Of a stretch of 64,000 bases of DNA, positions 1 to 64,000 are shown piece by piece. The DNA comes from Amoebophrya sp. A120. Taxonomy: Eukaryota; Protista; Dinoflagellata. The position numbers were made by a program, and so were the translations under genes. The stretch is from positions 1,992,778 to 2,056,777 of the forward strand of contig CAJINV010000010.1 in assembly GCA_905178155.1 (NCBI GenBank), in the 5' to 3' direction. The notes beneath the pieces are model-generated. The model was given only the letters and a program-made list of their open reading frames with translations. It was not told where the DNA came from and searched no databases. Position 1 is the stretch's first letter, and each line of letters begins with the position of its first letter.

Positions 1-3000
1 GAGTCTCCATGCGAAAGCCCGCCTCCCTATCGCGGCGTGCTGCATGATTGTGATCATTTGCAAAAGGCCGCGGGCGGGCTCTAATATTCTAGACGAGAAA
101 AATCCGCAGCCAAGTTCCCCGCAAATTCTGCACGGGTTCGGCAACCCGGACCCTAGGACCCCCGCTTTCGGAGTAACGTCCAGATTTTCCTCGTCCCCAC
201 GACTGGACAACCGTGGCAAGCTGGCGGCGGAAACAAAGGACCCCTCCCCTTTGGACCGGAGCTTGCGACCTGCATCTTCCTCCTGATCTCCTTCTACAGA
301 ACTCGTGGTTATTTTCGAAGACGTGGTGGCCGCGGCGGCGGCGGGTGCGCTAGTTCTACTAGTTGCAGTAGCAATTCTACCATTACCATTGCTAGTACAA
401 AAACACAGCTCCAAATGCCTCGACCACAGAACGCTGGCGAGGAATTCAAAATTCACATCCCGGTTCTCGTCAATCATCTCATCGTCTACTTCCGCTGATC
501 TTCTTGTCGTTCCGCCATTTGAAATCAGCGGATTTGTCATGTCGCCCTCCAAGTAGACAAACACGTTCGAAGTGACCGGGCTTTCCACGCAAGGCAGATG
601 CAAACTCAATGCGTTCTTCTTGATCCTGTGCCGCCTCGGGAGGGTATGACAGTGCACAACTCCGCCTCCCCCTCATTTATGTTGTGTGAACAGCAACACA
701 AGCGCTGGCAAAGATAAAGCTTTTGCATGACCAATTCCGTACAGGATTGTAGTGCTGTTTTGGATCATTGCGGAATCTGTCATGCAAACGGTACTAACTG
801 GCAAAGGGTGGATTTGGAATTTTGCATGACAAACGAGGGGAAGGGGCGGCTGTGCACTTTCATAGAGAGTAGTTCTCCTTCTCGCTCGCGCAGTGTTTCC
901 TGTAGTTCCTCTGCTCTTCAGCGCAGGAGAAGTTTTTGGCGACAGTGGCATGATGATCCCAGGTGAGTTATTGTAGTAGTAGGCTTGTTCCGACGACCAC
1001 GACGTCCATGTACCAATTCCACCTCCCGCAACTGCGCGCATGCTCCGCCTCCCCGCCTGGAGCGCCATGCCGAGACTGTCGAGTTGCAGTCCATCAGAAC
1101 TGCTTGCAGCTGTGGACGGCAAGCTCGTATTGCTACTTTGCGATGCATTTTTGCGCGTCGAACTCGCGGCCATCAAATTTGCACTTTGCACCTTGAGCAC
1201 GGAGAGAAATTCTCGGAAGTAAGTCAACTCCCGGTCCGTCGGGGTGTTCGAAGGCATATTAGCAGTATTGTTTGCTGCGTTAGTCAACANNNNNNNNNNN
1301 NNNNNNNNNNNNNNNNNNNNNNNNNNNNNNNNNNNNNNNNNNNNNNNNNNNNNNNNNNNNNNNNNNNNNNNNNNNNNNNNNNNNNNNNNTTTTTCCTTGC
1401 GATGTTGCACCTGGTGCACTACCCCCGCCAGCAGTTCCCGAAGTTGTGGTATGCAGTGCAAATGCAAAAGCATCGTACTCGTATGAATGCATTACAAATT
1501 TCCTCAGCATGAGAAAGGAAATTTGCTATGCGGATTTGACTTAACAAGAAAATTTGTAATGCATGATTGCAATACGAGTACGATACTTTTGCACAGGATA
1601 TGTGGAGGACATCGAGTGTGCGTTCTGCTGCTCCAACAGCACGTGGAAATGTATCCGCAAAAAAAGACCCGTCGCCATCCAATTTGTCATGCAAAACACG
1701 CATCGAAAGCCACGTTTGTCATGCAAAAAATGGATAGGGATCATGATGGGTGTTTTTTCCTGGATAGAATGGAAAATGGACTCCGGCCAAAGGTTGAGCG
1801 CGTAGCAGTGCCGTGCCATTATGCATTGCAGAAGCATCGCACTAGTTCTAGTAAAAATTGCATTACAAATTTTTCGAGAATGAAAAGTGCAATTTGTAAT
1901 GCGGCTTCGGGTAAACTAGGCGCTTTGTCATGCAGTGTTGCAATTACTACTAGTACGATACTTTTGCAGTTGATAGCCATGGTGAAGTGACAATGATCCG
2001 CTGTGCGTGACCAGGAGGACATCAATTTCATGGCACTTGCAGAAGCTGGAACATAATTTCTGCTCCCATAGGCGGGGGCCCCGCTCTTATTGTTCTTCCT
2101 CGTGCTGTAGTTATCCCCAGCTTTATTTTTGTCCATGATCACCTGGTGGTGCAAAAAGTCCTCATTGTTCAACAAGGTGTCCAACTGATATCCGCTGGCT
2201 CCACTTGATGTCGTTGTACAGTGTCGCAGCACGAGCGAGTAGCAGCGCAGCGCCAGCTTTTTACAGGTCGCCCGCTGGAACGTGTGTCCGGCGAGGACTA
2301 GAAAAAACGCCTGCTTTCGTTTATGACTTGCTCAAACGTTCTTACAATCTCAAACGTTACAATAGAATTTGGATATCTGTGATGCATGATGAGCATGACA
2401 GACTCGCACAGCGTTTACACCTTTTGCAATACAAACTTCGCCAGATTGTCGTGGGGTTTAGGGCTCCGGATGAACTTGTCATGCGCAATCCCATGAGACT
2501 TGGCTAGATCATGCACTCCTGCATCACAGATTTCCGTATTCTATTGGAGCGTTTGAGATTGTAACACCTGAGCGGGTTATAGCGTTTCCACCCCGCTTTT
2601 CCGAACAGGCTGGCGGCCTGCATGGCGTTCCCAAATGTTACATTTGCAACTGTTACATGATTTGTCATGCAAAATGACCATGACCCCGACCCGCCAGACT
2701 ATCAAGCTGCTTCGCATGACAAATTCCCGGAGGGCTAAATAGCACTGTAATCCGCACCAAACCTGTAATGCAAGACGCGCAAGGGTCCCCCTCTCACCTG
2801 TCCTAGTCTTGCGTTACAAATTCATGTAACAGTTGAGAATGTAACGTTTGAGAACGCCATAGCCTGCTCCAGCAGCAGCCCAGTCTTCAAGCCCTCTTCG
2901 GCGGGCAAGAGGTCGGACGAGCACTTCACGACGAGCTTTGCGGTTTCAAGCAGGAGTTTCCCGGTCTGCGGAGACAGCAGCACACCACCTCCAGCGCTGG

Positions 3001-6000
3001 TAGATGAGGCTCCACCACCCACCTTCGTCGATAATTCAGCTACCTCGAGCACGTACTGCGATTCACAGACCTTCATCAGGTAAAACAGGACCCGGATCGC
3101 CAAATTTACCTTGCCCGCTTTTGAGTAAAAGTCTAAGGCGTTGCGCAAGGACTTTTCCCAGTTCTCCACGTCGTTTGACAGCAGCTGGCAAAGCCCCTGC
3201 ATCTCGTAGCAGCCCGCAACGTGCTTCCAATTGCGATCTTGCTTGAAATCCGCCAGGAGGAGCTTGTAGTAATTGTTCGCGGTTTCGTAGTCGCGCAGGT
3301 GGAAGCACAGGTCCCCGGCCAGCCGCATCTGGCCCTCGGTCGTGTTTAAATTGTAGGTGGCAATCGCCGTCTTCCCATAAGAACTTTGTGAAGCTGCGTT
3401 GCTACTATTCGTTGCTCCTCCTGAAGATGTTGTCCCAGCATTGCTCACACTGCCGGTCGTGATGTATCCCCCACCACTTCCCGTTGTATTCATTTCGGCG
3501 GCAGATCCTCGAACGGCATTCAATACGTCGTCATCGCCTCCAAATGATCCCGTGGTCCCCGCTCCGAGTCTACCACTGCCACCATAGTTAGCAGAATTTC
3601 TGTAGTCCCCCGCCACCGAGCTCTGTTCCTTGGGTTTACGGAATAGGGATTTCATCGTGTTTTGAAACCCTCTCTATGAACTGCAAAAATGTCTGGGTCT
3701 GGAAGAGTCGGGGCTTGTCATGCACATTTTGCATGACCCGTCAGGTCTGTGATGCTGGTGCTATCGTCACAGATTTTTTGAGAGCTTCTTGATGCTAATT
3801 ACGCATTAGAAATGCCCTCTCTGCGTGCAAAGAACTGACTCCTCTTGCTGCTCATGCAACACAGACATTTTTAGACTCCGCAGACAGCATTACAAGTTCC
3901 ACTCTTGCAGGCCCAGACATGTTTGCGATCGATACTCTCCGCGTGCTGCCGATTTGGGCGTCCAGCATGGACTATGGATTGCAAAAATGTCTGGGTCTGG
4001 AAGATTGCAACTTGTGATGCTGTTTTCGGAGGCCAAAAAGATCTGTATTGCATGACCAGCAACAGGACTCCAGTTTGTGTTACGCGGAGAGGGCATTTCT
4101 CATGCGGAATAGGCATTAGGAGGCCCTCTAAAAATCTGTGTTGCTAGATCATGCATTACAGGCATCAGGCGTCATACAAAATATGCATGACAAGTCTGGA
4201 TTTTTCCAGACCCAGACATTTTTACATTTGATATGGCCAGTTTTCGCTCCACCCACGGAATGGCGAGCTGCTGCACGAAATTCTTTACCACCTGCTGCAG
4301 CTCGTTGCAATCCGCTATGGTCAGGCTCGCGAGGAATGATGTGGACGAGGAGCTCTGGTGCGACGTTTGGCTCCCATCAACTACACTGGTCGTGGTCACT
4401 GCTCGTCCCCCTGGAGGAGGACCTCCTCCTGGAGTACCTGTAGTTCCCGACGCGGCCGGCGATAATTTCTTCCGAGGTCCTGACGCCTGGTGGATGCCCA
4501 CCTTTTCGAAAAACTTAGCCACACCAAAGTTTTCATCCACCATTGATGAAGATGATGTAGAACTGGTGGTGGAGGCAGTAGAAGACACTCCCGCACTGTT
4601 TAACAGCGAGTTTTTCCGGTTTAGACGGAGTGCATATGGCAGTGCACAACTCCCCCTCCCCCTCATTTGTGATGCAAAACTCCAAATCCAGGTGCTGCCT
4701 TGTGGCACTGTTTGCATGACAGATTCCGAAAGCCCACATAGTACTACATTCCTGTGGCTGTGCAAATTTGTCATGCAAAACCAGTACTCTTGCTGACGCT
4801 TGTATTGCGGTTCATGGTTTACAAATGAGGGGGACGAGGGGGAGTTGTGCACTCTCATAGGACAGCAACCGACGACGGGTTGAAAACGGATTTCATCTGG
4901 TTCTGATATCCTGGGCAAAAGCACTTCTGGTAGAAATCGTTTCATTTCGAATTGCAATCTTGCAAGACAAACCCATGTTGTCTACTTTTTACCTGCCAAA
5001 ATTTGACGCCCCCCTCTCTGTAGTGCTAGTGTTCCTGCCTGAAAATAAAATTGAAATTTATCAAGCATTGAACTTGCTAAATGTACACAGCCCGAGATGT
5101 TGACTTTTGCAACGCATATCAGAACCTGCTCCACGATTTCCATTTTCGGGGACTCTGGGTCGCTCATATGAACTGCAAAAGTATCGCATTCGTATGAATG
5201 CATTACAAATTTCTTCAGCATGAGAAATAAAATTTGTAATGCGAATTTACCTCAAGAAAAAGATTTGTAATGCATGATTTTTGCAATTATACGAGCACGA
5301 TACTTTTGCACAGGATAGCTCATATCGTGCAGCAAAATTTTCAACCGTGGCGGGTTGGCCTCCAACACGCCCTTATGCATTGCAAAAGCATCGTACTAGT
5401 ATAAATTGCATCACAAATTTTGGCAAGAAGAAAAGTGGAATTTGTAATGCTGTTTTACCTTAGGAAGGAGATTTCTCATGCATGTTTGCAATTAGTACGA
5501 CTACGATACTTTTGCACAGGATAGCCCTTCCGGCAGAGCAGCGGGTTGGTGTTCAGGTGCAAAATCTGCTGGAACGTATGGAAGCGTCAGGATTGAAATC
5601 GTCAAAGTTGAAACAAATACTTTGTGATGCATAAAATGCAACCCGCAAAGCGCCTGTCTTGCAGAGTAGGCAAGGGAGGCATATTGCAAGCCTGTTGAAA
5701 GGTAGAAATAGAGCTGCTAAAGTAGCATGACAAAAGGCGTCTTCCTTACACAAACAGCATTACAAACTGGAAGGATTGAGGCACCACCAAAACTTGTCAT
5801 GCGCCTTTTGAAAACTGGGCTCCAACTGGCATCCATTTTATGCATGACAAACTATTTCAACTCTGACGATTTCAAACCTGACACATCCATAGAACGTCGC
5901 AATTACGTCGGGCTCTTTGCTGGACACGCAAAAAAACGTGCCGAACGGCTGGTGGACGCACTCGTGTTCCTGGTACCGGTACTGTTTTTTCAGCACCAGG

Positions 6001-7894
6001 CTGCGGTAGCTTTCCCACCAGGGCTGGGAAAAAAGGTGAGGTGGAGGTGCCGGCGCGGTTCGTGTTGCCACAACTGTAGAAGGACTACTTCTGGAGCTGG
6101 ACGAGGAAGAAGATTTCGTAGTTCTTTGTGGTATATCAAATGTAAAAATGTCTGGGTCTGGAAGAATGCATGTTTGTCATGCTTGTCTGGCATGACTCTT
6201 AAATCTGTCATGCAAGTTACCCAAGAGCTCCACCTTTCTGTGATGCAGAAACGCGTTTTGTCATGCAGAATAGGCAACACCTAGAAGCTCAGAACCTTGT
6301 GATGCTGAGCCAGCATTTCTGGCCTCATCATGAGACGCCACCCAGCATCACAAGTTTCCAGACCCAGACATTTTTACATTTGATATGGTACTACTCCTTG
6401 CGACTGCATCTGCTCCAGCGATATCAACTGTAAAAATGTCTGGGTCTGGAAGAGTGTTAAACTTGTCATGCAGGTTTTCCATGACCCATGAGGTCTAGAA
6501 TGCGGGACCTAGCATGACAGAGTCTGCGAGTTGTCCGCTATGCCTATCCTGCATGAGAAACTCCCTCCCAACTTGGTCGAAAGTGGACAGCTTTTGGCCC
6601 TCATGCAACACAGATTTTCGCATTATTCGGATTCAGCATGACAAGCTGCAATCTTCCAGACCCAGACACTTTTGCAATCCATAAGCGACCCCGAGTGCAG
6701 GAGCTGCTGGTCGTGGCCGCAGTTGTAGTCGTACAGCGCATATCCTGTGCAAAAGTATCGTACTCGTACTAATGCCAATCTTGCATGACAAACCTGCCTT
6801 TTTGCCTGAATTAGCATTACAAATTCCATTCTTCTTTCTGATAAAATTTGTAATGCAATTTATACTAGTTCTTAACTTTTGCAATGCATAGCGCACAACT
6901 CTTCTCCATCTCCGAAAGCGTTTCTTCGCGGAAGGGTGTCCGCGTAGCCTCGTCCACGGCTTGGTGCGCGAGGGCGGGAAGTATCGCGAGGAAAAAAAGC
7001 TGCCTCAGTCTCAATTTGTAATGCGGAAACCTCTTCATGTCATGCAAGAAATGCATCGCGTGCTACTTAGTCTGACGCATCGCAGGTTTTTTATGTGTCA
7101 ACATGCTGGCCGAATTTGCGTTGCTGATGAATGATCTGCAAAAGTTTTGAGACTCCTGAGACAGCTTTTTATCCTCGATACAGAGGTCGTTCCGGTTAGC
7201 GTCGACGTCCGCATGGTCCAGGAAAGACACCCGGAACTGTGAGTTTTGAAACACGTTTTCCGTGCAAAAGTATCGCACTCGTATACGTATTATGCAGTCA
7301 TGCACATGCATTACAACTCTTACTCTTTTTCTTAAGGTACATCCGCATTACAAATTCCATTTCTCACGCTGAGGAAATTTGTAATGCATTCATACGAATA
7401 CGATACTTTTGCAATTCATAACACGCCCCTTTCGGCGATGGAGTAAGAAACTGGGATGTTCGCCACGTAGCCCCCAAAGGGCGAAAAAAGCTCGGCGAGC
7501 GTGAGGCCGTTGGTTCTGGAAACGGTTTCCGTCGCAGTTTATGCATCGCAAATATGTCTGGCTCTGGAAGGATGCGAACTTGTGATGCTCATTTCACAAA
7601 ACAGACAAATCTCTCACGCAGAGGCAGCAAAAGATGCCCATTTCATGTCACCAAAATGAGAGATTTGTCATGCGGATACTTAGGCAATGCGAAAGATTAA
7701 GATTCTCGAAATCTGTGATGCTAGCGCTTCCAAGACAGACCTTGTGTCATGCAAAAACACCATGACATACGACGCACTCTTCCAGACCCAGACATATTTG
7801 CATTTGATACAGTTTCCGTTCCGACCACCAACACTTCGGGAACCAGAATCTCTGTATGGATCCAATCCGGAAAAGAAGCTGGCGAGCTTAGCAT
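1..7894 (-). CDS. TRAPPC8: TRAPP III subunit TRAPPC8/Trs85 (multi-exon, 3' end probably beyond window start, spans N gap)
   Basis: Manually spliced exons give TRAPPC8-like segments: VVGTETATETVSRTNGLTLAELFSPF; PWWESYRSLVLK..HECVHQPFGTFFCVSS; LTIADCNELQQVVKNFVQQLAIPWVERKLAMLDAQIGSTRRGFQNTMKSLF; EGQMRLAGDLCFHLRDYETANNYYKLLLADFKQD. 19 TIR introns. Start ATG at 7894 is a best guess. Confidence 0.85.
645..864. mobile_element. TIR introner family D
   Basis: TATGACAGTGCACAAC...GTGCACTTTCATA; DR GAGGG/GAGAG. Confidence 0.8.
1290..1389. other. Assembly gap (100 N)
   Basis: Run of N. Confidence 1.
1450..1600. mobile_element. TIR introner family B
   Basis: DR TGTGG. Confidence 0.9.
1652..1766. mobile_element. 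TIR introner family I
   Basis: DR AAATG/GAATG. Confidence 0.8.
1820..1975. mobile_element. TIR introner family B
   Basis: DR GCCAT. Confidence 0.9.
2322..2581. mobile_element. TIR introner family E
   Basis: TATGACTTGCTCAAACG...GAGCGGGTTATA; DR TCGTT/GCGTT. Confidence 0.85.
2621..2861. mobile_element. TIR introner family F
   Basis: CATGGCGTTCCCAAATGTTAC...GTTTGAGAACGCCATA; DR GCCTG. Confidence 0.9.
3675..3934. mobile_element. TIR introner family A
   Basis: DR CTCTC; frame restored. Confidence 0.9.
3973..4233. mobile_element. TIR introner family A (opposite orientation to 3675)
   Basis: DR TGGAC/TGGCC; frame restored. Confidence 0.9.
4635..4859. mobile_element. TIR introner family D
   Basis: DR GTGCA/GGACA (degenerate). 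Confidence 0.8.
4907..5118. mobile_element. Degenerate TIR introner, family B-like
   Basis: TATCCTGGGCAAAAG...CTTTTGCAACGCATA; DR TCTGA/TCAGA. Confidence 0.7.
5167..5317. mobile_element. TIR introner family B
   Basis: DR GCTCA. Confidence 0.9.
5374..5523. mobile_element. TIR introner family B
   Basis: DR GCCCT. Confidence 0.9.
5577..5891. mobile_element. TIR introner family J
   Basis: DR GAACG. Confidence 0.9.
6134..6385. mobile_element. TIR introner family A
   Basis: DR TGGTA; near-identical to 22704-22955. Confidence 0.92.
6422..6683. mobile_element. TIR introner family A
   Basis: DR AGCGA. Confidence 0.9.
6741..6890. mobile_element. TIR introner family B
   Basis: DR GCGCA. Confidence 0.9.
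6982..7180. mobile_element. TIR introner, singleton family
   Basis: TATCGCGAGGAAAAAAAGCTG...CAGCTTTTTATCCTCGATA; DR decayed. Confidence 0.7.
7256..7420. mobile_element. TIR introner family B (left terminus mutated)
   Basis: DR ACACG. Confidence 0.85.
7540..7809. mobile_element. TIR introner family A
   Basis: DR CAGTT; removal gives GTETATETVSRTNGLTLAELF. Confidence 0.92.
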
Positions 7895-9510
7895 GGAGGC
7901 TGATACCCCTGCAGGTGCGGCCGCACTCCCCGCAGAAGAGGTGGGTGTGTGTATGGCGGAGAATTGAAAATTATATGCGTCCTCGACTAGTTCTAGTGCT
8001 CGCCAAATGATTTCATGCATTAACTTTAGCTCTATTTCTATCCCGCGTCCACCACTTTCATCATACGTTATGTTCTAGAAACACCAATTAGCTACAAATC
8101 TTTGTTTGGAAAGCGGCGTACGACAAGGGTCTAACTCACTTGGGTGCCACGTGCCGACTCTTCCAATATTCATGCGATAGAAACGAACTCCAACGCAGGT
8201 TCAGCAGAAATCAAATTTGAATTCCGCTTGAGGTTCAACATCTCAGTCAACATTTATCTTCCCCATGTTGTATGTATTCGAAGAGTTCTTGTAGTGGATG
8301 GCAAGTACGTAGAAGTGCACAAAAATGTATGCAAAGCGAAGAAGAGGAGGACACTGTAGGTCTTGCTCGAGCTGATACTGGACGCTGCAGTGGTGCTCGG
8401 AGTTGTAATGGGGGCAGCCGCACGACCAACCGGACCTCCGGACGAGGACCTCCCGAAGCCGCTCATTTTCTCTTCCTTTTGCCACTATCTCCACATGCAA
8501 GTCCGTGCCTAAAGCCTATCCATGTGATTGTCGTGAACTACAATACATGCATAAGAATTAGATTTACAATTAAATGAGTACGCATTAATTCGCGGGCAAA
8601 TTAGCAATGGCTAGCCGTAGTGAGAACAGGCCTCCGCGATATTACGTGTTGGTTTCAAATGTACAGAATCTCAATACGCGTTCGATTACGGGAGAACAGC
8701 AACAGAAGCACTTTGAAAGCCGGAATGACAGACAAAAAATTGATCCTGGTAAAACCGAATGCCCGAGAACGATCAGCACTTATCGATCTATATCTATACA
8801 AGATCAACAACCCTCACAAAAATACAAGATCAAGAAAGCAACACAAAAATAAATGAGCCGCCACACCCACGTTGTGGTGGGTGCTGCGCGTTATCTTAGA
8901 TATCAAGGAAGAACCGCAAAGAAAACTCCCTCGCTAGTACAGCTGAAGTCTGCATTTGCAACGTGAAATATATTTTCAGGTATCATCTTCCACAACATCC
9001 ATCGGGACCGGTCAACAAGAAATAAATTTTATTTTGGCGAATACAAGCATTCTCGAACTTTTTAAAGCTACGTGGTGGTGCATCATGAAGCGTTGCGTCT
9101 TTCTTTTTGTTGTTTGTTGGGACTAAAGCAGGAACAGAATTTCATTCAAATCACAATAAGCCAACATCAAATGACAGTCGCCCGTGCAGTGGGCTTGCGC
9201 AAAAAAAAAATCATTGTGGGCCCAAAGAGGACGAACAAGTAGGCAGTACACGTGGCGCAAAAGAGAACGCAACGCGAACACTCAAATTCAAAATAAGTAT
9301 TATAAAATAAAGATATATATAGATCTGCTACTGCTACTTGCAAGTATTATATCGTACTTGCACCCTTCTGGGATGTTGCTTTGTAAAATCCCAGAGAACA
9401 AAAGCGGAAGTGTCTTCAAAAGTGTAGCGTAGCTGAAACCACTTTTGGTATTGTAGCACTTTTGAAGGCTCTGTGTGAAACATCTCCTCATTGTCAAGTC
9501 GGGACGCACT

Positions 9511-10608
9511 TCAGCAGGGAATTTTACTCGCATGGTCCGACCAGGGCGCCGCGAAACGGGGTGTATCCTCGTCCAAAAAGACTCGTCCGTCCGGAATAGC
9601 AATACCTTTTTTTTCTTTCTGACGTTTTCCTTGTTCAGAACGTGACTCAAATGAGTCCGTAAACGCATTCGAGACTGTGCCCAAAACATATATGAGGCAT
9701 TCAATCTCGGCAATTTTTTCCTGCGTCTTCTTCCCGTTCTCGTCGTACCTTGCGAGAAAAGGAGCGCCTTCCCAGCTCATTAGGTGGAGGTGCTCCGCGA
9801 CATTCTTCACCTGCTGCGGTAGCGTGCCCGTGGCACGGCGGAACAGTTCGTCGTAAACTGCAAAAATTTCTACAACACCGATCCACAATTTGTGACCAGG
9901 ACGCAGCGAGGACGAGAAGCGAGAAGTGCCCAACAACGTCATCCCAATGCGAAGCGAGAAGTTTCCCAACATCTTCCCAACTGTGGCCGCCAATGTTTCA
10001 GCGTACCACGCGCGAAGCTGTTCAGCTTCACTAGGAAACGAAGTTTTGGGAGAGAGAGCGTTACTTAGGCCGGCGTTTATAGCTCGGTCGTGCACCGCCT
10101 TTTCGCCGCCGGCCAAGAACTTTTCGGACTCGCAGGGATTATAATAATCAGCTGAGTACACAAAAACCGACACTATTTTTTCATTGTTGTAGTGCTTCAC
10201 CGTGAAATCCGTCACGCTGACGTACGTTGAGGCGTGAATCTTCCAGCTCGGCGTGCCCTGGCCGGCGTAAGAGAAGTCGGCGACGAACCAGGTGTAGAGG
10301 CCGTCGTTTTCCCAGACGTTCTTCGGGTAGATGTTCGTTCCCGAAAACATCCGAAAGCGAACAATACCAGCACCAGGTCCATCACGTTTAGCGCCATACA
10401 GCACTTGCTTAAAATGTTCTTGTGTCGCAGGGTTCTTCGCCAAGATCTGGTTGCTATACGTACGCGGTTTTATACCAGCAATGAGCTTCTTCGCTGCTCC
10501 CCGATTCTGTGCGTGTTCCAGCTCTTCGATTCGCGGCAACGCTTGTCCGTTCAGCAGGCTTTTCAACTCTTCATTGTGATACTTCAACTCTTCATAGTGA
10601 TGCTTCAA
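9511..10608 (-). CDS. Hypothetical protein, 365 aa uninterrupted ORF (may have upstream exons)
   Basis: Long open frame with N-terminal heptad repeat (HYEELKY/HNEELK); no family recognised. Confidence 0.45.
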   Translation of the reverse strand: MKHHYEELKYHNEELKSLLNGQALPRIEELEHAQNRGAAKKLIAGIKPRTYSNQILAKNPATQEHFKQVLYGAKRDGPGAGIVRFRMFSGTNIYPKNVWENDGLYTWFVADFSYAGQGTPSWKIHASTYVSVTDFTVKHYNNEKIVSVFVYSADYYNPCESEKFLAGGEKAVHDRAINAGLSNALSPKTSFPSEAEQLRAWYAETLAATVGKMLGNFSLRIGMTLLGTSRFSSSLRPGHKLWIGVVEIFAVYDELFRRATGTLPQQVKNVAEHLHLMSWEGAPFLARYDENGKKTQEKIAEIECLIYVLGTVSNAFTDSFESRSEQGKRQKEKKGIAIPDGRVFLDEDTPRFAAPWSDHASKIPC

Positions 10609-10623
10609 CTCTTCATTGTGATG
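10561..10623. repeat. 3 x 21-bp tandem repeat
   Basis: TTCAACTCTTCA(T/A)..GTGAT repeated three times; encodes heptads on minus strand. Confidence 0.85.
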
Positions 10624-11614
10624 CAGTGATTTATCCAGCGCGAAAGGCGATCATGCATCCTCATACGTTACAGAATCACGGGTAGCATGTACAAGTACAT
10701 CTACATTTGCATAGAGCCAGATTCTCCACCACTTCCGGTTCCACTCGTAAAAAAAAAAAGTCGACACATATTTTGCTCGACGCATCTAGTACTTGCAAAA
10801 TGCATATGCATTTCATGAAAAGGCGCTAGTACTATGAGCAGGAGCACTAGATGAAACAGCTCTGGCATGATCTATTTTTACGAGTACAAGGATTCTATTC
10901 ATCTACAGAATCTGTGCCAGGACGATTTTGCCTTTTTCAATACTTACAGTAAACGCAAGTGGATTCTGTACTTTTTGTATAGCGGAAGCAGGCGTTTCGC
11001 GATGCTGCATAAGCTCGATGACAATTTTCTTCATAATCCTGAGGAACGACTTTTCCTGGTATTACAACTACTGGCATTTGGTTTTTCGCCTGCAGCCCTT
11101 CCTCCAACTTTGTGCCGGCTCCAGACCCGCTACTTTTGTCCGAGTGTTCCAGCTCTTCAATTCGCAACTTTTGATCGACCAACTGTCTAAAGCACTCTTC
11201 ATTAGCACGCAGTCATTTATCCAGCGCGAAAGGCGATCATGCATCCTCATACGTTACACTTACAGAATCACGGGTAGCATGTACAAGTACATGATCTACA
11301 TTTGCATAGAGCCAGATTCTCCACCACTTCCGGTTCCACTCGTAAAAAAAAAAGTCGACACATATTTTGCTCGACGCATCTAGTACTTGCAAAATGCATA
11401 TGCATTTCATGAAATAAAGGCGCTAGTACTATGAGCAGGAGCACTAGATGAAACAGCTCTGGCATGATCTATTTTTACGAAGTACAAGGATTCTATTCAT
11501 CTGCAGAATCTGTGCCAGGACGATTTTGCCTTTTTCAATACTTACAGTAAACGCAAGTGGATTCTGTACTTTTTGTATAGCGGAAGCAGGCGTTTCGCGA
11601 TGCTGCATAAGCTC
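10623..11614. repeat. ~400-bp near-identical direct duplication (about 10623-11016 and 11209-11614)
   Basis: Both copies run GCAGT.ATTTATCCAGCGCGAAAGG...GATGCTGCATAAGCTC with small indels. Confidence 0.9.
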
Positions 11615-12973
11615 TGTACCAAGCTTCTTCATAGTCTTTCGGAGGACTGACGTTTCCGTTTTTCGCCAGCAGCTCTCCCTCCAACTTTGTCATATACTGC
11701 GCAAAAGTTCGAACTGCATCTCTCCGCATTGCAATATAGGCAGCACAGCAAGATCTGCATAGAAGATAGCCACATGCAAGCTGGACACAGAAGTTGATAC
11801 ATCACACGGCTATAACGATAGAAGATCCTCATCCTGCAGGAGATAAAAATGCGAACGCCACGATTACGATATGCCTGCTTTCACATACATGTAAAGTACT
11901 AGGTCCTGTTCATTTTGATGTCCGCTTAAACTCAAACTCGAATTGTGCTATAGCTATCACAACGCCGGCTGAGATATATTCGGTGCATGGGAGTAGAGGT
12001 AAAACTTTGTGCAATGCGTACGCCACGTGCTGCTCTAGCTCAATTACAAACTCCTCCCGCGCCGCAGAGCGAGCTTTCTCTTCCTCAAGCTGGTGTATCT
12101 TAGTCTGCGCCGTTATTCTCGAGAAAAACGTCCCCGTGCGATAGCGGGCATCCACTTGGCACGATGCGAAGGAAAGGGAGTCATTGCACGTTCAACAACG
12201 TGACTCGGCTCCGCTGTAGAATCTTCAAGGCCTTCAGCTATTTCTGCGGACACAATGAGACACTACTTCTTGTTGCGCGCACGACGAGCACGTGTCAGAT
12301 GTCTCTCGTCCACCAAATATCACTAAGGGATGTCCTCTAGTTGTGGTGGTTTCCGACAATAATTCGCCGTCATGCTCAAGCCATGCCCAAGAAGACTTGT
12401 TGATCACCTGCCCCTCATACAACGCGGCGTTATGATGCAGCAATATCTCCGAGTCCGAAACACAACTACTTAACCCTGAGGCAATGCGTGCTACTCCCCA
12501 GCCACACCCACTAACAAAAATATGTGTACTTGAGTAGCGAAATTTGCTGCATCGAAACCAGAAACAACTTGCCTCACCCACAGGAGACAGAGCGGGGACG
12601 TTTTTCCGCGGGATAACATTTTTCAGCGCTTTGTCCAACTCCGTCACTTTCCCCAGGGCCGCCTGTAAAATTAACAAAAAGGAAAAAGGATGATATTTTG
12701 ATCGCTTGAAAAAATAAAAAACTTCTGTACTCACTGCTCGTGGAAAAGAAGTCAATCTTCCATATGTCATGTCATCTTCATCGATTGGAAACACAGACTG
12801 TTCCTCGACATTGTAAAAACGCCTTGCAGAAGGACGAGCTGAAGGTTTATCATAGCGAAGAAGTTGTAATTCTTCATTAATTTATTTCAATCGGAATCGT
12901 GTTGTTGCTGTTGCTACTTAATATGCCAGAGCACGTTGATGAAGTCGTAAGCAGAAAAGTGCATCTTTCAGAT

Positions 12974-15041
12974 TCAACATGATCGTACTCGGAGCTCTTT
13001 CTGCAGCCGCTCGACGTCCGGTGTAGAAGTGGTGCCGGTGCTGACAACCGAGGGGCTCGCGTGAAGTTGCTGCTGCTGTTGCAGTTGTTCTTGCTGCTGC
13101 ACAGCAGTAGAGCGCCCCGCCGCGGCGGTCGTTCTGCCAGTCGTCCCCGTAGTAGAGGACGGCGAGGGAGAGGAGCAGGAATCTCCGTTGCAGTACGTGT
13201 TTTCGTTTTGATGCTCAACACGAGCTTGATACTATGCTACAGAAAAGTACACTAACAGATACTACTTACACCCATACGCATTGACTCATACTTCCGTGTC
13301 TACAACTTTTCTTTCACTGACATGACCACTAGGGTAGGGGTAGAGCTAGGGGCAGAAGTCCCACGTCTCGATAGAAATAAAGGCCGCTTCTGCACTACAT
13401 TTCGCATCATGGAGAAAAAGTTGAGTTTTTCGGCATCATTTCAGCACTTTGCAAATTTTCTTTTTCTTTTACTGGGCCGCCTAGAGCTGCCACTACATCT
13501 ACAACTGCAGCCATAGAGGGGCAGCTTGGGAACACATAAAGCTAGCTGTAGTGAGACACTGTCATGTTGTACTTTTCTGTACGATAAAGCTGCGGCCGAG
13601 TTTGCGTTCGTGTTTCCGGTGGCTTTTTCCTTTTCCAGAAACCCCGCGTTCTCAGCACCCCGCTTCGTTCCTGATCCTGCTGCGAATTGGTTCCCTCCGC
13701 CGTCTATCCACTGCAAATATGTCTGGGTCTGGAAACTTGCATTCATGAGGCGTGCATAGTGAACGCTCTCGCTCTGAGTAATCAATGCACAGCCAAGCAT
13801 GAGAAATATTTGCGCGGGAGCTTAGCGCTTCGTTTTCCGCATGACAGAGACAGACTGGGACTGCAGCGTTGTTGCATGACAAGCAAAAAGGTCTCTTGTT
13901 CTTGGACACGCATCCCAGACTGTTCCGTATCAGTCATGCCAGACAAGCATGGCAAACCTTGCATCCTTCCAGACCCAGACATTTTGGCAATGCATACCGT
14001 CTCCAGCGTCGGAGCGAAACTCCATAGGTGCGTCGTCAGAAAGAAGATCGCTGCTTCGGCGGGAAAGCTATCCTGCGTAAAAACACCGCACTCGTAGTAC
14101 TCGCAGTCATGCATTACAAATCTCCAACCCAAGGCAAAACAGCATGACAAATTCCATTTGTCATGCTGAGCCAATGTGTAATGCGATTACTACTAGTACG
14201 ATACTTTTGCAATGCATAAAAGCGCCGAGGCCTCCTGCTCCGCCGGCATCGCAGCATCAGGACTGAACGGAGAACTGCCCCCGGGAAGGTCCTCCGGCGT
14301 CAGAGAAGAAGATGGTACAGCCCCACCATCTGTGGGTGTGCCACCTGCCAGAGCTTCTTGTGCTCTGGCGTGTTTGTTTTTCGAGCCACGCAGGTTTCCG
14401 AACCGGCGCGGTGTAGCAGTCCCTGCGGAAGAAAGGGCCTGTTGCCCACCACTTCGTCCCCCTCCACCTCCCAACCAGCTGGGTAGAAGGTGCTGGTACT
14501 GAAGCCAGGAAAAAGCTGTAGCCGGGGCGGAGCTGCTTGGCTGCTCAGCTCCTGCGAGATGAGCTGCGTTGTGGTCATTTTTGTGTTCCGCAGCAAAGGA
14601 GCGCTCCTTCGACGCTTCGTCAGCACCGGGATTGGGCGGATCGAGAGTGGTCAACACGGAGTTTTTCGCTTTGTCAACTTCTTGTTCCTGCTCCCCTGGT
14701 AGAAGTGTTGCACCAGCAGGAGGAAGAGGACCATCGCCAGGTGGAACACCGCCTGAACTCCTTTTTGTTGAGGTAATCAAAGAAGTAGATGCTTCGGTAG
14801 TACTTCCCGTGACCAGTGCGCCGGGCTGGATCGCTTCCGCTATTTGGGTTATTCCCGCAATGCTGAGAAAGAGAAGGAGAAGTCCCACCACGCCGACCAC
14901 TGCCAGTACCGGCCGGCTGGTGCTACCGATCGTCGTGCTCCGACTTCCGTGGGTGAAAAATGTTGACAGCCACATCATAGCTGCTGTGCCGGGTTGCTTG
15001 TTGGCGGGGTCTTGCCGCAACTTGTTCGTGGTGGTCCACAA
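12974..15041 (-). CDS. Hypothetical membrane/secreted low-complexity protein, 4 exons
   Basis: N-terminal hydrophobic stretch VLAVVGVVGLLLLFLSIAGI; frame continuous after removing 3 TIR elements; stop near 12974. Confidence 0.55.
13233..13586. mobile_element. TIR introner, singleton, decayed
   Basis: TATGCTACAGAAAAGTAC...GTACTTTTCTGTACGATA; DR not conserved. Confidence 0.65.
13705..13996. mobile_element. TIR introner family A
   Basis: DR CCGTC. Confidence 0.9.
14069..14218. mobile_element. TIR introner family B
   Basis: DR AAAGC. Confidence 0.9.
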
Positions 15042-16673
15042 TTTGTTTGTTTCGAAAATGTCGTTCTTGCGTACGATTCTGTTGTACGAGGAGCCGTACT
15101 ATTTTTTTCTTGTCGACGCGGTTCCCCGTAGTTGTGATGAAGTCTTTCCTCTCGGTGTTCGTATGTAAATATCGTACTTATGTTTGTAGAGGTGGTCCTC
15201 GTCTCCAGATGTATGAAAAACAGCGGGAGAGCTGCAGCCGGCGTCGTGTGCAACTCCAGCTCGGCTCTCCCCGTGGTTCCCTCTTTGATTTTCGCCGTTG
15301 GCAAAGTATACGAAGTAAAAATAAATCGCTTGCAGTTTTAGTGGAAGGGATACCTCCACAACTTCGGTGATAGAGTGCAGTTCGTTCTGAAATAAGATGA
15401 AAAAAAGAAGGAAAACAAATCCACCTCGGCAACGTGCTTTCTTATCGTTGATATAATAATTTACTGAAAGTTTAGGACCTACTGCGTGCCGGGGGGCCTC
15501 GTTAGATCTACTTGTATTAGGTTGATTAACAGTCAAAAGCAAAACTAGAAATGCTCAAATGCGAAAGGAAAATTATACTAGGGGTCGCTTAAATCATAAG
15601 TTGCGGGGAGCAACAATGACAATGTTGCCGTCTACACAAAATGCAGACAGAAAGAGAGAGTTCTTCTTCTTGTGTTGATGTACGTAATAAATTACTTAAA
15701 AACTTGGCGTGACAGGAGCAGAAAGACAGAGAAATATTGCGAATGCAATGTCTCAGCCACAACTTCTACGGGGGATGCAGCAGTTCAAAATGTCACTGTG
15801 AGTGCGAGATTGAAAGGAAAAAAAAGTTCATCATCTGACAGCAGAACCTGTAGGGTGATTTATTTGATCGCCACGAACGAAACAACTGCACTCGGTTCTC
15901 TACATCTTTGAACGAATCAACAGTGTTTGACAAAGTGTAGTTGCAACGACCGACCAGAACGAAGAGCGTACAGGTCGTACGGGTGAAAGACTGATGTCCA
16001 GCATCACGATGTATTATTGCACCGATTTTGTTTCCAGTGCTCCTTGCATGACACGCAAGCCGCACTTTTTCATTTCACTCTTCGCACCACCGAGCCTGCT
16101 GGCCAGAAAATTGGACGAAAAGAAAAACGAGAAGCAAGAATTGGCTACCGATATCACGTGATGCACCGCAGGACGAGGTCGGGTTGAGAAGTAGAGCCAA
16201 ACTTAGTCGTACTGCCAACTTAAATTTTCTTTTTCTATGGACGGAAAACGAAAATACAACTCGCTAATACCGAAAAATATGAGTTGTGGATACACGAACA
16301 GCAACGAGCACTACAATACCGACGCAAATGATAGAGAGCACGAAGACGACCGAAAAAATTAAGCGGAACTACGACGAAGACCGATAGGCATTCCTGAGCT
16401 ATTCTGTCGTCGTGGTCGTCTGCAGCTTACGTGGCGGGCCAGCGCGCTGAACAGCATTTCTTTGTGAAGATTTGTTCACACATCACTACTTGCAGTGAGC
16501 GAGAGTGGAGTGAGGTGGTTACTTATTTCATTCATGTTTTAACAGCTCCTGCTCAAAACAGCCAAGGACTCGAGTGGTATTTCAATTTCTTTGCTGGTGG
16601 TGCCGGGAGGTAGCAATGACAAAATCATATTCATACATTTAGCACATAAAATTTGACTTTTCATCGCTCCCTT

Positions 16674-18406
16674 CTACTTGCCACCCTGCACTTGTTTTCG
16701 TTCCCTCGCGGCGCCAGCCCCGCTGCCGCCTTGACCTTCCCGCACGGCTTTCACGTCTTGCTCGTCCATTTGCGGCATGTATCAAGTGCAAATATGTCTG
16801 GGTCTGGAAACCGAAAGTTGTAATGCCAAATGTGAAGAATGATAGACGCACTGCAATGCGCAGCTATGCATGACAAAGTTCTTGGCTGCCATGTCTTACG
16901 TATTCCGCATGGCAAACTGCGTTTCTGCATGACAGGTAAGAGCGCCTTTTCGTGCCTACGCAACACAGATTCTCGAGTCATGCCAGACAGGCATGACAAA
17001 CTTGCATTCTTTCAGACCCAGACATTTTTGCAATTAATAGCATGAGTTTGGGCATCAGGTAGACAAACCCGAACATGAAAGCCATCATGAGCACCATGGG
17101 CGATTTATGCATTGCAAAAGTATCGCACTCGTATAAATTGCATTACAAATTTCCTCAGCATGAGATGAAATGAAATTTGGAATGCGGATTTAGCTTCAGC
17201 AAAAAATTTGCAATGCATGATTGCAATTACTACGAGTACGATACTTTTGCACAGGATACGATTTGAAAAGCGACAAGATATTGAAGTCCTCCCGTTCCTC
17301 AAAATACATCTTCACGTTGGAGGGCGCGAGCTCGAGGGGGTACCTGAAGCCGGGACGTATCATTAAGAGTTGCCAACTATAATGCGTACAACAGGCACGA
17401 GCTTTCATGCTTACTTCGGTGGTGCGCTGTGCAATGTCACCACTCATTTTTAAGTTGCTTTTCGAGTCATCAAACAAAACAGAGCTTTTCGAGTCATCAA
17501 ACAAAACATTTCAATACTTCAATTTCTTCCCTTTCCCATACAGCGCATCCGACAGGTAGGGTGTGATTTTCGGCATACTATCCGACTCCGCGTCCGATAC
17601 GTGTCCCACGTCGATCAAAACGGGGTCGAACCACAAAATTGGGTGGACAATGTCAAGACTGTAATTCGGCTCTCCGGTCAACACGTCCGTGATTTCGAAT
17701 TCACCCTTGGCTGTCGGGTGCACTATCCGCGTGTCCACATTGTTTGAGAGAATCAGCTTGGTGCTGGACAGGGCCTGGTGAGCGGTTTTTTGCTTTTTCA
17801 TGCAGAAATTTTGACATGATGATAAACGTCATTGCTTGTGATGCTGTGATGCCGCGTCATTGCTTGTCATGCTGTGATGATGTGGACAGAGTTTCACAAG
17901 AAGGCGCAGGCTTCGTAGCGCCTTGTGCTTTCACGCTCATTCTCTCTCAAGAAGCAAGATCTCTGTACAACCTCAACCACCTGTAGCTGCAGCAGCAAAT
18001 AAGTAAAAAATACGTCCTTCGTGAGTCGGAAATGCGGGGGTATTTTGATCACGCCCTGAATACTGGTGGTCGCTGGTTCCGGTGGTAGAGAAGCCGAGGA
18101 GGCGAAGCAGTCGAGACCGAGGTAAGAGGTGCTTACTGTCGCTGCGACAACGGCTCTCGTGAAGGCACGCGTTACTCCTGTCGTTAAAGACGTGGAGGTG
18201 CGGGGGGACTTATGTTGTCCGGACATTGCCCGGAAATTGTTTGTATTCCTCCTCCGCGGCGGCACACTCCGTCCGGTCCTCTTGCTCGTCCTACTAATTG
18301 TTCCGGTCATCTTCGAGGACGAACTATCTTCTGGTGAGAAGCTGCAGCTGGAGCTGCTGCTCTCTGTCGCCAAGACAATGCTGGTGTCGCGCATCGAAAA
18401 TGCCAT
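16674..18406 (-). CDS. EMC7: ER membrane protein complex subunit 7 (DUF2012)
   Basis: TAKGEFEITDV..NYSLDIVHPILWFDPVLIDV and YFEEREDFNILSLFKSPMVLMMAFMFGFVYLMPKLM resemble the EMC7 beta domain and TM; 2 intact TIR introns, 1 GT-AG intron, 1 degenerate intron (~17786-18012). Confidence 0.8.
16780..17039. mobile_element. TIR introner family A
   Basis: DR GCATG. Confidence 0.9.
17106..17258. mobile_element. TIR introner family B
   Basis: DR CGATT. Confidence 0.9.
17344..17517 (-). other. Canonical GT-AG intron in EMC7 containing a 2 x 27-bp tandem repeat
   Basis: AA|GTATTG...TTCAG|GTAC joins to LKYPLE. Confidence 0.75.
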
Positions 18407-19856
18407 TTTCTTTCGAATAGTTTGCTGGTCGTCGATCGGGTCAAATATATACTCTAGAAGTTAAGCAGCATGGATGTGCTTTTTTGTACTGAATTCAAAT
18501 ACTTTTTCTACTTTTACTCGATCTTAGTCACCTACGAAGATTTCTCGTGTGTTTTACCTAAAAATTAAATTTAGAATTATGAAAAGTTTATTTTTGTCGC
18601 TAATAACTGGGCTTGTGATCATCCATGTCGCTGCAGGTCGAGAGTAAATTATGGCACATCCTCTTCTGAATCTGAGGCAATGTCTGGTATTTTGAAAAAA
18701 TAAAAAACATCATCATCAACATCATCTAGTAGTCGGTTTCAGCAGTGCTTGTACGAATTCCAGCGCGCCGCAGATTCATCTTGGCACAAACCACCTAATA
18801 AATAATGATCTGCTTCATCATTAAGAAGCTTGCTGTCGTGAGTGTGATCTTCTGGCGTCCTTTGACTACATCTTCGGTTGGGAGCGGAAAAAAAAAGTTG
18901 GTATGCGTAAGTGCTGTTCTTGAGCTTCGTCACTTGGAGGTCGACCGCTGTCGATAGAGACGACAGGGATAAGCCACCCCCGATGCATGGAAGCAAAAAC
19001 TCACCTCCAGAAAAATAGCTACAACAGGTGGAGCCAAAACGAAGATTAGAACAATATCGACTTTGACGCCACTGACCCAAAATGCGCCGGTCGGCGTGAA
19101 GACTTCACTTTTCGGCGAATTTCTTTTCCAAAAAAAAAGCGTATTTGGTTCGAGTCTTTTGCTTCACACAGGTTCTACTTCGAGAAGTTGCGGAGAGAAA
19201 TTTTGTTTTTGTCCATTTTACTACCATAATTAGACCTGTCGTTTGACAGGTCGTGCATTCGACACGCAGTTGTTCAAGTTCGTTAGTTACTACATACATG
19301 TACGCGCAAAAAAATCTGGCTCTGGTCGTACCTGGAGCGTAGGCAGAGTTCTTTGTAAAGGCTGTTCGTGGTCCTAGGTAAAATTCACGACGTTAGCGCA
19401 CCAATGGCGACGCGGTGCTAGTGAAGAACATCGATAAATTCAACCCTAAATGAACAGCCAAATGAGTTCTTTCTGTAAGGATGATGACGAGCTTTTTTTT
19501 CGGTCTCTTATAAGCATCTGACACTCCCAACAACTGACACAATGGAGGTTCAACGTATTGATGTATCCTCCTTCCTAGCTTATGTGAGAAGTCGACTGCA
19601 ACTTCTATTAACAAGCCAGAGTTCAACTTCAACGACTATCTATATAAAAGCTGCTGCACACTAAACCTAAAGAGAGATCGGCTGAAAAAGTTCAAATCGC
19701 TGGAAAGCTCAGAAAGTACGACTTGCGATTGTCAAGCGGACAACGAGGGCAGCGACGAGAGACAGTGTAGGATAGTAAATTGCAAGTAGAAGTACTTTAC
19801 AACGATGGATTACCGATCACAGGTTCAGAAGTGAAAAACAAAAATCTTCATCTACT

Positions 19857-22800
19857 TCACCCCGATTTCCTCTTTTTCGCGGCCGGTCCGCCACTGAAAA
19901 ACTCCGTGACTTTCATTTGTCGCTTGTTTCCCGCCCCGGTACCCGAGGAACCACCTCCAGCACCCTTCTATCAAAATGGAAAATCCCCCCTCCCCATATT
20001 GAAAGCCTATGTTTCCGAAAATTTGCGCTGCTGATTTGAGGCCACAAATCAGATGTGTCTTGCAAGACGACAAGGGCAGAAGCTTCCGCCTTATTAGGGG
20101 AGCGATTTGTCATGCTGGCGGGCTTAAAGGGGAGCCGTTTGCCATGCTGAACAACTAGACCCGTACGCCCCTACCTAGCCTGGGGATCTGGCGGCAATGC
20201 CTTCCTGCAATACAGAGTTGATTTGTGTACACAAATCCAGCATCAGAAATTTCGTTTTGATATGGGGAGGTGGGATTTTTCCTTGCAATACCTTCCCCGC
20301 CGGTATTTCGAACTCCGCCACTCCGGGCGTGCCCGCGATCCTCTTCGGACTGGCAGCCTTCTTCCCGACCTTGATTTCGTCGGATGAGATTTTGAACGCG
20401 TTCAGATTCGCTTTCGACGCTTTTCCGTGGTCCACGATGGGGTAGGGGTAGTCCTTTCCCAGGACGCAGTTGGCCTGTTTCTGCACCTCCGCGTTCATGA
20501 GCCAGGGCTTGTAGATGAATTTGCTGTATCAAGTGCAAAAGTGTCTGGGTCTGGAAAGAATGGAACTTGTCATGCAGATTTTACATGACCCGTGACGTCT
20601 GTGATGTATTCCCTAGCATCTTCACAGACTTTCTGACGACGTCTTGATGCCTATTCCGCATGGCAAATGGCCTCCCCGCGTAGCACAAACTCACTGGACT
20701 CCTCTTGCTGGTCATGCAATACAGATTTTTTTCGAATCCAACGTTAGCATCACAAGTTCCAACTTTCCAGACCCAGACATTTTTGCATTCCATATACTGG
20801 GCACGTTCTTCAGTTCCGGGACAAACCGCTTCACGAACTCGCCCGTCTGCTCCATGTGCAATGCAAAAGCATCGTACTAGTATGAATTGCAATTGCATTA
20901 CAAATTAGCCCAGCATTACAAATCCAATTTGTAACGCTGATTTACTTTGAGAAAGAGATTTGTAATGTATCAACGCAATTACTACGGCTACGATACTTTT
21001 GCAGTGCATACTCCACGTTCAGCGACGACTTGTCGTCCGGGGTCGGGGAATACACCCGGAAGAACGGCATGGAAAAGGGCGCCACCCCGGCGAGCCAGAG
21101 CCAGTATCCTGAGTAAAAACGTTACCCACACCAGAGTCAGGATGGGGATTTTGCAACACAAACCTAGGGGCTTTGTGAGTCACGCATGACAAGTTGCACT
21201 CTGCAGTGTAGTGCAGGTTAGCAAGTGGGAGTGCAGCCGCGTCACAGATTCATCTGCTCATCCTGTTCATAGCATCACAAATTCCAAAACACGATTGGAA
21301 ATGGCTCTCATGCGGATGCGCATTACAAGTCTTCCTGTCTTTGCAAATCTGCATTACAACTCTGGTGTGGGTACGTTTTTACTCAGGATAGCCAGTTCCC
21401 GTTGTTCAGCGACCAGTCGGCGTCCAGTATCAAATGCAAAAATGTCTGGGTCTGGAAGGTTTGAACTTGTGATGCTAACTTTGGACTCTAAAACAATCTG
21501 TATTGCATGACCAGCAAGAGGAGTCTAGTTTGTGCTACGCGGGAAGGGCATTTGTCATGTGGAGTAGGCACCAGGAAGGCCTCTAAAAATCTGTGATGCT
21601 AAGTCGTGCATTACAGACACCCTGGGACTGGGTCATGCAAAACATGCATGGCAAGTCTCAGAATCTTCTAGACCCAGACACTTTTGCATTTAATATCCAG
21701 GAGCAACTTGTCAAAGTGGTCCCGCCCGTAGGTCCAGTGCTGGTACAGGTCCCCGCGGGTGAGAAAGCAGCTGACCGCGTGCCGCCCCAAGTGGTGCATC
21801 CACCCGGTCTCCTTCAGCTGCCGCATCAGGGCGTCGATGTAGGGGTAGCCGGTTTTTCCCTCCTTCCACGCGGTCAAAAACTTGTCGTTCTTGGGCGTCT
21901 GCCACGCGATGGGTTTGCACATCGCGTTGTTGTCGGGCTTGTCCCAGTTTGGCACCACGTACCCCAGCACATAGAACATCTCTCGGAACAGCAGTTGCCC
22001 GTGCAACGACATAGGGGGAATGGCGTGCTTCCCGCCGGGCGCCTTGTCGTAGCACTTTTGGGTCTCGTGCCACAAATGCTTCACGCTGATGCAGCCGAAC
22101 TTCAGATACGGAGACAGCCCGGTGGTCGAGGGTTCCGTCCAGTTACTTTCCTTCTCGCTTAATTTCATCTGGCTTGCGCTTTTCTGGTTGGTGGAGGAGG
22201 TTCTTGGTTTCTCAAACTGACACACGTAGCTGGTTTGACTGGAAACCCGCGCCTGCAACCGCTTCAGCGCCTCCTGTATGCATTGCAAAAGTATCGTACT
22301 AGTATAAATTGCATTACAAATTGGCGTAGCATTACAAATTGAATTTGTAATGCGGATTTGCCTTAAGTGAAAGGTTTGTAATGCATAAACGCAATTAGTA
22401 CGAGTACGAGACTTTTGCACAGGATATCCTGCTCCCCCCCGGGGAACTGCTTTCGCGACATGCCCTTGTTAGAAAACTCAATCTCCTCCTTGCTGTACCC
22501 GACATCGGAGAGTTGCGGCACCCCGAAGTTGCCCGCGGTCACGCTGCTCGGCAGGGGCGGGATCTTTGTTGGCGCCGGTTTCCACATCGGAATGTTGATC
22601 TTTTTCGCGGATTCCGGCGTTTTGGTGAACTTTTTCACCATCTTCGTGATCCCGTTCATGTCCGTCGGTGGTTTCTGCTTCTTATCCGTCTTGAAGGCCT
22701 TCATATCAACTGTAAAAATGTCTGGGTCTGGAAGAATTCATGTTTGTCATGCTTGTCTGGCATGACTCTTAAATCTGTCATGCATGTTACCCAAGAGCTG

Positions 22801-24323
22801 CGTTTTTCTGTGATGCAGAAGCGCAGTTTGTCATGCAGAATAGGCAACACCTAGGAGCTCAGAAACTTGTCATGCTGAGCCAGCATTTGTAGCCTCATAG
22901 TGAGACGCTACCCAGCATCACAAGTTCCCAGACCCAGACATTTTTACATTTGATACTTCATCACCTCGGACAAGTCCATCAACGTGTGCCCGTTCTGGAA
23001 CACTTCGCAACCCACTATGGCGCTCTCAGCTGTTACATCGTCAGCTGTTACATGAATTTGTCATGCAGAAGTACCCTAAGCCGGCTGATGATCGAGCTGC
23101 TTCGCATGACAAATTTTGGAAGGGCTAGACAGCATCTAAATCTGCACCACACTTGTAATGCAAAAGGCGCAATCTTCCTCCTTTCACTTTTGCCAGTCTT
23201 GCATTGCAAATTCATGTAACAGTCGAGAATGTAACATTTGAGAACTCCATACCCACATTCTGCTTCTTGCAGATGTCCTGCGCCTTCTGGTCCCGGATTA
23301 GGGCGTACGGCTCGGAGTCAAATTCGAACACTAGCTTTTGGTATGAACTGCAAAAAGTACCGCACTCGTAGTAAAAATCGTAGGCATGCATGTACTATTC
23401 TGAAGATACATCGTCCGCATTACAAATAGCATTTTGATTTTTCATGCTGAGGAAATTGTTTGTCATGCGATTTATACGACCAGTGCGATACTTTTGCAAT
23501 GCATACGTCGAGTTTGAAGTTGATTTTGTTCACGTTCGGTGTGAGCTTGCTCGGGCTGTTGCCTTTCGATGGGGAGGATGGGCCAGAACCACCACCACCT
23601 CCGACCAGCTTGGAGATCACCTCTTCCGGCTTGCCCTTCAGGATCAGTAACCTCGACTTGTGCTTTTTCTGGAGCTGGGCGTCCAAATCGGTCAGCGATT
23701 CGAGGAGAAATATCAAAAGGATAAATCCCCCCTCCCCATATCGAAAACGAAATTTGTGATGCTGTATTTGAGTACACAAATCGACTTGTAATGCTAGAAG
23801 GCCAAGAGACGCAGCGGTGGCCTCGTTTGCAGGCAATTTGTCATGCTGCTTCCCACTTCCAGCTGCCCCCTGTCATGCTGAAGATGCAAGCCTTTCCCAC
23901 GCCAGCCAGCACTACAGTCCGCATCTTTTCCCTTCTAGCATGACAAAGCGGATGTGAGACCACAAAGATTTGAGTATGGGGTGGGGGATTTTTCATTTTG
24001 ATAAGAAACCGAAACCGGTTCACGCCGACCTTGCTCGTCTCGAACCAGGGGTCAAGTATGCACTGCAAAAAAAGTATCGCACTCGTACGAATTGCCACCG
24101 TGCATGACAAATCTACTTTGCGTAGCTGACTCAGCATTACAAATTTCACTTTTCTTTCTGAGAAAATCTGTGATGCAGTCTGTACTAATACGATATATTT
24201 GCAATGCATATCAAGAACGAAGAAGCAAACCACGTTGTCCGCCTTACTACACGCGTCCAGGAGGGGGAGGTTGTCCGTCAACCGGAGACACTTCCGGAAC
24301 CACACGCCGATGGTCTTGCCCAT
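19857..24323 (-). CDS. (6-4) photolyase / animal-type cryptochrome family protein, 12 exons
   Basis: WFRKCLRLTDN, VGVNRFRFLLESLTDLD, TTGLSPYLKFGCIS, GQLLFRE, WKEGKTGYPYIDALMRQLKETGWMHHLGRHAVSCFLTRGDL, LLDADWSLNNGNW; 11 TIR introns. Confidence 0.93.
19969..20290. mobile_element. TIR introner family C
   Basis: TATCAAAATGGAAAATCCCCCCTCCCCATA...; DR CCTTC. Confidence 0.9.
20527..20794. mobile_element. TIR introner family A
   Basis: DR TGCTG/TACTG. Confidence 0.88.
20855..21010. mobile_element. TIR introner family B
   Basis: DR CTCCA. Confidence 0.88.
21105..21390. mobile_element. TIR introner family G
   Basis: TATCCTGAGTAAAAACGT...ACGTTTTTACTCAGGATA; DR GCCAG. Confidence 0.92.
21428..21695. 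mobile_element. TIR introner family A
   Basis: DR TCCAG. Confidence 0.9.
22277..22426. mobile_element. TIR introner family B
   Basis: DR TCCTG. Confidence 0.9.
22704..22955. mobile_element. TIR introner family A
   Basis: DR CTTCA. Confidence 0.92.
23016..23251. mobile_element. TIR introner family F
   Basis: DR CCCAC. Confidence 0.9.
23342..23505. mobile_element. TIR introner family B
   Basis: DR decayed; frame restored to LVFEFDSEPYA. Confidence 0.8.
23711..24003. mobile_element. TIR introner family C
   Basis: DR AGAAA. Confidence 0.9.
24057..24210. mobile_element. TIR introner family B
   Basis: DR TCAAG. Confidence 0.9.
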
Positions 24324-25616
24324 TTTTGGATGATGACCAATTCGGTCGAATCGTGTTTCTACTTGTGCTGAAAAAAGTGTTCAGAAGTTGCGATGTCGTG
24401 CTTGGGGTAAATGGATTCGCAAACTCAAAAGAGATTGCCGAGCTTTATCAATTCAGATGTTGTCACACTACCAACGTAACTACTGCAGGAAAAAAACTGC
24501 TGCAATTCCTATCATGTATTTTTCAGTTTTCGATATTAAAAACCAAGAGAATGAGAAATATATCTCTACTCACTTCGAGCGCGTCGATTCGTTTAGAGCA
24601 GGGTAGGCTTTGATGGGGTTCGAGGGGCTGTTTATTCTGCACTTTGCAATTGATGGGATTGGGAAGCGGTAGCGAGAAGTTAACACAAACCTAAAAAAAA
24701 AGCTATGTAGAAGTCAGTCTACTTTCAAGACACCATCTTTCGGTTTCGATTCACTACTTCGCACTCGTTACCTTTTTCCCCGAGGTGCATGACCATAAGT
24801 GATAGGGGCGGCGAGTAACACCAGTAACTGTAACAGAAAGAAGCTACTTAATTTTTATCGCAACAGTCAAACGCTTTGCCCTCGCAGATTCGATCCTGAA
24901 CTGACGTCGAGGTGATAAATGGAAAGGGGTCGCCGGTACGCTAGATGAGGATGGGAAAAGACAAACTTTAACTTATCACTTTCACGATCACATGGGAAGT
25001 ACAAGTAGTTAGATGAAAATTCAGTCCGAAAAATCTTCCACCTCAAAGTGTTGCTGATGAATGGAGAGCAAATGAAGCTTCACTCAGCTTCACCGACAGA
25101 GCATCTATTTGATTTTTCAAAGGTGCACTTTCCAATTTTTTTTCAACGAAAACAAGGCAGTCTCACTCGATAATATTACCGCGGTGTAAAAATGTTTTTT
25201 TTCTACGAAAGCGTGTGTTTTACGAATTGCAAATGCTGCCGCGGACACACTTCTAAACATAAGTCGGATCCAGTCTCAAGTTTGTGGCACTAGGTAGCGA
25301 TACACACGAAAAAAACCCGCCATATTTCGCCTGCAGGTGGCAGCTGCGGCCTAATGGGAGCTCCTGTTGCTCGACCACCGGATGACACGACTGACAGATG
25401 ATGGTCGTGAGTGATTCTTTTTGATTCCAGAAAAGTTCCAATCAATTTGCTTTCTACAAATTTCAACTGTACATGAGTCCAGGACATTTCGCGTCTCGCA
25501 TTTTACAAATCAGCCAGTGTCTCAAAAACTAACATGGTCAGAGTCTAGTAATCTGTCATGGCGTAAAAGTCGCAAACTACAGATGAAATAAGCGGAACTT
25601 GATAACAGTCCTAGTT

Positions 25617-26566
25617 GCAGTTTTGCTCCTTCTGCTCTACTGTCCGCCTATTTAAAATCGTGCGTCAAATTTTCGGCCGGTTGCCCGGCGCAGGGGGGCC
25701 AAACGCGGCGCCCAACAGCTCACACATTTGGGCAGATTTAAACTGTCTATAGTGTGTTTGTGCCCTAGGCACGCCCACAACCCCCGCCCTATCAAGTCAA
25801 ACCACATTGACAATTTCCTGCTTTTTTGGAATCCAAGAAAAAGCTGACTCTTTGGCAAAAAATTCGCCAAAGTGTGAGAATTTCCGAGATTCCGATAATT
25901 TCGGCCAAGTTTGAGAGCTAAACACGGCGGCACTCTTGATGTCACCGAGCTCAAAATCAAGCCCGGTGACACGGAGCACAAGTCGGCTGTCACCGAGACG
26001 ATTTCTGGAGTCACCATCGGCTGTCACAGGTCGCGGTGGCACCAAATTGGCGACTTTTTTGGCTCCGTGTCACCGGCCCGTGTCACCACTCGTGTCACCA
26101 ACCAAAAAAGTTGCCTCGATTCCCCCCCACCCAAGCTTGATATCTGTCCAAATGGCCCGGAAATAGGCTTGGTAGCTGCCACAGTGGACCCCTGAATGCA
26201 CGCGCAGCAGCCTGGAGCCAGCATCTTTGTGACGACTCCAGGCTTCATAACTGCATCCATTGAGGCTGTGGCAGAGGCTTTGCCTCTACATCAAAAGGTC
26301 AGGGCTAGCCGGCCCATCCTCCTCACGACTCTGACTACTTACAGTCAGAGCAGCGACCTCCACTGGCTGAGAAAGGACGGGCGAAAGAAGCATCAACGCA
26401 GGCGCTGAGACCTAGCACAAAGGTCGGCGCTGGGGGGGTGCCAGAAATTCATATTGCTCGGCAGTCACCTAAAAGTCACCGACTGAATTCCTAACGTCCG
26501 TCCAAGCTGTAAGCAGTTTTGCTCCTTCTGCTCTTCTGTCCGCCTATTTGAAATCGTGCGTCAAAT
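25617..26566. mobile_element. 842-bp insert flanked by 54-bp direct repeats (25617-25670 and 26513-26566)
   Basis: DRs differ at 2 positions; interior is rich in GTCAC(C)/GTGAC motifs. Confidence 0.6.
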
Positions 26567-28634
26567 AAAAGCTAAAGCTCAAGATACTAGACATCTCTCC
26601 TGCTAAAAATCTTTTCATTCTCTTTCTCGGTGAGATGACGATGAGTTCTTGTAGTTCTCGATCTGCCAGTAAAAGTGTGTAATTGTAAAAGTTTGTCTGA
26701 CGTCTCTCTGACGTGTAAGTGTTTGAAGTAAAAGTTGACGTGTTATAATTCCATCCCCGTTCTTGTTGAAGCAAGACCTCCATCGTGCTCTGCGATACTA
26801 GCGATGACTTACTCCTGCATAGAAGTGATCACGCTACCATTTTGGATTTCCGCAGTACTTTAGGTTTGCAGCCCGGTACGCGTTGAGGTCAGTCATGGTA
26901 GCGGCTCGGCAATCGCGCAGCGCGATCTCCCGCTTCGCTCTTTCGTCACCCGCCATCTCTACCAGGAGTCGTGTGCGCCTAGTAGTTTAATTTTTTTTTC
27001 CAATTTTAATCATCTTCACGAATCATGATCAAGCGTATGCATGACAAACAGAGAGTCGCTTCTACGCATGTTGCATGACAGCTTTTTAGAAAAGACGAAT
27101 GGCACTACGATATGTACCTTTGTATGAAGGAGTCTGTTTGTGCTGCCTTTTTCATGGCTTGCGCTTCAAACCTCTCCTGTTTCTGCCTGTACGCGGTGTC
27201 GCGGAAATTCCTTGCCGTGGTGTGTCTCCAAGTGTGCATGGAGTTTCGGTTTACGTGAAAGGCGCGGGCTGATATTGATACGATTCATTTTTTTAGCAAT
27301 CTGAGTAATGGCATATCTACTTGTGCACGATAATTAGTTTACCATCAAACAACTGCTCTAGTACCCTCACATACGACAGTACTGCAAGCGCAGATACAAC
27401 AACAACAAAAAAAATGAAGTACTGGCTTCCAACGTGTCTCCGTGGTTATTCACGTGCAGCTTCTCTCTTCTTTCGTTGTTGTTTGACTCGTCTATTTTGT
27501 TTTTCCAGAACGTTTTCAGCCTAAAATCCCTCACGGTTTCTTTTCGCTGCACCTTCTGCGACTGCAATTTCTGGTTGTCCTGTGCCGAGACTCCGGTGCA
27601 ATTCATGCCCGACAGCCATTTCGAAGTGTTCAGATTCGCCATCTTGTGGCTTGATGTAGTTCTTCCTGCGTAGGGAGATGATTCGAAAGTAGCAGTTGTT
27701 GCAGGAGGACTCGAAAAAACTACTACATCTACTACCTAGTACCAGAACATGCGCTCTAAACTACACCTACACCTCCAAGGTTATGGCCTCACATTGCTCT
27801 ACAACGAAATTCAAATTCGTATATATGAAACTCACAACACATAAAGAGCCATGATACCGAACGAAATTTATATTGAGGAAGCAACATCATTGTTCAACGG
27901 AAAGACGGGTACAACGAGAAAATTATCTTTTTCATCCGCCGACGATAACAACGTACAAGACTCGTTTGCATTTCAGGTGGTAGAGACGAAATAAAATAAC
28001 GACCCTTGTTCAGAATTGTGCTCCTGATGACCCTGCTGCTCGACGCACAAAAGACATTAAATTGCTCAGCACGACCCTGCTCATGACCTCACTCATAATC
28101 ATAAAAGTTCACGGAAGACGATGATGCAAAAGGGGAAACCACATTTGTGGTGGTGGTCGCGAACATCGCAACTTCAACGACGATGTTGCGCGAACTTTCG
28201 TAAGACCACGACGGAGCTCATGTGTTACGCTCCTGTGGTGCTCGCAGCTGCGACCTCTACTGTTGTCAAATACGCATCCTTGCAGCTTCAGCTGGCAATT
28301 CTTCAGCACCCGCAAGCCTGATGTAAGCTCCTAACTATGATCTTCATCTCGACGCTTTTTACAAAGAACTCTTCAGTCAGTCACTCCAAATCAAGTAGTT
28401 TTGCCTGTTTGCCTGGACGTGTAGCAAGAAGTTCTTTCGTTCGAAGGACTTCCACTTCTTCATCTGGGATTACATCATCTTCTAACCACTCACTCGCTCC
28501 TCCTGCTGTAGTCTGTCGGAACCACTATGAAGATCTCGTCCTTGTACAGCGTCCTCGTCCTTGAACTTGACGGAAGCAGATTCGCGTGATGGTGATCTCC
28601 GTGGAAGTACTTCTAGTACCCACCACCTGTTCAT

Positions 28635-31600
28635 CTACAGCTCCGAATACACGTCCCTCCTCGCCGGCGGTTTCGGTGGCGGCGCAACTACAGAAGCCCC
28701 ACCTGCTTGTTCCGAAGTTGTTGCACTACTAGCACCACCTACATGTTGTTGTCCTTGCTCAAGGACCTGCTGCTGGTGGTGCGTCGTGCTCGCGTGTGCT
28801 GTACTACTACTAACCGACACGGTGTCACTATCCAGAAAAAAAACAAAAAGTGTGCAAGTGTGACTTTCTTTAAGGAACAGCATCACAAATTTAGTCTACA
28901 TGACAGAGAAGACCTGTCATGCGTGGCTTGTAAGGCAAAACACACATGAAAAGAGGGCTTCATGGCTGTCTGGCATGATAGGCGTAACTCTGTTGCATGT
29001 TCTGCAACACAAATTTAGACTATATTACACAGTTTTTTTCTTGCGTAGTCATGATGCATGTGGACCACATTCTCCTCCCCACCGGCCGCTTCATATGCAA
29101 TACAAATCTCCCCTACATGCATAAAATGCATGATAGATTTCGCTACCTTGGAGAAGTGTCTAACTTGTCATGCGGACTAGAATTGAAGGCAAGTGCTGTC
29201 ATGCAGAGACAGCATTCGACGTACGTGTACGGGAGGTTTGCTGTGGATACCTCGACCGCCTGTTTCACGGCGTCTCGGTGCTGCTCCGCGTGGTTTTTGT
29301 AGTGCTGTTGCAGATGCGCCTTGTGAATGGCGTCGTGGACCTATGGGAGTGCAGGAGACTCCCGCTCCCCCTCATTTGTATAGCAGGAGCAGCAACAGAA
29401 GGAAGGCCACGAATGTAGCTTTTGCATGACAAATCCGGACATGAATTGCAGTCCTGATTGGACGTCCAAAACTTGTCATGCGCGCAGTGCTTATGCTTAA
29501 GGGCAAGAGCTGGGCTCGGTATTTCGCATTACAAATGGGGGGAGGGGTGAAGTTGTGCACTCGCCTAAGACCGCGTGTTGGTGACTTTCCTCGTCGTGAT
29601 GGTGGTGATGATGATTTTGGTGAGCCGCAGAGGCCGCAGCGAGTTCGTGATGATGATCATGATGATTGTCATGCCCATGTCCATGATGATCGTGCCCATG
29701 ATCATGTCCCCCATGCGCCGCAGACTCCTCCAACACTCCGACCTGGTAAACCAGAAACAACGCGAAGAAGGACACAATCCCGCAATACAGCATGGCAAGC
29801 TTCCGGCTGGAGTTTACCGTGGAGGATTATGCATTGCAAAAGTATCGCACTCGTATAAAAAATGCATTAAATAAATTTCCTCAGCATGAGACATCAAATT
29901 TGTCATACGGATTTACCTTGGGAAAAAAGTTTGTAATGCATGACTGCAATTACTACGAGTACGATACTTTTGCACAGGATAAGGATTTGGTGTGGACAAA
30001 AATCGATTTTTTCACCTGCGGGAAGATCATGTAGAAGGACAAAGACAAAAACGAGCCCGCGGTGACGGCGACAAGGGTTTTCTTCACCGTCTTCATCTGC
30101 TCCAGTTGCAGCACGGTGGTCGATATCCTGTGCAAAAGTGCCGTACAGTCATGCATTACAAGTTTTTTCCTCAAGGTAAATCCGCATTACAAATTTCATT
30201 TCTCACCCTGAGGAAATTTGTAATGCATTTAAACGAGTACGATACTTTTGCAGTTCATAGTCGACAAGAAAATCCCCACGAGCGTGGATAAACTGACCAA
30301 AAAGTTCCAAAACAGCAGCTTCTTCGTCGGGAAGCCGGCGAGGCGGAGCACCATGAAATCGCCCAGTTCCTGCGGAATTTCGTGCAGGACGATCGCGAGC
30401 GTGGTATTGAAGCCAGAAAGTTTGTTCCCGGTGGTGAAAGCGACGCCGATGGCCAGGCCGTCGACAAAGTTGTGGACGATTTCCACGATGAGGTTTGCTA
30501 ACCCGAACGACTTGATCTTTGGTTGATTGTGGAGTTGTTGTAGGGTTGCTGTGGTTTTGCTCGTAGTTGTGCTGCCCTTTGCCTGTTTCATCTTCGTCTT
30601 GTCGCTAGAAGCCGAACGCATCTTGTGTTGATCAGTTGGGGATCCATCATTGCCTCCTCGGCCTCCTCGTGCAGTGGACGTTGTCCTTGGGCTCGCGTCG
30701 CCGTAGTGAAGATGGTCTTCATCTCGTGCTGAATGTGACTCGTGAAGATGTCCTGTCAATTCTTCATCGTGATCGTGATCAACCAAGCCGTCCAACTATG
30801 CATTGCAAACATGTCTGGGTCTGGAAACCTGTGACGCAAGGAAGGGAATAGTGAGCACACACACACACTGTGATGCGCGCTCCCCAGCATGACAAGTTTT
30901 TCGCTGCTTCTGAGTTGCGTACTCCGCATGAGAATCCGCGTTTTTTACATGACAGACAAGCGGACCTCTTCGCGGGCACGCAATACAGAATTTAGAGTCG
31001 TGCCAGACTAGCATGACAAGTCTCAGAATCTTCCAGACCCAGACATATTTGCGTGTGATACCAACAGCAAAAGCGCAATTCCCCCAATGGCCGCCATTAA
31101 ACCGTAGTACATCACACCGCCGCAGCAATCTCCTCCTGCGCCGTGATCGTGATGGTCATCATGTTTGTGATCATGCATATCACCGCCCGAAGATGAACTT
31201 CCAGCGGGCTCGTGCGAATGCGCACCGTAACACTCCGGCAACAGATGCATCAACGCGTCCCCAGCGAGTGCAGAGCCCGCAAAGGAGAGTGACAGATACT
31301 CGACCGGCCCCTTGATGCTGTCGATGTTCAGCAGCCCGATGGTGACGACGCCGACGAAGGACATGAGAGAAACGCAAATCCCGGAGACGTGTCAAATGTA
31401 AAAATGTCTGGGTCTGGAAGGTTGCCAGGTTTGTCATGCATATTTTCCATGACTCAGAATGTCTGTAATGCATGATCTGGCGTCACATATTTTTAGAGGC
31501 CTTCCTGATGCCTATCCCGCATGACAAACGCCCTCCCCGCGTAGCACACACTGGGCTCCTATTGCTGGTCATGCAATACAGATTTTTTTAGAGTCCAAAG

Positions 31601-31883
31601 TTAGCATCACAAGTTCCACCCTTCCAGACCCAGACACTTTTACATTTGATAAGACGTAGGCGGCGGCGATCGGGTCGACCGTGGTGGTGGAGGGGCCCAA
31701 GAAGGGGGAAAGGATGACGTTGAAAAACGCCTCCACAAAATCGTGGAAGCACCACCCGCCGCAGGGTTGCGGTTCTTTCAGGGAGGGGGGTGCGGGCTGC
31801 TGCAGAGTTACGACTCCTTCCTGGTGCGGTCCGAGCCAGTGGGTTATGGCTGAAACCGAGTCGGACAGAAGGGAGAGGACCAT
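28635..31883 (-). CDS. ZIP (SLC39, LIV-1/ZIP7-like) zinc transporter, 8 exons
   Basis: SFAGSALAGDALMHLLPE, VHNFVDGLAIG, LHEIPQELGDFMVL, AVTAGSFL; His-rich loops; 7 TIR introns; tail spliced in frame to ...DVYSEL*. Confidence 0.9.
28829..29047. mobile_element. TIR introner family H-like
   Basis: DR GTCAC/GTCAT; frame restored. Confidence 0.75.
29094..29249. mobile_element. TIR introner family L
   Basis: DR CTTCA/CCTCG; frame restored. Confidence 0.75.
29342..29567. mobile_element. TIR introner family D
   Basis: DR GGACC/AGACC. Confidence 0.8.
29828..29981. mobile_element. TIR introner family B
   Basis: DR AGGAT. Confidence 0.9.
30124..30259. mobile_element. TIR introner family B
   Basis: DR GTCGA. 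Confidence 0.9.
30797..31060. mobile_element. TIR introner family A
   Basis: DR CCAAC. Confidence 0.9.
31390..31651. mobile_element. TIR introner family A
   Basis: DR AGACG. Confidence 0.9.
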
Positions 31884-32418
31884 GTTTTGTTCTCGTAGAC
31901 AATTTCTCGATTCTAGTTTAATGCGAGACGACGATTCAGGTTGTCGTGCACGTGTTTCGAAGATGCAAAGTAGTGGTTTTACACGCATCTAAGTGTGAGT
32001 GACCATGCGATCTTCAAGAAAATCGAATCCTACAGACGAGGGTCAAAGTGATCATTGCGTCGGAACTTCTGAGCAGGCACGAGGAGCGTAGTGCGGCCCA
32101 TCGCGAAAATCCTTTGATCTTCATCATGTAGGAGCGCAAGTGCAAGAAGCAGAGCTGGCACGACCTACAGTCGATTCTTGGAGGTGGAGGCAAACTGGTC
32201 AATCTTTCTTCATTCAACACGACGCAGATGAACAATCAAGCACGTGCTTTTGCCTCTGCCCGCTGTGTTAAACAGCAACAGCGATGTGGTCACACCTTTC
32301 ACGTATTTCCGTTCATTGTAGTGTCGCCTTACCCTTAACGAGGTCGCTCCATTACCAGTTCACAAAATCAAACTGGAAAACTCCATTCTGTCATTGACAT
32401 TTCACTTCGTCGCTAGAT

Positions 32419-35400
32419 CTAGAAATACATTCGCTTTTCATGATCTTGCTCTTCTTTCGTGACGTTGCAGTAGTTCCAATTGGAAATATCTACTGACCCA
32501 CCTCCCTGAACCTGGCCCACGTAGAAAACCTTCCCCTTCGCCATTGCCGCTAGGGGAACTGCGACTTCCAAGTTCGAAAGATTCGCTATTTGCTCCATAT
32601 CATCTTGGACTTGGCTTTCTTCCGCAGCAGCTGTGTCGACGACGACGTCCCCACCGACCAGCAAAATAACGTCCGGCCGGTACGCCGCATTTTCGTAGAT
32701 GGCTTTCGCGCACTTGGCGAAGTCAACCAAGCTCATTTTCGAGTACACCACACCACTCAACGGGTCGCCAGCAGCGGCGAGGAGCTCTAGCTATCGCAAG
32801 AAGAAACTGTTTCACTGTGTCTGTGAACTTGTGATGCATAGAATGGAACACAGAATTACTTGTCTTGCTACACCTGCAAGGCATTGGATTTTTAAGCGTG
32901 TATTCCCTTGGAAAGCGCGCATGGCAAATTTTCTGCGTCATGTGTAGCAAACTTGTGATGCGGATCTTGCAAAACCATCACAGTGAAACAGTTTTTTCGT
33001 GGGATACTAGCGGTTGAGCTTCCACTCCTTCTTCGTTTTCATCATCTCGTTCCGCGGTTCTGAAATCGTAATCGACGAATTTCTGCTCCTCCTGAAATGT
33101 TTTCTTCAGAAAAGATGTCATGGGAGAAGTTTTGTTCTTGTTCATTTTTCCTGTCGGAGCTGCAGCCTTCTTCGGTCTTGAAGTAGAATCAAAATTTTCC
33201 AAATCGACATCAATTTCGCCACCCGCAGCAGAAATTTCGTTCTGCAATTCCCCAATCTCCTGTAACAATCTCGGAGCTTCTGTTTCGTACCTCCGTTCCA
33301 GCAAACACTGCACGAAGCAGAATTTCTGCTCCGCGGAGCGGAAGTCAACCAGGGAGCGGAGATGGTATCTGTATTCGTCTTTCACCGATTGCGGAATCTG
33401 TGTCGTGATGTGTGGGTGGTACGTGATGTGTTGAAATTTTGTGCTCGTCACTTGTGATGTACCACCAGTTTCTTGGCGGGTAGCGGAGGCGGCTCCTGCA
33501 CAGCGGTCGTCGAGGTTCTTGTTCCGCTGCGAAAAAAATGGAAGAAAGACGGCTTCGCTGTCAACGAGAAACCTGTGCAGCGATTGGAGCTTTTCGACAC
33601 CAAGAGGAGCTTGACATGCTCGTCGACGCATCAACAATGCTTGTTTTGAGAAGAATGATCCACCCCCAGGAGAATTTTTCTTAACCCCGAAAGACCCTTC
33701 TGCGTCGCGCTGCTCCTCCGCGTGACGACCTCGTGCCCAAGAAGAACAGCCGCGTGTTGATGCAGAAGAAGATGTTCCGGTTCCGCCCACTACCTTCAAG
33801 CTTTCCCACAATTCCCGGTCGTGTAGCTCCTTCAGTTTGGTAACCAAGCTGTCGAAATCCGTGCTTTTCGCCAACTTTTCCCGACACCTGTCCCACTCTT
33901 CCTGCTCTGGTAGCCAGTTGGCCAAACACTTTGTGAGGTAGGCAGAGTTCTTCTTCTCTTCATCGTCCACGTCCTCACTACATGAGGTTGAGCGATTCTT
34001 GTTGCTACGATCTTCACGACACGCATGATCTTCATCACTTTCATTTCTCTTCATGTTCAAACCCGGAAAGCTGCTTCTCAGCACTCGCTGAGGGCAATAC
34101 CGCAAAAACGCTTCAGCATCGAATTCGCCAGTTACCAGGGCACGAAATTGAACCAGTTTTTGTCGAAGTTGTGTGAGTCTGACGTTGGTGGCGTTCGTCT
34201 TTGAGGTAGATGATGTTGTGCGGGGTCGTCGTGTTTTCTTTACACCTGGACCTGCTGAAAAGTAGTTGTGATCTGGCTCCAGAGCCTCAACCTGCTTCTC
34301 CGGTAGAGAAAAAACGCTGTGTCCCTCTGCGTACAGGATCAGAAATTTTCGGACAGAAGAGATGGCAGCCGGACTGGCGATGGCGGATTCGCCATCGCCT
34401 GCGGTCGGTGATGCTGCTGAAGTCTCGTGTTTCAGCACTTTGCGAATCAGGACCTCCGGTCCTTTCAGGCGGTCGGAATTTTCAAAAGCAATCCGCGGAA
34501 GTCGAAACTTGTGGCCCGCTCGATCAACATCGCGTACTACTCCGCCGCAAGCCGTCTCCAGAAAGGAGGAACAACTGAACTCTGATTTACTGGAAGATAT
34601 TGGAGCAGCAGCTCTTCCTGTCGTTCCTGCAGTATTGGTCGTGGTTTCTTTGGTAGCCGCTGCTCTCTCCGCAATCTCTTGGTCAAGCAGGTAAGCTTTC
34701 AAAAAATCGGCGAGGCCACGGAACTATCCTGCTGGAAAGAGTTATCATCTCCTCGGAATGCCAGATTATTTTTTCGCACGCCTCAGCACGGCTAAGCTTC
34801 TCTTCCTCGTGCATTCTTTTTCTTTGTGCGGAGTCGGTCACAACCACAAGCATGATCGTCATGCAGCTCTTAACATGCAAAGGATGAAGATCACAACTTG
34901 ATGACTCACGTGCTTAAACTAGGCAAGGAGATGCACTACAACATCCTCCGCAGGATAGATTCATCTCTCGCTCCAGCTCCGAAAATCCGGTGGAATCGAG
35001 TCGGATGGGAAAATTAGTCCCAGCGGTGTCCTCTGAAGATGAATTCTCAACATTATCAACAGAGCCGCTCTTCCTTCCGCTTGTTTTTGGAGGTGCGAAC
35101 ACTCGATTTTGGTTCTGCGAGGAAGAGGAGAAGCCACTATTTTGTTCCGCCGTCATCAGAGCCTGCACTGTCTGCTCCCACGTGGCCAAACAAGATCTTG
35201 TTGCGTGGCGAAACTGACCTGCATCCTGGTCCCAACAACCGGCTCCGGCTGCCGCGCTCGACGGCAGCACTTGTGCGATGACAAACACGCGCGAAGAGGA
35301 CGAGGAAGTTTGTTCTGCAGCACAAGAGTCGGGATTTTGTACCTGGTCCCCGCGGTGGTTCCAGTCAAACGTATGGGTCGTACTATCCCCACCAGACGGG

Positions 35401-38400
35401 TAAGAGCGCTGAGGTTGTGAATAAACGCCCGCAGTTGCACCATGGACATCAGCATTCTCCAGATGATCACAACAATGATGTCGACCCGGGTGCATCAGAG
35501 GATCATAGTACTCATCGTCCGCTGCACAATTCTCTTCGGCTGCAGACGATGAGGAAAATAAGTCTTCCTTTTCTTCCTCGTCACTGGACGACGTTGTTGT
35601 AGACGATTGATCTTCCATATCTGCAGAGGATGATGAGCTAGCGGAGGAGGGCAAAGAAGAGCCGTCGTCGTCGTCGTCGCCGCCGAAAAGGTCTCTGCGC
35701 TGCTCCTTGCTGTCGTCCGCTACATCGCTGTGAGAGTCGTAACTGCTACAGCTGCAGGATGACGAGGATCCACGACCTGCAGGTCTCTTGTAGTTCTTTA
35801 CCTGGTTATATGCATTGCAAAAGCATCGTACTAGTATAAATCGCAATACAAGTTTTTCCAGAAGGAAAAATGGAATTTGTAATGCTGATTTCGCTAAGAA
35901 ACAAGATTTGTCATGCATGATTGCAATTAGTACGAGTACGATACTTTTGCACAGGATAGGTTCCTAACGTACCTGTCATCCTCGGAAGAAACGGAGACAT
36001 CGTCTAAGCAGTCATCAACACCGTCGTCATCATCTCCGTCGCTGTTCTCCTTCCGAGAAATACGGTTTATCTGGGGCATATCACCTCCACCACTTTGACG
36101 TCTCCTTTCTACTTTATCAACAATTTTCGATCCTTCGTCCACCCCCCGTACTTCGTTCTTTCGCAGCCTGTTCTTCGTCTCCCGTGCTTTCTGCGCTTTC
36201 TTCCCGCCACGGCGCCCTCTTGTAGTTTTGGTCGAACCAGCTGCTTGTGGTCCACCTGCTGGTGGTCCACGCCCTCCTCGCTGTGCTTGTGCGTCACTAT
36301 TTGTTTTCTGGTAGTTTCTGTTACCCTCTTCGTCTGCTTCCGACGCTCCGCTCACTCGCTTGTCGTGTGTCCCACCATCATCATCCGCTGGTTCCTCGAC
36401 GTCCTTTCGCTTTCTTCTACACGCCTTCTCGAGGTCCTCAAAAAGCTCCAGTTTTTTTTCCCGTTTTACTTCCCTTTCCCGCGCTCGAGCCCCTCTCCGC
36501 CGTGTTCGCCCACTTTTCGTCCGGCGAGGCCGATTTTTGCTGTTGCGCTGCCGTTTCTTGGAGGAAGAGCCGGAATTCCTGTTATCATCCCGATCCCCAT
36601 TTTTGTTTCGTCGAGAAGAAAAGTCCTTACCACCTTGACAGTTGTTTTTACCCTGCTGAACAGCTGCAACCCCGACAGGGTGAGCTCCACCTGACATCAT
36701 AGTCGTGCTGAACGCGTTGTAAAACAAGTGCTGCTCCTGCCCTCCTGCAGCAATAGCAGCGTAGAAGGGATCTTCGCCAGCAGCTCCTGCGTCCGGTGTC
36801 GTATGCGAGATCGGGGGATAAGGTGGAAAGGCACCTGTTGGGTAAGGAAACGCCGGGTAGTGGTGATGGTGGAGAGCAGCTGCTGCAGTATTGCCGTTGT
36901 GGTCTGGGTGCGGCAAAAGTTGGCCGCCGTTGTGGAGATGCTGGTGCTGGTGCATCGCGTGCATGAAATGCACATAGGAGTTGTAGTCGTAAACTGGATG
37001 CTCTTGAAGATGTGGGTGATATTGCGGCGGGTAAGCTGGAGGAGAATAAGCAGCATCAAACCCCAAAGGCCCTCCATGATGCGACCAAGCGGCATCATGT
37101 TCATGCCGCAGCTCCGGGGAACGTGGTGCAAAAGCAAAATCTTGTTCTGCGGCGTGTCTCTGATTCTCGGTTCTCGTTCTTTTTTCCTGGTCACGACGCG
37201 GGGCTTCAGAACAAGCGTCCACTGGAGGTCGAGGTGGAGCCGTTCCAGTGACAGCCTCCTCTGCAGGTAGTTCCTCTGCATCGGCGCGGCGGTATTCCGG
37301 CCGATTCATCAGAGAAACAACCTCACCCGTAGCCTCCGGCTCCTGCACGAGAGTCATAATTCCCTCAGGCGGTGGTAGTCCAGGCGGCGGGCGGTATGAT
37401 GAGGATGGTTTCGTTTGCGTAGTCTTTGCCGCGACTGCGCACGTACTAGAAGAAGGTCCTATTGCCAAACTCTTGTCGTGCTGCCCAACAACAGGCGCAG
37501 CTGTCAAACCGGTGTATGTTTGTTGCGAAAGTGCCAGACCTTGTTCACCAGTAGCCTTTTCGTAGTTCTGCTGATCGCGGAAAAAGAAGTCCACCGGGCA
37601 GCACAACTCACTGTCAAAATCATTCATCGCCGCCCGGCGTATGGCGTCGTACTCCAGAAAACTGTCTGTGAGGTGAGGATTTATTGCATCTTGTGGATGC
37701 GGTGCCGAAGCGACCTTTGAAGTAGATGTTGCGTCAGCACAGCAAACACTTCTACTTGGAACAACAGCTTCATCCGCCCCAGCGTCGATCAAAGTAGCCG
37801 AAGACGATTCATCTCTGGGAAGTAAGGTATCAGCACGGCCGTGGGACGAGGACAATCTTTCTCGAACTACATCTACATCGTCTTCGTAAGCAGGCCCATG
37901 AAATGGAAGCTCCACTTGCACCACCGGACGAGTATGGGGAGATCTACTTCCCGGCATCAAAGCGGTGTTTCTGTGCTCTTCGTCCCGGAGATCTTGATCT
38001 TCCTCTTCTTCAACGCAGCCTTCATCGGGTTCGGGGGGCACTATCATGTTCTTACTAGCTCGAGTGGCGCCACACGACCCAACATCCTGTTGTGCCGGGA
38101 GCTCCACCTCCACGGACGGCGACAGCTCCGGCTGGAAAAATTGTCCACATACATCCTGATCCTCCTGCAACAGAACCTCCAACCTTTCCGAAGTGGACGG
38201 CGTGCCTGCCGCGGGAAAGTTTTTGGACGCGACCTGCAGAAGCTCCTGGTGTAAGGAGTGAAGGAGAAGTTGCTTGCGCTCCTCTAGGGGATTGACGGTT
38301 GGTGTGGCGGGCGACGAGACTGCTAGCACTGTATCTGTCTGTGCAAACAAGCCAGTCTGCACCATTTGGGACGACGAGGTTTGATTGCCTAGCATCCTGT

Positions 38401-41400
38401 CGTGCTGGTAGGCGTCCTGAGCACCGGTTTCTTCCATGGGAGAAAACGGCGCGGACTTTTGCACAGCGCCGGGTTGTACTTGTAGGCTGGCGCTGCTAAG
38501 ATAATATGGCCGCGGCGCAACATTACCTCCCGACAGCGCAGGTGGCGCGCCAAAAAGGTGCAGCAAGTCGTCATGATTTTTGTCTTGATTTTTTCCTGCA
38601 GCTGCGATGCCGACTTCAGCGCCCACGGTACTAGGGGAGAAAAAGTCATCGGGCAAGCCCAAATCAGCCGCGGGATTGAGAGTGTCTTTTCGTGGCGCCG
38701 GCGCGGTGACCTCGTCGCCCTGAGGACCATTTGTTTCCTCCCCACCGAACAAATCGAGCAAGTCCGGCTCGCGACTGGAGGCAGCCTTGGTGAAATCTAG
38801 TACCTGCGACCGTGATGTTTCCGCCTCCGGAAAAATCAGGGTTTGCGTGTCAGTATCGTCGTCGAGAAAGAGTTCGGCTTTTTGACCGCCGCCTCCCTCA
38901 AAATTTTGTTGTTGCTGGTGTACTGCTAAGATTCTTGCCGTAGGTCCACAATTGTCCTCTGCGCCTTCATCACGACCACCCTCGAAGACAACAACTTGCT
39001 GGATCAGCAAGAGCGAGTGACAGCTCCTCTCCTGTGACTTATAATTCGCAGTACCTCGTCCTGTGTAGTTGCGCAGCTGCACCCTAGCGTAGTCCCCAAC
39101 ATGCGGGAGGCCGCAGGTCGTCGTGGAAAGAACACCATGTCGATCAAACAAGTTCTGCGCGGCTTCGAAGACCACTTGCCCCGCCTCGCCTGTGCCAATA
39201 CCGAGGAACCGAAAAGAACGGCTTGCATTTTGATCATCGAAGCAGGATGCAGAAGTTTGCGCAAAGGACTGTTGATGTTGATTCTGCCACAGAACAGCAT
39301 CTCCTAAATGCGACAGGCAGCTGCGGCCCTCGTGGTATCGAAGCGCCCCTTGCAGCAAAGCCCGCACCAAGCTCTTGCCACAAGAGGACCAAGTAGCGGC
39401 TTCGGCTTCTGCACTTCTGCTTCTGAAGTGCGCACCAAAGTCGAACTCCGGTTTTACCAGAGCATTCATTCGTGTCGCATGTAGTTCATTATCCGAGTGA
39501 AGGAGTTTAGGGCCAGAGGAGGGGAACGCTTTATCGCGGCTGCGTCCTCTCGGATGAAACTGCTGGTGCTGCATCAAGGACATTTCATCCCTAATAAAGT
39601 GAAGAACTTGTTTCTCTTTCTCCCAGTGGGGCGCTGTTGGCGGAAGAAAATGCTGTTGATGGCCACCACCTCCTGCGCGTTCCTTAGAGTGGCCCCGCGG
39701 ATGCTGATGCTGCCAACGCGCTGTATGTGCATTTTGATTTTCTACTTTGGTGTCCTGTTCCTGTTCTTGCTGACGCTGCTTGTTGCTGTTCCAGCAGGTG
39801 CTAGATGACCAACCCTGCTTAGTCTCATTTATCCAAGTCTCGTTTGGGTTTACCGTTCTTCCCTGCGCGCCATGTGTATCTCGGTAGGAGCTCGTCCCTC
39901 TGGCAGCACGATCCGTTTCGTCCTGTTTGGCGCGTGAAGCAGAACCTTTCGTAGCCTGTGGGGGATCCCATGTGCTGTCTTGATGCGACCGTTGGTTCTT
40001 TGCTAGTGCCGCCTCCTTTGTGGGGTGAACCCCCACCGAGTTATCTTCTTTGTCTTTCTTCACCGAACCAGTGCAGTTTTTCCTGTACATGACCGGATTC
40101 TGTCCGCGAGCCTTCAAGCCCTCCAGGTAGGCCTTCAACTTCTGCTGCGTTTCCTCCGGCGTGCGGGCGGTGAGCGGTTTGGGTTTGGCGACTTGCCCTT
40201 GCGGTTCCTGCTTTGGTTTGTTCGCATCTTCCAGCTTGTAGCTTTTTATTTCCGGTGCTGCGGGAGAGGGCTGTTTGAGTTTGACTACAGCTTTTGCACC
40301 TGCGGTCTCCGGATGTTGCTGCACCAGCTGCGCATCAAGCTTAATATTTTTGCTTGCCGTTTGGACTGGTTTCGGTTTTGACGCGTCAGCGTGCTCTGCT
40401 GTTTTCGTCCCTTTTTCCCCGTACTTTATTGCGGTTGCAGAAGCGATAGCCGCTCCTTTCGGCGTAGGAGCCCGAGCAGCTGTAGTTTCCTCTCCGGTAT
40501 TTATTTTTCGTTGCTCGACGCGTTCGATTTTAGTTGTACTGCTCGGATCCTGATCTACCGCTTTCTTCAACTGCTGCTGGGATGGATTTTTGAACGAGGT
40601 CCTCGTACCCGCCGCCGTGCTAAGTTCGTGCTGTTTTCGCTTGATGTTCGCCGCACCCGCGACCTCCTGTTCGTCCTTCACCGAGACCACTTTCGCCTTT
40701 ATTTCCGATGATTTTCCCTTTTCCACGACCACAGCAGTGGCACGATTTTTTTCCGCTTCTTGTTCCATCTGCGCAGCGAATTGCATTCTCACCTTCTCAA
40801 TTGTGGCTTTGGTTCTCGGGGTCAGGTGATCAAGCACTGAAGAGGTTGGCTCGACGTCCCTCGTCGACGAAGTAGTAGACCTTCCGCCAGTATTTACCAT
40901 TTTACTTCCGCTTAAGGAAGTAGATCCCGCTCCTGCTGCTGTGCCAGAACATTGCTCCTCTGCTGGCCTAGCGTCTGGTCGTGGCATTTGCAGGTTCAAA
41001 CGCAAGCGTAGGTTTTTCGCAATGGTAGCAGAAGTTGCACTGCTCGCGACATTCTTCTTTTTCTTCTTTATTTTCGGGTCCGACGCAGGTGGAGCTGCTG
41101 CATCAAGGCAGTTTCCCTGTGCAGTGGTACTACACCTTGCAGCTTCACTGGACAGAAGAGACTTTGAGGGCCGCGTCGACACGCCCAGGGTCGTATTACG
41201 ATCTTCAGGCAAATCGACTTCGCCGGGAGTTCGAGTTGATGAAGGCTTCCTTTCCGCCCGCGGGCCACCAGGCGGTCCTGTGTTCCACCGGCGGGCGGTG
41301 CTGTTGTAGTTGTTGTCGCCTGGTGGTGGTTCAATGTCATCGTCGTCGTCACTGTCCACATCGGAGAAAAAACCCGCCCCAGCTTCTACTGCAGCTCGAC

Positions 41401-42118
41401 CTTTTGCGTCGTGCTGAGAGGTGTTAGATACAGCCTTACGTTTCGCTTCGTGAATGTCATGATCCTCCTCACGACCCAGCTGCAGCTGCGCGGGGGTCTT
41501 CGCCGTTGTTTTCGTGTTAGATGGTGTAGGGCCGACACCCGTGTTCCAAGTTCTCTGTCCTCCCGTGGTCTGCTTCTTGTTCGATTTTTTGTTCTCAACC
41601 GCGAAAAAATCCTCGTCACTCATCCCCCAGAGTTCATCATCATCGTCCTCGGTCAAAAATATAGCAGACGGATTAATGCTGTTTCTGGTCCCTCCATATC
41701 CAATCCCACCGCCTGCGCCGGCAGCTGCGGTAGTAGTTGGAGCAGGAGCACGAGCGGTCGATGCTGTTGCACTCGACGTCGCTCTGCGCTCTTTGTCTTT
41801 GGCAACAGCGTTAGCGGCCTGGGCCTGCCCGTCAAGAAGACGATCACGAACATCCTCTACAACTCCAGTGTTCCAGGTTTTTTTCTTAGACGACATGGCC
41901 AACACTTCGGACAATTCATCATCATCCCCGTCGGAGGAAATGTCGTCGAGGAGGAAGTCGTAAGGTCGTTTTGGCTTTGATATTTTCGAGGACTTGAAAC
42001 TGGATTTCTCTGCAGCTGGTGTCGTGCGCCCCGTGCTAACGTCCTCGCCTTTGGTCGTGCGCCGAGAGGGACGAGCAGCTCCTCGTCCTGCATTCAGCAC
42101 AGATGTTGCTGTTGGCAT
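32419..42118 (-). CDS. Very large (~3030 aa) low-complexity hypothetical protein, 4 exons
   Basis: ORFs 35927-42118, 34914-35918, 32978-34702 and 32419-32760 join by removing 3 TIR elements plus one DR each. Confidence 0.7.
32792..33006. mobile_element. TIR introner family H
   Basis: DR CTAGC. Confidence 0.9.
34725..34957. mobile_element. TIR introner, singleton, decayed
   Basis: TATCCTGCTGGA...TCCGCAGGATA; removal plus 5 nt gives in-frame RGLADFLKAY. Confidence 0.75.
35809..35958. mobile_element. TIR introner family B
   Basis: DR GGTTA/GGTTC. Confidence 0.88.
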
Positions 42119-42799
42119 GACGTCGAAAATCTTGCTTCCGTTTACCTATTGGAAAACATGCTTCGAAATGAGGTGGAATTCATCCAATGCTCCTCACCGA
42201 GGACTTTTAGATTCTGGATGTGCAAGTGCAGATGGTCCACTGCATAGTCTGGTGTGCTCGAACTCTGCACCGTGCTAGAGCTGCATCAAGAGCGAGGAAA
42301 ACAATCTCATTTTGCTTCTCAGAGAGCCTCGGACGAGTTATGCTCTACTTTCGGATGCTTTCGCGACCAAATGTGGTCCTAGTATGCTACAGCGACTTTA
42401 TCGACAACGAACAGCAACACACACACTACAAATGAAGAACAAACATGATGGAGAAGTTGATGCAAGCATAGCTGAGATTATAGAAATGAGTACCAACAAC
42501 ATGAGCTCGGGCATGGTGGCTCTCGCCAGTCTAGCTGTTCTGTAAGTAGTTCGCCGAGGATGTCTGTGATCACGACCGAAACACTGTTGCCACGACGAGG
42601 GCTGTTACTTATGAAAAGATCCTTCATGGAGTGCTTTCTTGTGTAGCGTTGCGCGATGATGATTTAAATCAGTTCGATTCTAAGCCTTAGTGGCGTTGCG
42701 TGTTGATAGAGAAATAACACAAACACAATCATAGATGCCCACCGCCACCTTGGGGACGATCTAGAGACATGTTTGCCGGACCATACTTACAGAGTACAA

Positions 42800-43870
42800 A
42801 TTGAAGACGGGGGCGGGGCGCCTGGATAAAGATCATCGATTGATGATCCCGACGGACCGGCAACAAAGGAACGTTGGGCCGGCACCGAGCAAAACGCCAC
42901 GCAGACCCGCATCCATAACCCGCAAAGAATCTACGCGCCACACCCCGGAACAGGCGAATGGGCCGAGGGCGCGCGGGCGCCCCCGTCCCCCAGGCCTGTG
43001 GGTGTGACCTCTCCTCCCTGTAGCGCATGCAATATGCACAAGAACGCAGCTCCCGAGCAACGACCGAAGCGCGCGGGCGAGCGCGAACGCCTGAACATGA
43101 AAAACACAAAAAAACCCCGGGCGCGCGCGCCGGGCGCGGCGGCCTCGCCCTGGCTGCCCGCAGGGGGGGCGGCGAGCAGGCACCCAAACTGCGCACGGGG
43201 GCAGCGCAACACGAAAGAAATACGCCGGGCCAAAATAAACTAATGCCGCAAGCAAGCCCCGCCCCCTGCGACGCTCCCCCCGCTTGCCACAGAAGGCCAC
43301 GCACCCAACACCAGGAAGCGCAGCAGGCCGGCGGCCGGGCGCCTCCCCAATAATTGGCGCCGCCCCTCCCAAAGAAAACGAGAGGCGCCGCGCCCCCTCC
43401 GTCCCTCTGCCGGTGGCGGCAACCGCTTCGCGTGGCTCCGTACGCTGTTAGAGCGTTCTGGCACAGTTTGCGCACTTGGCGCAGACAGCGGGGGCGTGTT
43501 GGCGCCCGGCGCGGCTTTATGGAATGTCTGCGAACCACGCACCCGCGGGAAGCTCGGCAGCCCACGCGCGAAACGCGGGGGCCTCCCGCGCCGGACATTC
43601 ACCCCCGCGCCCGCGCAGCGCGCGGCCGTTCGAGCGCGATGGCCCCGGCCTCCACGCGCTGGGCGCTTGGTATTTTTCCAATGGGCGACGCGCCCGCTGG
43701 GCCGGCGGGCGCCAAGCCAGGCCGGCGCTTGCTCTCAGCTTCGGCCAGTTCGCACCGAGCGAGGAATTTCTTCGGCGTCGCCTCCATCTGCTCCAGCCTT
43801 CCGAACCCGCTGCAGTGAATGAACAACGCGCGCAACAGGAAGAACGTGCCACAAAGTGCGCGCGCTATCT
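42800..43870. other. GC/CpG-rich intergenic island of distinct composition (possible decayed repeat/TE)
   Basis: Dense GCGCGC/CCCCG runs with A-tracts; sharp change from flanks; boundaries approximate. Confidence 0.5.
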
Positions 43871-44225
43871 AGTACCGCAATAGCCTCGCCGTGCCGGGAT
43901 TCAACACTATACACAAAAGAGGAATTATGGCGGCCGCGCACTTGAACAAACCAGCAATCACCTCTGCCAACTATCAACACCTGCGCTCTTGGCAGTGGTG
44001 ATCCTTCTTTCTGAAATTAATAGACGTTAATAGGTAGCTGCTTCGTCATGTTTCGTTTGCGTCTACTCTAGTGTCATCCTTAGCGTGCTTCATCATCAGT
44101 TTTCTAGCCTCAAATGGTACAACACTGGGGTCTGTTTCATCTTCATCAATTACTAGTACTTTTACTTCATCTGATATTGTCACTGAAGAAGCTCCTTGAC
44201 GCCATCATGTGTAGTCAACAGATCT

Positions 44226-47200
44226 TCACTTCGCGCCACCATTTTTCTTCTTGGAAGACTTGGTCGACGAGGTATTATCAGACCCAGCACCCTTCTTCGT
44301 CTCACCGTCCGCCCCTGGCCCTGCAGCCCCGTTGGCTTTCTTCTTCCCAGCATCTTCGCGTCCCTCTTCACCGTTTTTCATCTTGCTCGTCCCATCATAC
44401 CCGGCTCCTCCATTCGCCGCTTTCTTCCCGTTCTTCCCCCCGGCGCCACTACCACTGGCGCTTGTTTTCTGGGACGACGCAGCACTATCCCCCACAGCCT
44501 TCGCGGTCTTTGCCCCAGCAGAACCGGTGGACGACGTACTGGCACTGCCAGGCACCCCAGCGGTGGAGGCTTGGAACATTTGAAGTTCTTCTGCAGAAAA
44601 CGACGCTAACAGCTCCTCTTCCGGGTTACTATCCTGCTCGTTTTGCTGCTTGTTACCCTTTTTCGTTTTGATGCTCGTGGTCCCTGAAGAGGCTGAAGAT
44701 GCACCAGCACTTCCTGCGGACCGCTTATTTCCGTCGCCATTAGCTGCGCCAGTTTCTCCTGCTGTTGCTCCCGCCTTCCCATCGGAGTCGGACGTTGATG
44801 CGCTACTGCCGCCGTTGCGGTTCATTTTACCTTCGCTCTTTCTGTTGTTTTTCGACGTACCGTTATCTTTCTTCTTGGAACTATTACCAGCACCTCCTGC
44901 AGCTGCCCCTGAATTGTCACTGCTGGCGTCGACGCTCCCGTGGTTTTTATTCGAATTCCCTTGTTGGTTCTTGTTTTTCGAGGACGAAGAACCTTTATTT
45001 TTCTTACCCCGTTTATTGTTGTTCGGAAGATTCTTGTCGTCTAGGCTCCTCTTGCTGCCTCCGGTCGTCTCAGCAGCTTGCTCTTCCCGCAATTTCCGCA
45101 AAACGTCACTAACGTCCTCCTCTTCCACCACCTCGCCAAGCCTCCTCGCCTCGTTCTCAGCCTCTAACTGCGCCATTAGCGCTTCGCTTCGCTTCTATGC
45201 AATACAAATTTCCCGCACATGTACAAGATGCATCACAAAGTTCAAGCCCAATTCAGAGTGTCATGCTAAAGTAGGATCGAAACCCAAATTTGTCATGCGG
45301 AGCCCGCATTTGTACGTCGTGTACAGGAAATTTCCTGTGGATAGCTTCCTGCGTGCTGCGATGGACTCCTTCTCGGACTCGGGGGTACTTCTTGAAGAGC
45401 GCTTAGGGTCGTTTGGAGTTTCACTTTCATCTGCATTCTTTGCAGCACCACGAAGACCATCATCTTCGCCGGACGCCGTGTCGACATCTTTGTCACGATC
45501 CTGAGAACGACTACGTTTGTTCTTGTCTGCGGAAGATGCTCTTGAAGTAGATTTTGCAGATTTTCCTTTCACAACCTCCTCACCACTGTCGTTTGCGCCG
45601 TCAGCCTGTTCTTCCACCTCCTCGTCGAGATTGTCAGTTTCGGTCTTCACCTGCTTCCGATCTTTCTTCCCGCGTCGGCGCTTGGAAGATTTTGATTTTC
45701 TTGTACTTGTTTTAGCGTGGAGGCCCCCTTCATCAGCTGCAATAGGTGGAGTCGTGCTGTCTGTTGTCTCGTCTTCGGATTCCTCTGATTTATTGTCCTT
45801 CATCTTGTCCTCTTTGATGTCCCGCGTAATTCTATTACCACCAGCTTCGGCCTCTTCATGTTCTTCGGTTGATGTGCCAGGAGCTTCAGCATCCGCTTCC
45901 GCTTTGATACTTTCGTCTTCTAAAACAGTATCGTCCTGTAGTTCGCCATCCAAGTTGTAATCCGCCCCTTCCTTCTGAATCTCGCCAAACACCTATAACA
46001 GTGCACAACTCCCCCTCCCCCTGATTTGTATAGCATGGGCGGCAATCGTACAAGCATCAGCAAGAATGCCGGTTTTGCATGACAAATTTGCACTGGAGTA
46101 GAGTGCTATTTGGGCTACCAAAACTTGTCATGCAAACAGTGCTAAGAACCAAGGCGTAAATCTTTAGGCACTTTGCATGATAAATGAGGGGGAGGGGGAG
46201 TTGTGCATTTTCATAACAGCTCCACTTCCTTCTCCTCCTTCTTCTTTTTTACAAATTCCTGCTCTTTCTCCTGAACGGTCTTCACGTTGCTGACAAATTT
46301 GTCGTATTTGGTGTAAAGCGTTGGCACCGCTTATCAACTGTAAAAATGTCTGGGAGGTCTGGAAGATTGTCATGCAGGTTTTCTATGACTCATGAGGTCT
46401 GGAATGCAGCGCCTAGCATGACAAACTCTGTGGGACCTCTAGCATGCCTATCCTGCATGAGAAAATCCCTCTCAACTTGGTAAAAAACGACGGCTGTTGG
46501 TAATCACGCAACACAGATTTCTTGCATGATTCAGCTTTAGCATGACAAGATCCATCCTCCCCGACCCAGACATTTTTGCATTTGATACTGCTTCCTCGGT
46601 TTCCTTCAGCATGCCCTCGTTGTAGTAGACCGCGAGCATCAAATTGTCGTACAAATCTTGATTCTCCGTCAATAGCGCCGCGTCATTGATCAGTTTGAGC
46701 AATTGCACCTGCAGAATGATCTCCGCCTCCCGGACCTTCGCGGTTGGGCGCTTCGCGACGTAGTCCGACGCGAATTTCATGCGGATTTTCTTGATATGCA
46801 AGAATGCAAACGCATCGTACTAGTAAAAATCGCATGACAAATTTGCTGAGCATGAGAAATGAAATTTGCCTTGTGGATTTGGCTTGAGAAGTAAATTTGT
46901 ATTGCATGACTGCGATTAGTACGAGCACGATACTTTTGCAATGCATATTTGTTCGTGGTCAACAGCTCCTCCAGCTTCGGCTGCACCAGTTTCGCCGCTT
47001 TATCAAATGTAAAAATGTCTGGGTCTGGAATGTGATGCTGAATTTGGATTCCAAAAAAATCTGTATTGCATAAGCAGTAAATAAGGGAGTGTAATTTTTG
47101 CTACGCGGAGAGGGCATTTGTCATGCGGAATAGGCATCGCGAGGCCCTCAGAAAATCTGTGATGCTAGGGCATGCATCACAGACGTCATGGGTCATGCAA

Positions 47201-50200
47201 AACGTGCATGACAAGCCTGGCAATCTTTATCTTCCAGACCCAGACACTTTTACATTTGATACGCTTCCAGGATGATCGACCCCTCCAATTTCGGGTCCGA
47301 ATTCGCCAACGACAAAGTCGGGTCAAAAGCGGCAAACTGGGCTAAGGACTGCGCGAGCGAGTTGGAGTTCTTGAAAGCCTGTTGTTTCAACAAATGCCGA
47401 AACTCGGCATTGTCAGATGAACTATTTTCAACATTTTTGTCCTTCTTCTTGATATTGCCACCTGCAATTTTATTCGCGGTGCTGGTCGTCGTCATCTTCT
47501 TCATCTTCTTCGAAACAGGTACAAAAAGACTCGCAATGAACTGGTTGAAAATTTTCTTCATCTTCTTCGGGTACAGCATGAACCGTAGGCACGCGCTCAT
47601 CGTTTTGAATATCACGGGAAAAAGTGTTGGCGTTAACGGAATAACTTGTGATGCAGTAATGCACCACAAAACGTGCCCAAATTTATCATGCATAGCATGC
47701 ATGCTAAGCAAAATTTGTGATGCATATTTGCAATCTATGAAAACCGTTAACGTTAACACTTTTTTGTTTGGTATTGAAACTCGTAGATTCATCGTCCTGG
47801 TTGACCAACGAGCTGTATGAACTTCAAATAAAGCAGCGCACTAGTATAAATAGCATCACAAATTCCCTCCGCATTAAAAATGGGATCTGTAATGCTGTTT
47901 TACCTTAGGAAGATGATTTGTCATGCATGCTTGCAATTAGTACGAGTGCAATGCTTTTGCAGTTCATAAGCTGTAGAGCGGCTCAGGATCATTTTGTTGA
48001 GGATTTGGATTTTGCAAATGTGGTGGTCTAGACGACGACGACGAAATATGTTGAGCAGCACCACTACCTCGATTGTAGTTGTTATCGTTGTTGTAATTAT
48101 TCAGCTTCGAATTCTTTTCCTGTTCCGCTTCCGCCCGGCTGCTGCGGATCGCTTGCGCGAGCGCTGCGGTGTAGAAGGCCCGAATATCGTGGTCACGGTA
48201 GCCATGGAAGTCCCGGTAGCTGCTGAGAGGGGGATTCGCCACGTGCTTGGTGTTGAACGTTTCTAAGGAGCCCGTCAAGTGGAAGCCCCAGGTTTTCGTC
48301 TGCTGGTTGTAATTGCAGGTTTCTTCGAGGAAAAACTTGTAAAAGGTGTTGTAGAAGTCCTGGTTTTGCTGGATAAACTGCGTCGCGTCCTCAAGATGTT
48401 GTTGTTCTATCCCACGAAAAAAGTGTTACAGTTACACATTTGTAGTGAAATCAGCAACGCAAATTTCTCTGCATGAGTGAGAAAACTTGTAATGCAGAAA
48501 TCCTACGGGAAAACACCTATGAAACGAGGCTTGTATGCATATCCGGCATGACAGAGCTTGTCTGTCTTGCTTGGCCTGCAACAGCACCATGTGTAACTGT
48601 CACACTTTTTTCTTGCGATATCTTCAGCAGTGTTTTTATTTGCCCCACTCAGGCTGTTCTTTTCACTGGAGGTTGTGTCGTTCGAAGACGTTGTGCCGTT
48701 CGAGGTCACCGTTCTACTTGCGCCGTCCGGGCCCCCGCTGGACGAATCGTCTCCAGCAACATCCTGAATACCTTCGACGGCATCCGCTCCTTCACTGGAT
48801 GTCTTGTTCAAGAACGACGAATCATCGTCAGAAGTGCTATTCTTCACCGACCCACTTCCATCTTCACGACCCGACACGGCTCTACCACTTGCACCACGCA
48901 ACATTTTTGAGTACAGATAATCCTCTGTGGGAATGAAGTTTACCGTGCTCATGTTGTTCGGCAAGGGCAGCTGCACGAACATCCGGTGCTTCTTGGTGAA
49001 CCACACCCCGTAAAAGCACAAAGCACTCGCGTCGGTCAAGTCCGGGGCGTGGGTGAAGATTTCTTCCCCCGTCTGCAGCGTGGTGTGCACATTCGGGTAG
49101 TGGTAGTTGTGGTTCATCCGGCTGTAAAGTGGGGATGACGCGTACGTGTTCTGGGTGATTTTGGAGCCGACTACGAGGCTGTAGTAGCCCTTGTTGTTGT
49201 CATCGGACGTCGACATAATTTTCGTGACCGCGACATTCCCCTGTAAATTCGGGCGGATGAAAATGGTCGCCGGGAGGAAAACGCGCTTTTTCTTCTTCGG
49301 TTTATTATTCACCGCTCGGAAAAACTTTTTCTGGTACAAATTTAGCTCCTGTCGGTCGATTTTTGTCGCGGGCTTTTTATTTCCACCTAAACTCGTGGTT
49401 GTCGTGACGGTATCAGAAGTCGAAGAAGTAGTTGCGTCTTTGCTGTCTCCCGCCGTAGATGACGAAGTAGAATCTTTCTCCTTTTCCTTGTTTTTCTTGT
49501 CCTTTTTCTTCTTCTTATCCTTCTTTTTCTTCGATTTCTTATCCTTGGATTTGTTTTTGGACGATTTCTTATCTGTGGAAGAGCTGCTGCTGTCTTCGTC
49601 TTTATTGTCTTTCTTGCCGCTTGCGGTTTCAGTTGTTACACCGCCGGCTGCAGTTCCACCGGCGCCGGTGGTGCTGTCATGCCCGTCAGGCCCTTCTGTC
49701 ATGGTTTCATCGTTATGTTCAAGTGGCTTTGGCGGTCGGTAGTAGATTTTCTGCAACCCTTGCAAGAAGTCGTAGTCGTCCGAGCCGTCATCTAGTTCCA
49801 CCACCTCGACAGAGTGTGCTTTCCACAGCAGATACGCCCAGCGAATATGGTCCATCGTCAAGTTTCGGTACTCGTCAAACAAATGCAATCCACCAAGCAC
49901 TATGCATTGCAAACGTGTCGCACTGCTACTGGTAAGCACCAATTGCAATTGCACAAGTGCATGACAAATCCCTTTTATTCCAAGCTCAAGCAGCATGACA
50001 AATTACATAACATTTGTCTTGCTGACCTAATTTGTATTGCAGTTTTTTACCACCACCAGTACGCTAGTACTTTTGCAATTCATAAGCACCTCGTCCGTTA
50101 CCCGCAAGGCCTCGTTTTGCCAGTTCTCCATGCTGGTGCCCTTCGCAATGATTTTAAACTCCTCCCGGTCGATCGCGAAAATGCCCCGGGTCCGGTGCCA

Positions 50201-52413
50201 ATCGAGCTTTGGCAGGATGGGAAGCAGAGTGTCCCGCATCTTTTCGGCGTACTGGCTGTAGTCGTGCTTGGCTGGACCCTGTTGTTCGGAAGATTTTTCC
50301 TCAACCTGATCCGTGGACGACGACGACGAAGATCCGTCTGCGGCGGTGCTGGTTGAGTCCAGTTTTTTGCTGGTGCTCTCGAGTATCCTGACTAAAAACG
50401 TCCCCACACGACCAGAGTCCAGATGGGAAAACTGCTAGACAAACCAGCAAGCTTTGGTTGTTTCGCTAGACAAGTCAGCTTGATGTCCTCGTAGCGTCAA
50501 CCTGTTCTTTAGCTAGTTCAGCAGCATCACAGATCTAGCTTATGATGCTGATTCTAGCATCACCAATCCCACAAAGCGGCTAGAAAATGCTTCTTATGGG
50601 GCTCCGCATGAGAAACTTTTTTGGGATGCAGATTTGCACGACAGCCATGGGGTAGGGACGTAGTTTTTACTCAGAATATCGGTTTGACGATTATGTTGCG
50701 CCACCGCATTCGGCGCCCAAAACGTGGCGGCCAACTGCGCAATCGCCGCGTGTTCGTCGGAGTTTATAACCCGCTCAGGTGTTAGAATCTCAAACGTTAC
50801 AATAGAATATGGAAATCTGTGATGCAAGAGTGCATGATGCAGCAAACTCTCATAGGATTGCGCATGACAAGTTCCGCAGCCCCAAGAAACCCCACTACAA
50901 TCTGGCGAAATTTGTATTGCAAAAGGTGGAACGCTGTGCGAGTCTGTCATGCTCATCATGCAACACAAATTCCAGATTCTATTGTAACGTTTGAGGTTGT
51001 AACATTTGAGCAAGTCATAGAGTTGAATTTGAAATTCTGGAAAAACGAATCGTCTCCGTTTTGCTCCCCGGAAATGGCGAACTCCGCGGGGATATCAAGA
51101 GGAAAGATCCCCCCTCCCCATATCAAAACGAAACTTCTGATGCTGGATCTGTGTACACAAATCCGCGCTGTCTTGCTGGAGAGCACTGCAGGCCCGCGCC
51201 AAGTGTGAGCAGAGAGGTTTTGGCCTAGGCGCTTAGCTTGAAAAACATCCACGCTTTAGGCCCCGCAGCATGACAAACCGCCTGCATAATGCGGCGGAGC
51301 CTGCAAAGTTGCCTTCTTGCAAGACAGACTCGATCTGTGACCACAAACCAGCATCACAAATTTTCAAAAATATACCGTTTGAGTATGGGGAGGGGGGATT
51401 TTTCCTTTTGATATGGGACCTCCAGTAGCGATCCAATCACCGTGCCGTTTTTCACCCCGAGCCCGAAGTTTCCGTTTTCAAAATCCAAAACTGTCACATC
51501 ATAGTTGAACTGCTTTAAAACTTCCAGTCGCGCTTCCTGCTCTTTCTCGTACTCGCTGACCGGCACAGCCGAGCCCCACCAGGAAGAAGAACTAGTTGAT
51601 GCCGCGGCCGCTTTTTTACTCGCTTCGTCGTCTACTTCGGCGGCATTTCCCTTTCTCCCCGCGGAAGAGGAGGTGACTTGTACCAAATTCAACCGCTTTT
51701 TCATCTCTTCTCGCCGTGAAGCAGATGATACTGCAGTTGTGCCAGCATCTGGTCCTAATTTTGCATTATCACCAATGTTCTTGCTGTCCTGCTCTAGAAA
51801 TTTGATTAGCTCCGGGTGTGTTTTCATTGGGTCGGGGAACCGCACGAGTTGGTTTTTCAAAGACTCTTTCCACACCTTCCCGGCCATCAAACCCCGCGCC
51901 GAAAGCGTATGAAAGCCTCAGAATGCAAATCCTCAACGTGGAAATAATTTGTGATGCATGAAATGCGACGCAAAAAAGACTGTATTGCAGAGGATGCAAT
52001 GAAAGCCGACTATTGTCGTCCTACGGGTTAAGAATTGGAGTGCTGATTAGCACGAGAGAAGTGCACCCCTTTGCCTAACTACTAGCATGACAGACACGTT
52101 TTGAGTGCCCGGGAAATTTGTCATGCGCCGACTACAAATGGCGCTTCAACTGAAGTCGTTTTTTTGCATTACAAATTATTTCCACTTTGAGGATTTCCAA
52201 ACTGAGGCTTTCATACAGCGCTTCCTCCGCGGAGGCTGCGTCTCCTCCAGAGGACGAGGAGCCGCTTGCCCCACTCCTGCCGCCGCCGTAGCTGGACGAA
52301 GTCGACCCGCCGCCGGGGGAGTAAAAGAGGGCCGTGTCGTGATCCATCGACACATAGAAGAGGACCACGAGGGAGGCGAGAAACCCCCAGATTACCTGCA
52401 TCAAGGTGATCAT
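44226..52413 (-). CDS. Large hypothetical protein with N-terminal TM anchor and K/E/S-rich tail, 14 exons
   Basis: VIWGFLASLVVLFYVSM at N-terminus; successive minus-strand ORFs separated by 13 TIR elements; not every junction frame-checked. Confidence 0.6.
45196..45343. mobile_element. TIR introner family L
   Basis: DR GCTTC; frame restored. Confidence 0.88.
45994..46215. mobile_element. TIR introner family D
   Basis: DR ACACC/ACAGC. Confidence 0.85.
46332..46587. mobile_element. TIR introner family A
   Basis: DR CCGCT/CTGCT. Confidence 0.85.
46795..46947. mobile_element. TIR introner family B
   Basis: DR CTTGA/TTTGT. Confidence 0.8.
47001..47261. mobile_element. TIR introner family A
   Basis: DR CGCTT. 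Confidence 0.9.
47610..47773. mobile_element. TIR introner, singleton family
   Basis: AAAAAGTGTTGGCGTTAACGG / CCGTTAACGTTAACACTTTTT inverted; DR TTGAA. Confidence 0.85.
47816..47968. mobile_element. TIR introner family B
   Basis: DR AGCTG. Confidence 0.88.
48408..48620. mobile_element. TIR introner family H-like
   Basis: DR TGTTC/TCTTC. Confidence 0.82.
49901..50084. mobile_element. TIR introner family B-like
   Basis: DR AGCAC. Confidence 0.85.
50384..50678. mobile_element. TIR introner family G
   Basis: DR TCGAG/TCGGT. Confidence 0.8.
50765..51019. mobile_element. TIR introner family E (opposite orientation to 2322)
   Basis: DR GAGTT. Confidence 0.9.
51093..51413. mobile_element. TIR introner family C
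   Basis: DR GGGGA/TGGGA. Confidence 0.88.
51908..52215. mobile_element. TIR introner family J
   Basis: TATGAAAGCCTCAG...CTGAGGCTTTCATA; DR AAGCG/CAGCG. Confidence 0.88.
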
Positions 52414-54158
52414 CTTCTTGATCTATGTTTGTTTCTGTCGGTGAGTATGAGGTAGACGGTGAATTATTTGTTCGCGTTTTTCTATGGTTTGTTGTTGTTC
52501 TCCTAAACTAATTTTTTTTTTCAGAGTGGACGTCGTGATGTAACAATGCTCTGATTTTCTTTTTCATTTTCGATCTGTTCAAGCAGATTGCTAAAACAGT
52601 AGTACCCGCCTTTTCGGCGTAGTTGGTACGGCGGGTGGTTGCCTAGTAACTACTCAAGTTCATCTCTATAACTACTTCTATAAAGTGCATCAGAATCAAT
52701 TTCATCATGTTCATTACAGAATCTCATGTGAAAAGCGAACTTCGGAAAGAGGTTGTTCAGAACTCACGTTAAACAGGGTAGTCGTGGGTATGTTCTAGGC
52801 TAATGTCGGCGCACTACTACAACTTAGAAGATCATCTTATCGTGTTTCGCTTGTTGATGGGCCGCTGCAAAGTCAAACTCAAACTTGCTGTCAAGTGGCA
52901 TACCTGTAATATCGTCACACCGTAGCTCCTACTGCTGATAGGCAATTGGAAAGTGAATACTTATTACGCGTGCCTCTCGGCCAGGATCAGGAACTTCGTC
53001 GAGTCATTTATCATTCTCAAACATGACACCAGACGTTTTCTGTGGCCGTGCTGTCAGGAGGTTCATCTTCGTCTTTTCGTGCAAAGATCACAGGAACACA
53101 TCAAAGAAGGCCAATCTACAACAGAGGTAGAGAATGGCTCGATGCGGCTCTGCGTGGATATGCGCAACCGTCTGTGGTTGTTTGTGGCACCGAAGTTGCA
53201 ACGAAATACAGTGAAGCGCGAAGACTCTACTTGTTGTTGTAAGTCTGTTAGTATTCCTACGCTGGTAACTGTTCATTGTAAAAACACTATCGACGAATAG
53301 TGTCATTTGATCAACGGTAGAATAGTTTACAATGAGTTCGATACGATGCATTTTGTGATGCTCTAGAAGTACTAACCTCAGCTAGGCCTCCTGGTCTAAA
53401 AGGTTTGTCCTGTAGTCTCTGAAGAGGTACTTGATATTAAACCGCGTCAACCTGCGAATCTGGCAATAGAGGCGGGCAATCTGTAGTTCATAACCGACTG
53501 AGCTGAAACTCCGCTAGGAAACAATAGCGATCGCTAGATTTGTTCGTAGAAGGCTTAGCTGGTCTATGTTGTATACGTTTTTGATGTTGTGTTAGCACAG
53601 TCTGGTACTAACCTCGTAAGTAGGTTTATTGAAACATATAGATAAATTGCTTTTCATCTGATTCCTACATTCTGACACAATTTAACTGTTGTAAATTCTG
53701 AATCGACAATGATGTATCTCGAGTCTGCTGATCTGCTGTAATCTGCTCTGCGTAAACTATAAGGTAAAATCTGGTATAATGACACAGTTCGTTCATAAAA
53801 CTATTGCTTGCTCTCTCAGCCTCGCTACTGCGATGAGGCTGAGGGTGAGGGCTGCTATCTGAGGTAAGAGTTTATTAGGTTTCTCTTGGTCTGTTGCTGT
53901 TGTTCAGTGTAAGTTTTAGTCTAAAATTGGATTTGTCAAATTCTGAGAAGCACACTAGCATAACATATAATTGTTTTTCGATAAATTACAGGTCTGATAA
54001 AGAGAAACTGTTTATACGTTACAGTTACTGTCTCCGCGTTAAAAACCTGATCTGCCGGTCTGATGCTGTAAACGTATCGAGTTTGGTGTTTCTGTTTCAT
54101 TGATAGTGCTGTTCTGGTCGTGAACGGTTTGTGATGCAAGAAACGCATTTCTTGCCCT

Positions 54159-57100
54159 TCACTTCCGCGTGTTATTCATCCGGGCCTTCTGCTGCTCCAA
54201 GCTCATGGAAGCACCCTTCGGAGCGCGCGAGTTGCTGTTTTTTTGTTTACGGTAGATTTTCATTGTTGCACCACACATTCGGATCGATGTTGAAGTACCG
54301 AATCGCAATCGGCCTGGTGGTCATGCACACGGTCGTGCATAAAAACAAGTAAAACATGGGCGAACTGCGTTACTGCACGTTACGCATGACAAACTACGCT
54401 ATACCGTGTGCTGAATCCGGCCCGGGAAGACGTGTCGCTGAAGTTATCCGGCACATCTGGACCCAGAAGCTGTGCAGCGGAAGCGCCAACTGAGTTATTT
54501 TCATGGTTTTGTAGTTTTAATTCATACCATGGCTATAGCAACTTATGCCGAGGATGACAAACGCGATCACAGAACAAGCTGCAATCTGCTGCATGATCGA
54601 AAGAGTTGATGTCACTACTACAAGAAGGAGCTATTCTATACGAAATCAATGACATTATTCACCTGCGCTCTGCGGTGCCATGGTGTGGTTCTCAATGGCC
54701 TTCCAGATGTTCTTCATGCGCACCTCGCGGCCCCAGGAGTCGGTGAGCAATTTTTTCTCGAAGTCCTTTGCGGCCTGCTCATTCTTCGTCTGGACGAGCT
54801 GTGATAAGGTTTTGCATCACGATCACAGATTTTTGTCTTATTAAAAACTGAAATTCATCATCTTGATCTTCACATAGCAGTAATGCATCACGCAACACGT
54901 CGCAGATGCGAATCATGCATCATAAGCTCGTCACAGAGGCAGATGGGATGCGAATTATGCATCACAAAATAAGTAAATTTCTATACCACTTCGTTCTTGT
55001 TCGCGACTATCTGCGAGTACTCCAGTTCCCGCTCCTTATTCCTCTCCAAGGTCTTCAATGCGTTCATTGTCCTCACTTGCAGGGTATGCATTTTTACACA
55101 CATCGATTTGGATCTCCAGAATATGTCTTGACTGACCAGCAACTACAGTGTGTGGTCCACCTCCCTTGTGATGCAATCATGCGCACTACGCACGAGTAGA
55201 CAAAAGCGTAGTTGTTCTACAGACTTCTCATGTCGACTCAACAGTAATAAATGATCACTCGTCTTCAACATTGAGCATCAAAAATTTTCTCCGTCCTGAC
55301 CCAGGTCGATATTTGCAATGGATACAGGGACAGATCGTCACGGTACTTCCCGGCACGCTCCTTCATAAGCTGATGTGGTTGACAGTTTATTTTCATATTT
55401 CATTGATTGAACAAGATGCAAAACCTCGCATGACGAAGTTTCGGCGTGGGTTGATGTTTTTACCATGAACAATAGCAAAAAAGAACATGACCCCAATCTT
55501 GTTCTATCATAGCCTATACTGCTCTCAATCCCGCGTCATCGGGTTCGGTGAACTGCGGAAATTCGTGCGCGCTAGCCCCGTGGATCCAGTTTTGGCGGTC
55601 ATGACCCCGCTTCACGCGGTTCCACTCCATTTGTTGCTGGATAAAATCCTGGTTTTCCGCGGCCAGCGCTCGCTTGCGGTCCATGTCGTCACGCTCCTGT
55701 TTCAGACACCTGTCCAAGTGCTCTTCCCACTGCCGTCGGTCCTGATTTTTCGTTTAGCAGGAGTTGCATTACAAATCCTTTTGCTAAGGTAAAAAAATCC
55801 GCATTAGAAATTTTATTTCTCATGCTGAGAAAGTTTCAGTTTGTAAATGCATTTATACGAGTACGATACTTTTGCAGTTCATAAGAACTTCTATACCGCA
55901 ATAGCTTCGCTCGCCCTGATCTCCATCTCGGTCAAATATCGGTCCATCGCCTCCCTGTGCGCTTTTTCCTGTTTCACCGTTGGTCCCTTGTATTTTGCTA
56001 TGCATTGCAAATATGTCTGGGTCTGGAAGCTTGTGTTGCTGAGATTTGCATTGCAGACTGGCTGCTTGTACGGCATAACAGCATGAGAAGTTTTCCTCAG
56101 CTTATTGCGGATTCACTCGAGTTTAAGAGCATTACAAACTCCCATGCTGGATGATCCAGCACGACAAAAAAGGTGGCCAATTGATGTATAAATGCATAAC
56201 AGATTTTCTTGCCCTTCAGATCTGGCATCACAAATCCAGAACCAGACATTTTTGCATTTGATATTTGCCGGGTCGTACAGACTGTGCTCCGACACCTGCG
56301 ACAAGTCTGACTCCGCGTAGCCGTAGTCTGCCTCGTTGTAGACGTCAGACGCCGGTAATTGGATCGGGGCGCTTCCTTGTGGTGCCTGCATCTCGCTGGG
56401 TGATGGCCCGGCGAAGGGGATGTGTTCGGACTCCGCCTCGAGCGCTTCTCTCTCCTTTATGCATTGCAAATATGTAGTCTGGGTCTGGAAACTTGTGATG
56501 CAAATCTACGAATTGTGGGCGCACTGCAATATGGAGCCCAGCATGACAAGTTTCTGCGCTGCTGCGTGTTTTGTTCTTCGCATGACAAACTGCGCTTTTG
56601 CATGACAGGCAAGAGGCCCTTTTCCTACTCATGCATCACAGATTCAAGAGTCATGCCAGACAAGCATGACAAACTTGCATTCTACTTCCAGATTGAGACA
56701 TATTTGCAGCATTTGATATCCTTTATCAAACCCGCACCCGCCTCGGGGACCGATTCGAGGTTGGACTGGTCTCGCACTTTCGTTCCCTTCAGTCGGAGCT
56801 TCAGCGCCTCTGCTGAGGGTGCCTGGAAGGTTCTGCTCGGTGCGTAGGATGAGACGGCGTGGGCGGACTCTGCCGGAGCGGCGAGACCTGTAATAAAGAG
56901 AGATTTTCTTGATATTTGTGTGTTAACTACATGCAAAACGTATCAATACATGAGCATGACCACGTCCACGCTACCTAATGGTGCTCGTCACAACATCAGA
57001 CAGAAGAGATCGCAAGTTGTCCTCACCCAACATACATCATGGTGAAATAAAACATTAGCATCATCTAAATGTTGATAGTACCTTCCTTTGCGTACAGTTC

Positions 57101-58267
57101 GGACTTGAAGACAAAACCCGTTTTTCTCTCCAGAGAATGGAACTTGCCGTGCTCAAAGTCGATTTCCACCTTCTTCCCGGTTGCAACCGCCTCCCCGATT
57201 GCCTGGATGATGTTATCCAGGAAAAAAAGATTGTTAGTGAGAGTTTGTGATGCAGCGCAAGAACACGTAAGGCGGAGGTTGTGTCTGTCATGCTGGACAT
57301 GCATTACAGGACCCATTCAAGCGAGTTTTGTCATGCTATCTGCGCATGACAAGTATCTGCTCTCGTGCCAGACAGATTTGTAATGCTGTTCCGCCAATCT
57401 AAGTTTACACCTACAATCTTTTTTTCTTGGATAGATGTACCGCAGGCCGCAGTAGACGTTGTCCTTGTTCAGACAGTTCGAAAACTTTATCGCAAGAAAA
57501 TAGAACTGTTTCACATTCACTGTGATGATTTTGCCAGGTCTGCATCACAAGTTTGCCACACATGCACAGAAAATTTGCCATGCGCGCCCCCCATCATCAA
57601 GGGAAAACACGACTAAAAATCCGACGTAGTTTTGCGCCAGGTGTAGCACTAGCAAGACAAACACTGTCTATGCTTCATTCTCTGCATCTTCACAAGTTCA
57701 CAATGAAAAAGATTCTTCTTGCGATAAACTTGATTGCCGCTTTACTGAAGTTGAACTCCTCGTACGCGCACTGGTCTTTTTCGTCGATCTTAGACGCGGA
57801 TTTTTTGTTGTCCACCGCGAAGGTCTGGATGAAGCTCTCCGCGAGTTGGAAAAAGGGTCTCAGTTTCACGCCGTTCTTCGTTCTCTCCTTGTAATACCCA
57901 ATTTTGCAGAAATTGGTGATGTTGAGCCCCTTCTTCTGGTCCAAGCAAAAGGCGATGTACCTGATAAAGTCGGATTTGAAATTTGCGTGATTCAATAATC
58001 TCAATTGCATCTTGATCTTGTCTTGCAAGACATACATTGTAATACGATGTCCCGCATTGGGATTGGCACTCGCACTCTTGGTGCTGTCGCTGTGCATGAC
58101 AATGAACCAGCAGACTCTAAAAACATATCATTATCATACCTGTTCACGCAGTCCCATATTTCCAGGTACTCTCCGGATGGGTGGGGAAAGTTGTTGACGT
58201 CTTTTAGCAATCTCCCACGCTTCTTGACGACGTCTTCCAGGCAGTCTATCAATTTGTAGACCGACAT
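54159..58267 (-). CDS. CCDC81: CCDC81-like protein (HU-like domains plus coiled coil), 13 exons
   Basis: IWDCVNRYIAFCLDQKKGLNITNFCKI..LRPFFQLAESF..EEFNFSKAAIKFSNCLNKD..IIQAIGEAVATGKKVEIDFEHGKF; 5 TIR introns and 7 GT-AG introns. Confidence 0.75.
54235..54404 (-). other. Canonical GT-AG intron (CCDC81)
   Basis: CG|GTATAG...AAACAG|C joins to STRNSRAP. Confidence 0.6.
54490..54662 (-). other. Canonical GT-AG intron (CCDC81)
   Basis: G|GTGAAT...ACTCAG|TT joins to SAVGAS. Confidence 0.6.
54799..54986 (-). other. Canonical GT-AG intron (CCDC81) carrying GCATCAC motifs
   Basis: GTG|GTATAG...TCACAG|CTC joins to NEVLVQ. Confidence 0.7.
55085..55324. mobile_element. Degenerate TIR introner, family A-like
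   Basis: DR CAGGG; frame restored DLSLQVRTM. Confidence 0.75.
55370..55519 (-). other. Canonical GT-AG intron (CCDC81)
   Basis: GCA|GTATAG...CATCAG|CTT joins to RALMKER. Confidence 0.7.
55742..55896 (-). other. GT-AG intron containing a one-armed family B introner
   Basis: GCG|GTATAG...AATCAG|GAC; intact TIR ends at 55883, other TIR absent. Confidence 0.7.
55999..56263. mobile_element. TIR introner family A
   Basis: DR TTTGC. Confidence 0.88.
56458..56718. mobile_element. TIR introner family A
   Basis: DR TCCTT. Confidence 0.88.
56888..57081 (-). other. Canonical GT-AG intron (CCDC81)
   Basis: G|GTACTA...TACAG|GT joins to KEGLA. Confidence 0.75.
57214..57433. mobile_element. TIR introner, singleton family
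   Basis: TATCCAGGAAAAAAAGATTGT...ACAATCTTTTTTTCTTGGATA; DR GATGT. Confidence 0.88.
57488..57726. mobile_element. TIR introner family H
   Basis: DR AACTT. Confidence 0.88.
57961..58139 (-). other. Canonical GT-AG intron (CCDC81 intron 1)
   Basis: AG|GTATGA...ATCAG|GTAC joins to VNRYI. Confidence 0.8.
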
Positions 58268-59117
58268 GTTGATGACTTCTTTTTTTTTTTTTCGCTCGTA
58301 GTAGTACAGTGAGAGTTTTCTACTGTTTCTGTTTGATACAAAATAAATGCGAAAAAAACAAAAAGTTTACTCTCTCGTCCTCACCCCTAGAGGTTGTTAT
58401 TGATGTGACTTGTTAGAAAAATGATCTGAGAACTCAAATCGGAAGATGTAGCTAAAGGCGACGTTGTTCACACCCGCGGTGGTAAACTCTCATCTACGTA
58501 GTACAACAAGAATAGACGAAAATGTCGTAGTAATTCCCCTCCCGGTTGCGTAAACCTAAGTTCGTCTACCAAGGTTGACCATACGAGAAAGTCATAGTAG
58601 ATAAAGACACAAGGATTTCGATTCTGTCCCCGAACGACGAAGAGTGAGTGTGCTTCTCCTCTCTCAACGTAATGCCATGTAAATGCATTTTTCCCTCACG
58701 AAGATAGCCACTAACTTCTATCAGGAGAAGAGCAGGAGCAGGACCAGGAGAACAAGAAGTCGCTCGATTTTCCCTTCATCTTGCCAACACGACTACAGAA
58801 CACCATCTGCTCAAGCACGGTGTTTGGTCTGCCTCTTCATCACAGCAGCAGTACTACTGCAGATCGAAATCGCTGATTATCACTTCGAATCTTCTACCTA
58901 GTACTGTATTCTCTGTTGACGCGCGATTTGAGCGCTCTTCAAAATTGTGGTTCATTTGGACGACGACGAAATGCAGGACGACGAAGTTTAGTTTGCTTCA
59001 CATTTTTTGTCAAAAAATCAAGCGTCAAAAAAAGAATAAAGCGAGGTCTTCAGTGCTCTTCACTATGTTTCCATCGGAGGTCCTTTATTTGGTCTAGTTT
59101 CGCGGGTGCTACTCTTT

Positions 59118-59267
59118 TATGCTGTGCAAAAGTATCGTACTAGTATAAATTGCATTACAAATTCACTTAGCATTACAAATTAAATTTGTAATGCGGATTT
59201 GCCTTAAAAGAGAGATTTGTAATGCATAACCGCAATCAGTACGAGTACGATACTTTTGCAGTTCATA
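59118..59267. mobile_element. TIR introner family B in ABCC 3' UTR
   Basis: DR TCTTT; just downstream of stop codon at 59276. Confidence 0.9.
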
Positions 59268-59275
59268 TCTTTGTC

Positions 59276-62200
59276 TTACTCCCCTCCCCCCATCGTCCCA
59301 GCCGCGTCTGCTTCTCGCATCAACATCGCTAACCGCGAATTGCTGTTACTGCCACTCGGCCTTGTTCCGTGATCGTTCCCCGACCCTACAGCTTCCCGTG
59401 GTCCCAACAACTCCGCCGGCGTGCCACTCTCGACCAATTTCCCGTCGTGGAAGATCAGCACCTTGTCGAACTGCCGCACGAAATGCAAGCGGTGCATGAT
59501 CCACAACACGGTTGTTTCCTTTTATCCTGAGCAAAAACGTTCCCACCCCAGATTCAACATGGGGATCTCGCAACAGAAATCGAGAAGTGTTGGGAGTCAA
59601 GCATGACAAGTTCCTGTCTGTATTGTAGGGCAGTTTAGCAAGTACAGCCGCAACACAAATCCATCTATTCATCCTGTTTACAGCATGACAAAGTCCAAAA
59701 CACGATTGGAAAAGGAAATGCCTCTCATGGGGATGCGCATTACAACTCTTCCTGTAACTGCAAATCTGCATGACAACTATGGGGTGGGGATGTTTTTACT
59801 CAGGATACCTTTCCCAATTTGTTCAGGATCACGTCGTGGATTTTCTCCTCTATCCCACGGAGAAACTTTTTCACTGTGATGAATTTCATTTTGCAAGATC
59901 TGCATCACAAGTTTGATACATATGATACTGAAAATTTGTCATGCGGATTTCCGAGGGGAAAACACACTTAAAAATCCAATGTCTTGCAGGTGTAGCAAGA
60001 CAAATAGTTCTGTGATCCATTTTCTGCATCACAAGTTCACAGTCAAACAGCTTCTTCTTGCGATATCGTCCGACTTCAAATCGATGTTCGCGGTCGCCTC
60101 GTCGCACAGCAGTAACTCCGGATCGTCGATCAAAGCCCGGGCCACCGCGAAGAGCTGCTTTTTATCAGCTGCAAAAGTGTCGGGGTCAGGAAGAGTCGAG
60201 CTTGTCATGCATATTTTGCATGACCCGTGAGGTCTGTCATGCTTGTGGTAGCATCACAGATTTTTTGAGAACTTCTTGATGCTAATTACGCAAGAGAAAT
60301 GCCCTCTCCGCGTGCCAAGAGCTGACTCCTCTTACTGCTCATGCAACGCGGATATTTTTAGAATTCGCAGACTGCATTACAAGTTCCACTCTTCCAGACC
60401 CAGACATATTTGCACTCCATACTTTTCCCCCACGGAAAAATCGTCGTTAAATTCCGAATCGAGTTGGTAAGGGAGGGACTGAACTCTTTGTTTCAAATTC
60501 ACTATGTCCAGAATCCGCCAGATTTTACTGTCGTACGAATTGGTGTCAGAAGCTACAGCTGCTACTCGTGCACCGAGCGGACTTACTGAAGATGTTGTTG
60601 TAGCCTCTGTTGCACCACCAGCGCCTTTAGAAGTCGCGGACCTTAAATTTTCCCGAATCGTCCCGCTGATCAGATTTGAGTCCTGACTCACCATCCGGAA
60701 CATTTTTTTTCGCCACAGTAACGGATTCGTCTCCGCTAAGCTCAAATTTCCGATCAGAATTTCCGACCCGGGTTGGGATTTGTACAAGCCCGATAAAGCG
60801 TTAAACAAGCTCGACTTTCCCGAGCCACTTCTCCCGATGATCGCCACTTTTTCGCCCTTCTGGATCTGAAAATTCACGTTTTCCAGAACCGGGTTCTTGT
60901 GCAACCGGTACCGGAAGGACAGATTCCGCACCTCCAACGCAACAGCTTCGGGTAATATCGAAGAAGCCCTCCGACGCGTCATTTTCTGACTGGAAGCGGG
61001 GGATTTGGAATTTCTACCACGGGTACTAGATGGTAGTTCATATTGCTGGGAGGTCCTCGTCGTCGTTTCTTTGCTAGGATGACCAAGGGAAGAACTCGCT
61101 CGGCTGATGGAGCGAGATTGGGAAGGAGGTGTTGATTGAGAATTTTTCGAGGAGGAAGAAGCGGAAACGTAGTCGGAGTTGGTCGCGCTGTTCAGCGATT
61201 GCTTTGTCCGGCTTGGTTCTGTTGTAACAAGCATGGGCGAGATGGATATCCCGAGAAAAAACTGCTTCACTTTGATGAGCATTTTGCAAGATCTGCATCA
61301 CAAGTTGTTACACATGACACTGAAAATCTGTCATGCGCGCTTTCCAAAGGAAAACACGCTTGAAAATCCAATGCCTTTCTGCAGATATCGCAACACAAGT
61401 GGTTCTGCGTTAAATTTTCTGCATCACAAGTTCACAGTGAAACACTTTTTTTCTTGCGATAATGGAGCAGGAAGAATCAATCTCCACCTCCTCGAAGCTC
61501 TTGTAGTTCTCCAGATCGGGGGAGATCGGGTGAGTCATGTCGTTGGAAACAACTTCAACCAACTCCTGATCCTGGCCCATTGCGAGGTTGTTGTTCTCAG
61601 GCGAAAATGAGGATGCATCCTGTAGTAGTCCGGCCGCGCCGGCCCGAGGACTGATTTTCCTACCATCCACCACGAGTGTTGGAGTGGTTGTCGTGCCGAG
61701 GTCGTCCTGGTCTCCAACTACATCTTCGCCCATTTGTAGTACCTCTTCTTCATGACTCAGCCCTTTAGAAGTATTCCAGTGCCCGTCCACCTCTACCGGC
61801 AAGCGGCAATACTCCGCGCACCGCTCCACGGAGACAAAATTCTGCTCCATTGTGGTCAATCCCATGCAGTAGTCCATCATCGCGCGTTGTAGAATTCCCG
61901 CGTAGAGTATCCTGGTGGAAGAAACGCCCTTCCCCATCCATCTTTTGCATGACAAACACTGCTTTTGGTGCATGTTTTGCATGACAAATTGGATGGGGAT
62001 GGGTGCTTTAGTTTTTTCCTGGATATAGAGCAACACCAACCCGAAGTCTGCGGCTTTGAAAGTCCAGGCACCAGTATCAAAAGGAAAAATCCCCCCTCCC
62101 CATATTGAAAAGGTATGTTGCCGAAAATTTGTGTTGCTGATTTGAGGTCACAAATCGTCTCTGTGTTGCATGAAGGCAACTCCACAAGCTCCGCCGCATC

Positions 62201-64000
62201 CTACAGGCGGTTTGTCATGCTGTTTTAGCTATAGCGTAGATGTCTGTCATGCTAAGCGCCTAGGCCAAAATTTGTCTACTCAGGCTTAGTATCATGGGCC
62301 TGCAGTCCTCGTCAGCAAGACAAATCTGATCTGTGTGCGCAAATCCAGCATCAGAAACTTCGTTTGGATATGGGGAGGGGGGATTTTTCATTCTGATAAC
62401 CAGATTGATGACCTCCACTCGAGTCGTTATTTCTCTGGAAGTAGAACAGCGAGCACCCGCAGAGCCCCGTCATCAGGTAAATCACGCAACCCCACATGGT
62501 GGTGAAGGACTGCGCCCACTTGCAGATCGCCTCGTTCCAGTATTTCCCCTTCGCCATCAGGGTGACTTTCTCAAGATTCGCCCGACAGAACGCCTCTTCT
62601 TTTTGAAAAGCCTGGATGGTTTCCAAGCCCTTCAAGCAATCTACGTACTCGGAGTAGACCGGAGAATGCGCGACGGACTCGATTCTTCGTGTGTCGCGAG
62701 CGGGGGACCGGATCTTCTTGAAGATAAACAGGTAGGGGACAGGGTATGAAGTTGCAGAGAGTGCACATGATGATCATCTCTCCCTCGTCTTGATGTTCCT
62801 CCGCATTTATGATCAACATCCATCGAAACCGCAGTTCCACTCGTTGCCTTTTGGATAACTTGGCACTTCTTGCATTACAGATTTCTCCAGGCGAAACAGT
62901 ACATACTACAAATTTGTGACGCAGGAGAGGCTGCACTTTTGCTGCCGCTATTCAGTTCTTGTTGCCAACTTCATACAAATGCGTGGGAGAGCAGGCACAA
63001 GGACGACGAGTTGTGCACTACAACCAAACATCTCATACAACCAAAACCGGGAAGAGCACTAGCACCAGCGGGCAGTAGGTGAAGATCAGGATCAACTGCG
63101 TCAGCATGGTCATGGTGTTCTGGACCTGCTGCGTCAAAATCTGCGGCACGAAGTTGTCAATGTTTTGCACGTCCTGAAGGAAGCGGTTCAAAATCCTCCC
63201 TGTGGGCGTGATGTCGAAGAAGTTCAGCGGGGCTTTTAGAAGCGAATTCAGCATCTTGTCGTGCATGAACACCGACGCCCGGAGGCTGCAAATGGTGAGG
63301 GCGAGGGTCTGGGTCGCCGCGATGATAGACCCGGTAAAATTGATCAGGATGTAGATTAACAAGTACTCGAGTTGGTTGTTCACTGAAAGATCGGTGGTGG
63401 CGCCGGTCTCAATAGGAGATAATCTTCGCTGATCCAGCACGCTAGAAGGCGTGATCTCCGTCACTTCAGTTTCCGTCGCAGGAACATCATTGCCCAGAGG
63501 GTCTTTGAAGAGGGCAGAGCTGAAATCAAAATCCCAGAAGAAGTGGCCCCCGGCAACTACCGCGGCTGCACCAATGCGTGCAGGAGAAGCTAGGTGCTCA
63601 TCACTGTTGAAAGTGTTAGTCATCGCCAGATCTTCCGCTGCTCCGACTTCTCTGTTTGTCCCGAGGACAACTTTAACCTTGTTCGAGTTGGCCCAAAAGG
63701 TCAAGAAGATGTTCGCTGCGACAGAGGACAACGCGGATAAGACCAGCAGGACGAAGAGAAAAAAGTTCGTCAGTTTCGTGCCGAAAGCGGACAAGTAAAA
63801 CTTCAAGTCCTGAACCGGGATCGAACCGGAAAACCGGGTTTCCTCCTCACTCCCGAGGAGTAAATGGTTCACCCGCTGAATCAACCGGGAAGACACCCTG
63901 TGCCCGTCCATGGTTTGCAGTATCGAGGTGATTTGCTCCACGCATTCGGAGAGGAAAACTTTGTGCCTTTCCGCGTTTTGCTGCAGCTCGCGAGTGTGCA
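59276..64000 (-). CDS. ABCC (MRP-type) ABC transporter, C-terminal half (TMD2 + NBD2), 5' partial
   Basis: FFDITPTGRILNRF, ESVAHSPVYS..LKGLETIQAF, EQNFVSVERCAEY, Walker A GRSGSGKSS, spliced signature FSVGEKQLFAVARAL, LLLCDEATANID. Confidence 0.93.
59523..59807. mobile_element. TIR introner family G
   Basis: DR CCTTT. Confidence 0.9.
59851..60065. mobile_element. TIR introner family H
   Basis: DR TCCTC/TCGTC. Confidence 0.88.
60163..60421. mobile_element. TIR introner family A, inside the ABC signature
   Basis: DR CTTTT; removal gives FSVGEKQLF. Confidence 0.92.
61247..61461. mobile_element. TIR introner family H
   Basis: DR ATGGA. Confidence 0.9.
61908..62025. mobile_element. TIR introner family I (opposite orientation to 1652)
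   Basis: DR TAGAG. Confidence 0.9.
62075..62398. mobile_element. TIR introner family C
   Basis: DR ACCAG. Confidence 0.9.
62745..63037. mobile_element. Degenerate TIR introner, family D-like
   Basis: TATGA...TCATA ends; removal plus 5 nt gives VLVVPYLFIFKK. Confidence 0.7.

Follow-up and report, generated by a model that had tools for sequence, protein, structure and literature searches.

Introners of Amoebophrya sp. A120 are probably cut in one transcript-polar register at fixed distances from their ends

Introduction

The genome of Amoebophrya sp. A120, a dinoflagellate parasite of algae, contains introner elements of about 240 nt with RNA-seq support, in which the inverted repeat consists of TAT, seven looser bases and an A run (Farhat 2021, PMC7789003). 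They have non-canonical borders with a direct repeat (DR) of 3-5 nt (5-bp DR), and the legend of Fig. 3 of the same work describes the splice site as variable relative to the hairpin and the border as unknown (PMC7789003). U2, U4, U5 and U6 and 83 of 89 spliceosomal proteins were found in A120 but no U1 snRNA, and U11, U12, U4atac and U6atac were reported absent (Farhat 2021, PMC7789003). The elements of A25, by comparison, begin with TTA.

The nonconventional introns of Euglena are alike in being transposon-like, with paired ends, end triplets, fixed spacers and DRs that blur the junction, and in coexisting with GT-AG introns (PMC12501133; PMC11282704). The two lineages are unrelated, and Euglena has CAG and CTG with spacers of 3 and 5 nt where A120 has TAT and ATA with spacers of 1 and 4 nt; the Euglena product has been shown to be a circle. 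The non-canonical introns of Fritillaria borealis (PMC11282704; PMC13326754) are also MITE-derived, with terminal inverted repeats (TIRs) and a target-site duplication (TSD), and are handled by a changed U2 spliceosome, but they prefer the ends AG-AC and AG-AT and have a conserved U1, whereas A120 has free intron positions at +1, -1 and -2, and no U1 snRNA was found in it.

Here we analyse a stretch of 64,000 nt of A120, referred to as the window, whose elements are the introners already published by Farhat 2021 (PMC7789003). A sequence-only reading of the window had linked its elements to Amoebophrya introners, and the link is closer than a parallel: the genome is A120, the inverted repeat has TAT and an A run, border DRs and repeated families are present, and removal is non-canonical at 17 elements.

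Results

A scan returned 58 elements (59 rows, of which 7291-7394 was an inner mis-call and was removed) and 13 more were added by eye, which gives 71 non-overlapping elements of 115-354 bp between 645 and 63037, exactly the count and size range of the sequence-only reading. That census had overlooked 12114-12615, probably a 72nd element (502 bp, DR identity 2/5), which is beyond its size range and whose excision leaves an open coiled-coil-like frame. The window has 63 TA..TA pairs that match at 16 or more of 20 terminal positions, where each of two Markov controls has none, and it has 74 element candidates as against 2, 0 and 1 in controls. As also claimed, nearly all elements have TA(T)...(A)TA ends with TIRs, exactly TAT...ATA in 64 of 71, and most of the 5-nt DRs are perfect (identity 5/5 in 47 elements, 4/5 in 15, 3/5 in 4, 2/5 in 4 and 1/5 in 1). 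In a set of 396 elements, a perfect DR of 5 nt is present in 308, one of 4 nt in 1 and one of 6 nt in 1. Both arms carry at least three A at positions 11-14 in 55/71 elements.

The elements form at least 10 multi-copy families and 14 singletons with unrelated interiors and only the ends in common, and the two largest families in the window (19 and 15 copies) consist of symmetric elements in both orientations (12:7 and 9:6). A MITE-like nature is supported, and the elements would have spread as non-autonomous TIR DNA transposons with 5-bp duplications. TA..TA termini are shared with IS3EU/GingerRoot, where the TSD is usually 6 bp (PMC10045372) as against 5 bp in A120; no transposase was seen in the window, and the likeness is a lead on origin only. 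Folding is better than that of shuffles in 65/69 elements (z < -2, median -6.7), and the ends are paired in the predicted fold of 68/69; the element 51908-52215 is predicted to form a single long hairpin (z -11.45). Such strong secondary structure would suit self-splicing RNA or tRNA-type (TSEN) splicing, but no Rfam family reaches the gathering score in the window, the families share nothing beyond their ends, and a bulge-helix-bulge was not seen at modelled junctions (one example), and we consider this mode of removal quite improbable.

The host genes all lie on the minus strand, as do the features below, and open frame holds 70 of the 71 elements. The TRAPPC8/Trs85 gene (1441-7900; PF12739, E 2e-23) is stop-free for 856 aa up to an N gap (1341-1440) when 18 elements are removed (1450-1600, 1652-1766, 1820-1975, 2322-2581, 2621-2861, 3675-3934, 3973-4233, 4635-4859, 4907-5118, 5167-5317, 5374-5523, 5577-5891, 6134-6385, 6422-6683, 6741-6890, 6982-7180, 7256-7420 and 7540-7809). 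The open frame downstream of the gap, with the element 645-864 (DR mismatch at mRNA position 2), is probably the 3' part of this gene. A candidate GT-AG intron at 4927-4992 was rejected (17 stops), the site being that of the element 4907-5118; the matches of the homologue search did not include the TRAPPC8 protein deposited for A120. A gene of no known family (12977-15098), for which the search found no homologue, has three elements (13233-13586, 13705-13996, 14069-14218), the first of which is set apart from its DR at one end by an insertion of 6 nt. A small membrane-protein frame (16677-17510), which may be EMC7-like, has two (16780-17039, 17106-17258).

The (6-4) photolyase/cryptochrome gene (19860-24323; PF03441 and PF00875) encodes 620 aa across 11 elements (19969-20290, 20527-20794, 20855-21010, 21105-21390, 21428-21695, 22277-22426, 22704-22955, 23016-23251, 23342-23505, 23711-24003, 24057-24210). 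Its spliced product equals the deposited Amoebophrya sp. A120 protein P0001 over 620 aa, with a 193-aa exon 100% identical, and the LL|DADW junction was observed. A ZIP zinc transporter frame (28638-31988; PF02535) holds seven elements (28829-29047, 29094-29249, 29342-29567, 29828-29981, 30124-30259, 30797-31060, 31390-31651). Of two frames of no known family, the first (32422-42145) is stop-free over 9,111 nt after removal of 32792-33006, 34725-34957 and 35809-35958, and the second (44229-52422) encodes 1,732 aa with 13 elements (45196-45343, 45994-46215, 46332-46587, 46795-46947, 47001-47261, 47610-47773, 47816-47968, 48408-48620, 49901-50084, 50384-50678, 50765-51019, 51093-51413, 51908-52215). 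RNA contigs retain 53288-53797, a TIR element whose end triplets are the same.

Introners and GT-AG introns coexist in a CCDC81-like gene (54235-58260; 506 aa; PF14908, E 1e-5, just under the cut-off), which has five elements (55085-55324, 55999-56263, 56458-56718, 57214-57433, 57488-57726) and, by eye, six GT-AG introns (54235-54662, 54799-54986, 55370-55519, 55742-55896, 56888-57081, 57961-58139), with the 54234 boundary visible in RNA contigs. The 3' part of an ABCC-type transporter gene (59279-63998; PF00005 and PF00664) has seven elements (59523-59807, 59851-60065, 60163-60421, 61247-61461, 61908-62025, 62075-62398, 62745-63037), and an element with a perfect DR (59118-59267) lies 8 nt behind its stop codon in the 3' UTR.

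Counting elements within long frames did not separate the possible deletion lengths, whereas a per-gene deletion test did: with element + 5 nt removed all 8 tested gene stretches are stop-free, and removal of +0, 1, 3, 4, 6, 7, 9 or 10 breaks this state. Since +2 and +8 also hold the frame, it is the RNA contigs that fix the length at +5. At 17 elements the sequence missing from transcript contigs is exactly element + 5 nt; these are all 13 of the 1,732-aa frame and the last four of the ABCC gene (61247-61461 to 62745-63037). The junctions were taken from contig pieces (24 of 21,304 listed), since the listed joints were repeat-to-repeat ones of run X1, and the data span 44500-64000 of the window. 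The lengths removed, each a sum of element + 5, were 153, 1457, 1075, 313 and 970 nt in contigs of run X4 and 153, 1457, 1075, 220 and 750 nt in those of run X8. In the raw RNA run X9, which is probably from another strain, 49 of 3,295,382 reads align, all partially. The proposals that deletion of an element with one DR restores the frame, and that the junction equals element + 5 nt, are thus both upheld.

Junctions of this kind could be reverse-transcriptase template-switch artefacts across DR-flanked hairpins, the elements staying in the RNA, and a hairpin with a short DR is a known setting for such artefacts (PMC8240250), while the RNA data here are all cDNA-derived. We find this hardly credible: 58/69 elements have stops in all three frames and lie within conserved genes such as the intact 620-aa photolyase, 62745-63037 is removed despite a DR of only 2/5, and spliced whole genes are assembled at depth 17-73.

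Ciliate IESs are short TA-bounded transposon relics in coding sequence that leave the DNA and duplicate TA only, whereas the A120 elements remain in genomic contigs and their duplication is 5 nt long and free. Programmed DNA excision like that of IESs, with transcripts coming from element-free alleles of some stage or nucleus, had been offered in the sequence-only reading and fits TIRs, TA ends and DRs as marks of DNA transposons. Run X1, the kind of which is not recorded, is read as DNA because intergenic and element sequence is covered evenly, and its contigs run unbroken at a single-copy depth of 46.7-47, near that of element-free bins (mostly 50-64), through 49901-50084, 55085-55324, 57488-57726 and 62745-63037, two of which four are removed in RNA contigs. 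Moreover, the elements are symmetric and occur in both orientations, yet the cut register and the end conservation follow the transcript strand. Rare variants are lost from contigs, with 15 of 1,773 joints listed, and an allele without elements could exist as a minor form or in one stage, but DNA excision now seems very unlikely. RNA splicing is supported instead, because transcript contigs lack element + 5 nt while genomic contigs keep the elements.

Nine elements have imperfect DRs that constrain the cut, and all nine fit exon|N-TAT...ATA-NNNN|exon with zero conflicts. A single transcript-polar register, with N-TAT...ATA-NNNN as the intron, is in our view highly probable, and a 5' cut 1 nt before the element and a 3' cut 4 nt after it are strongly supported; the target-site duplication therefore supplies one base at the intron start and four at its end, all of them free. 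Keeping all five upstream DR bases is ruled out by RNA at 51093-51413 (base 5 removed, the piece beginning at 51415 in X4 and X8) and 51908-52215 (base 5 removed, 51903 joined to 52217 in X4), by the deposited protein at 23342-23505, by a stop at 13233-13586 (DR 1/5), and at 2322-2581, where F840 (F in 10/10 homologues) results from the fixed register and S from five upstream bases. Keeping three or fewer is ruled out at 48408-48620 by RNA (base 4 kept, the piece beginning at 48621 with 0 differences in X4 and X8) and at 23342-23505, the lower bound of the register being set by these two elements. Two or fewer are ruled out by RNA at 62745-63037 and at 4907-5118, where at least three upstream bases give L272 (hydrophobic in 10/10 homologues) and fewer give Q, and one or fewer by RNA at 45994-46215. 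The element 23342-23505 pins the register by itself, with DR mismatches at 2, 4 and 5: four bases upstream and one downstream alone reproduce P0001, which is from the same genome project and so not independent of that project's RNA data, and the homologue P0002 likewise has D-K at this junction.

When stop codons were used to test the register at 67 imperfect-DR junctions, just one stop turned up, and the test has almost no discriminating power. The summed codon score places the 4/1 register at the top, only slightly (89.0 vs 85.7 and 84.1), and under this register phase 0 is in excess (128/90/77). G at the last exon base (115 vs 85 expected) is a weak signal with a similar excess at other third-position sites.

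Canonical U2 introns have a GT or GC donor and an AG acceptor, and U12 introns have AT-AC, or GT-AG with an extended donor, and minor snRNAs; the elements as a set follow neither pattern. Sliding the junction reaches GT-AG in 3/71, GC-AG in 1, GA-AG in 3 and AT-AC in 5, whereas 59 reach none of the four, in agreement with the claim that GT-AG rules cannot explain the removal. In the fixed register GT-AG occurs in 2/71 elements of the window and 10/298 of a wider set, and all 16 terminal 3' dinucleotides are present. The description "outside standard U2/U12 rules" thus holds for the terminal dinucleotides, but the U2 spliceosome could nevertheless be the machine at work. The top sites in Table S4 of PMC7789003 (GT-, CT-, AT-, TT-) all have T at +2, in line with this register.

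Across 298 elements the profiles give TAT at +2 to +4 (T 296, A 297, T 286) and ATA at -7 to -5 (A 296, T 293, A 292), and not the euglenid CAG at +4 to +6 and CTG at -8 to -6, whereas paired ends (68/69) and fixed spacers (one register in nine informative elements) are shared with euglenids. T at +2, A at +3 and A at -7 hardly vary, and the bases that they pair with are more variable. All four bases occur at both +1 and -1, and -2 is also free; an association between +1 and -1 (p 0.001) was put down to dinucleotide bias, the two target bases being neighbours, and rejected. The outer two conserved positions have 3 changes at the 5' end vs 11 at the 3' end and the third position 12 vs 2 (Fisher p 0.002; p 0.03 for independent loci alone; p 0.065 in loci with at least two concordant strand calls), in a set where detection tolerated at most one terminal mismatch. 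The signal at -7 is one of 2 vs 12 changes, and the same-strand comparison of -7 with -5 (2 vs 6) is weak. Base identity rather than pairing seems to be kept at the ends, because U+4 to C, which breaks the pair, occurred 9 times and A-7 to G, which leaves a wobble pair, once.

Discussion

Our preferred explanation, with a probability of about 0.5, is that a U1-independent modified U2-type spliceosome removes the introners from pre-mRNA and cuts by fixed distance from the element ends. U-A at +2/+3 would be read like +2/+3 of the host GTAT donors, and the terminal stem would replace U1 in holding both ends together. Branching would occur at the near-invariant A of position -7, and the 3' cut would be set by the distance from it, with no need for AG. 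Canonical U2 introns form a lariat through a branch A that pairs with U2, of which the A at -7 (296/298) is no more than a hint. In favour of this, TAT at +2 to +4 matches the commonest donor of host GT-AG introns: GTAT begins 27/133 crudely predicted GT-AG introns of other loci vs 8% expected, and 4/6 of those in the CCDC81-like gene, where both intron types coexist. Branch-to-acceptor spacings in Yarrowia, Trichomonas and Giardia (PMC2483917) place the branch A at -6 to -8 as counted here, and the Fritillaria U2 spliceosome processes TIR-derived non-canonical introns (review PMC11282704). The presence of U2, U4, U5, U6 and most spliceosomal proteins in A120, with U1 snRNA not found (PMC7789003), points the same way.

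Several points speak against the modified spliceosome. The A-7 context matches the WCTRAY branch consensus in some families only, and if the stem forms, A-7 is paired and not bulged (mean pairing probability 0.67). Known spliceosomes constrain +1 and -1, both free in the A120 elements. A at -7 is not enriched in host GT-AG introns (38/144), and the geometry is close to that of Euglena introns, which are excised as circles. Within the CCDC81-like gene, A at -7 is seen in 5/6 GT-AG introns; it is not common in the wider, noisy set.

The same RNA-level code might instead be read by a separate non-spliceosomal machine, either a protein endonuclease with a ligase or some other complex. In line with the Euglena proposal, it would attach to the stem end formed by TAT and ATA, measure off 1 and 4 nt and release a full-length circle or a linear RNA. 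This is a serious though less probable contender. Mutagenesis established the Euglena code N3-CAG...CTG-N5, in which the ends pair and the spacers are fixed (PMC12501133); N1-TAT...ATA-N4 is built in the same way. The good folding and paired ends of the elements, the freedom of +1 and -1 and the U1 snRNA not found in A120 (PMC7789003) all agree with it. However, G-U and A-C mismatches at stem positions 4-20 are similar in number (220 vs 206, p 0.53), and because G-U is not preferred there is no sign of selection on RNA pairing; the match of TAT to the host GTAT donors and the retention of 53288-53797, with the same triplets, also argue against a separate machine.

It is tempting to go further and suppose, tentatively and with somewhat less than even odds, that splicing of tens of thousands of A120 introns follows a code of position, exon|N-UA...A-N6|exon, with neither terminal dinucleotide read: a spliceosome lacking U1 snRNA would take the 5' site from +2/+3 of the transposon end and, at the opposite end, count 7 nt from a branch A. 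If so, any element insertion in either orientation would be a perfect intron.

Published work has described the elements and their non-canonical removal since 2021, and what is added here is the border: a single fixed register, with asymmetry between the 5' and 3' ends, fits all informative cases where Farhat 2021 called the border variable or unknown. Such a fixed, strand-polar code makes the splicing mechanism directly testable, through the branch or ligation point, the three bases and the spacers, and supplies an annotation rule for A120-type genomes. It also suggests that Amoebophrya and Euglena independently reached stem-plus-spacer splicing codes.

Results

Elements and host genes

The initial scan looked for sequences running from TA to TA whose ends are complementary and which are flanked by a 5-nt repeat; pairs with at least 16/20 terminal matches numbered 63 in the window, and each of two Markov controls had 0. 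Refinement of the scan left 58 elements (one inner mis-call dropped) and reading of the gaps added 13, which reproduces the 71 elements of 115-354 bp reported in the sequence-only reading. The ends are exactly TAT...ATA in 64/71 and the 5-nt direct repeat (DR) is perfect in 47/71. Clustering of 69 elements gave families of 19, 15, 4, 4 and 3, five of 2, and 14 singletons, and the large families occur in both orientations. A 502-bp stretch at 12114-12615 is probably a 72nd element, and a GT-AG intron (55742-55896) contains a remnant (55765-55883) of a 150-bp family member that is missing one end. Within the window, exons separating neighbouring elements are at least 31 nt long. The element at 59118-59267, intact and with a perfect DR, lies 8 nt behind a stop codon and is the sole one of the 71 outside an open frame.

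The minus strand encodes every host gene; among them are TRAPPC8 (with a 100-N assembly gap at 1341-1440), photolyase, a ZIP transporter, an ABC transporter, a CCDC81-like gene and several others of no known family. A small membrane-protein frame (16677-17510, minus strand) may be EMC7-like. One of the photolyase exons shows 100% identity to a deposited protein named Amoebophrya sp. A120 by its source, and the in-silico spliced photolyase equals the deposited A120 protein over 620 aa. Deletion of each element plus 5 nt leaves 8/8 gene stretches stop-free, in line with the earlier claim that removing one DR copy restores the frame; among other deletion lengths only +2 and +8 do the same. The CCDC81-like product of 506 aa is obtained by removing 5 elements and 6 GT-AG introns, and elements and GT-AG introns therefore share genes.

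Elsewhere, a block of about 450 bp occurs as two nearly identical copies (10650-11620) adjoining a 379-aa frame (9514-10650) that is free of introns and matches nothing in Pfam. The stretch 42700-43900 stands out from its surroundings: it is GC-rich and element-free, and each strand carries long open frames. An intergenic stretch at 25.5-26.7 kb contains a repeated short block and many GTCAC/GTGAC words, and is possibly another kind of repeat element.

Removal from RNA

Public runs were compared with the stretch 44500-64000, where run X9 had no coverage. Runs X4 and X8 were taken as RNA, a guess from contigs that are without elements and without a GT-AG intron, and run X1 was read as DNA. In X4/X8 the skipped length equals the sum of (element + 5) in 10/10 intervals checked, covering 17 elements. 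The elements are thus removed from RNA as element + 5 nt. They are retained in DNA, where X1 contigs pass unbroken through four of them at a depth of about 47. Together these contigs, which hide rare forms and for which the joint listing covers 15 of 1,773 joints, favour RNA splicing over DNA excision. Excision, offered in the sequence-only reading as one of two options by likeness to ciliate IESs, is unlikely; it is also unlikely that template switching produced the junctions. The end triplets and TIRs are insufficient for removal, since a 510-bp element in the CCDC81-like 3' UTR (53288-53797; TAT/ATA ends, 16/20 terminal matches, 2/5 DR, without an A run) stays in the RNA contigs of both X4 and X8.

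Splice borders and register

Sliding the junction within the DR makes GT-AG reachable for 3/71 elements and gives no recognised pair for 59/71, which bears out the expectation that for many DRs sliding does not supply GT-AG; removal follows no terminal dinucleotide rule. The register, i.e. how many DR bases stay upstream and downstream, was read from imperfect DRs, in which mismatches tell which copy of each base stays. In the RNA contigs the upstream copy is kept at DR base 4 in the element starting at 48408, at bases 1-3 in 62745 and, as inferred from a piece end, at base 2 in 45994, and base 5 is lost in 51093 and 51908. For the element at 23342, the deposited photolyase protein, itself a product of the genome project and so no independent witness, is obtained with the 4/1 register alone, and its D-K is also found in a 73%-identical homologue. 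Under 4/1, TRAPPC8 F840 and L272 agree with 10/10 homologues, and a 5/0 register results in a stop codon at 13233. The form exon|N-TAT...ATA-NNNN|exon fits all nine register-informative elements, with the lower bound set by two of them, and strongly supports one fixed register, polar along the transcript. A literature search, which mostly did not reach subscription papers, turned up no publication that describes one fixed register in A120.

For a wider sample, 131 loci were fetched from another assembly with a 30-base element end; after 5 redundant loci were dropped and one was trimmed, the 358,618 bases held 335 elements against 0 in a Markov control, again with a DR of 5. Strand was callable for 273/334, and the 228 from concordant loci were pooled with 70 window elements. 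Counted from the intron ends, T at +2 and A at +3 and -7 hardly ever change, and +4, -5 and -6 are more variable (p 0.002; 0.03 in the loci alone and 0.065 in a stricter subset). Stem mismatches show no bias of G-U over A-C (220 vs 206).

The commonest start of GT-AG introns predicted by a crude gene finder is GTAT (27/133, after removal of 11 TIR-like rows, with several remaining rows surely mis-calls). These introns show no excess of A at -7; where the donor is GTAT, the 3' end is rich in A and lacks a pyrimidine tract.

Discussion

The elements are real and are the already known A120 introners (PMC7789003), and are inferred to have originated as non-autonomous TIR transposons making 5-bp duplications. 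Their TA..TA ends resemble those of IS3EU/GingerRoot, whose TSD is 6 bp (PMC10045372), in contrast to 5 bp here. We give about an even chance (0.5) that a modified U2-type spliceosome removes them. We prefer this reading because the first element bases copy +2 to +4 of host donors, because an A sits at a spacing known for fixed-distance branch points elsewhere (PMC2483917), and because A120 keeps U2, U4, U5 and U6 and seems to be without U1 snRNA (PMC7789003). A separate machine like that of Euglena (PMC12501133, PMC11282704) would account just as well for unconstrained bases at +1 and -1 and for the pairing of the ends, and is a serious if less likely possibility; self-splicing of the elements is unlikely.

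The element at 13233-13586 has six extra bases between its end and the displaced DR copy; because both possible joins keep the frame, it is a natural experiment for telling distance measurement from guidance by the DR. What is new here is a candidate splicing code for A120 introners, which makes their removal mechanism testable.

Follow-up and report, generated by a model that had tools for sequence, protein, structure and literature searches.

Nearly all of the short introner elements examined here share one internal motif, GCA(T/A)BACARR, which is probably a double-stranded DNA site of one trans-acting mobiliser for all of them. Removal of the elements from RNA would be a separate process that likely reads their ends. 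This unified reading rests on the enrichment of the motif, its spacing, the shared element ends, its occurrence on either strand, its branch-specific constraint, arrays of sister motifs, and the precedent of Emigrant and Lemi1.

Elements and their ends

We searched the 64-kb stretch of DNA under analysis (the window), from a parasitic marine dinoflagellate, for TAT...ATA ends, a terminal inverted repeat (TIR) and a 5-bp duplication, blind to the motif. This yielded 61 short, TIR-bearing elements (115-324 bp; 13.5 kb in total), compared with three in one simulated control sequence. Eleven decayed or long elements were added by hand to give 72 (16.5 kb; Table 1). All families ended in TAT...ATA (T in 121, A in 119 and T in 121 of 122 ends), with an A-run at positions 11-14 (A at 11, 12 and 13 in 100, 104 and 115 of the ends). 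The target duplication was 5 bp and perfect in 46 of 61 elements, with no perfect duplication at 4, 6, 7 or 8 bp. The first-pass annotation had called the TIR families unrelated. This holds for the interiors, which could not be aligned (no links between multi-copy clusters once motifs were masked), and families do not align end to end. It does not hold for the ends, the A-run and the duplication, which are common to all.

Families reached 227 sampled copies in the window and metagenome loci, and large ones were inserted both ways round (35:43 for family A). Contig depth over elements was very high in one sequencing run. As in MITEs, the elements are short, non-coding, TIR-bearing, flanked by a target duplication and present in many copies. 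They also showed every feature tested for the Amoebophrya A120-type introner: TAT followed by seven variable bases and at least three A, a direct repeat, and removal without GT-AG. The elements are Amoebophrya-type introners, a published class. A public protein labelled Amoebophrya sp. A120 matched one window exon at 100% identity.

Several host genes could be named. The 17 family-assigned elements at 645-7809 lie in a minus-strand gene with a TRAPPC8/Trs85 domain. The region 28829-35958 (nine elements) takes in a ZIP zinc-transporter gene, and most of the eight elements at 59118-62975 sit in a minus-strand ABC-transporter gene.

Table 1. Elements and related features of the window. Family letters were assigned in this analysis and are not mapped to the A-L of the first-pass annotation; P/C, minus-strand photolyase/cryptochrome gene.
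Position	Family	Strict copies	Remarks
645-864	E	2	
1450-1600	A	2	
1652-1766	F	2	
1820-1975	A	3	
2322-2581	G	4	
2621-2861	H	3	
3675-3934	B1	3	
3973-4233	B1	3	
4635-4859	E	3	
5167-5317	A	3	
5374-5523	A	2	
5577-5891	I	5	
6134-6385	B2	6	
6422-6683	B2	3	
6741-6890	A	3	
6982-7180	D-like	1	decayed; duplication 2/5; two variant sites also remain
7256-7420	A	3	
7540-7809	B1	3	
12114-12615		0	TAT...ATA; 502 bp; TIR 15/20; duplication 2/5
13233-13586		0	TAT...ATA; 354 bp; TIR 17/20; duplication 1/5
13705-13996	B2	2	
14069-14218	A	3	
16780-17039	B2	4	
17106-17258	A	1	
19969-20290	C	1	P/C
20527-20794	B1	2	P/C
20855-21010	A	2	P/C
21105-21390	J	4	P/C; all sites antisense on pre-mRNA
21428-21695	B1	3	P/C
22277-22426	A	4	P/C
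22311-22384	A		example array; sites 22311+, 22329+, 22345-, 22376-
22704-22955	B2	6	P/C
23016-23251	H	3	P/C
23342-23505	A	2	P/C
23711-24003	C	5	P/C
24057-24210	A	3	P/C
26978-27116		2	canonical GT-AG intron, minus strand; copies 34 bp apart; no TIR
28829-29047	D	2	
29094-29249	K	2	
29343-29568	E	3	one end changed
29828-29981	A	1	
30124-30259	A	3	
30797-31060	B2	3	
31390-31651	B1	4	
32792-33006	D	2	
35809-35958	A	2	
45196-45343	K	2	
45994-46215	E	2	
46332-46587	B2	3	
46795-46947	A	1	duplication 3/5
47001-47261	B1	4	
47610-47773	L	2	all sites sense
47816-47968	A	3	
48408-48620	D	2	
49901-50084	A	2	
50384-50678	J	1	
50765-51019	G	3	
51093-51413	C	2	
51908-52215	I	4	
53288-53797		1	510 bp; duplication 2/5
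55085-55324	N	1	
about 55700-55879	A	1	relic; one end lost
55999-56263	B-type	2	
56458-56718	B2-type	6	
57214-57433	M	6	
57488-57726	D	1	
59118-59267	A	4	
59523-59807	J	4	
59851-60065	D	3	
60163-60421	B1	4	
61247-61461	D	3	
61908-62025	F	2	both antisense
62075-62398	C	2	
62745-62975	E-like	1	decayed

Motif enrichment and related arrays

The window contained 205 strict copies of GCAT(G/T/C)ACA(A/G), 103 on the plus and 102 on the minus strand. Order-1 and order-3 Markov models (20 simulations each) gave means of 3.9 and 8.2 copies and maxima of 8 and 16, in agreement with the earlier claim of one motif common to all TIR families. Position 5 avoided A, with only three copies of GCATAACAN. All but 12 of the strict copies (193) fell inside the 72 elements, and those 12 were spread over the other 47.4 kb; the motif is indeed rare outside elements, as first described, and not equally frequent there. 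Each of the 61 motif-blind elements carried at least one strict copy (175 of the 205). That all elements carry several proved too broad, as six of the 61 have a single strict copy and both 12114-12615 and 13233-13586 have none. The two arrays originally given as examples were exact: two forward then two reverse copies in 22277-22426 (offsets 34+, 52+, 68-, 99-), and two forward copies in 61908-62025.

With a weight matrix, GCA[T/A]BACARRYY, site density was 24.1/kb in the interiors of elements, against a single site in 14.5 kb (0.07/kb) of DNA poor in elements. The motif recurred in 567 additional metagenome elements, across families with unalignable interiors. Together, 615 of 628 elements (window and metagenome loci) had a matrix site, including 586 of the 588 in multi-copy clusters. 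A shared internal motif of these introners was not found in the literature searched. The TIR resembled the motif in only three of 15 multi-copy families (A, B and K); as a general rule, the TIR is not a motif copy.

Arrays of related motifs occurred in two single-copy elements that share these ends and the 5-bp duplication. One (L195:8103-8623) held CGATAACA and was placed within an apparent canonical intron, not an exon, while the other (L189:1736-2499) held subterminal arrays of AGATGACA. Locus L182, a further candidate, was a tandem repeat instead. A retroposon-like insert was nested in three of the 628 elements. In all three cases it hit the motif at one position, and an insert landing in the motif duplicated it. 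Rfam gave no match at these three loci.

Spacing and orientation of sites

In the A-family array of Table 1, direct distances were 18 and 31 bp and the convergent distance was 42 bp between first G positions. Taking one representative from each of 15 families, direct pairs at 31-33 bp numbered 18 against a null mean of 2.2 (0/1000). Among 73 non-A representatives, which are not independent, the same pairs (55 vs 8.5), divergent pairs at 39-42 (26 vs 4.3) and divergent pairs at 8-9 (17 vs 3.2) were all in excess (0/1000 each). Back-to-back pairs had an 8-nt spacer in 28 of 34 cases. Sites kept a fixed distance from the element ends and were spread over the whole element, beyond the subterminal zones. 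A spacing of 52-55, or five helical turns, was not enriched (541/1000). Helical phasing of direct pairs gave 127/300, with a mean cosine of 0.08 outside 30-34 bp, and 10.5-bp phasing was weak overall and failed to recur in a new set (inverted pairs 4/300 in 39 groups and 85/300 in 25 new groups). We claim discrete preferred spacings and not general 10.5-bp phasing.

Constraint and age of sites

Across 534 elements in nine groups, the ratio of core to background substitution was 0.19 for internal branches and 0.44 for terminal ones, and the terminal value stayed at 0.44-0.48 even where branches were short. Core divergence to the nearest neighbour was 0.014-0.040 while background rose from 0.03 to 0.28, and core identity exceeded that of interior and TIR in 12 of 12 multi-copy window families. 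The internal-branch ratio speaks against decay at the neutral rate. In 26 copies with at least two duplication mismatches the core rate doubled (0.065 vs 0.033); the age-stratified ratio was 0.54 (95% interval -0.11 to 1.36). The core tip rate of 0.035 was about 0.6 of the neutral intronic rate of 0.056, itself estimated from mismatches between duplication copies at the first and second codon positions (35/625). Constraint on the motif is strongest on internal branches and less after insertion, where some may remain.

Such residual constraint could reflect a dual use, which we regard as rather unlikely. A host or domesticated protein would bind the motif on DNA for spreading and remain on inserted copies, where it would assist excision during transcription, passage of the polymerase or chromatin packaging; the host would thereby keep some selection on the sites. 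The tip rate and the short-branch ratio fit this reading, as does the strand symmetry expected of a DNA-bound mark. So do the very old element 23342-23505 (duplication 2/5), which still has two perfect sites, the CGATAACA element in its apparent canonical intron, and the canonical intron 26978-27116 with its two perfect sites. The last has no similarity to any of the 628 elements and is possibly a relic. Imperfect duplications made at insertion, however, may inflate the duplication clock, and unsampled transposition history in terminal branches lowers the ratio without host selection. Moreover, restored frames of 587-1360 codons contain three family members in which every site is broken, and motif-free elements are read through, as described below.

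Removal from RNA

Four contig sets from one sample, whose RNA nature is guessed, skipped each element together with 5 nt at all 12 element joints among the 15 joints listed, of 24 in total. These RNA-like contigs skipped all 11 photolyase/cryptochrome gene elements (19969-24210) in this way, the antisense-only 21105-21390 included, and skipped 28829-29047 as 224 nt. A contig from another run spans 24057-24210 unskipped. A raw-read run that placed only 100 reads, 99% of which continued in sequence unlike the window, was set aside. The joint of 23337 to 23507 has no ambiguous letters and fixes the cut geometry: the excised 23338-23506 (minus strand) consists, in transcript sense, of 1 nt, the element 23342-23505 and 4 nt. 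Public protein P0001 reads through both motif-free elements, 12114-12615 as element plus 5 nt and 13233-13586 in a manner that fits three or four upstream duplication bases kept, and not 0-2 or 5.

We assigned 253 elements to long restored reading frames. Their boundaries did not follow GT-AG. The base before TAT was G in 77, A in 68, C in 59 and T in 49, and the last four intron bases and the first exon base after the intron were likewise free. Fourteen of these elements had sense sites only, 25 antisense sites only, and three had none. Strand bias was mild, with antisense sites in the majority in 111 elements vs sense sites in 70 and one cluster as main driver; totals on the pre-mRNA were 576 antisense vs 479 sense.

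The first-pass annotation had left the motif as either the binding site of one trans-acting transposase or an intron-definition element. Our data favour the DNA site. That the non-canonical excision machinery reads the motif on pre-mRNA is improbable, even though the motif is near-universal in these introns, lies at a fixed distance from their ends and shows the antisense excess, and even though another recognition route is needed because U1 snRNA is undetected in these strains (PMC7789003). Removal seems to occur whether an element has sites on the sense strand only, on the antisense strand only or nowhere, large families occur in both orientations, and constraint is relaxed on tips. The presence of the motif on either pre-mRNA strand, together with the reading through of motif-free elements, makes intron definition by the motif unlikely.

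Very improbable, and largely refuted, is the reading that motif copies merely form RNA stems folding the intron into a hairpin. Predicted pairing was indeed higher for motif bases (0.78 vs 0.63 in 61 elements), half of it motif-to-motif. A stem, however, requires complementarity and not the same fixed sequence in families that cannot be aligned. Position 5 did not covary between arms (identical in only 8 of 34 back-to-back pairs), of the 604 elements that had at least two sites, 82 had one orientation only, and stems do not explain the 31-33-bp direct spacing.

The idea that all families stem from one ancestor, with the motif an unselected relic or written in by a repeat-generating or nested-insertion process, is scarcely credible and, for the motif as a neutral relic, refuted: the TAT ends and 5-bp duplication do suggest common origin (for the ends this is likely, and compatible with a mobiliser) and nested inserts do duplicate the motif, but the interiors do not align, core identity exceeds that of interior and TIR in every multi-copy window family, internal branches are constrained, and such inserts number only three.

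Search for a mobilising protein

Pfam identified no transposase or integrase family among 13 window ORFs or 299 locus ORFs (150 + 126 + 23 insert ORFs), the scan leaving aside 42 low-complexity ORFs. The suggested long autonomous element with motif and transposase ORF was not found in the window or 146 loci. Long TAT...ATA elements considered as autonomous partners were, among those listed, known families with nested inserts, or unrelated. PMC7789003 likewise reports no transposase in strain A120. In viral contigs a two-site pattern had 120 matches, of which the inspected ones with at least four copies were either coding or tandemly repeated and lacked these ends, and a three-site pattern had none; prokaryote genomes gave three matches, none element-like. 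The reverse motif resembles the ApiAP2 site TGCATGCA, a lead and not evidence. The same applies to its likeness to the HoxB1 Sox-Oct element (10.1101/2022.09.23.509242).

Comparison with known systems

The Amoebophrya introners of PMC7789003 are also non-canonical introns with TAT and A-run TIRs, short direct repeats and many families. Their direct repeats vary over 3-5 nt, their splice sites vary and they form 1954 families, whereas we observed one 5-bp duplication, one 1+4 cut and one internal motif common to the families; general mobilisation by a transposase was ruled out there. The supplement text had no match to the motif, and the portions of the paper compared name no internal motif. 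Most A120 families of PMC12130899 (58 A120 table rows) are classed as TIR DNA elements of no assigned superfamily. Family 38 is labelled 'Ginger, 5-bp TSD, TA/TA termini', and the donors annotated for its largest family are chiefly the dinucleotides GT, CT, AT and TT, as expected from a cut 1 nt upstream of TAT. Unlike ours, these families fall into several transposon classes and differ in duplication length. Four motif spellings had no match in 12 of its 14 supplementary files, and no shared internal motif is noted in the portions compared.

The TA...TA termini of IS3EU/GingerRoot (PMC10045372, PMC6839031) are found here, but their duplication is 6 bp (0/61 here, vs 46/61 at 5 bp). The TNT...AYA termini of IS481EU (same sources) fit these ends, but its duplications are about 4, 15 and 25 bp, in contrast to 5 bp and none at 4 here. 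The TG...CA termini of Ginger1/Ginger2 (PMC6839031) do not fit, as only 2 of 122 ends have G at position 2. Termini of the TA...TA or TNT...AYA kind would suit integrase-like transposases.

Ac and En/Spm have subterminal repeats that bind transposase, and Mu and Tn7 have multi-site ends and 5-bp duplications. Repeats in the subterminal regions of the Emigrant MITE serve as binding motifs for Lemi1 proteins (PMC1636448). Subterminal-repeat MITEs resemble our elements in having short motifs repeated in both orientations inside non-autonomous elements, bound cooperatively there and predicted to be bound here. They differ in that a single motif is common here to about 15 families whose interiors cannot be aligned and whose TIRs differ, sites extend over the entire element, and removal of the elements from RNA is precise. 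Euglena nonconventional introns (PMC12501133, PMC11282704) also have paired ends, asymmetric cuts outside the paired core, no GT-AG and a transposon-like origin. Their signature is N3CDG...CH'GN5-6|R, whereas ours is N-TAT...ATA-N4 with free N; under the 1+4 cut, intron position 4 is T, the third base of TAT. The portions of these papers compared describe no internal motif array.

Proposed mechanism and implications

Under the DNA-site reading, the mobilising protein would be a transposase or its DNA-binding cofactor, acting on non-autonomous elements with TAT...ATA ends and a 5-bp duplication. Several protein copies would occupy the three to six sites of an element. Set distances would separate these sites (31-33 bp, or about three helical turns, in direct pairs; an 8-nt spacer in back-to-back ones), with the first site about 34-50 bp from each end, and the bound protein would bend the 115-325-bp element to join its ends. 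Element copies with intact sites would be the ones to multiply, and the motif would thus persist as the interiors and the greater part of the TIR diverged. An inserted copy would be excised via its ends alone and its sites would erode, as RNA removal would read the paired ends and likely not the motif. Against this stand the missing transposase match, the core tip rate, the mild strand bias, the weak phasing, sites that are not only subterminal, and a TIR likeness in so few families.

A more far-reaching version seems doubtful to us. One protein missed by transposase searches, possibly host-domesticated, would read the spaced GCATBACA array, mobilise nearly all (tens of thousands) introners of the lineage regardless of family, and stay on DNA to flag hairpin-guided, GT-AG-free 1+4 excision. 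Paralogues with shifted specificity (CG-ATAACA, AG-ATGACA) would drive their own lineages, and a site-specific retroposon would use the motif as a safe haven in removed introns.

The papers compared leave introner spread and removal open; PMC7789003 reports no transposase, 1954 families and variable splice sites. That diversity would become one system under a single motif with its preferred spacings, a common end chemistry and a common cut geometry. The motif could serve as bait for the mobilising protein and as a filter for the autonomous element. The 1+4 rule would allow exact annotation of non-canonical introns, with the excision enzyme to be sought at the paired ends and not in the interior. 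These introners would then exemplify a transposon class flooding coding exons without cost to protein sequence.

Motif abundance and element families

By exact pattern count, the strict motif GCAT(G/T/C)ACA(A/G) occurred 205 times in the window (103 plus strand, 102 minus strand), compared with 3.9 (order 1) or 8.2 (order 3) copies expected from Markov simulations, the maximum of which was 16. The shared motif reported in the first-pass annotation is real, and both of the arrays it gave as examples were recovered exactly. A motif-blind search, which scored only TAT...ATA ends, TIRs, and 5-bp target duplications, returned 61 elements of 115-324 bp; one simulated control sequence gave 3. The motif was present in 61/61 of these elements (175 copies between them). 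When eleven elements that are decayed or long were included manually, 193 copies lay within 16.5 kb of element sequence versus 12 in the 47.4 kb outside. The wider consensus is GCA(T/A)BACARRYY, and weight-matrix sites reached a density of 24.1/kb within elements versus 0.07/kb outside.

On metagenome contigs, a three-site motif pattern identified at least 151 stretches among the matches listed, and 145 of the 146 metagenome loci came from one assembly. At least 567 additional elements belonging to the same families lie in these loci, a sample skewed to family A, the family that the search pattern describes. A matrix site was absent from 13 of 628 elements in the window and listed metagenome loci, and from 2 of the 588 elements in 15 multi-copy clusters. 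After motif masking, BLAST found no links between multi-copy clusters; the families are therefore not alignable descendants. The earlier description of the families as unrelated thus holds for their interiors, but not for their TAT...ATA ends and duplication length, which are common to all. Pfam searches of 13 window ORFs and 299 ORF references from the listed metagenome loci revealed no transposase, and no relatives were found among the matches inspected in viral and prokaryote sequence collections.

Spacing of motif copies

With one representative per family, direct pairs at 31-33 bp (18 vs 2.2 expected; 0 of 1000) and inverted pairs at 40-42 (7 vs 1.9 expected; 3 of 1000) were enriched. A non-independent set of 73 non-A representatives exceeded all 1000 shuffles at each of three spacings: direct 31-33, divergent 39-42, and divergent 8-9. 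Convergent 41-43 was marginal (38 of 1000), and no enrichment appeared at direct 52-55. We read the 31-33 bp peak as three helical turns; general periodicity at 10.5 bp was weak and failed to repeat in new groups. An 8-nt spacer separated 28 of 34 back-to-back pairs, with no position-5 co-variation seen (n=34). Distances from the element end to the first outward-pointing site peaked at 39-41 and 47-50 bp.

Excision geometry

All long reading frames in the window were on the minus strand. Across positions 1-64000, these restored frames match the co-oriented gene blocks described for the genus Amoebophrya. Deleting each element with one duplication copy restored the frames (e.g. 519 codons over 8 elements and 1148 over 9). 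Pfam identified a photolyase, a ZIP transporter, an ABC transporter, and a TRAPP subunit among the host genes, and a window exon matched at 100% a public protein carrying the label Amoebophrya sp. A120.

In RNA-like contigs (four runs of one sample, RNA status presumed), the element plus 5 nt was skipped exactly at 12/12 element joints (15 of 24 joints shown). One contig of another run crossed one of the skipped elements without skipping, and this difference makes removal at the RNA level likely. In transcript sense, the cuts at one joint without ambiguous letters (see table) fell 1 nt upstream of TAT and 4 nt downstream of ATA. A second joint agreed with this 1+4 cut, while two more were compatible with 3 or 4 kept bases and incompatible with 0-2 or 5. 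Bases at the cut positions were free, with no fixed letters. For all elements, the intron would comprise one free base, TAT...ATA, and four free bases, such that its removal restores the pre-insertion sequence.

In the 5-bp duplications of 462 elements, the central base had fewer mismatches (18) than any of the other four positions (25-43; p about 0.006), and intron phase accounts for only part of this deficit. Possible reasons are a constraint on the second base ahead of each cut and edges that were duplicated imperfectly.

Comparison with known elements

The elements are published Amoebophrya introners, matching in anatomy those described in PMC7789003. Element ends in the sister strain start with TTA. 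The present elements may work like the MITEs with repeated binding motifs described in PMC1636448, binding here being predicted. IS3EU/GingerRoot elements also have TA...TA ends, but that assignment was dropped because the duplication is 5 bp here and 6 bp there. In PMC12130899, one A120 family carries the label Ginger, with a 5-bp duplication and TA/TA ends. Euglena nonconventional introns have a similar excision logic but a different signature. The motif, spacing, and 1+4 rule were not found in the portions of PMC7789003 covered or its supplement text (the logos in Fig. 3, S19, S24, and S25 may bear on this point), in the portions of PMC12130899 covered or 12 of its 14 supplementary files, or in the portions of PMC11282704 covered. 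Relative to these portions of the three sources, they would be new, whereas the introners themselves were already known.

Features of the window and of metagenome loci (L-numbers)
Position	Feature	Target duplication	Context
L122:6584-7838	nested insert	21 bp	
L141:3862-4492	nested insert	13 bp	
L180:1561-2313	nested insert	18 bp	
L195:8103-8623	TAT...ATA ends; 12 copies of CGATAAC; GCAT motif absent	5 bp, perfect	in apparent canonical intron
L189:1736-2499	TAT...ATA ends; subterminal arrays of AGATGA(CA)	4/5	within an A-family element
L126:2204-2726	523-bp TIR element, TA...TA ends, motif-free	8 bp	nested in B-family element
L173:476-2934	B-family element with 2.2-kb insert		insert bears 415-codon ORF, no Pfam match
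window 9511-11640	379-codon ORF, no Pfam match		adjoins two tandem copies of several-hundred-base stretch; motif-free region
window 17800-17880	short tandem repeats, three strict motif copies		in no TIR element
window 21105-21390	antisense-only element		skipped in RNA-like contigs
window 23338-23506	joint without ambiguous letters		1+4 cut
window 25572-26564	993 nt skipped in RNA-like contigs, neither GT-AG nor TAT...ATA element		between two copies of ~55-bp direct repeat (30 letters on short side); multi-copy in sequencing run X5

Selection on the motif and probable DNA recognition

As to a DNA or RNA signal, 211 of the 253 elements in long restored frames carried sites in both orientations; 14 had them in sense alone, 25 in antisense alone, and 3 had no site. 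Strand symmetry was incomplete (111 antisense-rich vs 70 sense-rich elements), with orientation bias in two clusters. Two elements lacking the motif, whose TIRs are good and whose duplications are decayed, were read through in P0001, which is a public gene model and not reads.

Core identity exceeded interior and TIR identity in 12/12 multi-copy window families, conditioned on a perfect reference site. Trees of 534 elements gave a core/background substitution ratio of 0.19 for internal branches and 0.44 for terminal ones. In nearest-neighbour comparisons, core divergence reached a plateau of ~0.035-0.04 while background climbed to 0.28. These patterns would be expected if multiplication needs intact sites, which then erode after insertion. 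Alternatively, a DNA-bound protein needed for spread may also act on inserted copies, with host selection on their sites. Duplication mismatches by codon position (1, 19/324; 2, 16/301; 3, 35/325) gave a neutral intronic rate of ~0.056. We give this dual use weight because the core, at 0.035, changes more slowly than that rate and because the interval for the age-stratified core ratio is wide (-0.11 to 1.36).

In two elements, one each from L195 and L189, sister arrays (CG-ATAACA and AG-ATGACA, respectively) replace GC-ATBACA. The three nested inserts are related, occupy three host elements, and share a 3' end whose signature had no other match in the listed loci and window. Each of the three interrupts a motif copy directly after its first base (one copy being a one-mismatch variant). 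No reverse transcriptase was seen for these inserts, and their loci had no Rfam match. A further nested element, in L126, we take to be hAT-like. The three inserts likely represent a site-specific retroposon targeting the motif. Together, sister-motif elements and motif-targeted inserts would be further signs of sequence-specific DNA recognition.

Follow-up and report, generated by a model that had tools for sequence, protein, structure and literature searches.

The 68 MITE-like introners of the 64-kb window (the whole stretch of Amoebophrya A120 DNA analyzed here) have TAT...ATA ends and a 5-nt target duplication, and they act as introns in both orientations, as the initial annotation had proposed. 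The elements are inserted both ways, removal of an element plus 5 nt restores the host reading frame, and transcript-like contigs lack the elements. The intron itself appears to be N+TAT...ATA+NNNN, with cuts placed, in transcript direction, 1 nt ahead of the element and 4 nt past it, whichever way the element lies. This 1/4 register (register 4) is established at a few sites.

All copies named in the initial annotation are present at the starts given there, with TAT...ATA ends and flanking 5-nt repeats, and its five opposite-orientation families are genuine by global identity. The reverse versus forward values are 0.88 versus 0.63 for family E (2322/50765), 0.78 versus 0.63 for A (3675/3973), 0.81 versus 0.62 and 0.73 versus 0.62 for C (51093 with 62075 and with 19969), 0.83 versus 0.59 and 0.82 versus 0.61 for H (32792 with 59851 and with 61247), and 0.77 versus 0.68 for I (1652/61908), the weakest of the named pairs. 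Since an element matches its own reverse complement at an identity of just 0.51-0.66, its orientation is well defined. Among the 67 window elements used for the family analysis, 7 of 11 multi-copy families occur in both orientations, with no inconsistent edges. The automatic strand rule left 7 of these 67 uncalled; the element at 59118 was called plus, judged doubtful, and excluded from the counts. The tabulation of orientation against host strand, suggested earlier, was run on the window together with merged loci (380 kb) of a single further assembly (94 short loci, L076-L169, were left out); both orientations are present in 13 of 14 families, with no significant bias.

The elements have the features of non-autonomous TIR transposons: terminal inverted repeats (TIRs), a target duplication, no coding capacity, and insertion either way. 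Six copies of 457-1888 nt retain both ends around unrelated interiors; inspected by eye for a cognate transposase, they show only low-complexity frames. The anatomy is also that of A120 introners, namely, repeated families removed from transcripts with non-canonical borders, an inverted repeat composed of TAT, 7 variable nt and an A-run (absent in at least three families), and a direct repeat at the exon borders, here of 5 nt within the 3-5 nt described. Of 294 automatic calls in the other-assembly loci, a procedure that requires near-identity of the repeats for detection, 215 direct repeats are perfect, 63 have one mismatch, and 16 have two. An Rfam search of the window gave no matches.

The host genes were said to lie on the minus strand, and the frames opened by removing each element plus 5 nt bear this out: minus-strand frames of 848 codons span 15 elements, 639 span 11, 633 span 7, 1732 span 13, and 683 span 6, whereas plus-strand frames crossing an element reach at most 271 codons. 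Two CT..AC introns skipped by the transcript-like contigs likewise indicate the minus strand. Inferred coding spans, which make up 31.6 of the 48.7 kb of non-element sequence, contain 67 of the 68 window copies. If retained, 43 of the 68 would shift the frame and 54 carry stops in all three frames. In the (6-4) photolyase/cryptochrome gene, the model without elements equals the annotated A120 protein P0006 across all 620 residues. Coordinates are collected in the table.

Introners, host genes and canonical introns discussed in the text (positions within the window)
Feature	Positions	Strand	Remarks
Family E introner in TRAPPC8/Trs85 gene	2322..2581	-	inferred intron 2318-2582; hairpin z -7.3
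Family E introner, opposite orientation	50765..51019	-	inferred intron 50761-51020; in 1732-codon frame; hairpin z -9.2
Family A introner, majority orientation	3675..3934	-	X1 record 3 piece ends at 3669
Family A introner, minority orientation	3973..4233	-	same gene as 3675; homologs align gap-free
Family A introner, one repeat mismatch	20527..20794	-	joint 20521>20795 in X1 and X2
Family C introner	19969..20290	-	joint 19963>20291 in X1 and X2
Family C introner, opposite orientation	51093..51413	-	reverse identity; minus-strand frame
Family C introner	62075..62398	-	identity to 51093; minus-strand frame
Family H introner	32792..33006	-	identity; minus-strand frame
Family H introner, opposite to 32792	59851..60065	-	reverse identity; minus-strand frame
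Family H introner, opposite to 32792	61247..61461	-	reverse identity; minus-strand frame
Family I introner	1652..1766	-	minus-strand frame; homolog residue favors register <=4 (one homolog)
Family I introner, opposite orientation	61908..62025	-	reverse identity; minus-strand frame
150-nt-family introner, minority orientation	23342..23505	-	repeats differ at 3/5 bases; inferred intron 23338-23506
Host gene, TRAPPC8/Trs85-like	1390..8074	-	933-codon frame without elements; continues past gap 1290-1389
Host gene, (6-4) photolyase/cryptochrome	19860..24380	-	11 introners; minority orientation: 21428, 22704, 23342, 24057
Host gene, no assigned function	44229..52422	-	1732-codon frame over 13 introners; A25 relative P0001
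Canonical GT-AG intron	17344..17517	-	donor GTATTG
Canonical GT-AG intron	17775..18013	-	donor GTATTT

Contigs X1 and X2 come from one sample, tentatively taken to be RNA, and the comparison covered positions 1400-21399. Five of the 15 joints that they display are element joints; past position 21399, the copies of families E, C, H and I are predicted introns on the basis of DNA frames or identity. Two raw-read runs, X9 and X10, placed just 11 and 30 reads on 1400-21399 and were uninformative. At most junctions the register is ambiguous because the two direct repeats are identical, and it is fixed or tightly bounded at three. At 2322, contig X2 record 6 stops at 2317 and has 33 letters before it reaches 2862; therefore, the last base of the downstream repeat is exonic and the register is at most 4. 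At 20527, the fourth base of the upstream repeat is retained in the transcript (X1 and X2), giving a register of at least 4. At the minority-orientation copy 23342, register 4 is the only one of six tried that reproduces annotated protein P0006, and homologs P0007 and P0009 likewise read DK at this junction; the intron borders of P0006 had been set by transcript alignments (PMC7789003). Elsewhere, homolog residues favor a register of at least 3 at 4635 and 4907, at most 4 at 1652, and at least 1 at 46795. A counter-case is 3973, where one homolog (P0002) favors at most 1, contrary to contig X2 record 7, which departs from the genome at the element edge with 154 letters remaining. Over the neighboring junction, 3675, homologs align without gaps. 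Exclusion of registers by stop codons was dropped, as only 2 of 64 rows were informative and both belonged to one mis-bounded locus.

Identical direct repeats look dispensable for excision. In about a quarter of copies the two 5-nt repeats differ. Thirty copies have repeats that differ at two or more of the five bases; 13 of these are callable, and 11 are in frame when the element plus 5 nt is removed (the other two favor +4 or +6). Even copies with three or four repeat bases different stay in frame at +5. No pattern was found in the direction of repeat mismatches.

Signals at the two ends are not equally constrained. Among 252 copies, the 5' TA is altered in 2 and the 3' TA in 13 (p=0.007); without the search family, the counts are 1 versus 10 of 165. 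Both 5' exceptions read GC or GTG at register 4, and of the 13 altered 3' ends, 11 belong to majority-orientation copies, some of which may share descent. The N-TAT of the introners matches the commonest predicted canonical donor, GTAT, which begins 21 of 94 predicted canonical introns, compared with 6.1% among the GT sites in their interiors (p=2e-7); this set is a noisy prediction that recovered one of the two contig-supported introns. The transcript 3' end has no favored branch point, pyrimidine tract or AG, nor any enrichment of branch-like motifs (84 versus 88 of 256 copies). An AG occupies the register-4 acceptor in 26 of 252 copies, and GT-AG is found at register 4 in only 8; the GT..AG of 19969 at the 1/4 register arises by chance. 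The target duplication was rejected as a source of G or AG, as it has no sequence preference: the mild excesses of C at target position 1 and of G at position 4 do not exceed those in flanking exon positions. One candidate for a hybrid intron with a TIR donor and an AG acceptor, 55742-55883, was rejected because a canonical GTATAG donor sits 13 nt upstream.

To the initial annotation, polar signals seemed unnecessary. The lack of a favored branch point, pyrimidine tract or AG agrees with it, but the conclusion does not follow, because inverting an element with TIRs leaves its first and last ~30 nt the same; moreover, both the cut and the constraint on the 5' TA are polar. A separate donor and branch point for each orientation, which it had named as evidence against itself, is half borne out: a donor-like N-TAT is present each way, but no conserved branch point was found. 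Its symmetric recognition, with a TIR hairpin bringing the direct repeats together, keeps the hairpin, which is available either way, but loses the repeats, which need not match.

Pairing between the two ends is predicted for 97% of 256 copies, at the same rate in the two orientations, and the predicted hairpins at 2322 and 50765 have a 1-nt 5' and a 4-nt 3' overhang each way round. TIR positions 11-30 have changed less than the interior (305/4363 versus 967/11260; p=0.001, search family excluded), a difference partly built into element detection. In contrast, positions 4-10 change fastest, and all seven match in only 26 of 256 copies. Over positions 4-70, change is equally frequent at ends acting as 5' and at ends acting as 3' (806/11407 versus 780/11206). 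Private changes forming G-U rather than A-C pairs (88 versus 71, p=0.20) give no significant sign of selection on an RNA-level hairpin; pooled changes, whose counts are non-independent, are 340 versus 285 (p=0.03). Most families have an A-run at TIR positions 11-14, so that a U-run lies close to the 3' cut whichever way the element is inserted.

The most likely explanation, and one evenly poised between right and wrong, is that a spliceosome without U1 finds its donor in the TIR, with the TIR stem determining the 3' cut. Transposon-derived introns, inserted either way, would be cut from RNA by the host's own U2-type spliceosome reading the inverted ends. The first TIR bases, UAU, would serve as donor positions +2 to +4 and leave the +1 base free, as expected if U1-based GU recognition has been lost or replaced. 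The stem, or a protein bound to it, may bring both ends together and set the 3' cut by a fixed spacing, independently of an AG. Because the two ends of the element are alike, either orientation would supply both signals, and such a MITE could land anywhere in coding DNA at little cost. U2, U4, U5, U6 and most spliceosomal proteins are reported in A120, while U1 was not found, according to the available sections of PMC7789003. A broader statement seems a shade more probable than improbable: the inverted-repeat stem alone sets both cuts by a ruler, UA at +2/+3 is the only sequence read, and no acceptor sequence is used, the machine being a spliceosome that lacks U1 and has a new factor binding the stem, or else a distinct set of enzymes. 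If this stem ruler holds, any TAT-ended transposon is a clean intron wherever and whichever way it is inserted.

A non-spliceosomal, structure-guided activity (an endonuclease plus ligase, or a separate machine) whose cuts fall 1 nt ahead of the TIR stem and 4 nt past it, as proposed for euglenid introns, is a possible but distinctly less probable source of the same introns. Asymmetric cutting is also within the capability of an RNA enzyme, which counts in its favor, as do the lack of preference for AG, G+1, branch point or pyrimidines and the long hairpins with unequal overhangs in both orientations. The reported absence of U1 from A120 (PMC7789003) and the euglenid introns with TIRs and TSD-like repeats that leave as circles (PMC11282704), each as given in the available text, point the same way. 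However, the 5' TA is better conserved than the bases it pairs with and matches the canonical donor, and positions 4-10 are often unpaired and fast-changing, with no clear G-U bias. Rather unlikely is spliceosomal removal without a hairpin, in which one strand of each TIR carries a linear donor and the other a weak branch or U-rich signal, with the 3' cut measured from that signal; the U-run near the 3' cut and the six long copies that keep both ends around unrelated interiors suit it, but at least three families lack the A-run in their consensus ends, positions 4-70 change alike in both roles, and the 3' end has no surplus of branch-like motifs.

Removal from double-stranded DNA before transcription, like that of ciliate internal eliminated sequences, had also been offered, and it is very unlikely. 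The TIR and target-duplication anatomy and the random orientation would fit, but the elements are present in two DNA assemblies, and contigs without elements also lack GT-AG introns; moreover, the repeat bases that are kept show transcript polarity and not strand symmetry, and the two ends are unequally constrained along the transcript. A hairpin with direct repeats is a classic substrate for reverse-transcriptase template switching, and the apparent splicing could be an artefact of such a switch between the repeats at the hairpin foot. This is the least credible reading: retention would wreck the genes through the frameshifts and stops noted above, conserved proteins align over the junctions, and copies with diverged repeats (3-4 of 5 bases) are in frame at +5.

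Since 2021 it has been a puzzle how tens of thousands of non-GT/AG introns are spliced in A120 with no detectable U1. One transcript-polar register turns the apparent scatter of dinucleotide pairs into a single rule, NT...NN, and predicts that +2U and +3A are essential, the last four bases free, the stem required, and orientation irrelevant. For A25, where the ends are TTA and the leading border pairs listed begin with TT, the rule likewise predicts a fixed register. If true, it would mean an AG-independent 3' splice site at genome scale and would explain how these transposons filled coding DNA, where nearly all window copies lie. A literature search did not find a fixed 1/4 register or an AG-free acceptor described.

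The A120 elements have been described before, and introners of both orientations have a precedent in Polarella. Farhat et al. 2021 (PMC7789003) describe the same inverted repeats (TAT, 7 nt, A-run), 5-nt direct repeats, non-canonical borders, predicted hairpin and co-oriented gene blocks. Its available text gives no element orientation, the passages on orientation dealing with gene order, and it treats the distance between hairpin and splice sites as variable (Fig. 3 legend; Fig. S23 legend, with 1-5 nt), whereas here both orientations are counted and a single register is proposed; all nine "predominant" non-canonical border pairs in its Table S4 have T as the second base. As far as the available parts of the sources below go, Polarella glacialis and Aureococcus introners (10.1101/2020.10.14.339549; PMC9860276) are likewise non-autonomous DNA-transposon introns with target duplications, and several classes form introns in either orientation. 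However, they require a G-starting donor (GT, GC or GA) and an AG from element or target and are biased to one orientation, whereas the introners analyzed here have no target preference for G or AG, no family with significant orientation bias, and GT/GC-AG in any of six registers in just 15 of 252 copies. Fritillaria borealis introns (PMC11282704; PMC13326754) are also MITE-derived, non-GT/AG, and removed by a U2-type spliceosome, but they have preferred border dinucleotides, conserved U1 and diverged U2AF, unlike A120, with its random acceptor bases and U1 reported missing. Euglenid nonconventional introns (PMC11282704) share a TIR stem that joins the ends, TSD-like repeats, and the lack of GT-AG and of a pyrimidine tract; they differ in a pyrimidine|purine junction rule, a stem that starts at +4 to +6, and release as circles. 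In the window introners, the stem begins at +2 and the junction bases are free, with target positions 4 and 5 near background.

Introners, the MITE-like elements with terminal inverted repeats (TIRs) that lie within genes, were inventoried in the window by a search for inverted ends with flanking repeats, which gave 58 elements; nine more were added by similarity to these and one by eye. The resulting 68 introners are 115-324 nt long, nearly all have TAT…ATA ends, and a 5-nt duplication flanks them, an anatomy that matches A120 introners as described in PMC7789003. The initial annotation had noted same-family copies facing both ways in minus-strand hosts, and both points hold: in each of the five named pairs, alignment with one copy reversed is far better than in the forward sense, and once each element plus 5 nt is excised, long minus-strand frames run on across as many as 15 elements. 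Alignments to TRAPPC8 and photolyase homologs span most junctions, whichever way the element faces. For a wider count, a metagenome collection was scanned with the end motif of one family, and 75 loci of another assembly (L001-L075) were merged into 380 kb containing 294 elements. The 197 with a strand call and full flanks, together with 60 strand-called window copies, made a set of 257, from which five were dropped (one of doubtful strand, four with wrong boundaries), leaving 252 that include one doubtful nested call. In the window plus the 380 kb, 13 of the 14 families with at least three copies occur in both directions, and no orientation bias within families is significant (lowest p 0.11). 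Close pairs (at least 88% identical) share orientation in 38 cases and oppose it in 35.

The elements leave at the RNA level. Among the 15 joints listed out of 47 in contigs of X1 and X2 (runs from one sample, taken to be RNA by guess), five skip an element, each by exactly the element plus 5 nt, and two skip GT-AG introns; the other eight listed look like cross-matches between copies. All five are majority-orientation copies, facing as most of their family do; contigs document the minority orientation from one side only, in X2 record 7, which departs from the genomic sequence at the border of 3973-4233. Stronger, if indirect, support for RNA-level removal of minority copies comes from P0006, the annotated A120 protein of the photolyase gene: the gene model minus its 11 elements, four of them minority-orientation copies, agrees with it at all 620 residues, and exon 21698-22270 matches it at 100% identity. 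According to PMC7789003, intron borders in its gene models were drawn from transcript alignments, which makes the match indirect RNA evidence. Retention in mRNA is not tolerable: it would shift the frame in 43 of the 68 window introners and bring stops in all three frames in 54. Set beside these observations, excision from DNA is highly improbable, and an artefactual origin of the apparent splicing is more improbable still.

The earlier claim that polar signals seem unnecessary fails on both logic and data. Because a TIR presents the same start and end both ways, two-way orientation is no argument against end signals; base composition pooled over the two element ends differs at one of 57 positions. 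The position of the cut was read where the two flanking repeats differ, since there each base retained in the transcript can be traced to one repeat or the other. At the 2322 junction the last kept repeat base is that of the downstream copy, and at 20527 the fourth is that of the upstream copy. The copy at 23342 has minority orientation and three repeat differences; there, only four upstream bases plus one downstream base yield P0006, and two homologs agree. Therefore, at these three junctions, the intron read in transcript direction is N+TAT…ATA+NNNN (register 4) for either facing of the element, a transcript-polar cut. Homolog residues at other junctions agree loosely with register 4 in four cases and disagree in one. 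In PMC7789003, T is second in 9/9 of the top A120 non-canonical pairs (Table S4); counter to a fixed register, the same source calls the splice position variable. Identical repeats would blur any such mapping. The two repeats need not match: 30 copies have at least two differences, and of the 13 callable, 11 favour +5, one +4 and one +6. Introners that function either way, but have splice sites of canonical type and are biased in orientation, are described in a Polarella preprint (10.1101/2020.10.14.339549) and, by citation for Aureococcus, in PMC9860276. A120 introners also appear in PMC12130899, whose accessible part gives no orientation result; in the literature searched (subscription papers and theses outside its scope), no statement of two-way function or fixed register in A120 was found.

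Judged from sequence, the 5' end of the element looks like a donor. Its first two bases, TA, are changed in 2/252 copies at the transcript 5' end versus 13/252 at the 3' end (p=0.007), with 11 of the 13 3' changes in majority-orientation copies and some perhaps sharing descent. Without the searched family the counts are 1/165 versus 10/165, and private substitutions before curation gave 2/426 versus 11/408 (p=0.011). Both 5' exceptions still read GC or GTG, and the interior mutation spectrum is near strand-symmetric. Among 94 canonical introns, noisy predictions of a gene finder that knows GT and AG alone, donors read GTA in 49 and GTAT in 21, against a 6.1% background; both contig-supported canonical introns have GTAT. 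At 55742-55896 (-), a predicted GT-AG intron contains a 150-nt-family element, its transcript 3' end decayed and its 5' end intact, possibly an introner converted to a canonical intron. A diverged-repeat element at 9802-10125 of merged L009-L011 has AAG|GT in its upstream flank, two bases before the TIR, a possible shift toward a canonical donor.

The 3' end shows no sequence signal. Neutrality toward target bases is shown, as are two-way orientation and frame restoration: at register 4 the +1 base is G in 77, A in 63, T in 59 and C in 53 of 252 copies, all 16 dinucleotides end the intron (AG in 26/252), and a GT-AG reading occurs in 8/252. Neither G+1, AG nor repeat mismatch differs between orientations. 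Positions 4-70 change equally at either element end, and the 3' end has no excess of branch-like motifs over the reverse-read 5' end. Close to the 3' cut, pyrimidines make up a fraction of 0.54 in introners, similar to the 0.53 of predicted canonical introns.

As to the excising machine, whose identity we infer, there is about an even chance that a U1-less U2-type spliceosome acts, which would recognise UAU at +2 to +4 as its donor and take the 3' cut position from the stem. A non-spliceosomal activity guided by the stem is rather unlikely, and linear TIR signals read without a stem are unlikelier again. Bearing on the stem, 97% of 256 copies are predicted to pair at their termini, alike in both orientations; predicted folds of both E-family copies (z -7.3 and -9.2) leave overhangs of 1 nt and 4 nt. 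Change is less frequent at TIR positions 11-30 than in the interior, partly through ascertainment, and the test for RNA pairing (G-U over A-C changes, 88 vs 71) was not significant. For the hairpin recognition first proposed, the predicted stem is available either way as a candidate signal.

Six copies have both ends intact around a foreign interior of 0.2-1.6 kb; these interiors are not repeated in other loci, and no transposase-like frame was seen in them by eye.

Copies with intact ends and a long foreign interior, in loci of the other assembly
Locus	Position
L002	3143-5030
L024	505-1608
L009	8473-9727
L070	3862-4492
L069	571-1051
L037	5314-5770

Element interiors carry a short TTGTNATGC / GCATNACAA motif, with 136 occurrences inside 58 elements versus 25 outside in the window, several of the 25 falling in later-found elements or canonical introns; it is a possible protein-binding site common to all families. 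TIR positions 4-10 change fastest (about 12%, all elements), and a few 7-nt words recur there across different families, often unlike at the two ends of one copy, a pattern suggestive of swapped ends or of conversion from family to family. The copy at 6134-6385, with a perfect 30-nt TIR, 92% identity to 22704-22955 and a 97% match in the other assembly's loci, appears to belong to a young subfamily. An assembly gap of 100 N (1290-1389) lies within the TRAPPC8-like gene, with different frames on either side. Elements show a strong bias to coding DNA, in insertion or in retention; 8100-13400, 24400-28600 and 52500-54200 are non-coding and free of elements. The 2358-codon frame at 34917-42145 (-) has a single introner, a density far below that of neighbouring genes.

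What the first reader, a model, noticed from the sequence alone, without database searches (positions are those of the whole stretch)
54235..58139. Apparent conversion of non-canonical introners into canonical GT-AG introns in CCDC81
This gene mixes 5 TIR introners with 7 GT-AG introns of 150-194 nt. Intron 55742-55896 keeps a family B body and one intact TIR (ending 55883) but has lost the other arm; an in-frame TAG forces use of the GTATAG donor. Four donors are GTATAG and one is GTATGA, i.e. G plus the TAT terminus typical of the elements. Introns 54799-54986, 54235-54404 and 57961-58139 retain GCATNAC motifs. Intron 57961-58139 still fits DR (CCTGA/CCTGT) + TA...TA geometry (174+5 nt). Inference: aged introners are handed over to the spliceosome, a visible route to new spliceosomal introns.
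Basis: partly seen in the sequence, partly recalled or inferred. Interest (0 to 1): 0.78.

Follow-up and report, generated by a model that had tools for sequence, protein, structure and literature searches.

The report
Transposon relics inside ordinary-looking introns
A gene of the marine parasite Amoebophrya mixes five transposon-like introns that lack normal splice signals with seven normal GT-AG introns, one of which holds a broken transposon that likely landed inside an existing intron, so conversion of the odd introns into normal ones is possible but not shown here.

Summary
The window is Amoebophrya sp. A120. All 12 junctions of the CCDC81 gene appear in a spliced contig: 5 TAT...ATA elements with 5-nt repeats and 7 GT-AG introns. 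A close relative lacks two elements, leaving single repeat copies, but shares the six GT-AG introns it covers. Intron 55742-55896 holds a one-armed family-B element, yet that element starts 13 nt inside the donor, so GTATAG is not its terminus; TATAG ends 0 of 138 element ends. GTATAG donors occur only where the exon lacks AG, the known donor-compensation pattern. No net drift toward GT-AG was seen. Intron positions in outgroup DNA could not be read. Repeat-bounded canonical introns in A120 are already published. The scan noted similar odd introns in other genomes, not conversion. Verdict: observation right; handover plausible, unproven.

The parts
54159..58267 (-). CCDC81-like gene, 13 exons, 549 aa
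   Evidence: A25 orthologue P0001, AT5 model P0002
57961..58139 (-). C1: GT-AG intron, 179 nt, CAG|GTATGA...TCAG|G; no inverted repeat; acceptor matches the AT5 model's exon start
57484..57727 (-). N2: non-canonical intron, element 57488-57726 plus 5-nt repeat AAGTT (ends given at the inferred +1 register)
57210..57434 (-). N3: non-canonical intron, element 57214-57433, repeat ACATC (inferred register)
56888..57081 (-). C4: GT-AG intron, 194 nt, AAG|GTACTA; shared with L002; a distant relative's ORF breaks at or within two codons of this site
56454..56719 (-). N5: non-canonical intron, element 56458-56718, repeat AAGGA; absent in L002 (single repeat copy)
55995..56264 (-). N6: non-canonical intron, element 55999-56263, repeat GCAAA; absent in L002 (single repeat copy)
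55742..55896 (-). C7: GT-AG intron, 155 nt, GCG|GTATAG; 13-nt leader, truncated element, 23-nt tail
55765..55883 (-). Family-B element fragment nested in C7: one intact arm and body, second arm lost; same state in L002
55370..55519 (-). C8: GT-AG intron, 150 nt, GCA|GTATAG; 1 motif; no family homology, no repeat relic
55081..55325 (-). N9: older non-canonical intron, element 55085-55324, repeat CCCTG; shared with L002 with ends conserved and middle 28% changed; GT..CT at the inferred register
54799..54986 (-). C10: GT-AG intron, 188 nt, GTG|GTATAG; 4 motifs; weak similarity to elements (7.4 bits, shuffle maximum 3.9)
54490..54662 (-). C11: GT-AG intron, 173 nt, CAG|GTGAAT; no motif
54235..54404 (-). 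C12: GT-AG intron, 170 nt, ACG|GTATAG (GTATAC in L002); 2 motifs; weak similarity to elements (6.0 bits, shuffle maximum 2.4)
23338..23506 (-). Half-way case in the neighbouring photolyase gene: aged family-B element, both arms, GT..AA, repeat copies drifted; fixes the cut register
19965..20291 (-). Intact element with perfect repeat GAAGG that is GT..AG at the same register
59519..59808 (-). Intact element with perfect repeat AAAGG that is GT..AG at the same register
4903..5119 (-). Aged element predicted AT..AG, intronic repeat copy changed to end in AG; junction not checked

Best explanation
The gene carries five inverted-repeat elements that are spliced out without GT-AG and seven GT-AG introns that are likely host-type introns, one of which contains a broken element that likely inserted inside it afterwards. 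Mechanism: an element inserts with a 5-nt target duplication (shown by empty sites in L002) and is removed with one repeat copy (shown); the cut falls one base before TAT and four bases after ATA (shown for one element, inferred for the rest). TAT then occupies donor positions +2..+4, the same letters as the host's GTAT donors, so one splicing machine likely reads both classes (inferred). GTATAG is then likely the strong host donor used where the exon does not end in AG, not a transposon end. In 55742-55896 a family-B copy sits 13 nt inside such a donor and lost its second arm, likely by a deletion inside the intron. The GCATNAC motifs in the other GT-AG introns are likely remains of older nested insertions or a retained intron motif. 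Elements can still yield GT-AG introns, by landing on NNAGG sites or by a few later changes, but this gene does not show such an event.
For: Element terminus 13 nt (window) and 16 nt (L002) inside the donor, with no residues lost against orthologues. TATAG in 0 of 138 element ends. All 4 non-AG exon ends have GTATAG and none of the 3 AG exon ends does (Fisher p 0.029, post hoc, n=7), as in the NN// versus AG// donor classes (PMC11732430 section 7). +4U goes with SNRNP27K loss in yeasts (PMC10581693 abstract; PMC11732430 section 11) and snRNP27 was not detected in A120 or A25 (PMC7789003). No BLAST match to an element family for 6 of 7 GT-AG introns. Repeat relic 2, 0, 2, 1 of 4 for the GTATAG introns, where 1-2 matches come from the AG itself. 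No net drift among 69 elements: G at +1 in 20 (antisense control 22), AG in 6 (control 4); G gained 3, lost 1; AG gained 1, lost 2. Elements also land in non-coding DNA (59118-59267, past the ABC gene's stop). AT5 model starts its CCDC81 part exactly at the C1 acceptor.
Against: Six GT-AG introns other than C7 hold 9 motifs in 1,054 nt against 0.83 expected and 0.45 per kb between genes. C10 and C12 exceed shuffled controls against element sequences, and C12 has a 14 of 20 end match (1 of 100 shuffles). Six of 7 have 2 of 3 letters of ATA at the expected place (the offset two bases away scores the same total, and only 3 of 6 hold in L002). P0015, likely a gene call on unspliced DNA of a distant relative, runs without a break across C7, C8, C10, C11 and C12, so these positions may be young. 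Repeat copies drift fast in aged elements, so a missing relic does not exclude conversion. The yeast +4U link is an analogy, and +5A/+6G is not explained by it.
Confidence: 0.5

Rival explanations
1. Stepwise conversion. An element spliced at N|TAT...ATA NNNN| gains G at +1 and AG at its end through changes in the intronic repeat copies; the inverted repeat is then free to decay, and the donor hardens to GTATAG. C8, C10, C12 and perhaps C7 arose so.
For: Register fixed by the transcript-based A120 model and an orthologue (D|K). Half-way states: 23338-23506 GT..AA with +1 changed to G; predicted 4903-5119 AT..AG; G gained at +1 in 3 of 8 elements whose fifth repeat letter differs. Motif enrichment. 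P0015 unbroken across these sites. 24.8% of A120-specific intron positions are canonical and 15% of canonical introns have IR+DR (PMC7789003).
Against: No net drift to GT or AG; aged elements G at +1 in 4 of 7 against 16 of 62, p 0.18, and AG in 0 of 7; TATAG in 0 of 138 ends; C7 would need new sequence at both ends; C8 shows no relic at all; no site seen in both states between the window and L002 (7 shared introns).
Confidence: 0.3
2. Born canonical, then decayed. Elements that duplicate an NNAGG site are GT-AG from the first day; after the arms decay they look like ordinary introns with AG|G at both ends. No handover step is needed. Fits C1 and the geometry of C4.
For: 2 of 69 elements are GT..AG with intact arms and perfect repeats (19965-20291, 59519-59808). 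C1 has ACAGG/TCAGG, a TATGA start (19 of 138 ends) and TTA for ATA.
Against: Cannot give C7, C8, C10, C12, whose exons do not end in AG. AG|G is also the usual context of old introns (established knowledge). C1 has no arm and no family match, and the AT5 model has an acceptor there; P0003 breaks near C4.
Confidence: 0.12
3. An older, now extinct family of introners that carried its own GTATAG donor and AG acceptor made the four GTATAG introns; they never were non-canonical.
For: Four identical donors in one gene, two continuing GTATAGAA; narrow length 150-188 nt; motif content; possible absence in the P0015 organism.
Against: No similarity among the four or to other places in the window; GTATAG is not enriched window-wide (12 against 9.0 expected).
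Confidence: 0.08

Closest known systems
Introner elements (IEs) and non-canonical introns of Amoebophrya A120 and A25 (Farhat et al. 2021, PMC7789003; abstract, sections 10-12, 16, 25, 32 and supplement passages read; figures not held)
   Same: Same strain; TAT-starting inverted repeats, 5-nt direct repeats, genes mixing both intron types; the paper already reports IR+DR in 15% of A120 canonical introns and 24.8% canonical among strain-specific positions.
   Different: In the parts read the paper does not test conversion, calls the cut position variable, and shows no empty site in a sister strain. Here: empty sites for two elements, one register fixed, and a one-armed element nested in a GT-AG intron.
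Intermediate introns of euglenids (Milanowski et al. 2016, PMC4770533; abstract and section 9 read)
   Same: Hairpin introns with GT/GC or GC-AG ends; type change from non-conventional to conventional proposed as possible; warns that a GT end is not proof of kinship.
   Different: Other lineage and other conserved letters; euglenid introns leave as circles (review PMC11282704, passages), which is not known for Amoebophrya.
Fungal introner-like elements that decay into regular introns (Collemare et al. 2013, PMC3609843; abstract read)
   Same: Repeated introns lose sequence and length until they look regular.
   Different: Those are described as spliceosomal from the start, so no change of ends is needed.
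TIR/TSD introners that recruit splice sites from the target duplication (Gozashti et al. 2022, PMC9860276; passages read)
   Same: Splice sites taken wholly or partly from the duplicated target, as in the two GT-AG-by-geometry elements here.
   Different: In A120 most copies (67 of 69 here) need no GT-AG at all.
NN// and AG// classes of 5' splice site, and +4U with METTL16/SNRNP27K loss (PMC11732430 sections 7 and 11; PMC10581693 abstract)
   Same: Strong invariant intronic donor where the exon lacks AG, variable donor where it has AG; T at +4; snRNP27 not detected in A120.
   Different: The strong class is GURAG there and GTATAG here; U1 snRNA was not detected in A120; only 7 introns examined.

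Membership tests
Amoebophrya A120 introner elements (five odd introns) | Terminal inverted repeat starting TAT | tested here: met
   20-nt arm match 9-19, 0 such elements in 3 null sequences at the stricter cut-off
Amoebophrya A120 introner elements (five odd introns) | 3-5 nt direct repeat at the junction | tested here: met
   5 of 5 perfect 5-nt repeats; single copy at 2 empty sites in L002
Amoebophrya A120 introner elements (five odd introns) | Removed from mRNA without GT-AG | tested here: met
   5 of 5 joints, no GT..AG register; one sample, contigs only
Amoebophrya A120 introner elements (five odd introns) | Repeated in the genome | tested here: met
   N2, N3, N5, N6 have 6-58 window hits; N9 only 1 weak hit
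Amoebophrya A120 introner elements (the seven GT-AG introns as converted members) | Element terminus forms the donor | tested here: not met
   C7 terminus 13 nt inside; TATAG 0 of 138 ends; only C1's TATGA is a current end type
Amoebophrya A120 introner elements (the seven GT-AG introns as converted members) | Inverted repeat or its relic at both ends | tested here: inconclusive
   6 of 7 within shuffle range, C12 14 of 20 (1 of 100); the same test also missed true elements N2 and N5, so it is weak
Amoebophrya A120 introner elements (the seven GT-AG introns as converted members) | Direct-repeat relic | tested here: inconclusive
   3, 2, 2, 0, 2, 3, 1 of 4 for C1, C4, C7, C8, C10, C11, C12, largely from the AG consensus; repeats drift in aged elements
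Amoebophrya A120 introner elements (the seven GT-AG introns as converted members) | Homology to an element family | tested here: inconclusive
   Met for C7 (51.7 bits); marginal for C10, C12; not above shuffles for C1, C4, C8, C11; only the 69 window copies were available
Amoebophrya A120 introner elements (the seven GT-AG introns as converted members) | Position absent from outgroups | tested here: inconclusive
   No A25 or AT5 gene DNA obtained; indirect: AT5 acceptor at C1, P0003 break near C4, P0015 unbroken across C7-C12; 6 of 6 covered are shared with L002
U2-type spliceosomal intron | GT...AG ends at the junction used | tested here: met
   7 of 7
U2-type spliceosomal intron | Lariat formation by the spliceosome | not testable with these tools
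   needs lariat sequencing or snRNA knock-down
MITE (non-autonomous TIR DNA transposon) | Cognate transposase | not tested
   no whole genome held; PMC7789003 section 16 found none in A120

The most novel reading that the evidence does not exclude
Amoebophrya A120 runs a conveyor from transposon to ordinary intron: elements are cut at a fixed register that puts their TAT end on the host's donor positions +2..+4, so the same U1-less spliceosome removes both classes, and a few changes in the freed repeat copies turn an aged element into a GT-AG intron whose arms then decay. The half-way cases (GT..AA, AT..AG) and the motif-rich GTATAG introns of this gene would be successive stages, and many 'ordinary' A120 introns would be of transposon origin.
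Probability: 0.3. Interest if true: 0.7.

Novelty: new member of a known kind. Interest (0 to 1): 0.36.

Why it matters
Where new spliceosomal introns come from, and how Amoebophrya removes tens of thousands of introns without GT-AG and without a detected U1 snRNA, are open questions. If conversion is real this genome would show every stage, and it is testable with public genomes. Even if it is not, the fixed cut register and the shared TAT at +2..+4 give a concrete prediction about how the odd introns are recognised, and the empty sites in a sister strain show insertion with a 5-nt target duplication.

Tried and rejected
No whole genome is held, so nothing is genome-wide. The search for the EMC7-like gene's relatives never ran, so two further putative GT-AG introns (26979-27117, AAG|GTACAT; 17344-17517, AA|GTATTG) rest on reading frames only and were left out of all donor counts. 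No holder was on record as RNA; X9 and X10 gave no test. The metagenome scan gave only 2 loci of 570 candidates; L001 matches without breaks and says nothing on introns. My small gene finder recovered 4 of 7 known GT-AG introns exactly but called many false ones, so its output was not counted. A first count of 0 changes in 60 motif sites missed an insertion; corrected, 9 of 10 motifs are kept in L002, p 0.012 to 0.13, and 0.053 to 0.28 without C7 and N9, so selection on the motif is not shown. Element list: 50 by the strict scan (one double-span row of 51 dropped), 19 added by relaxed scan or by eye, with several coordinates corrected; all were read on the minus strand by assumption. Rejected: loss of 12 codons at C7 by intronisation of exon (no gap against orthologues). 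Rfam: no match. The ATA-at-minus-7 signal was not kept as evidence of relics because a neighbouring offset scores the same total.
Full report
Source and gene. A photolyase exon of the window is 100% identical to an annotated Amoebophrya sp. A120 protein. The finding lies in a minus-strand gene of 549 aa with HU-CCDC81 domains. Orthologues: A25 P0001 (79% in exon 2) and the end of a fused AT5 model P0002 (85%); the AT5 model's ABC part matches the upstream gene, so the order is conserved.

Junctions. One contig in X4 (2,646 nt) and in X7 (2,714 nt), the same sample, skips all 12 introns; 3 further low-depth joints were listed inside repeats and 1 was not shown. RNA status is the tool's guess, but the joints restore a frame colinear with orthologues. 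Seven introns have a GT..AG register, five do not.

The five odd introns. Each is a perfect 5-nt repeat around TAT...ATA. The window holds 50 such elements by a strict scan, none in 3 null sequences, and 69 after adding aged ones. L002, a contig of a very close relative (26 differences in 1,160 coding bases, all synonymous), lacks N5 and N6 and keeps one repeat copy at each site, while sharing C4, C7, C8, C10, C11, C12 and N9. So the repeat is a target duplication, and these GT-AG introns are older than N5 and N6. No site is an element in one genome and GT-AG in the other.

Cut register. At the aged element 23342-23505 the two repeat copies differ, and only a cut one base before TAT and four after ATA gives the D|K of the transcript-based A120 model; an orthologue also has D-K; the nearby GT..AG reading would drop a residue. 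This is one case. It agrees with the NT-.. donors that dominate Table S4 of PMC7789003. At this register TAT is +2..+4 of the intron, so every element with G at +1 has a GTAT donor (20 of 69), and an NNAGG target gives a GT-AG intron at once (2 of 69).

But no directed drift shows. G at +1: 20 of 69 against 22 on the antisense control; AG at the end: 6 against 4. Among 22 elements with mismatched repeats G was gained 3 times and lost once, AG gained once and lost twice, taking the exonic copy as the original. The sample is small and the strand assumed.

Intron 55742-55896. Positions 14-132 are a family-B element with one arm (51.7 bits); it no longer folds end to end as an intact copy does. 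The element starts 13 nt inside the donor (16 in L002), those letters are not exon, and no residues are missing against orthologues. The simplest reading is insertion into an existing GT-AG intron and loss of the far arm (inference). The donor's TAT is not this element's TAT.

The donors. TATAG ends 0 of 138 element ends, and GTATAG is not enriched in the window (12 against 9.0). The four GTATAG donors follow GCG, GCA, GTG, ACG; the three variable donors follow CAG, AAG, CAG (p 0.029, post hoc). That is the known split into NN// and AG// classes (PMC11732430, section 7). T at +4 goes with SNRNP27K loss in yeasts, and snRNP27 was not detected in A120. This is an analogy, not a test, but it explains GTAT without elements, and suggests instead that the element end fits the host donor.

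Relics. GCATNAC is in 68 of 69 elements (14.3 per kb), at 9 in 1,054 nt in the six other GT-AG introns (null 0.83; 0 of 2,000 resamples), 4 in 8,875 nt of intergenic DNA chosen by eye and 1 in 12,115 nt of coding DNA. C10 and C12 are marginally above shuffles against element sequences; C1, C4, C8, C11 are not. Repeat and ATA relics are inconclusive. C1's repeat is mostly CAG|G at both ends.

Age of positions. No outgroup gene DNA was obtained. Indirectly: the AT5 model enters CCDC81 exactly at the C1 acceptor in the same phase; P0003, from a 5.6-kb contig, starts after C1 and leaves the alignment at or within two codons of C4; P0015, from a 5.6-kb contig, is unbroken across C7-C12. If those contigs are unspliced DNA (inferred), C1 and C4 are old and the GTATAG introns are young gains or were lost in that relative.

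What is known. Farhat et al. (PMC7789003; abstract, named sections and supplement passages; figures not held, and their donor logos may bear on the GTAT claim) describe these elements and report IR+DR in 15% of A120 canonical introns, 98.6% canonical among conserved positions and 24.8% among A120-specific ones. Type change was proposed for euglenids and decay into regular introns for fungi (abstract); splice-site recruitment from target duplications is general (passages). Passages of PMC12130899, PMC11282704, PMC12005148, PMC6482013, PMC13326754 and one preprint added no test of conversion. Searches listed no paper that tests it in Amoebophrya; subscription papers such as Roy 2023 and Henriet 2019 (seen only as references) are outside the library.

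Verdict. Observation confirmed; interpretation partly supported. Host-type introns with nested element remains 0.5; stepwise conversion 0.3; born canonical 0.12; extinct canonical family 0.08. Known system, modest new detail, directly testable idea: interest 0.36.

Noticed in passing
window 57484-57727 and P0002 C-terminus: The AT5 model stops at K-F-L-stop, at the site of element N2; AT5, reported as almost wholly canonical from Augustus models, may have its own interruption there, possibly a TAT-type element one base along (speculative).
   Followed up: partly
window 19860-24323: Photolyase/cryptochrome gene (A120 model P0052, 620 aa) with 11 introns, all of them elements.
   Followed up: yes
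window 4903-5125: Aged motif-free element predicted AT..AG; a GT six bases upstream would give an in-frame GT-AG intron that drops two codons, a candidate for real handover.
   Followed up: partly
window 29338-29571: Aged element whose 5' TAT changed to TAG; repeat GGTCT/GGTCC allows a GT..AG register that gives the same mRNA as the usual one, so mRNA cannot tell them apart.
   Followed up: partly
window 62741-63038, 29090-29250, 6978-7181: Aged elements with G at +1 and drifted repeat copies, ending CT, AA and TC at the inferred register.
   Followed up: partly
window 55081-55325 and L002 1255-1504: N9 keeps its ends nearly unchanged between strains while the middle differs at 28% of sites, suggesting the arms matter for splicing.
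   Followed up: partly
window 54235-57081 and L002: Divergence of shared introns is uneven, 3-4% for C7 and C10 against 16-18% for C11, C12 and N9, with 8% at fourfold sites; unexplained.
   Followed up: no
window 16700-18470: EMC7-like gene (Pfam PF09430 at 26.5 bits, cut-off 26.6) with a putative GT-AG intron 17344-17517 and two elements.
   Followed up: partly
window 59118-59267: Intact family-B element with perfect repeat just past the ABC transporter's stop codon, i.e. outside coding sequence.
   Followed up: partly
window 10608-11657: Tandem duplication of about 460 nt at 93% identity in an element-free region.
   Followed up: no
window 25617-25670 and 26513-26566: 54-nt direct repeat (96%) about 900 nt apart in intergenic DNA, enclosing short repeated motifs; perhaps another mobile element.
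   Followed up: no
window 35927-42145: Open frame of 2,072 codons with no element inside, beside a GC-rich stretch at about 42800-43900.
   Followed up: no
window 1290-1389: Assembly gap of 100 N.
   Followed up: no
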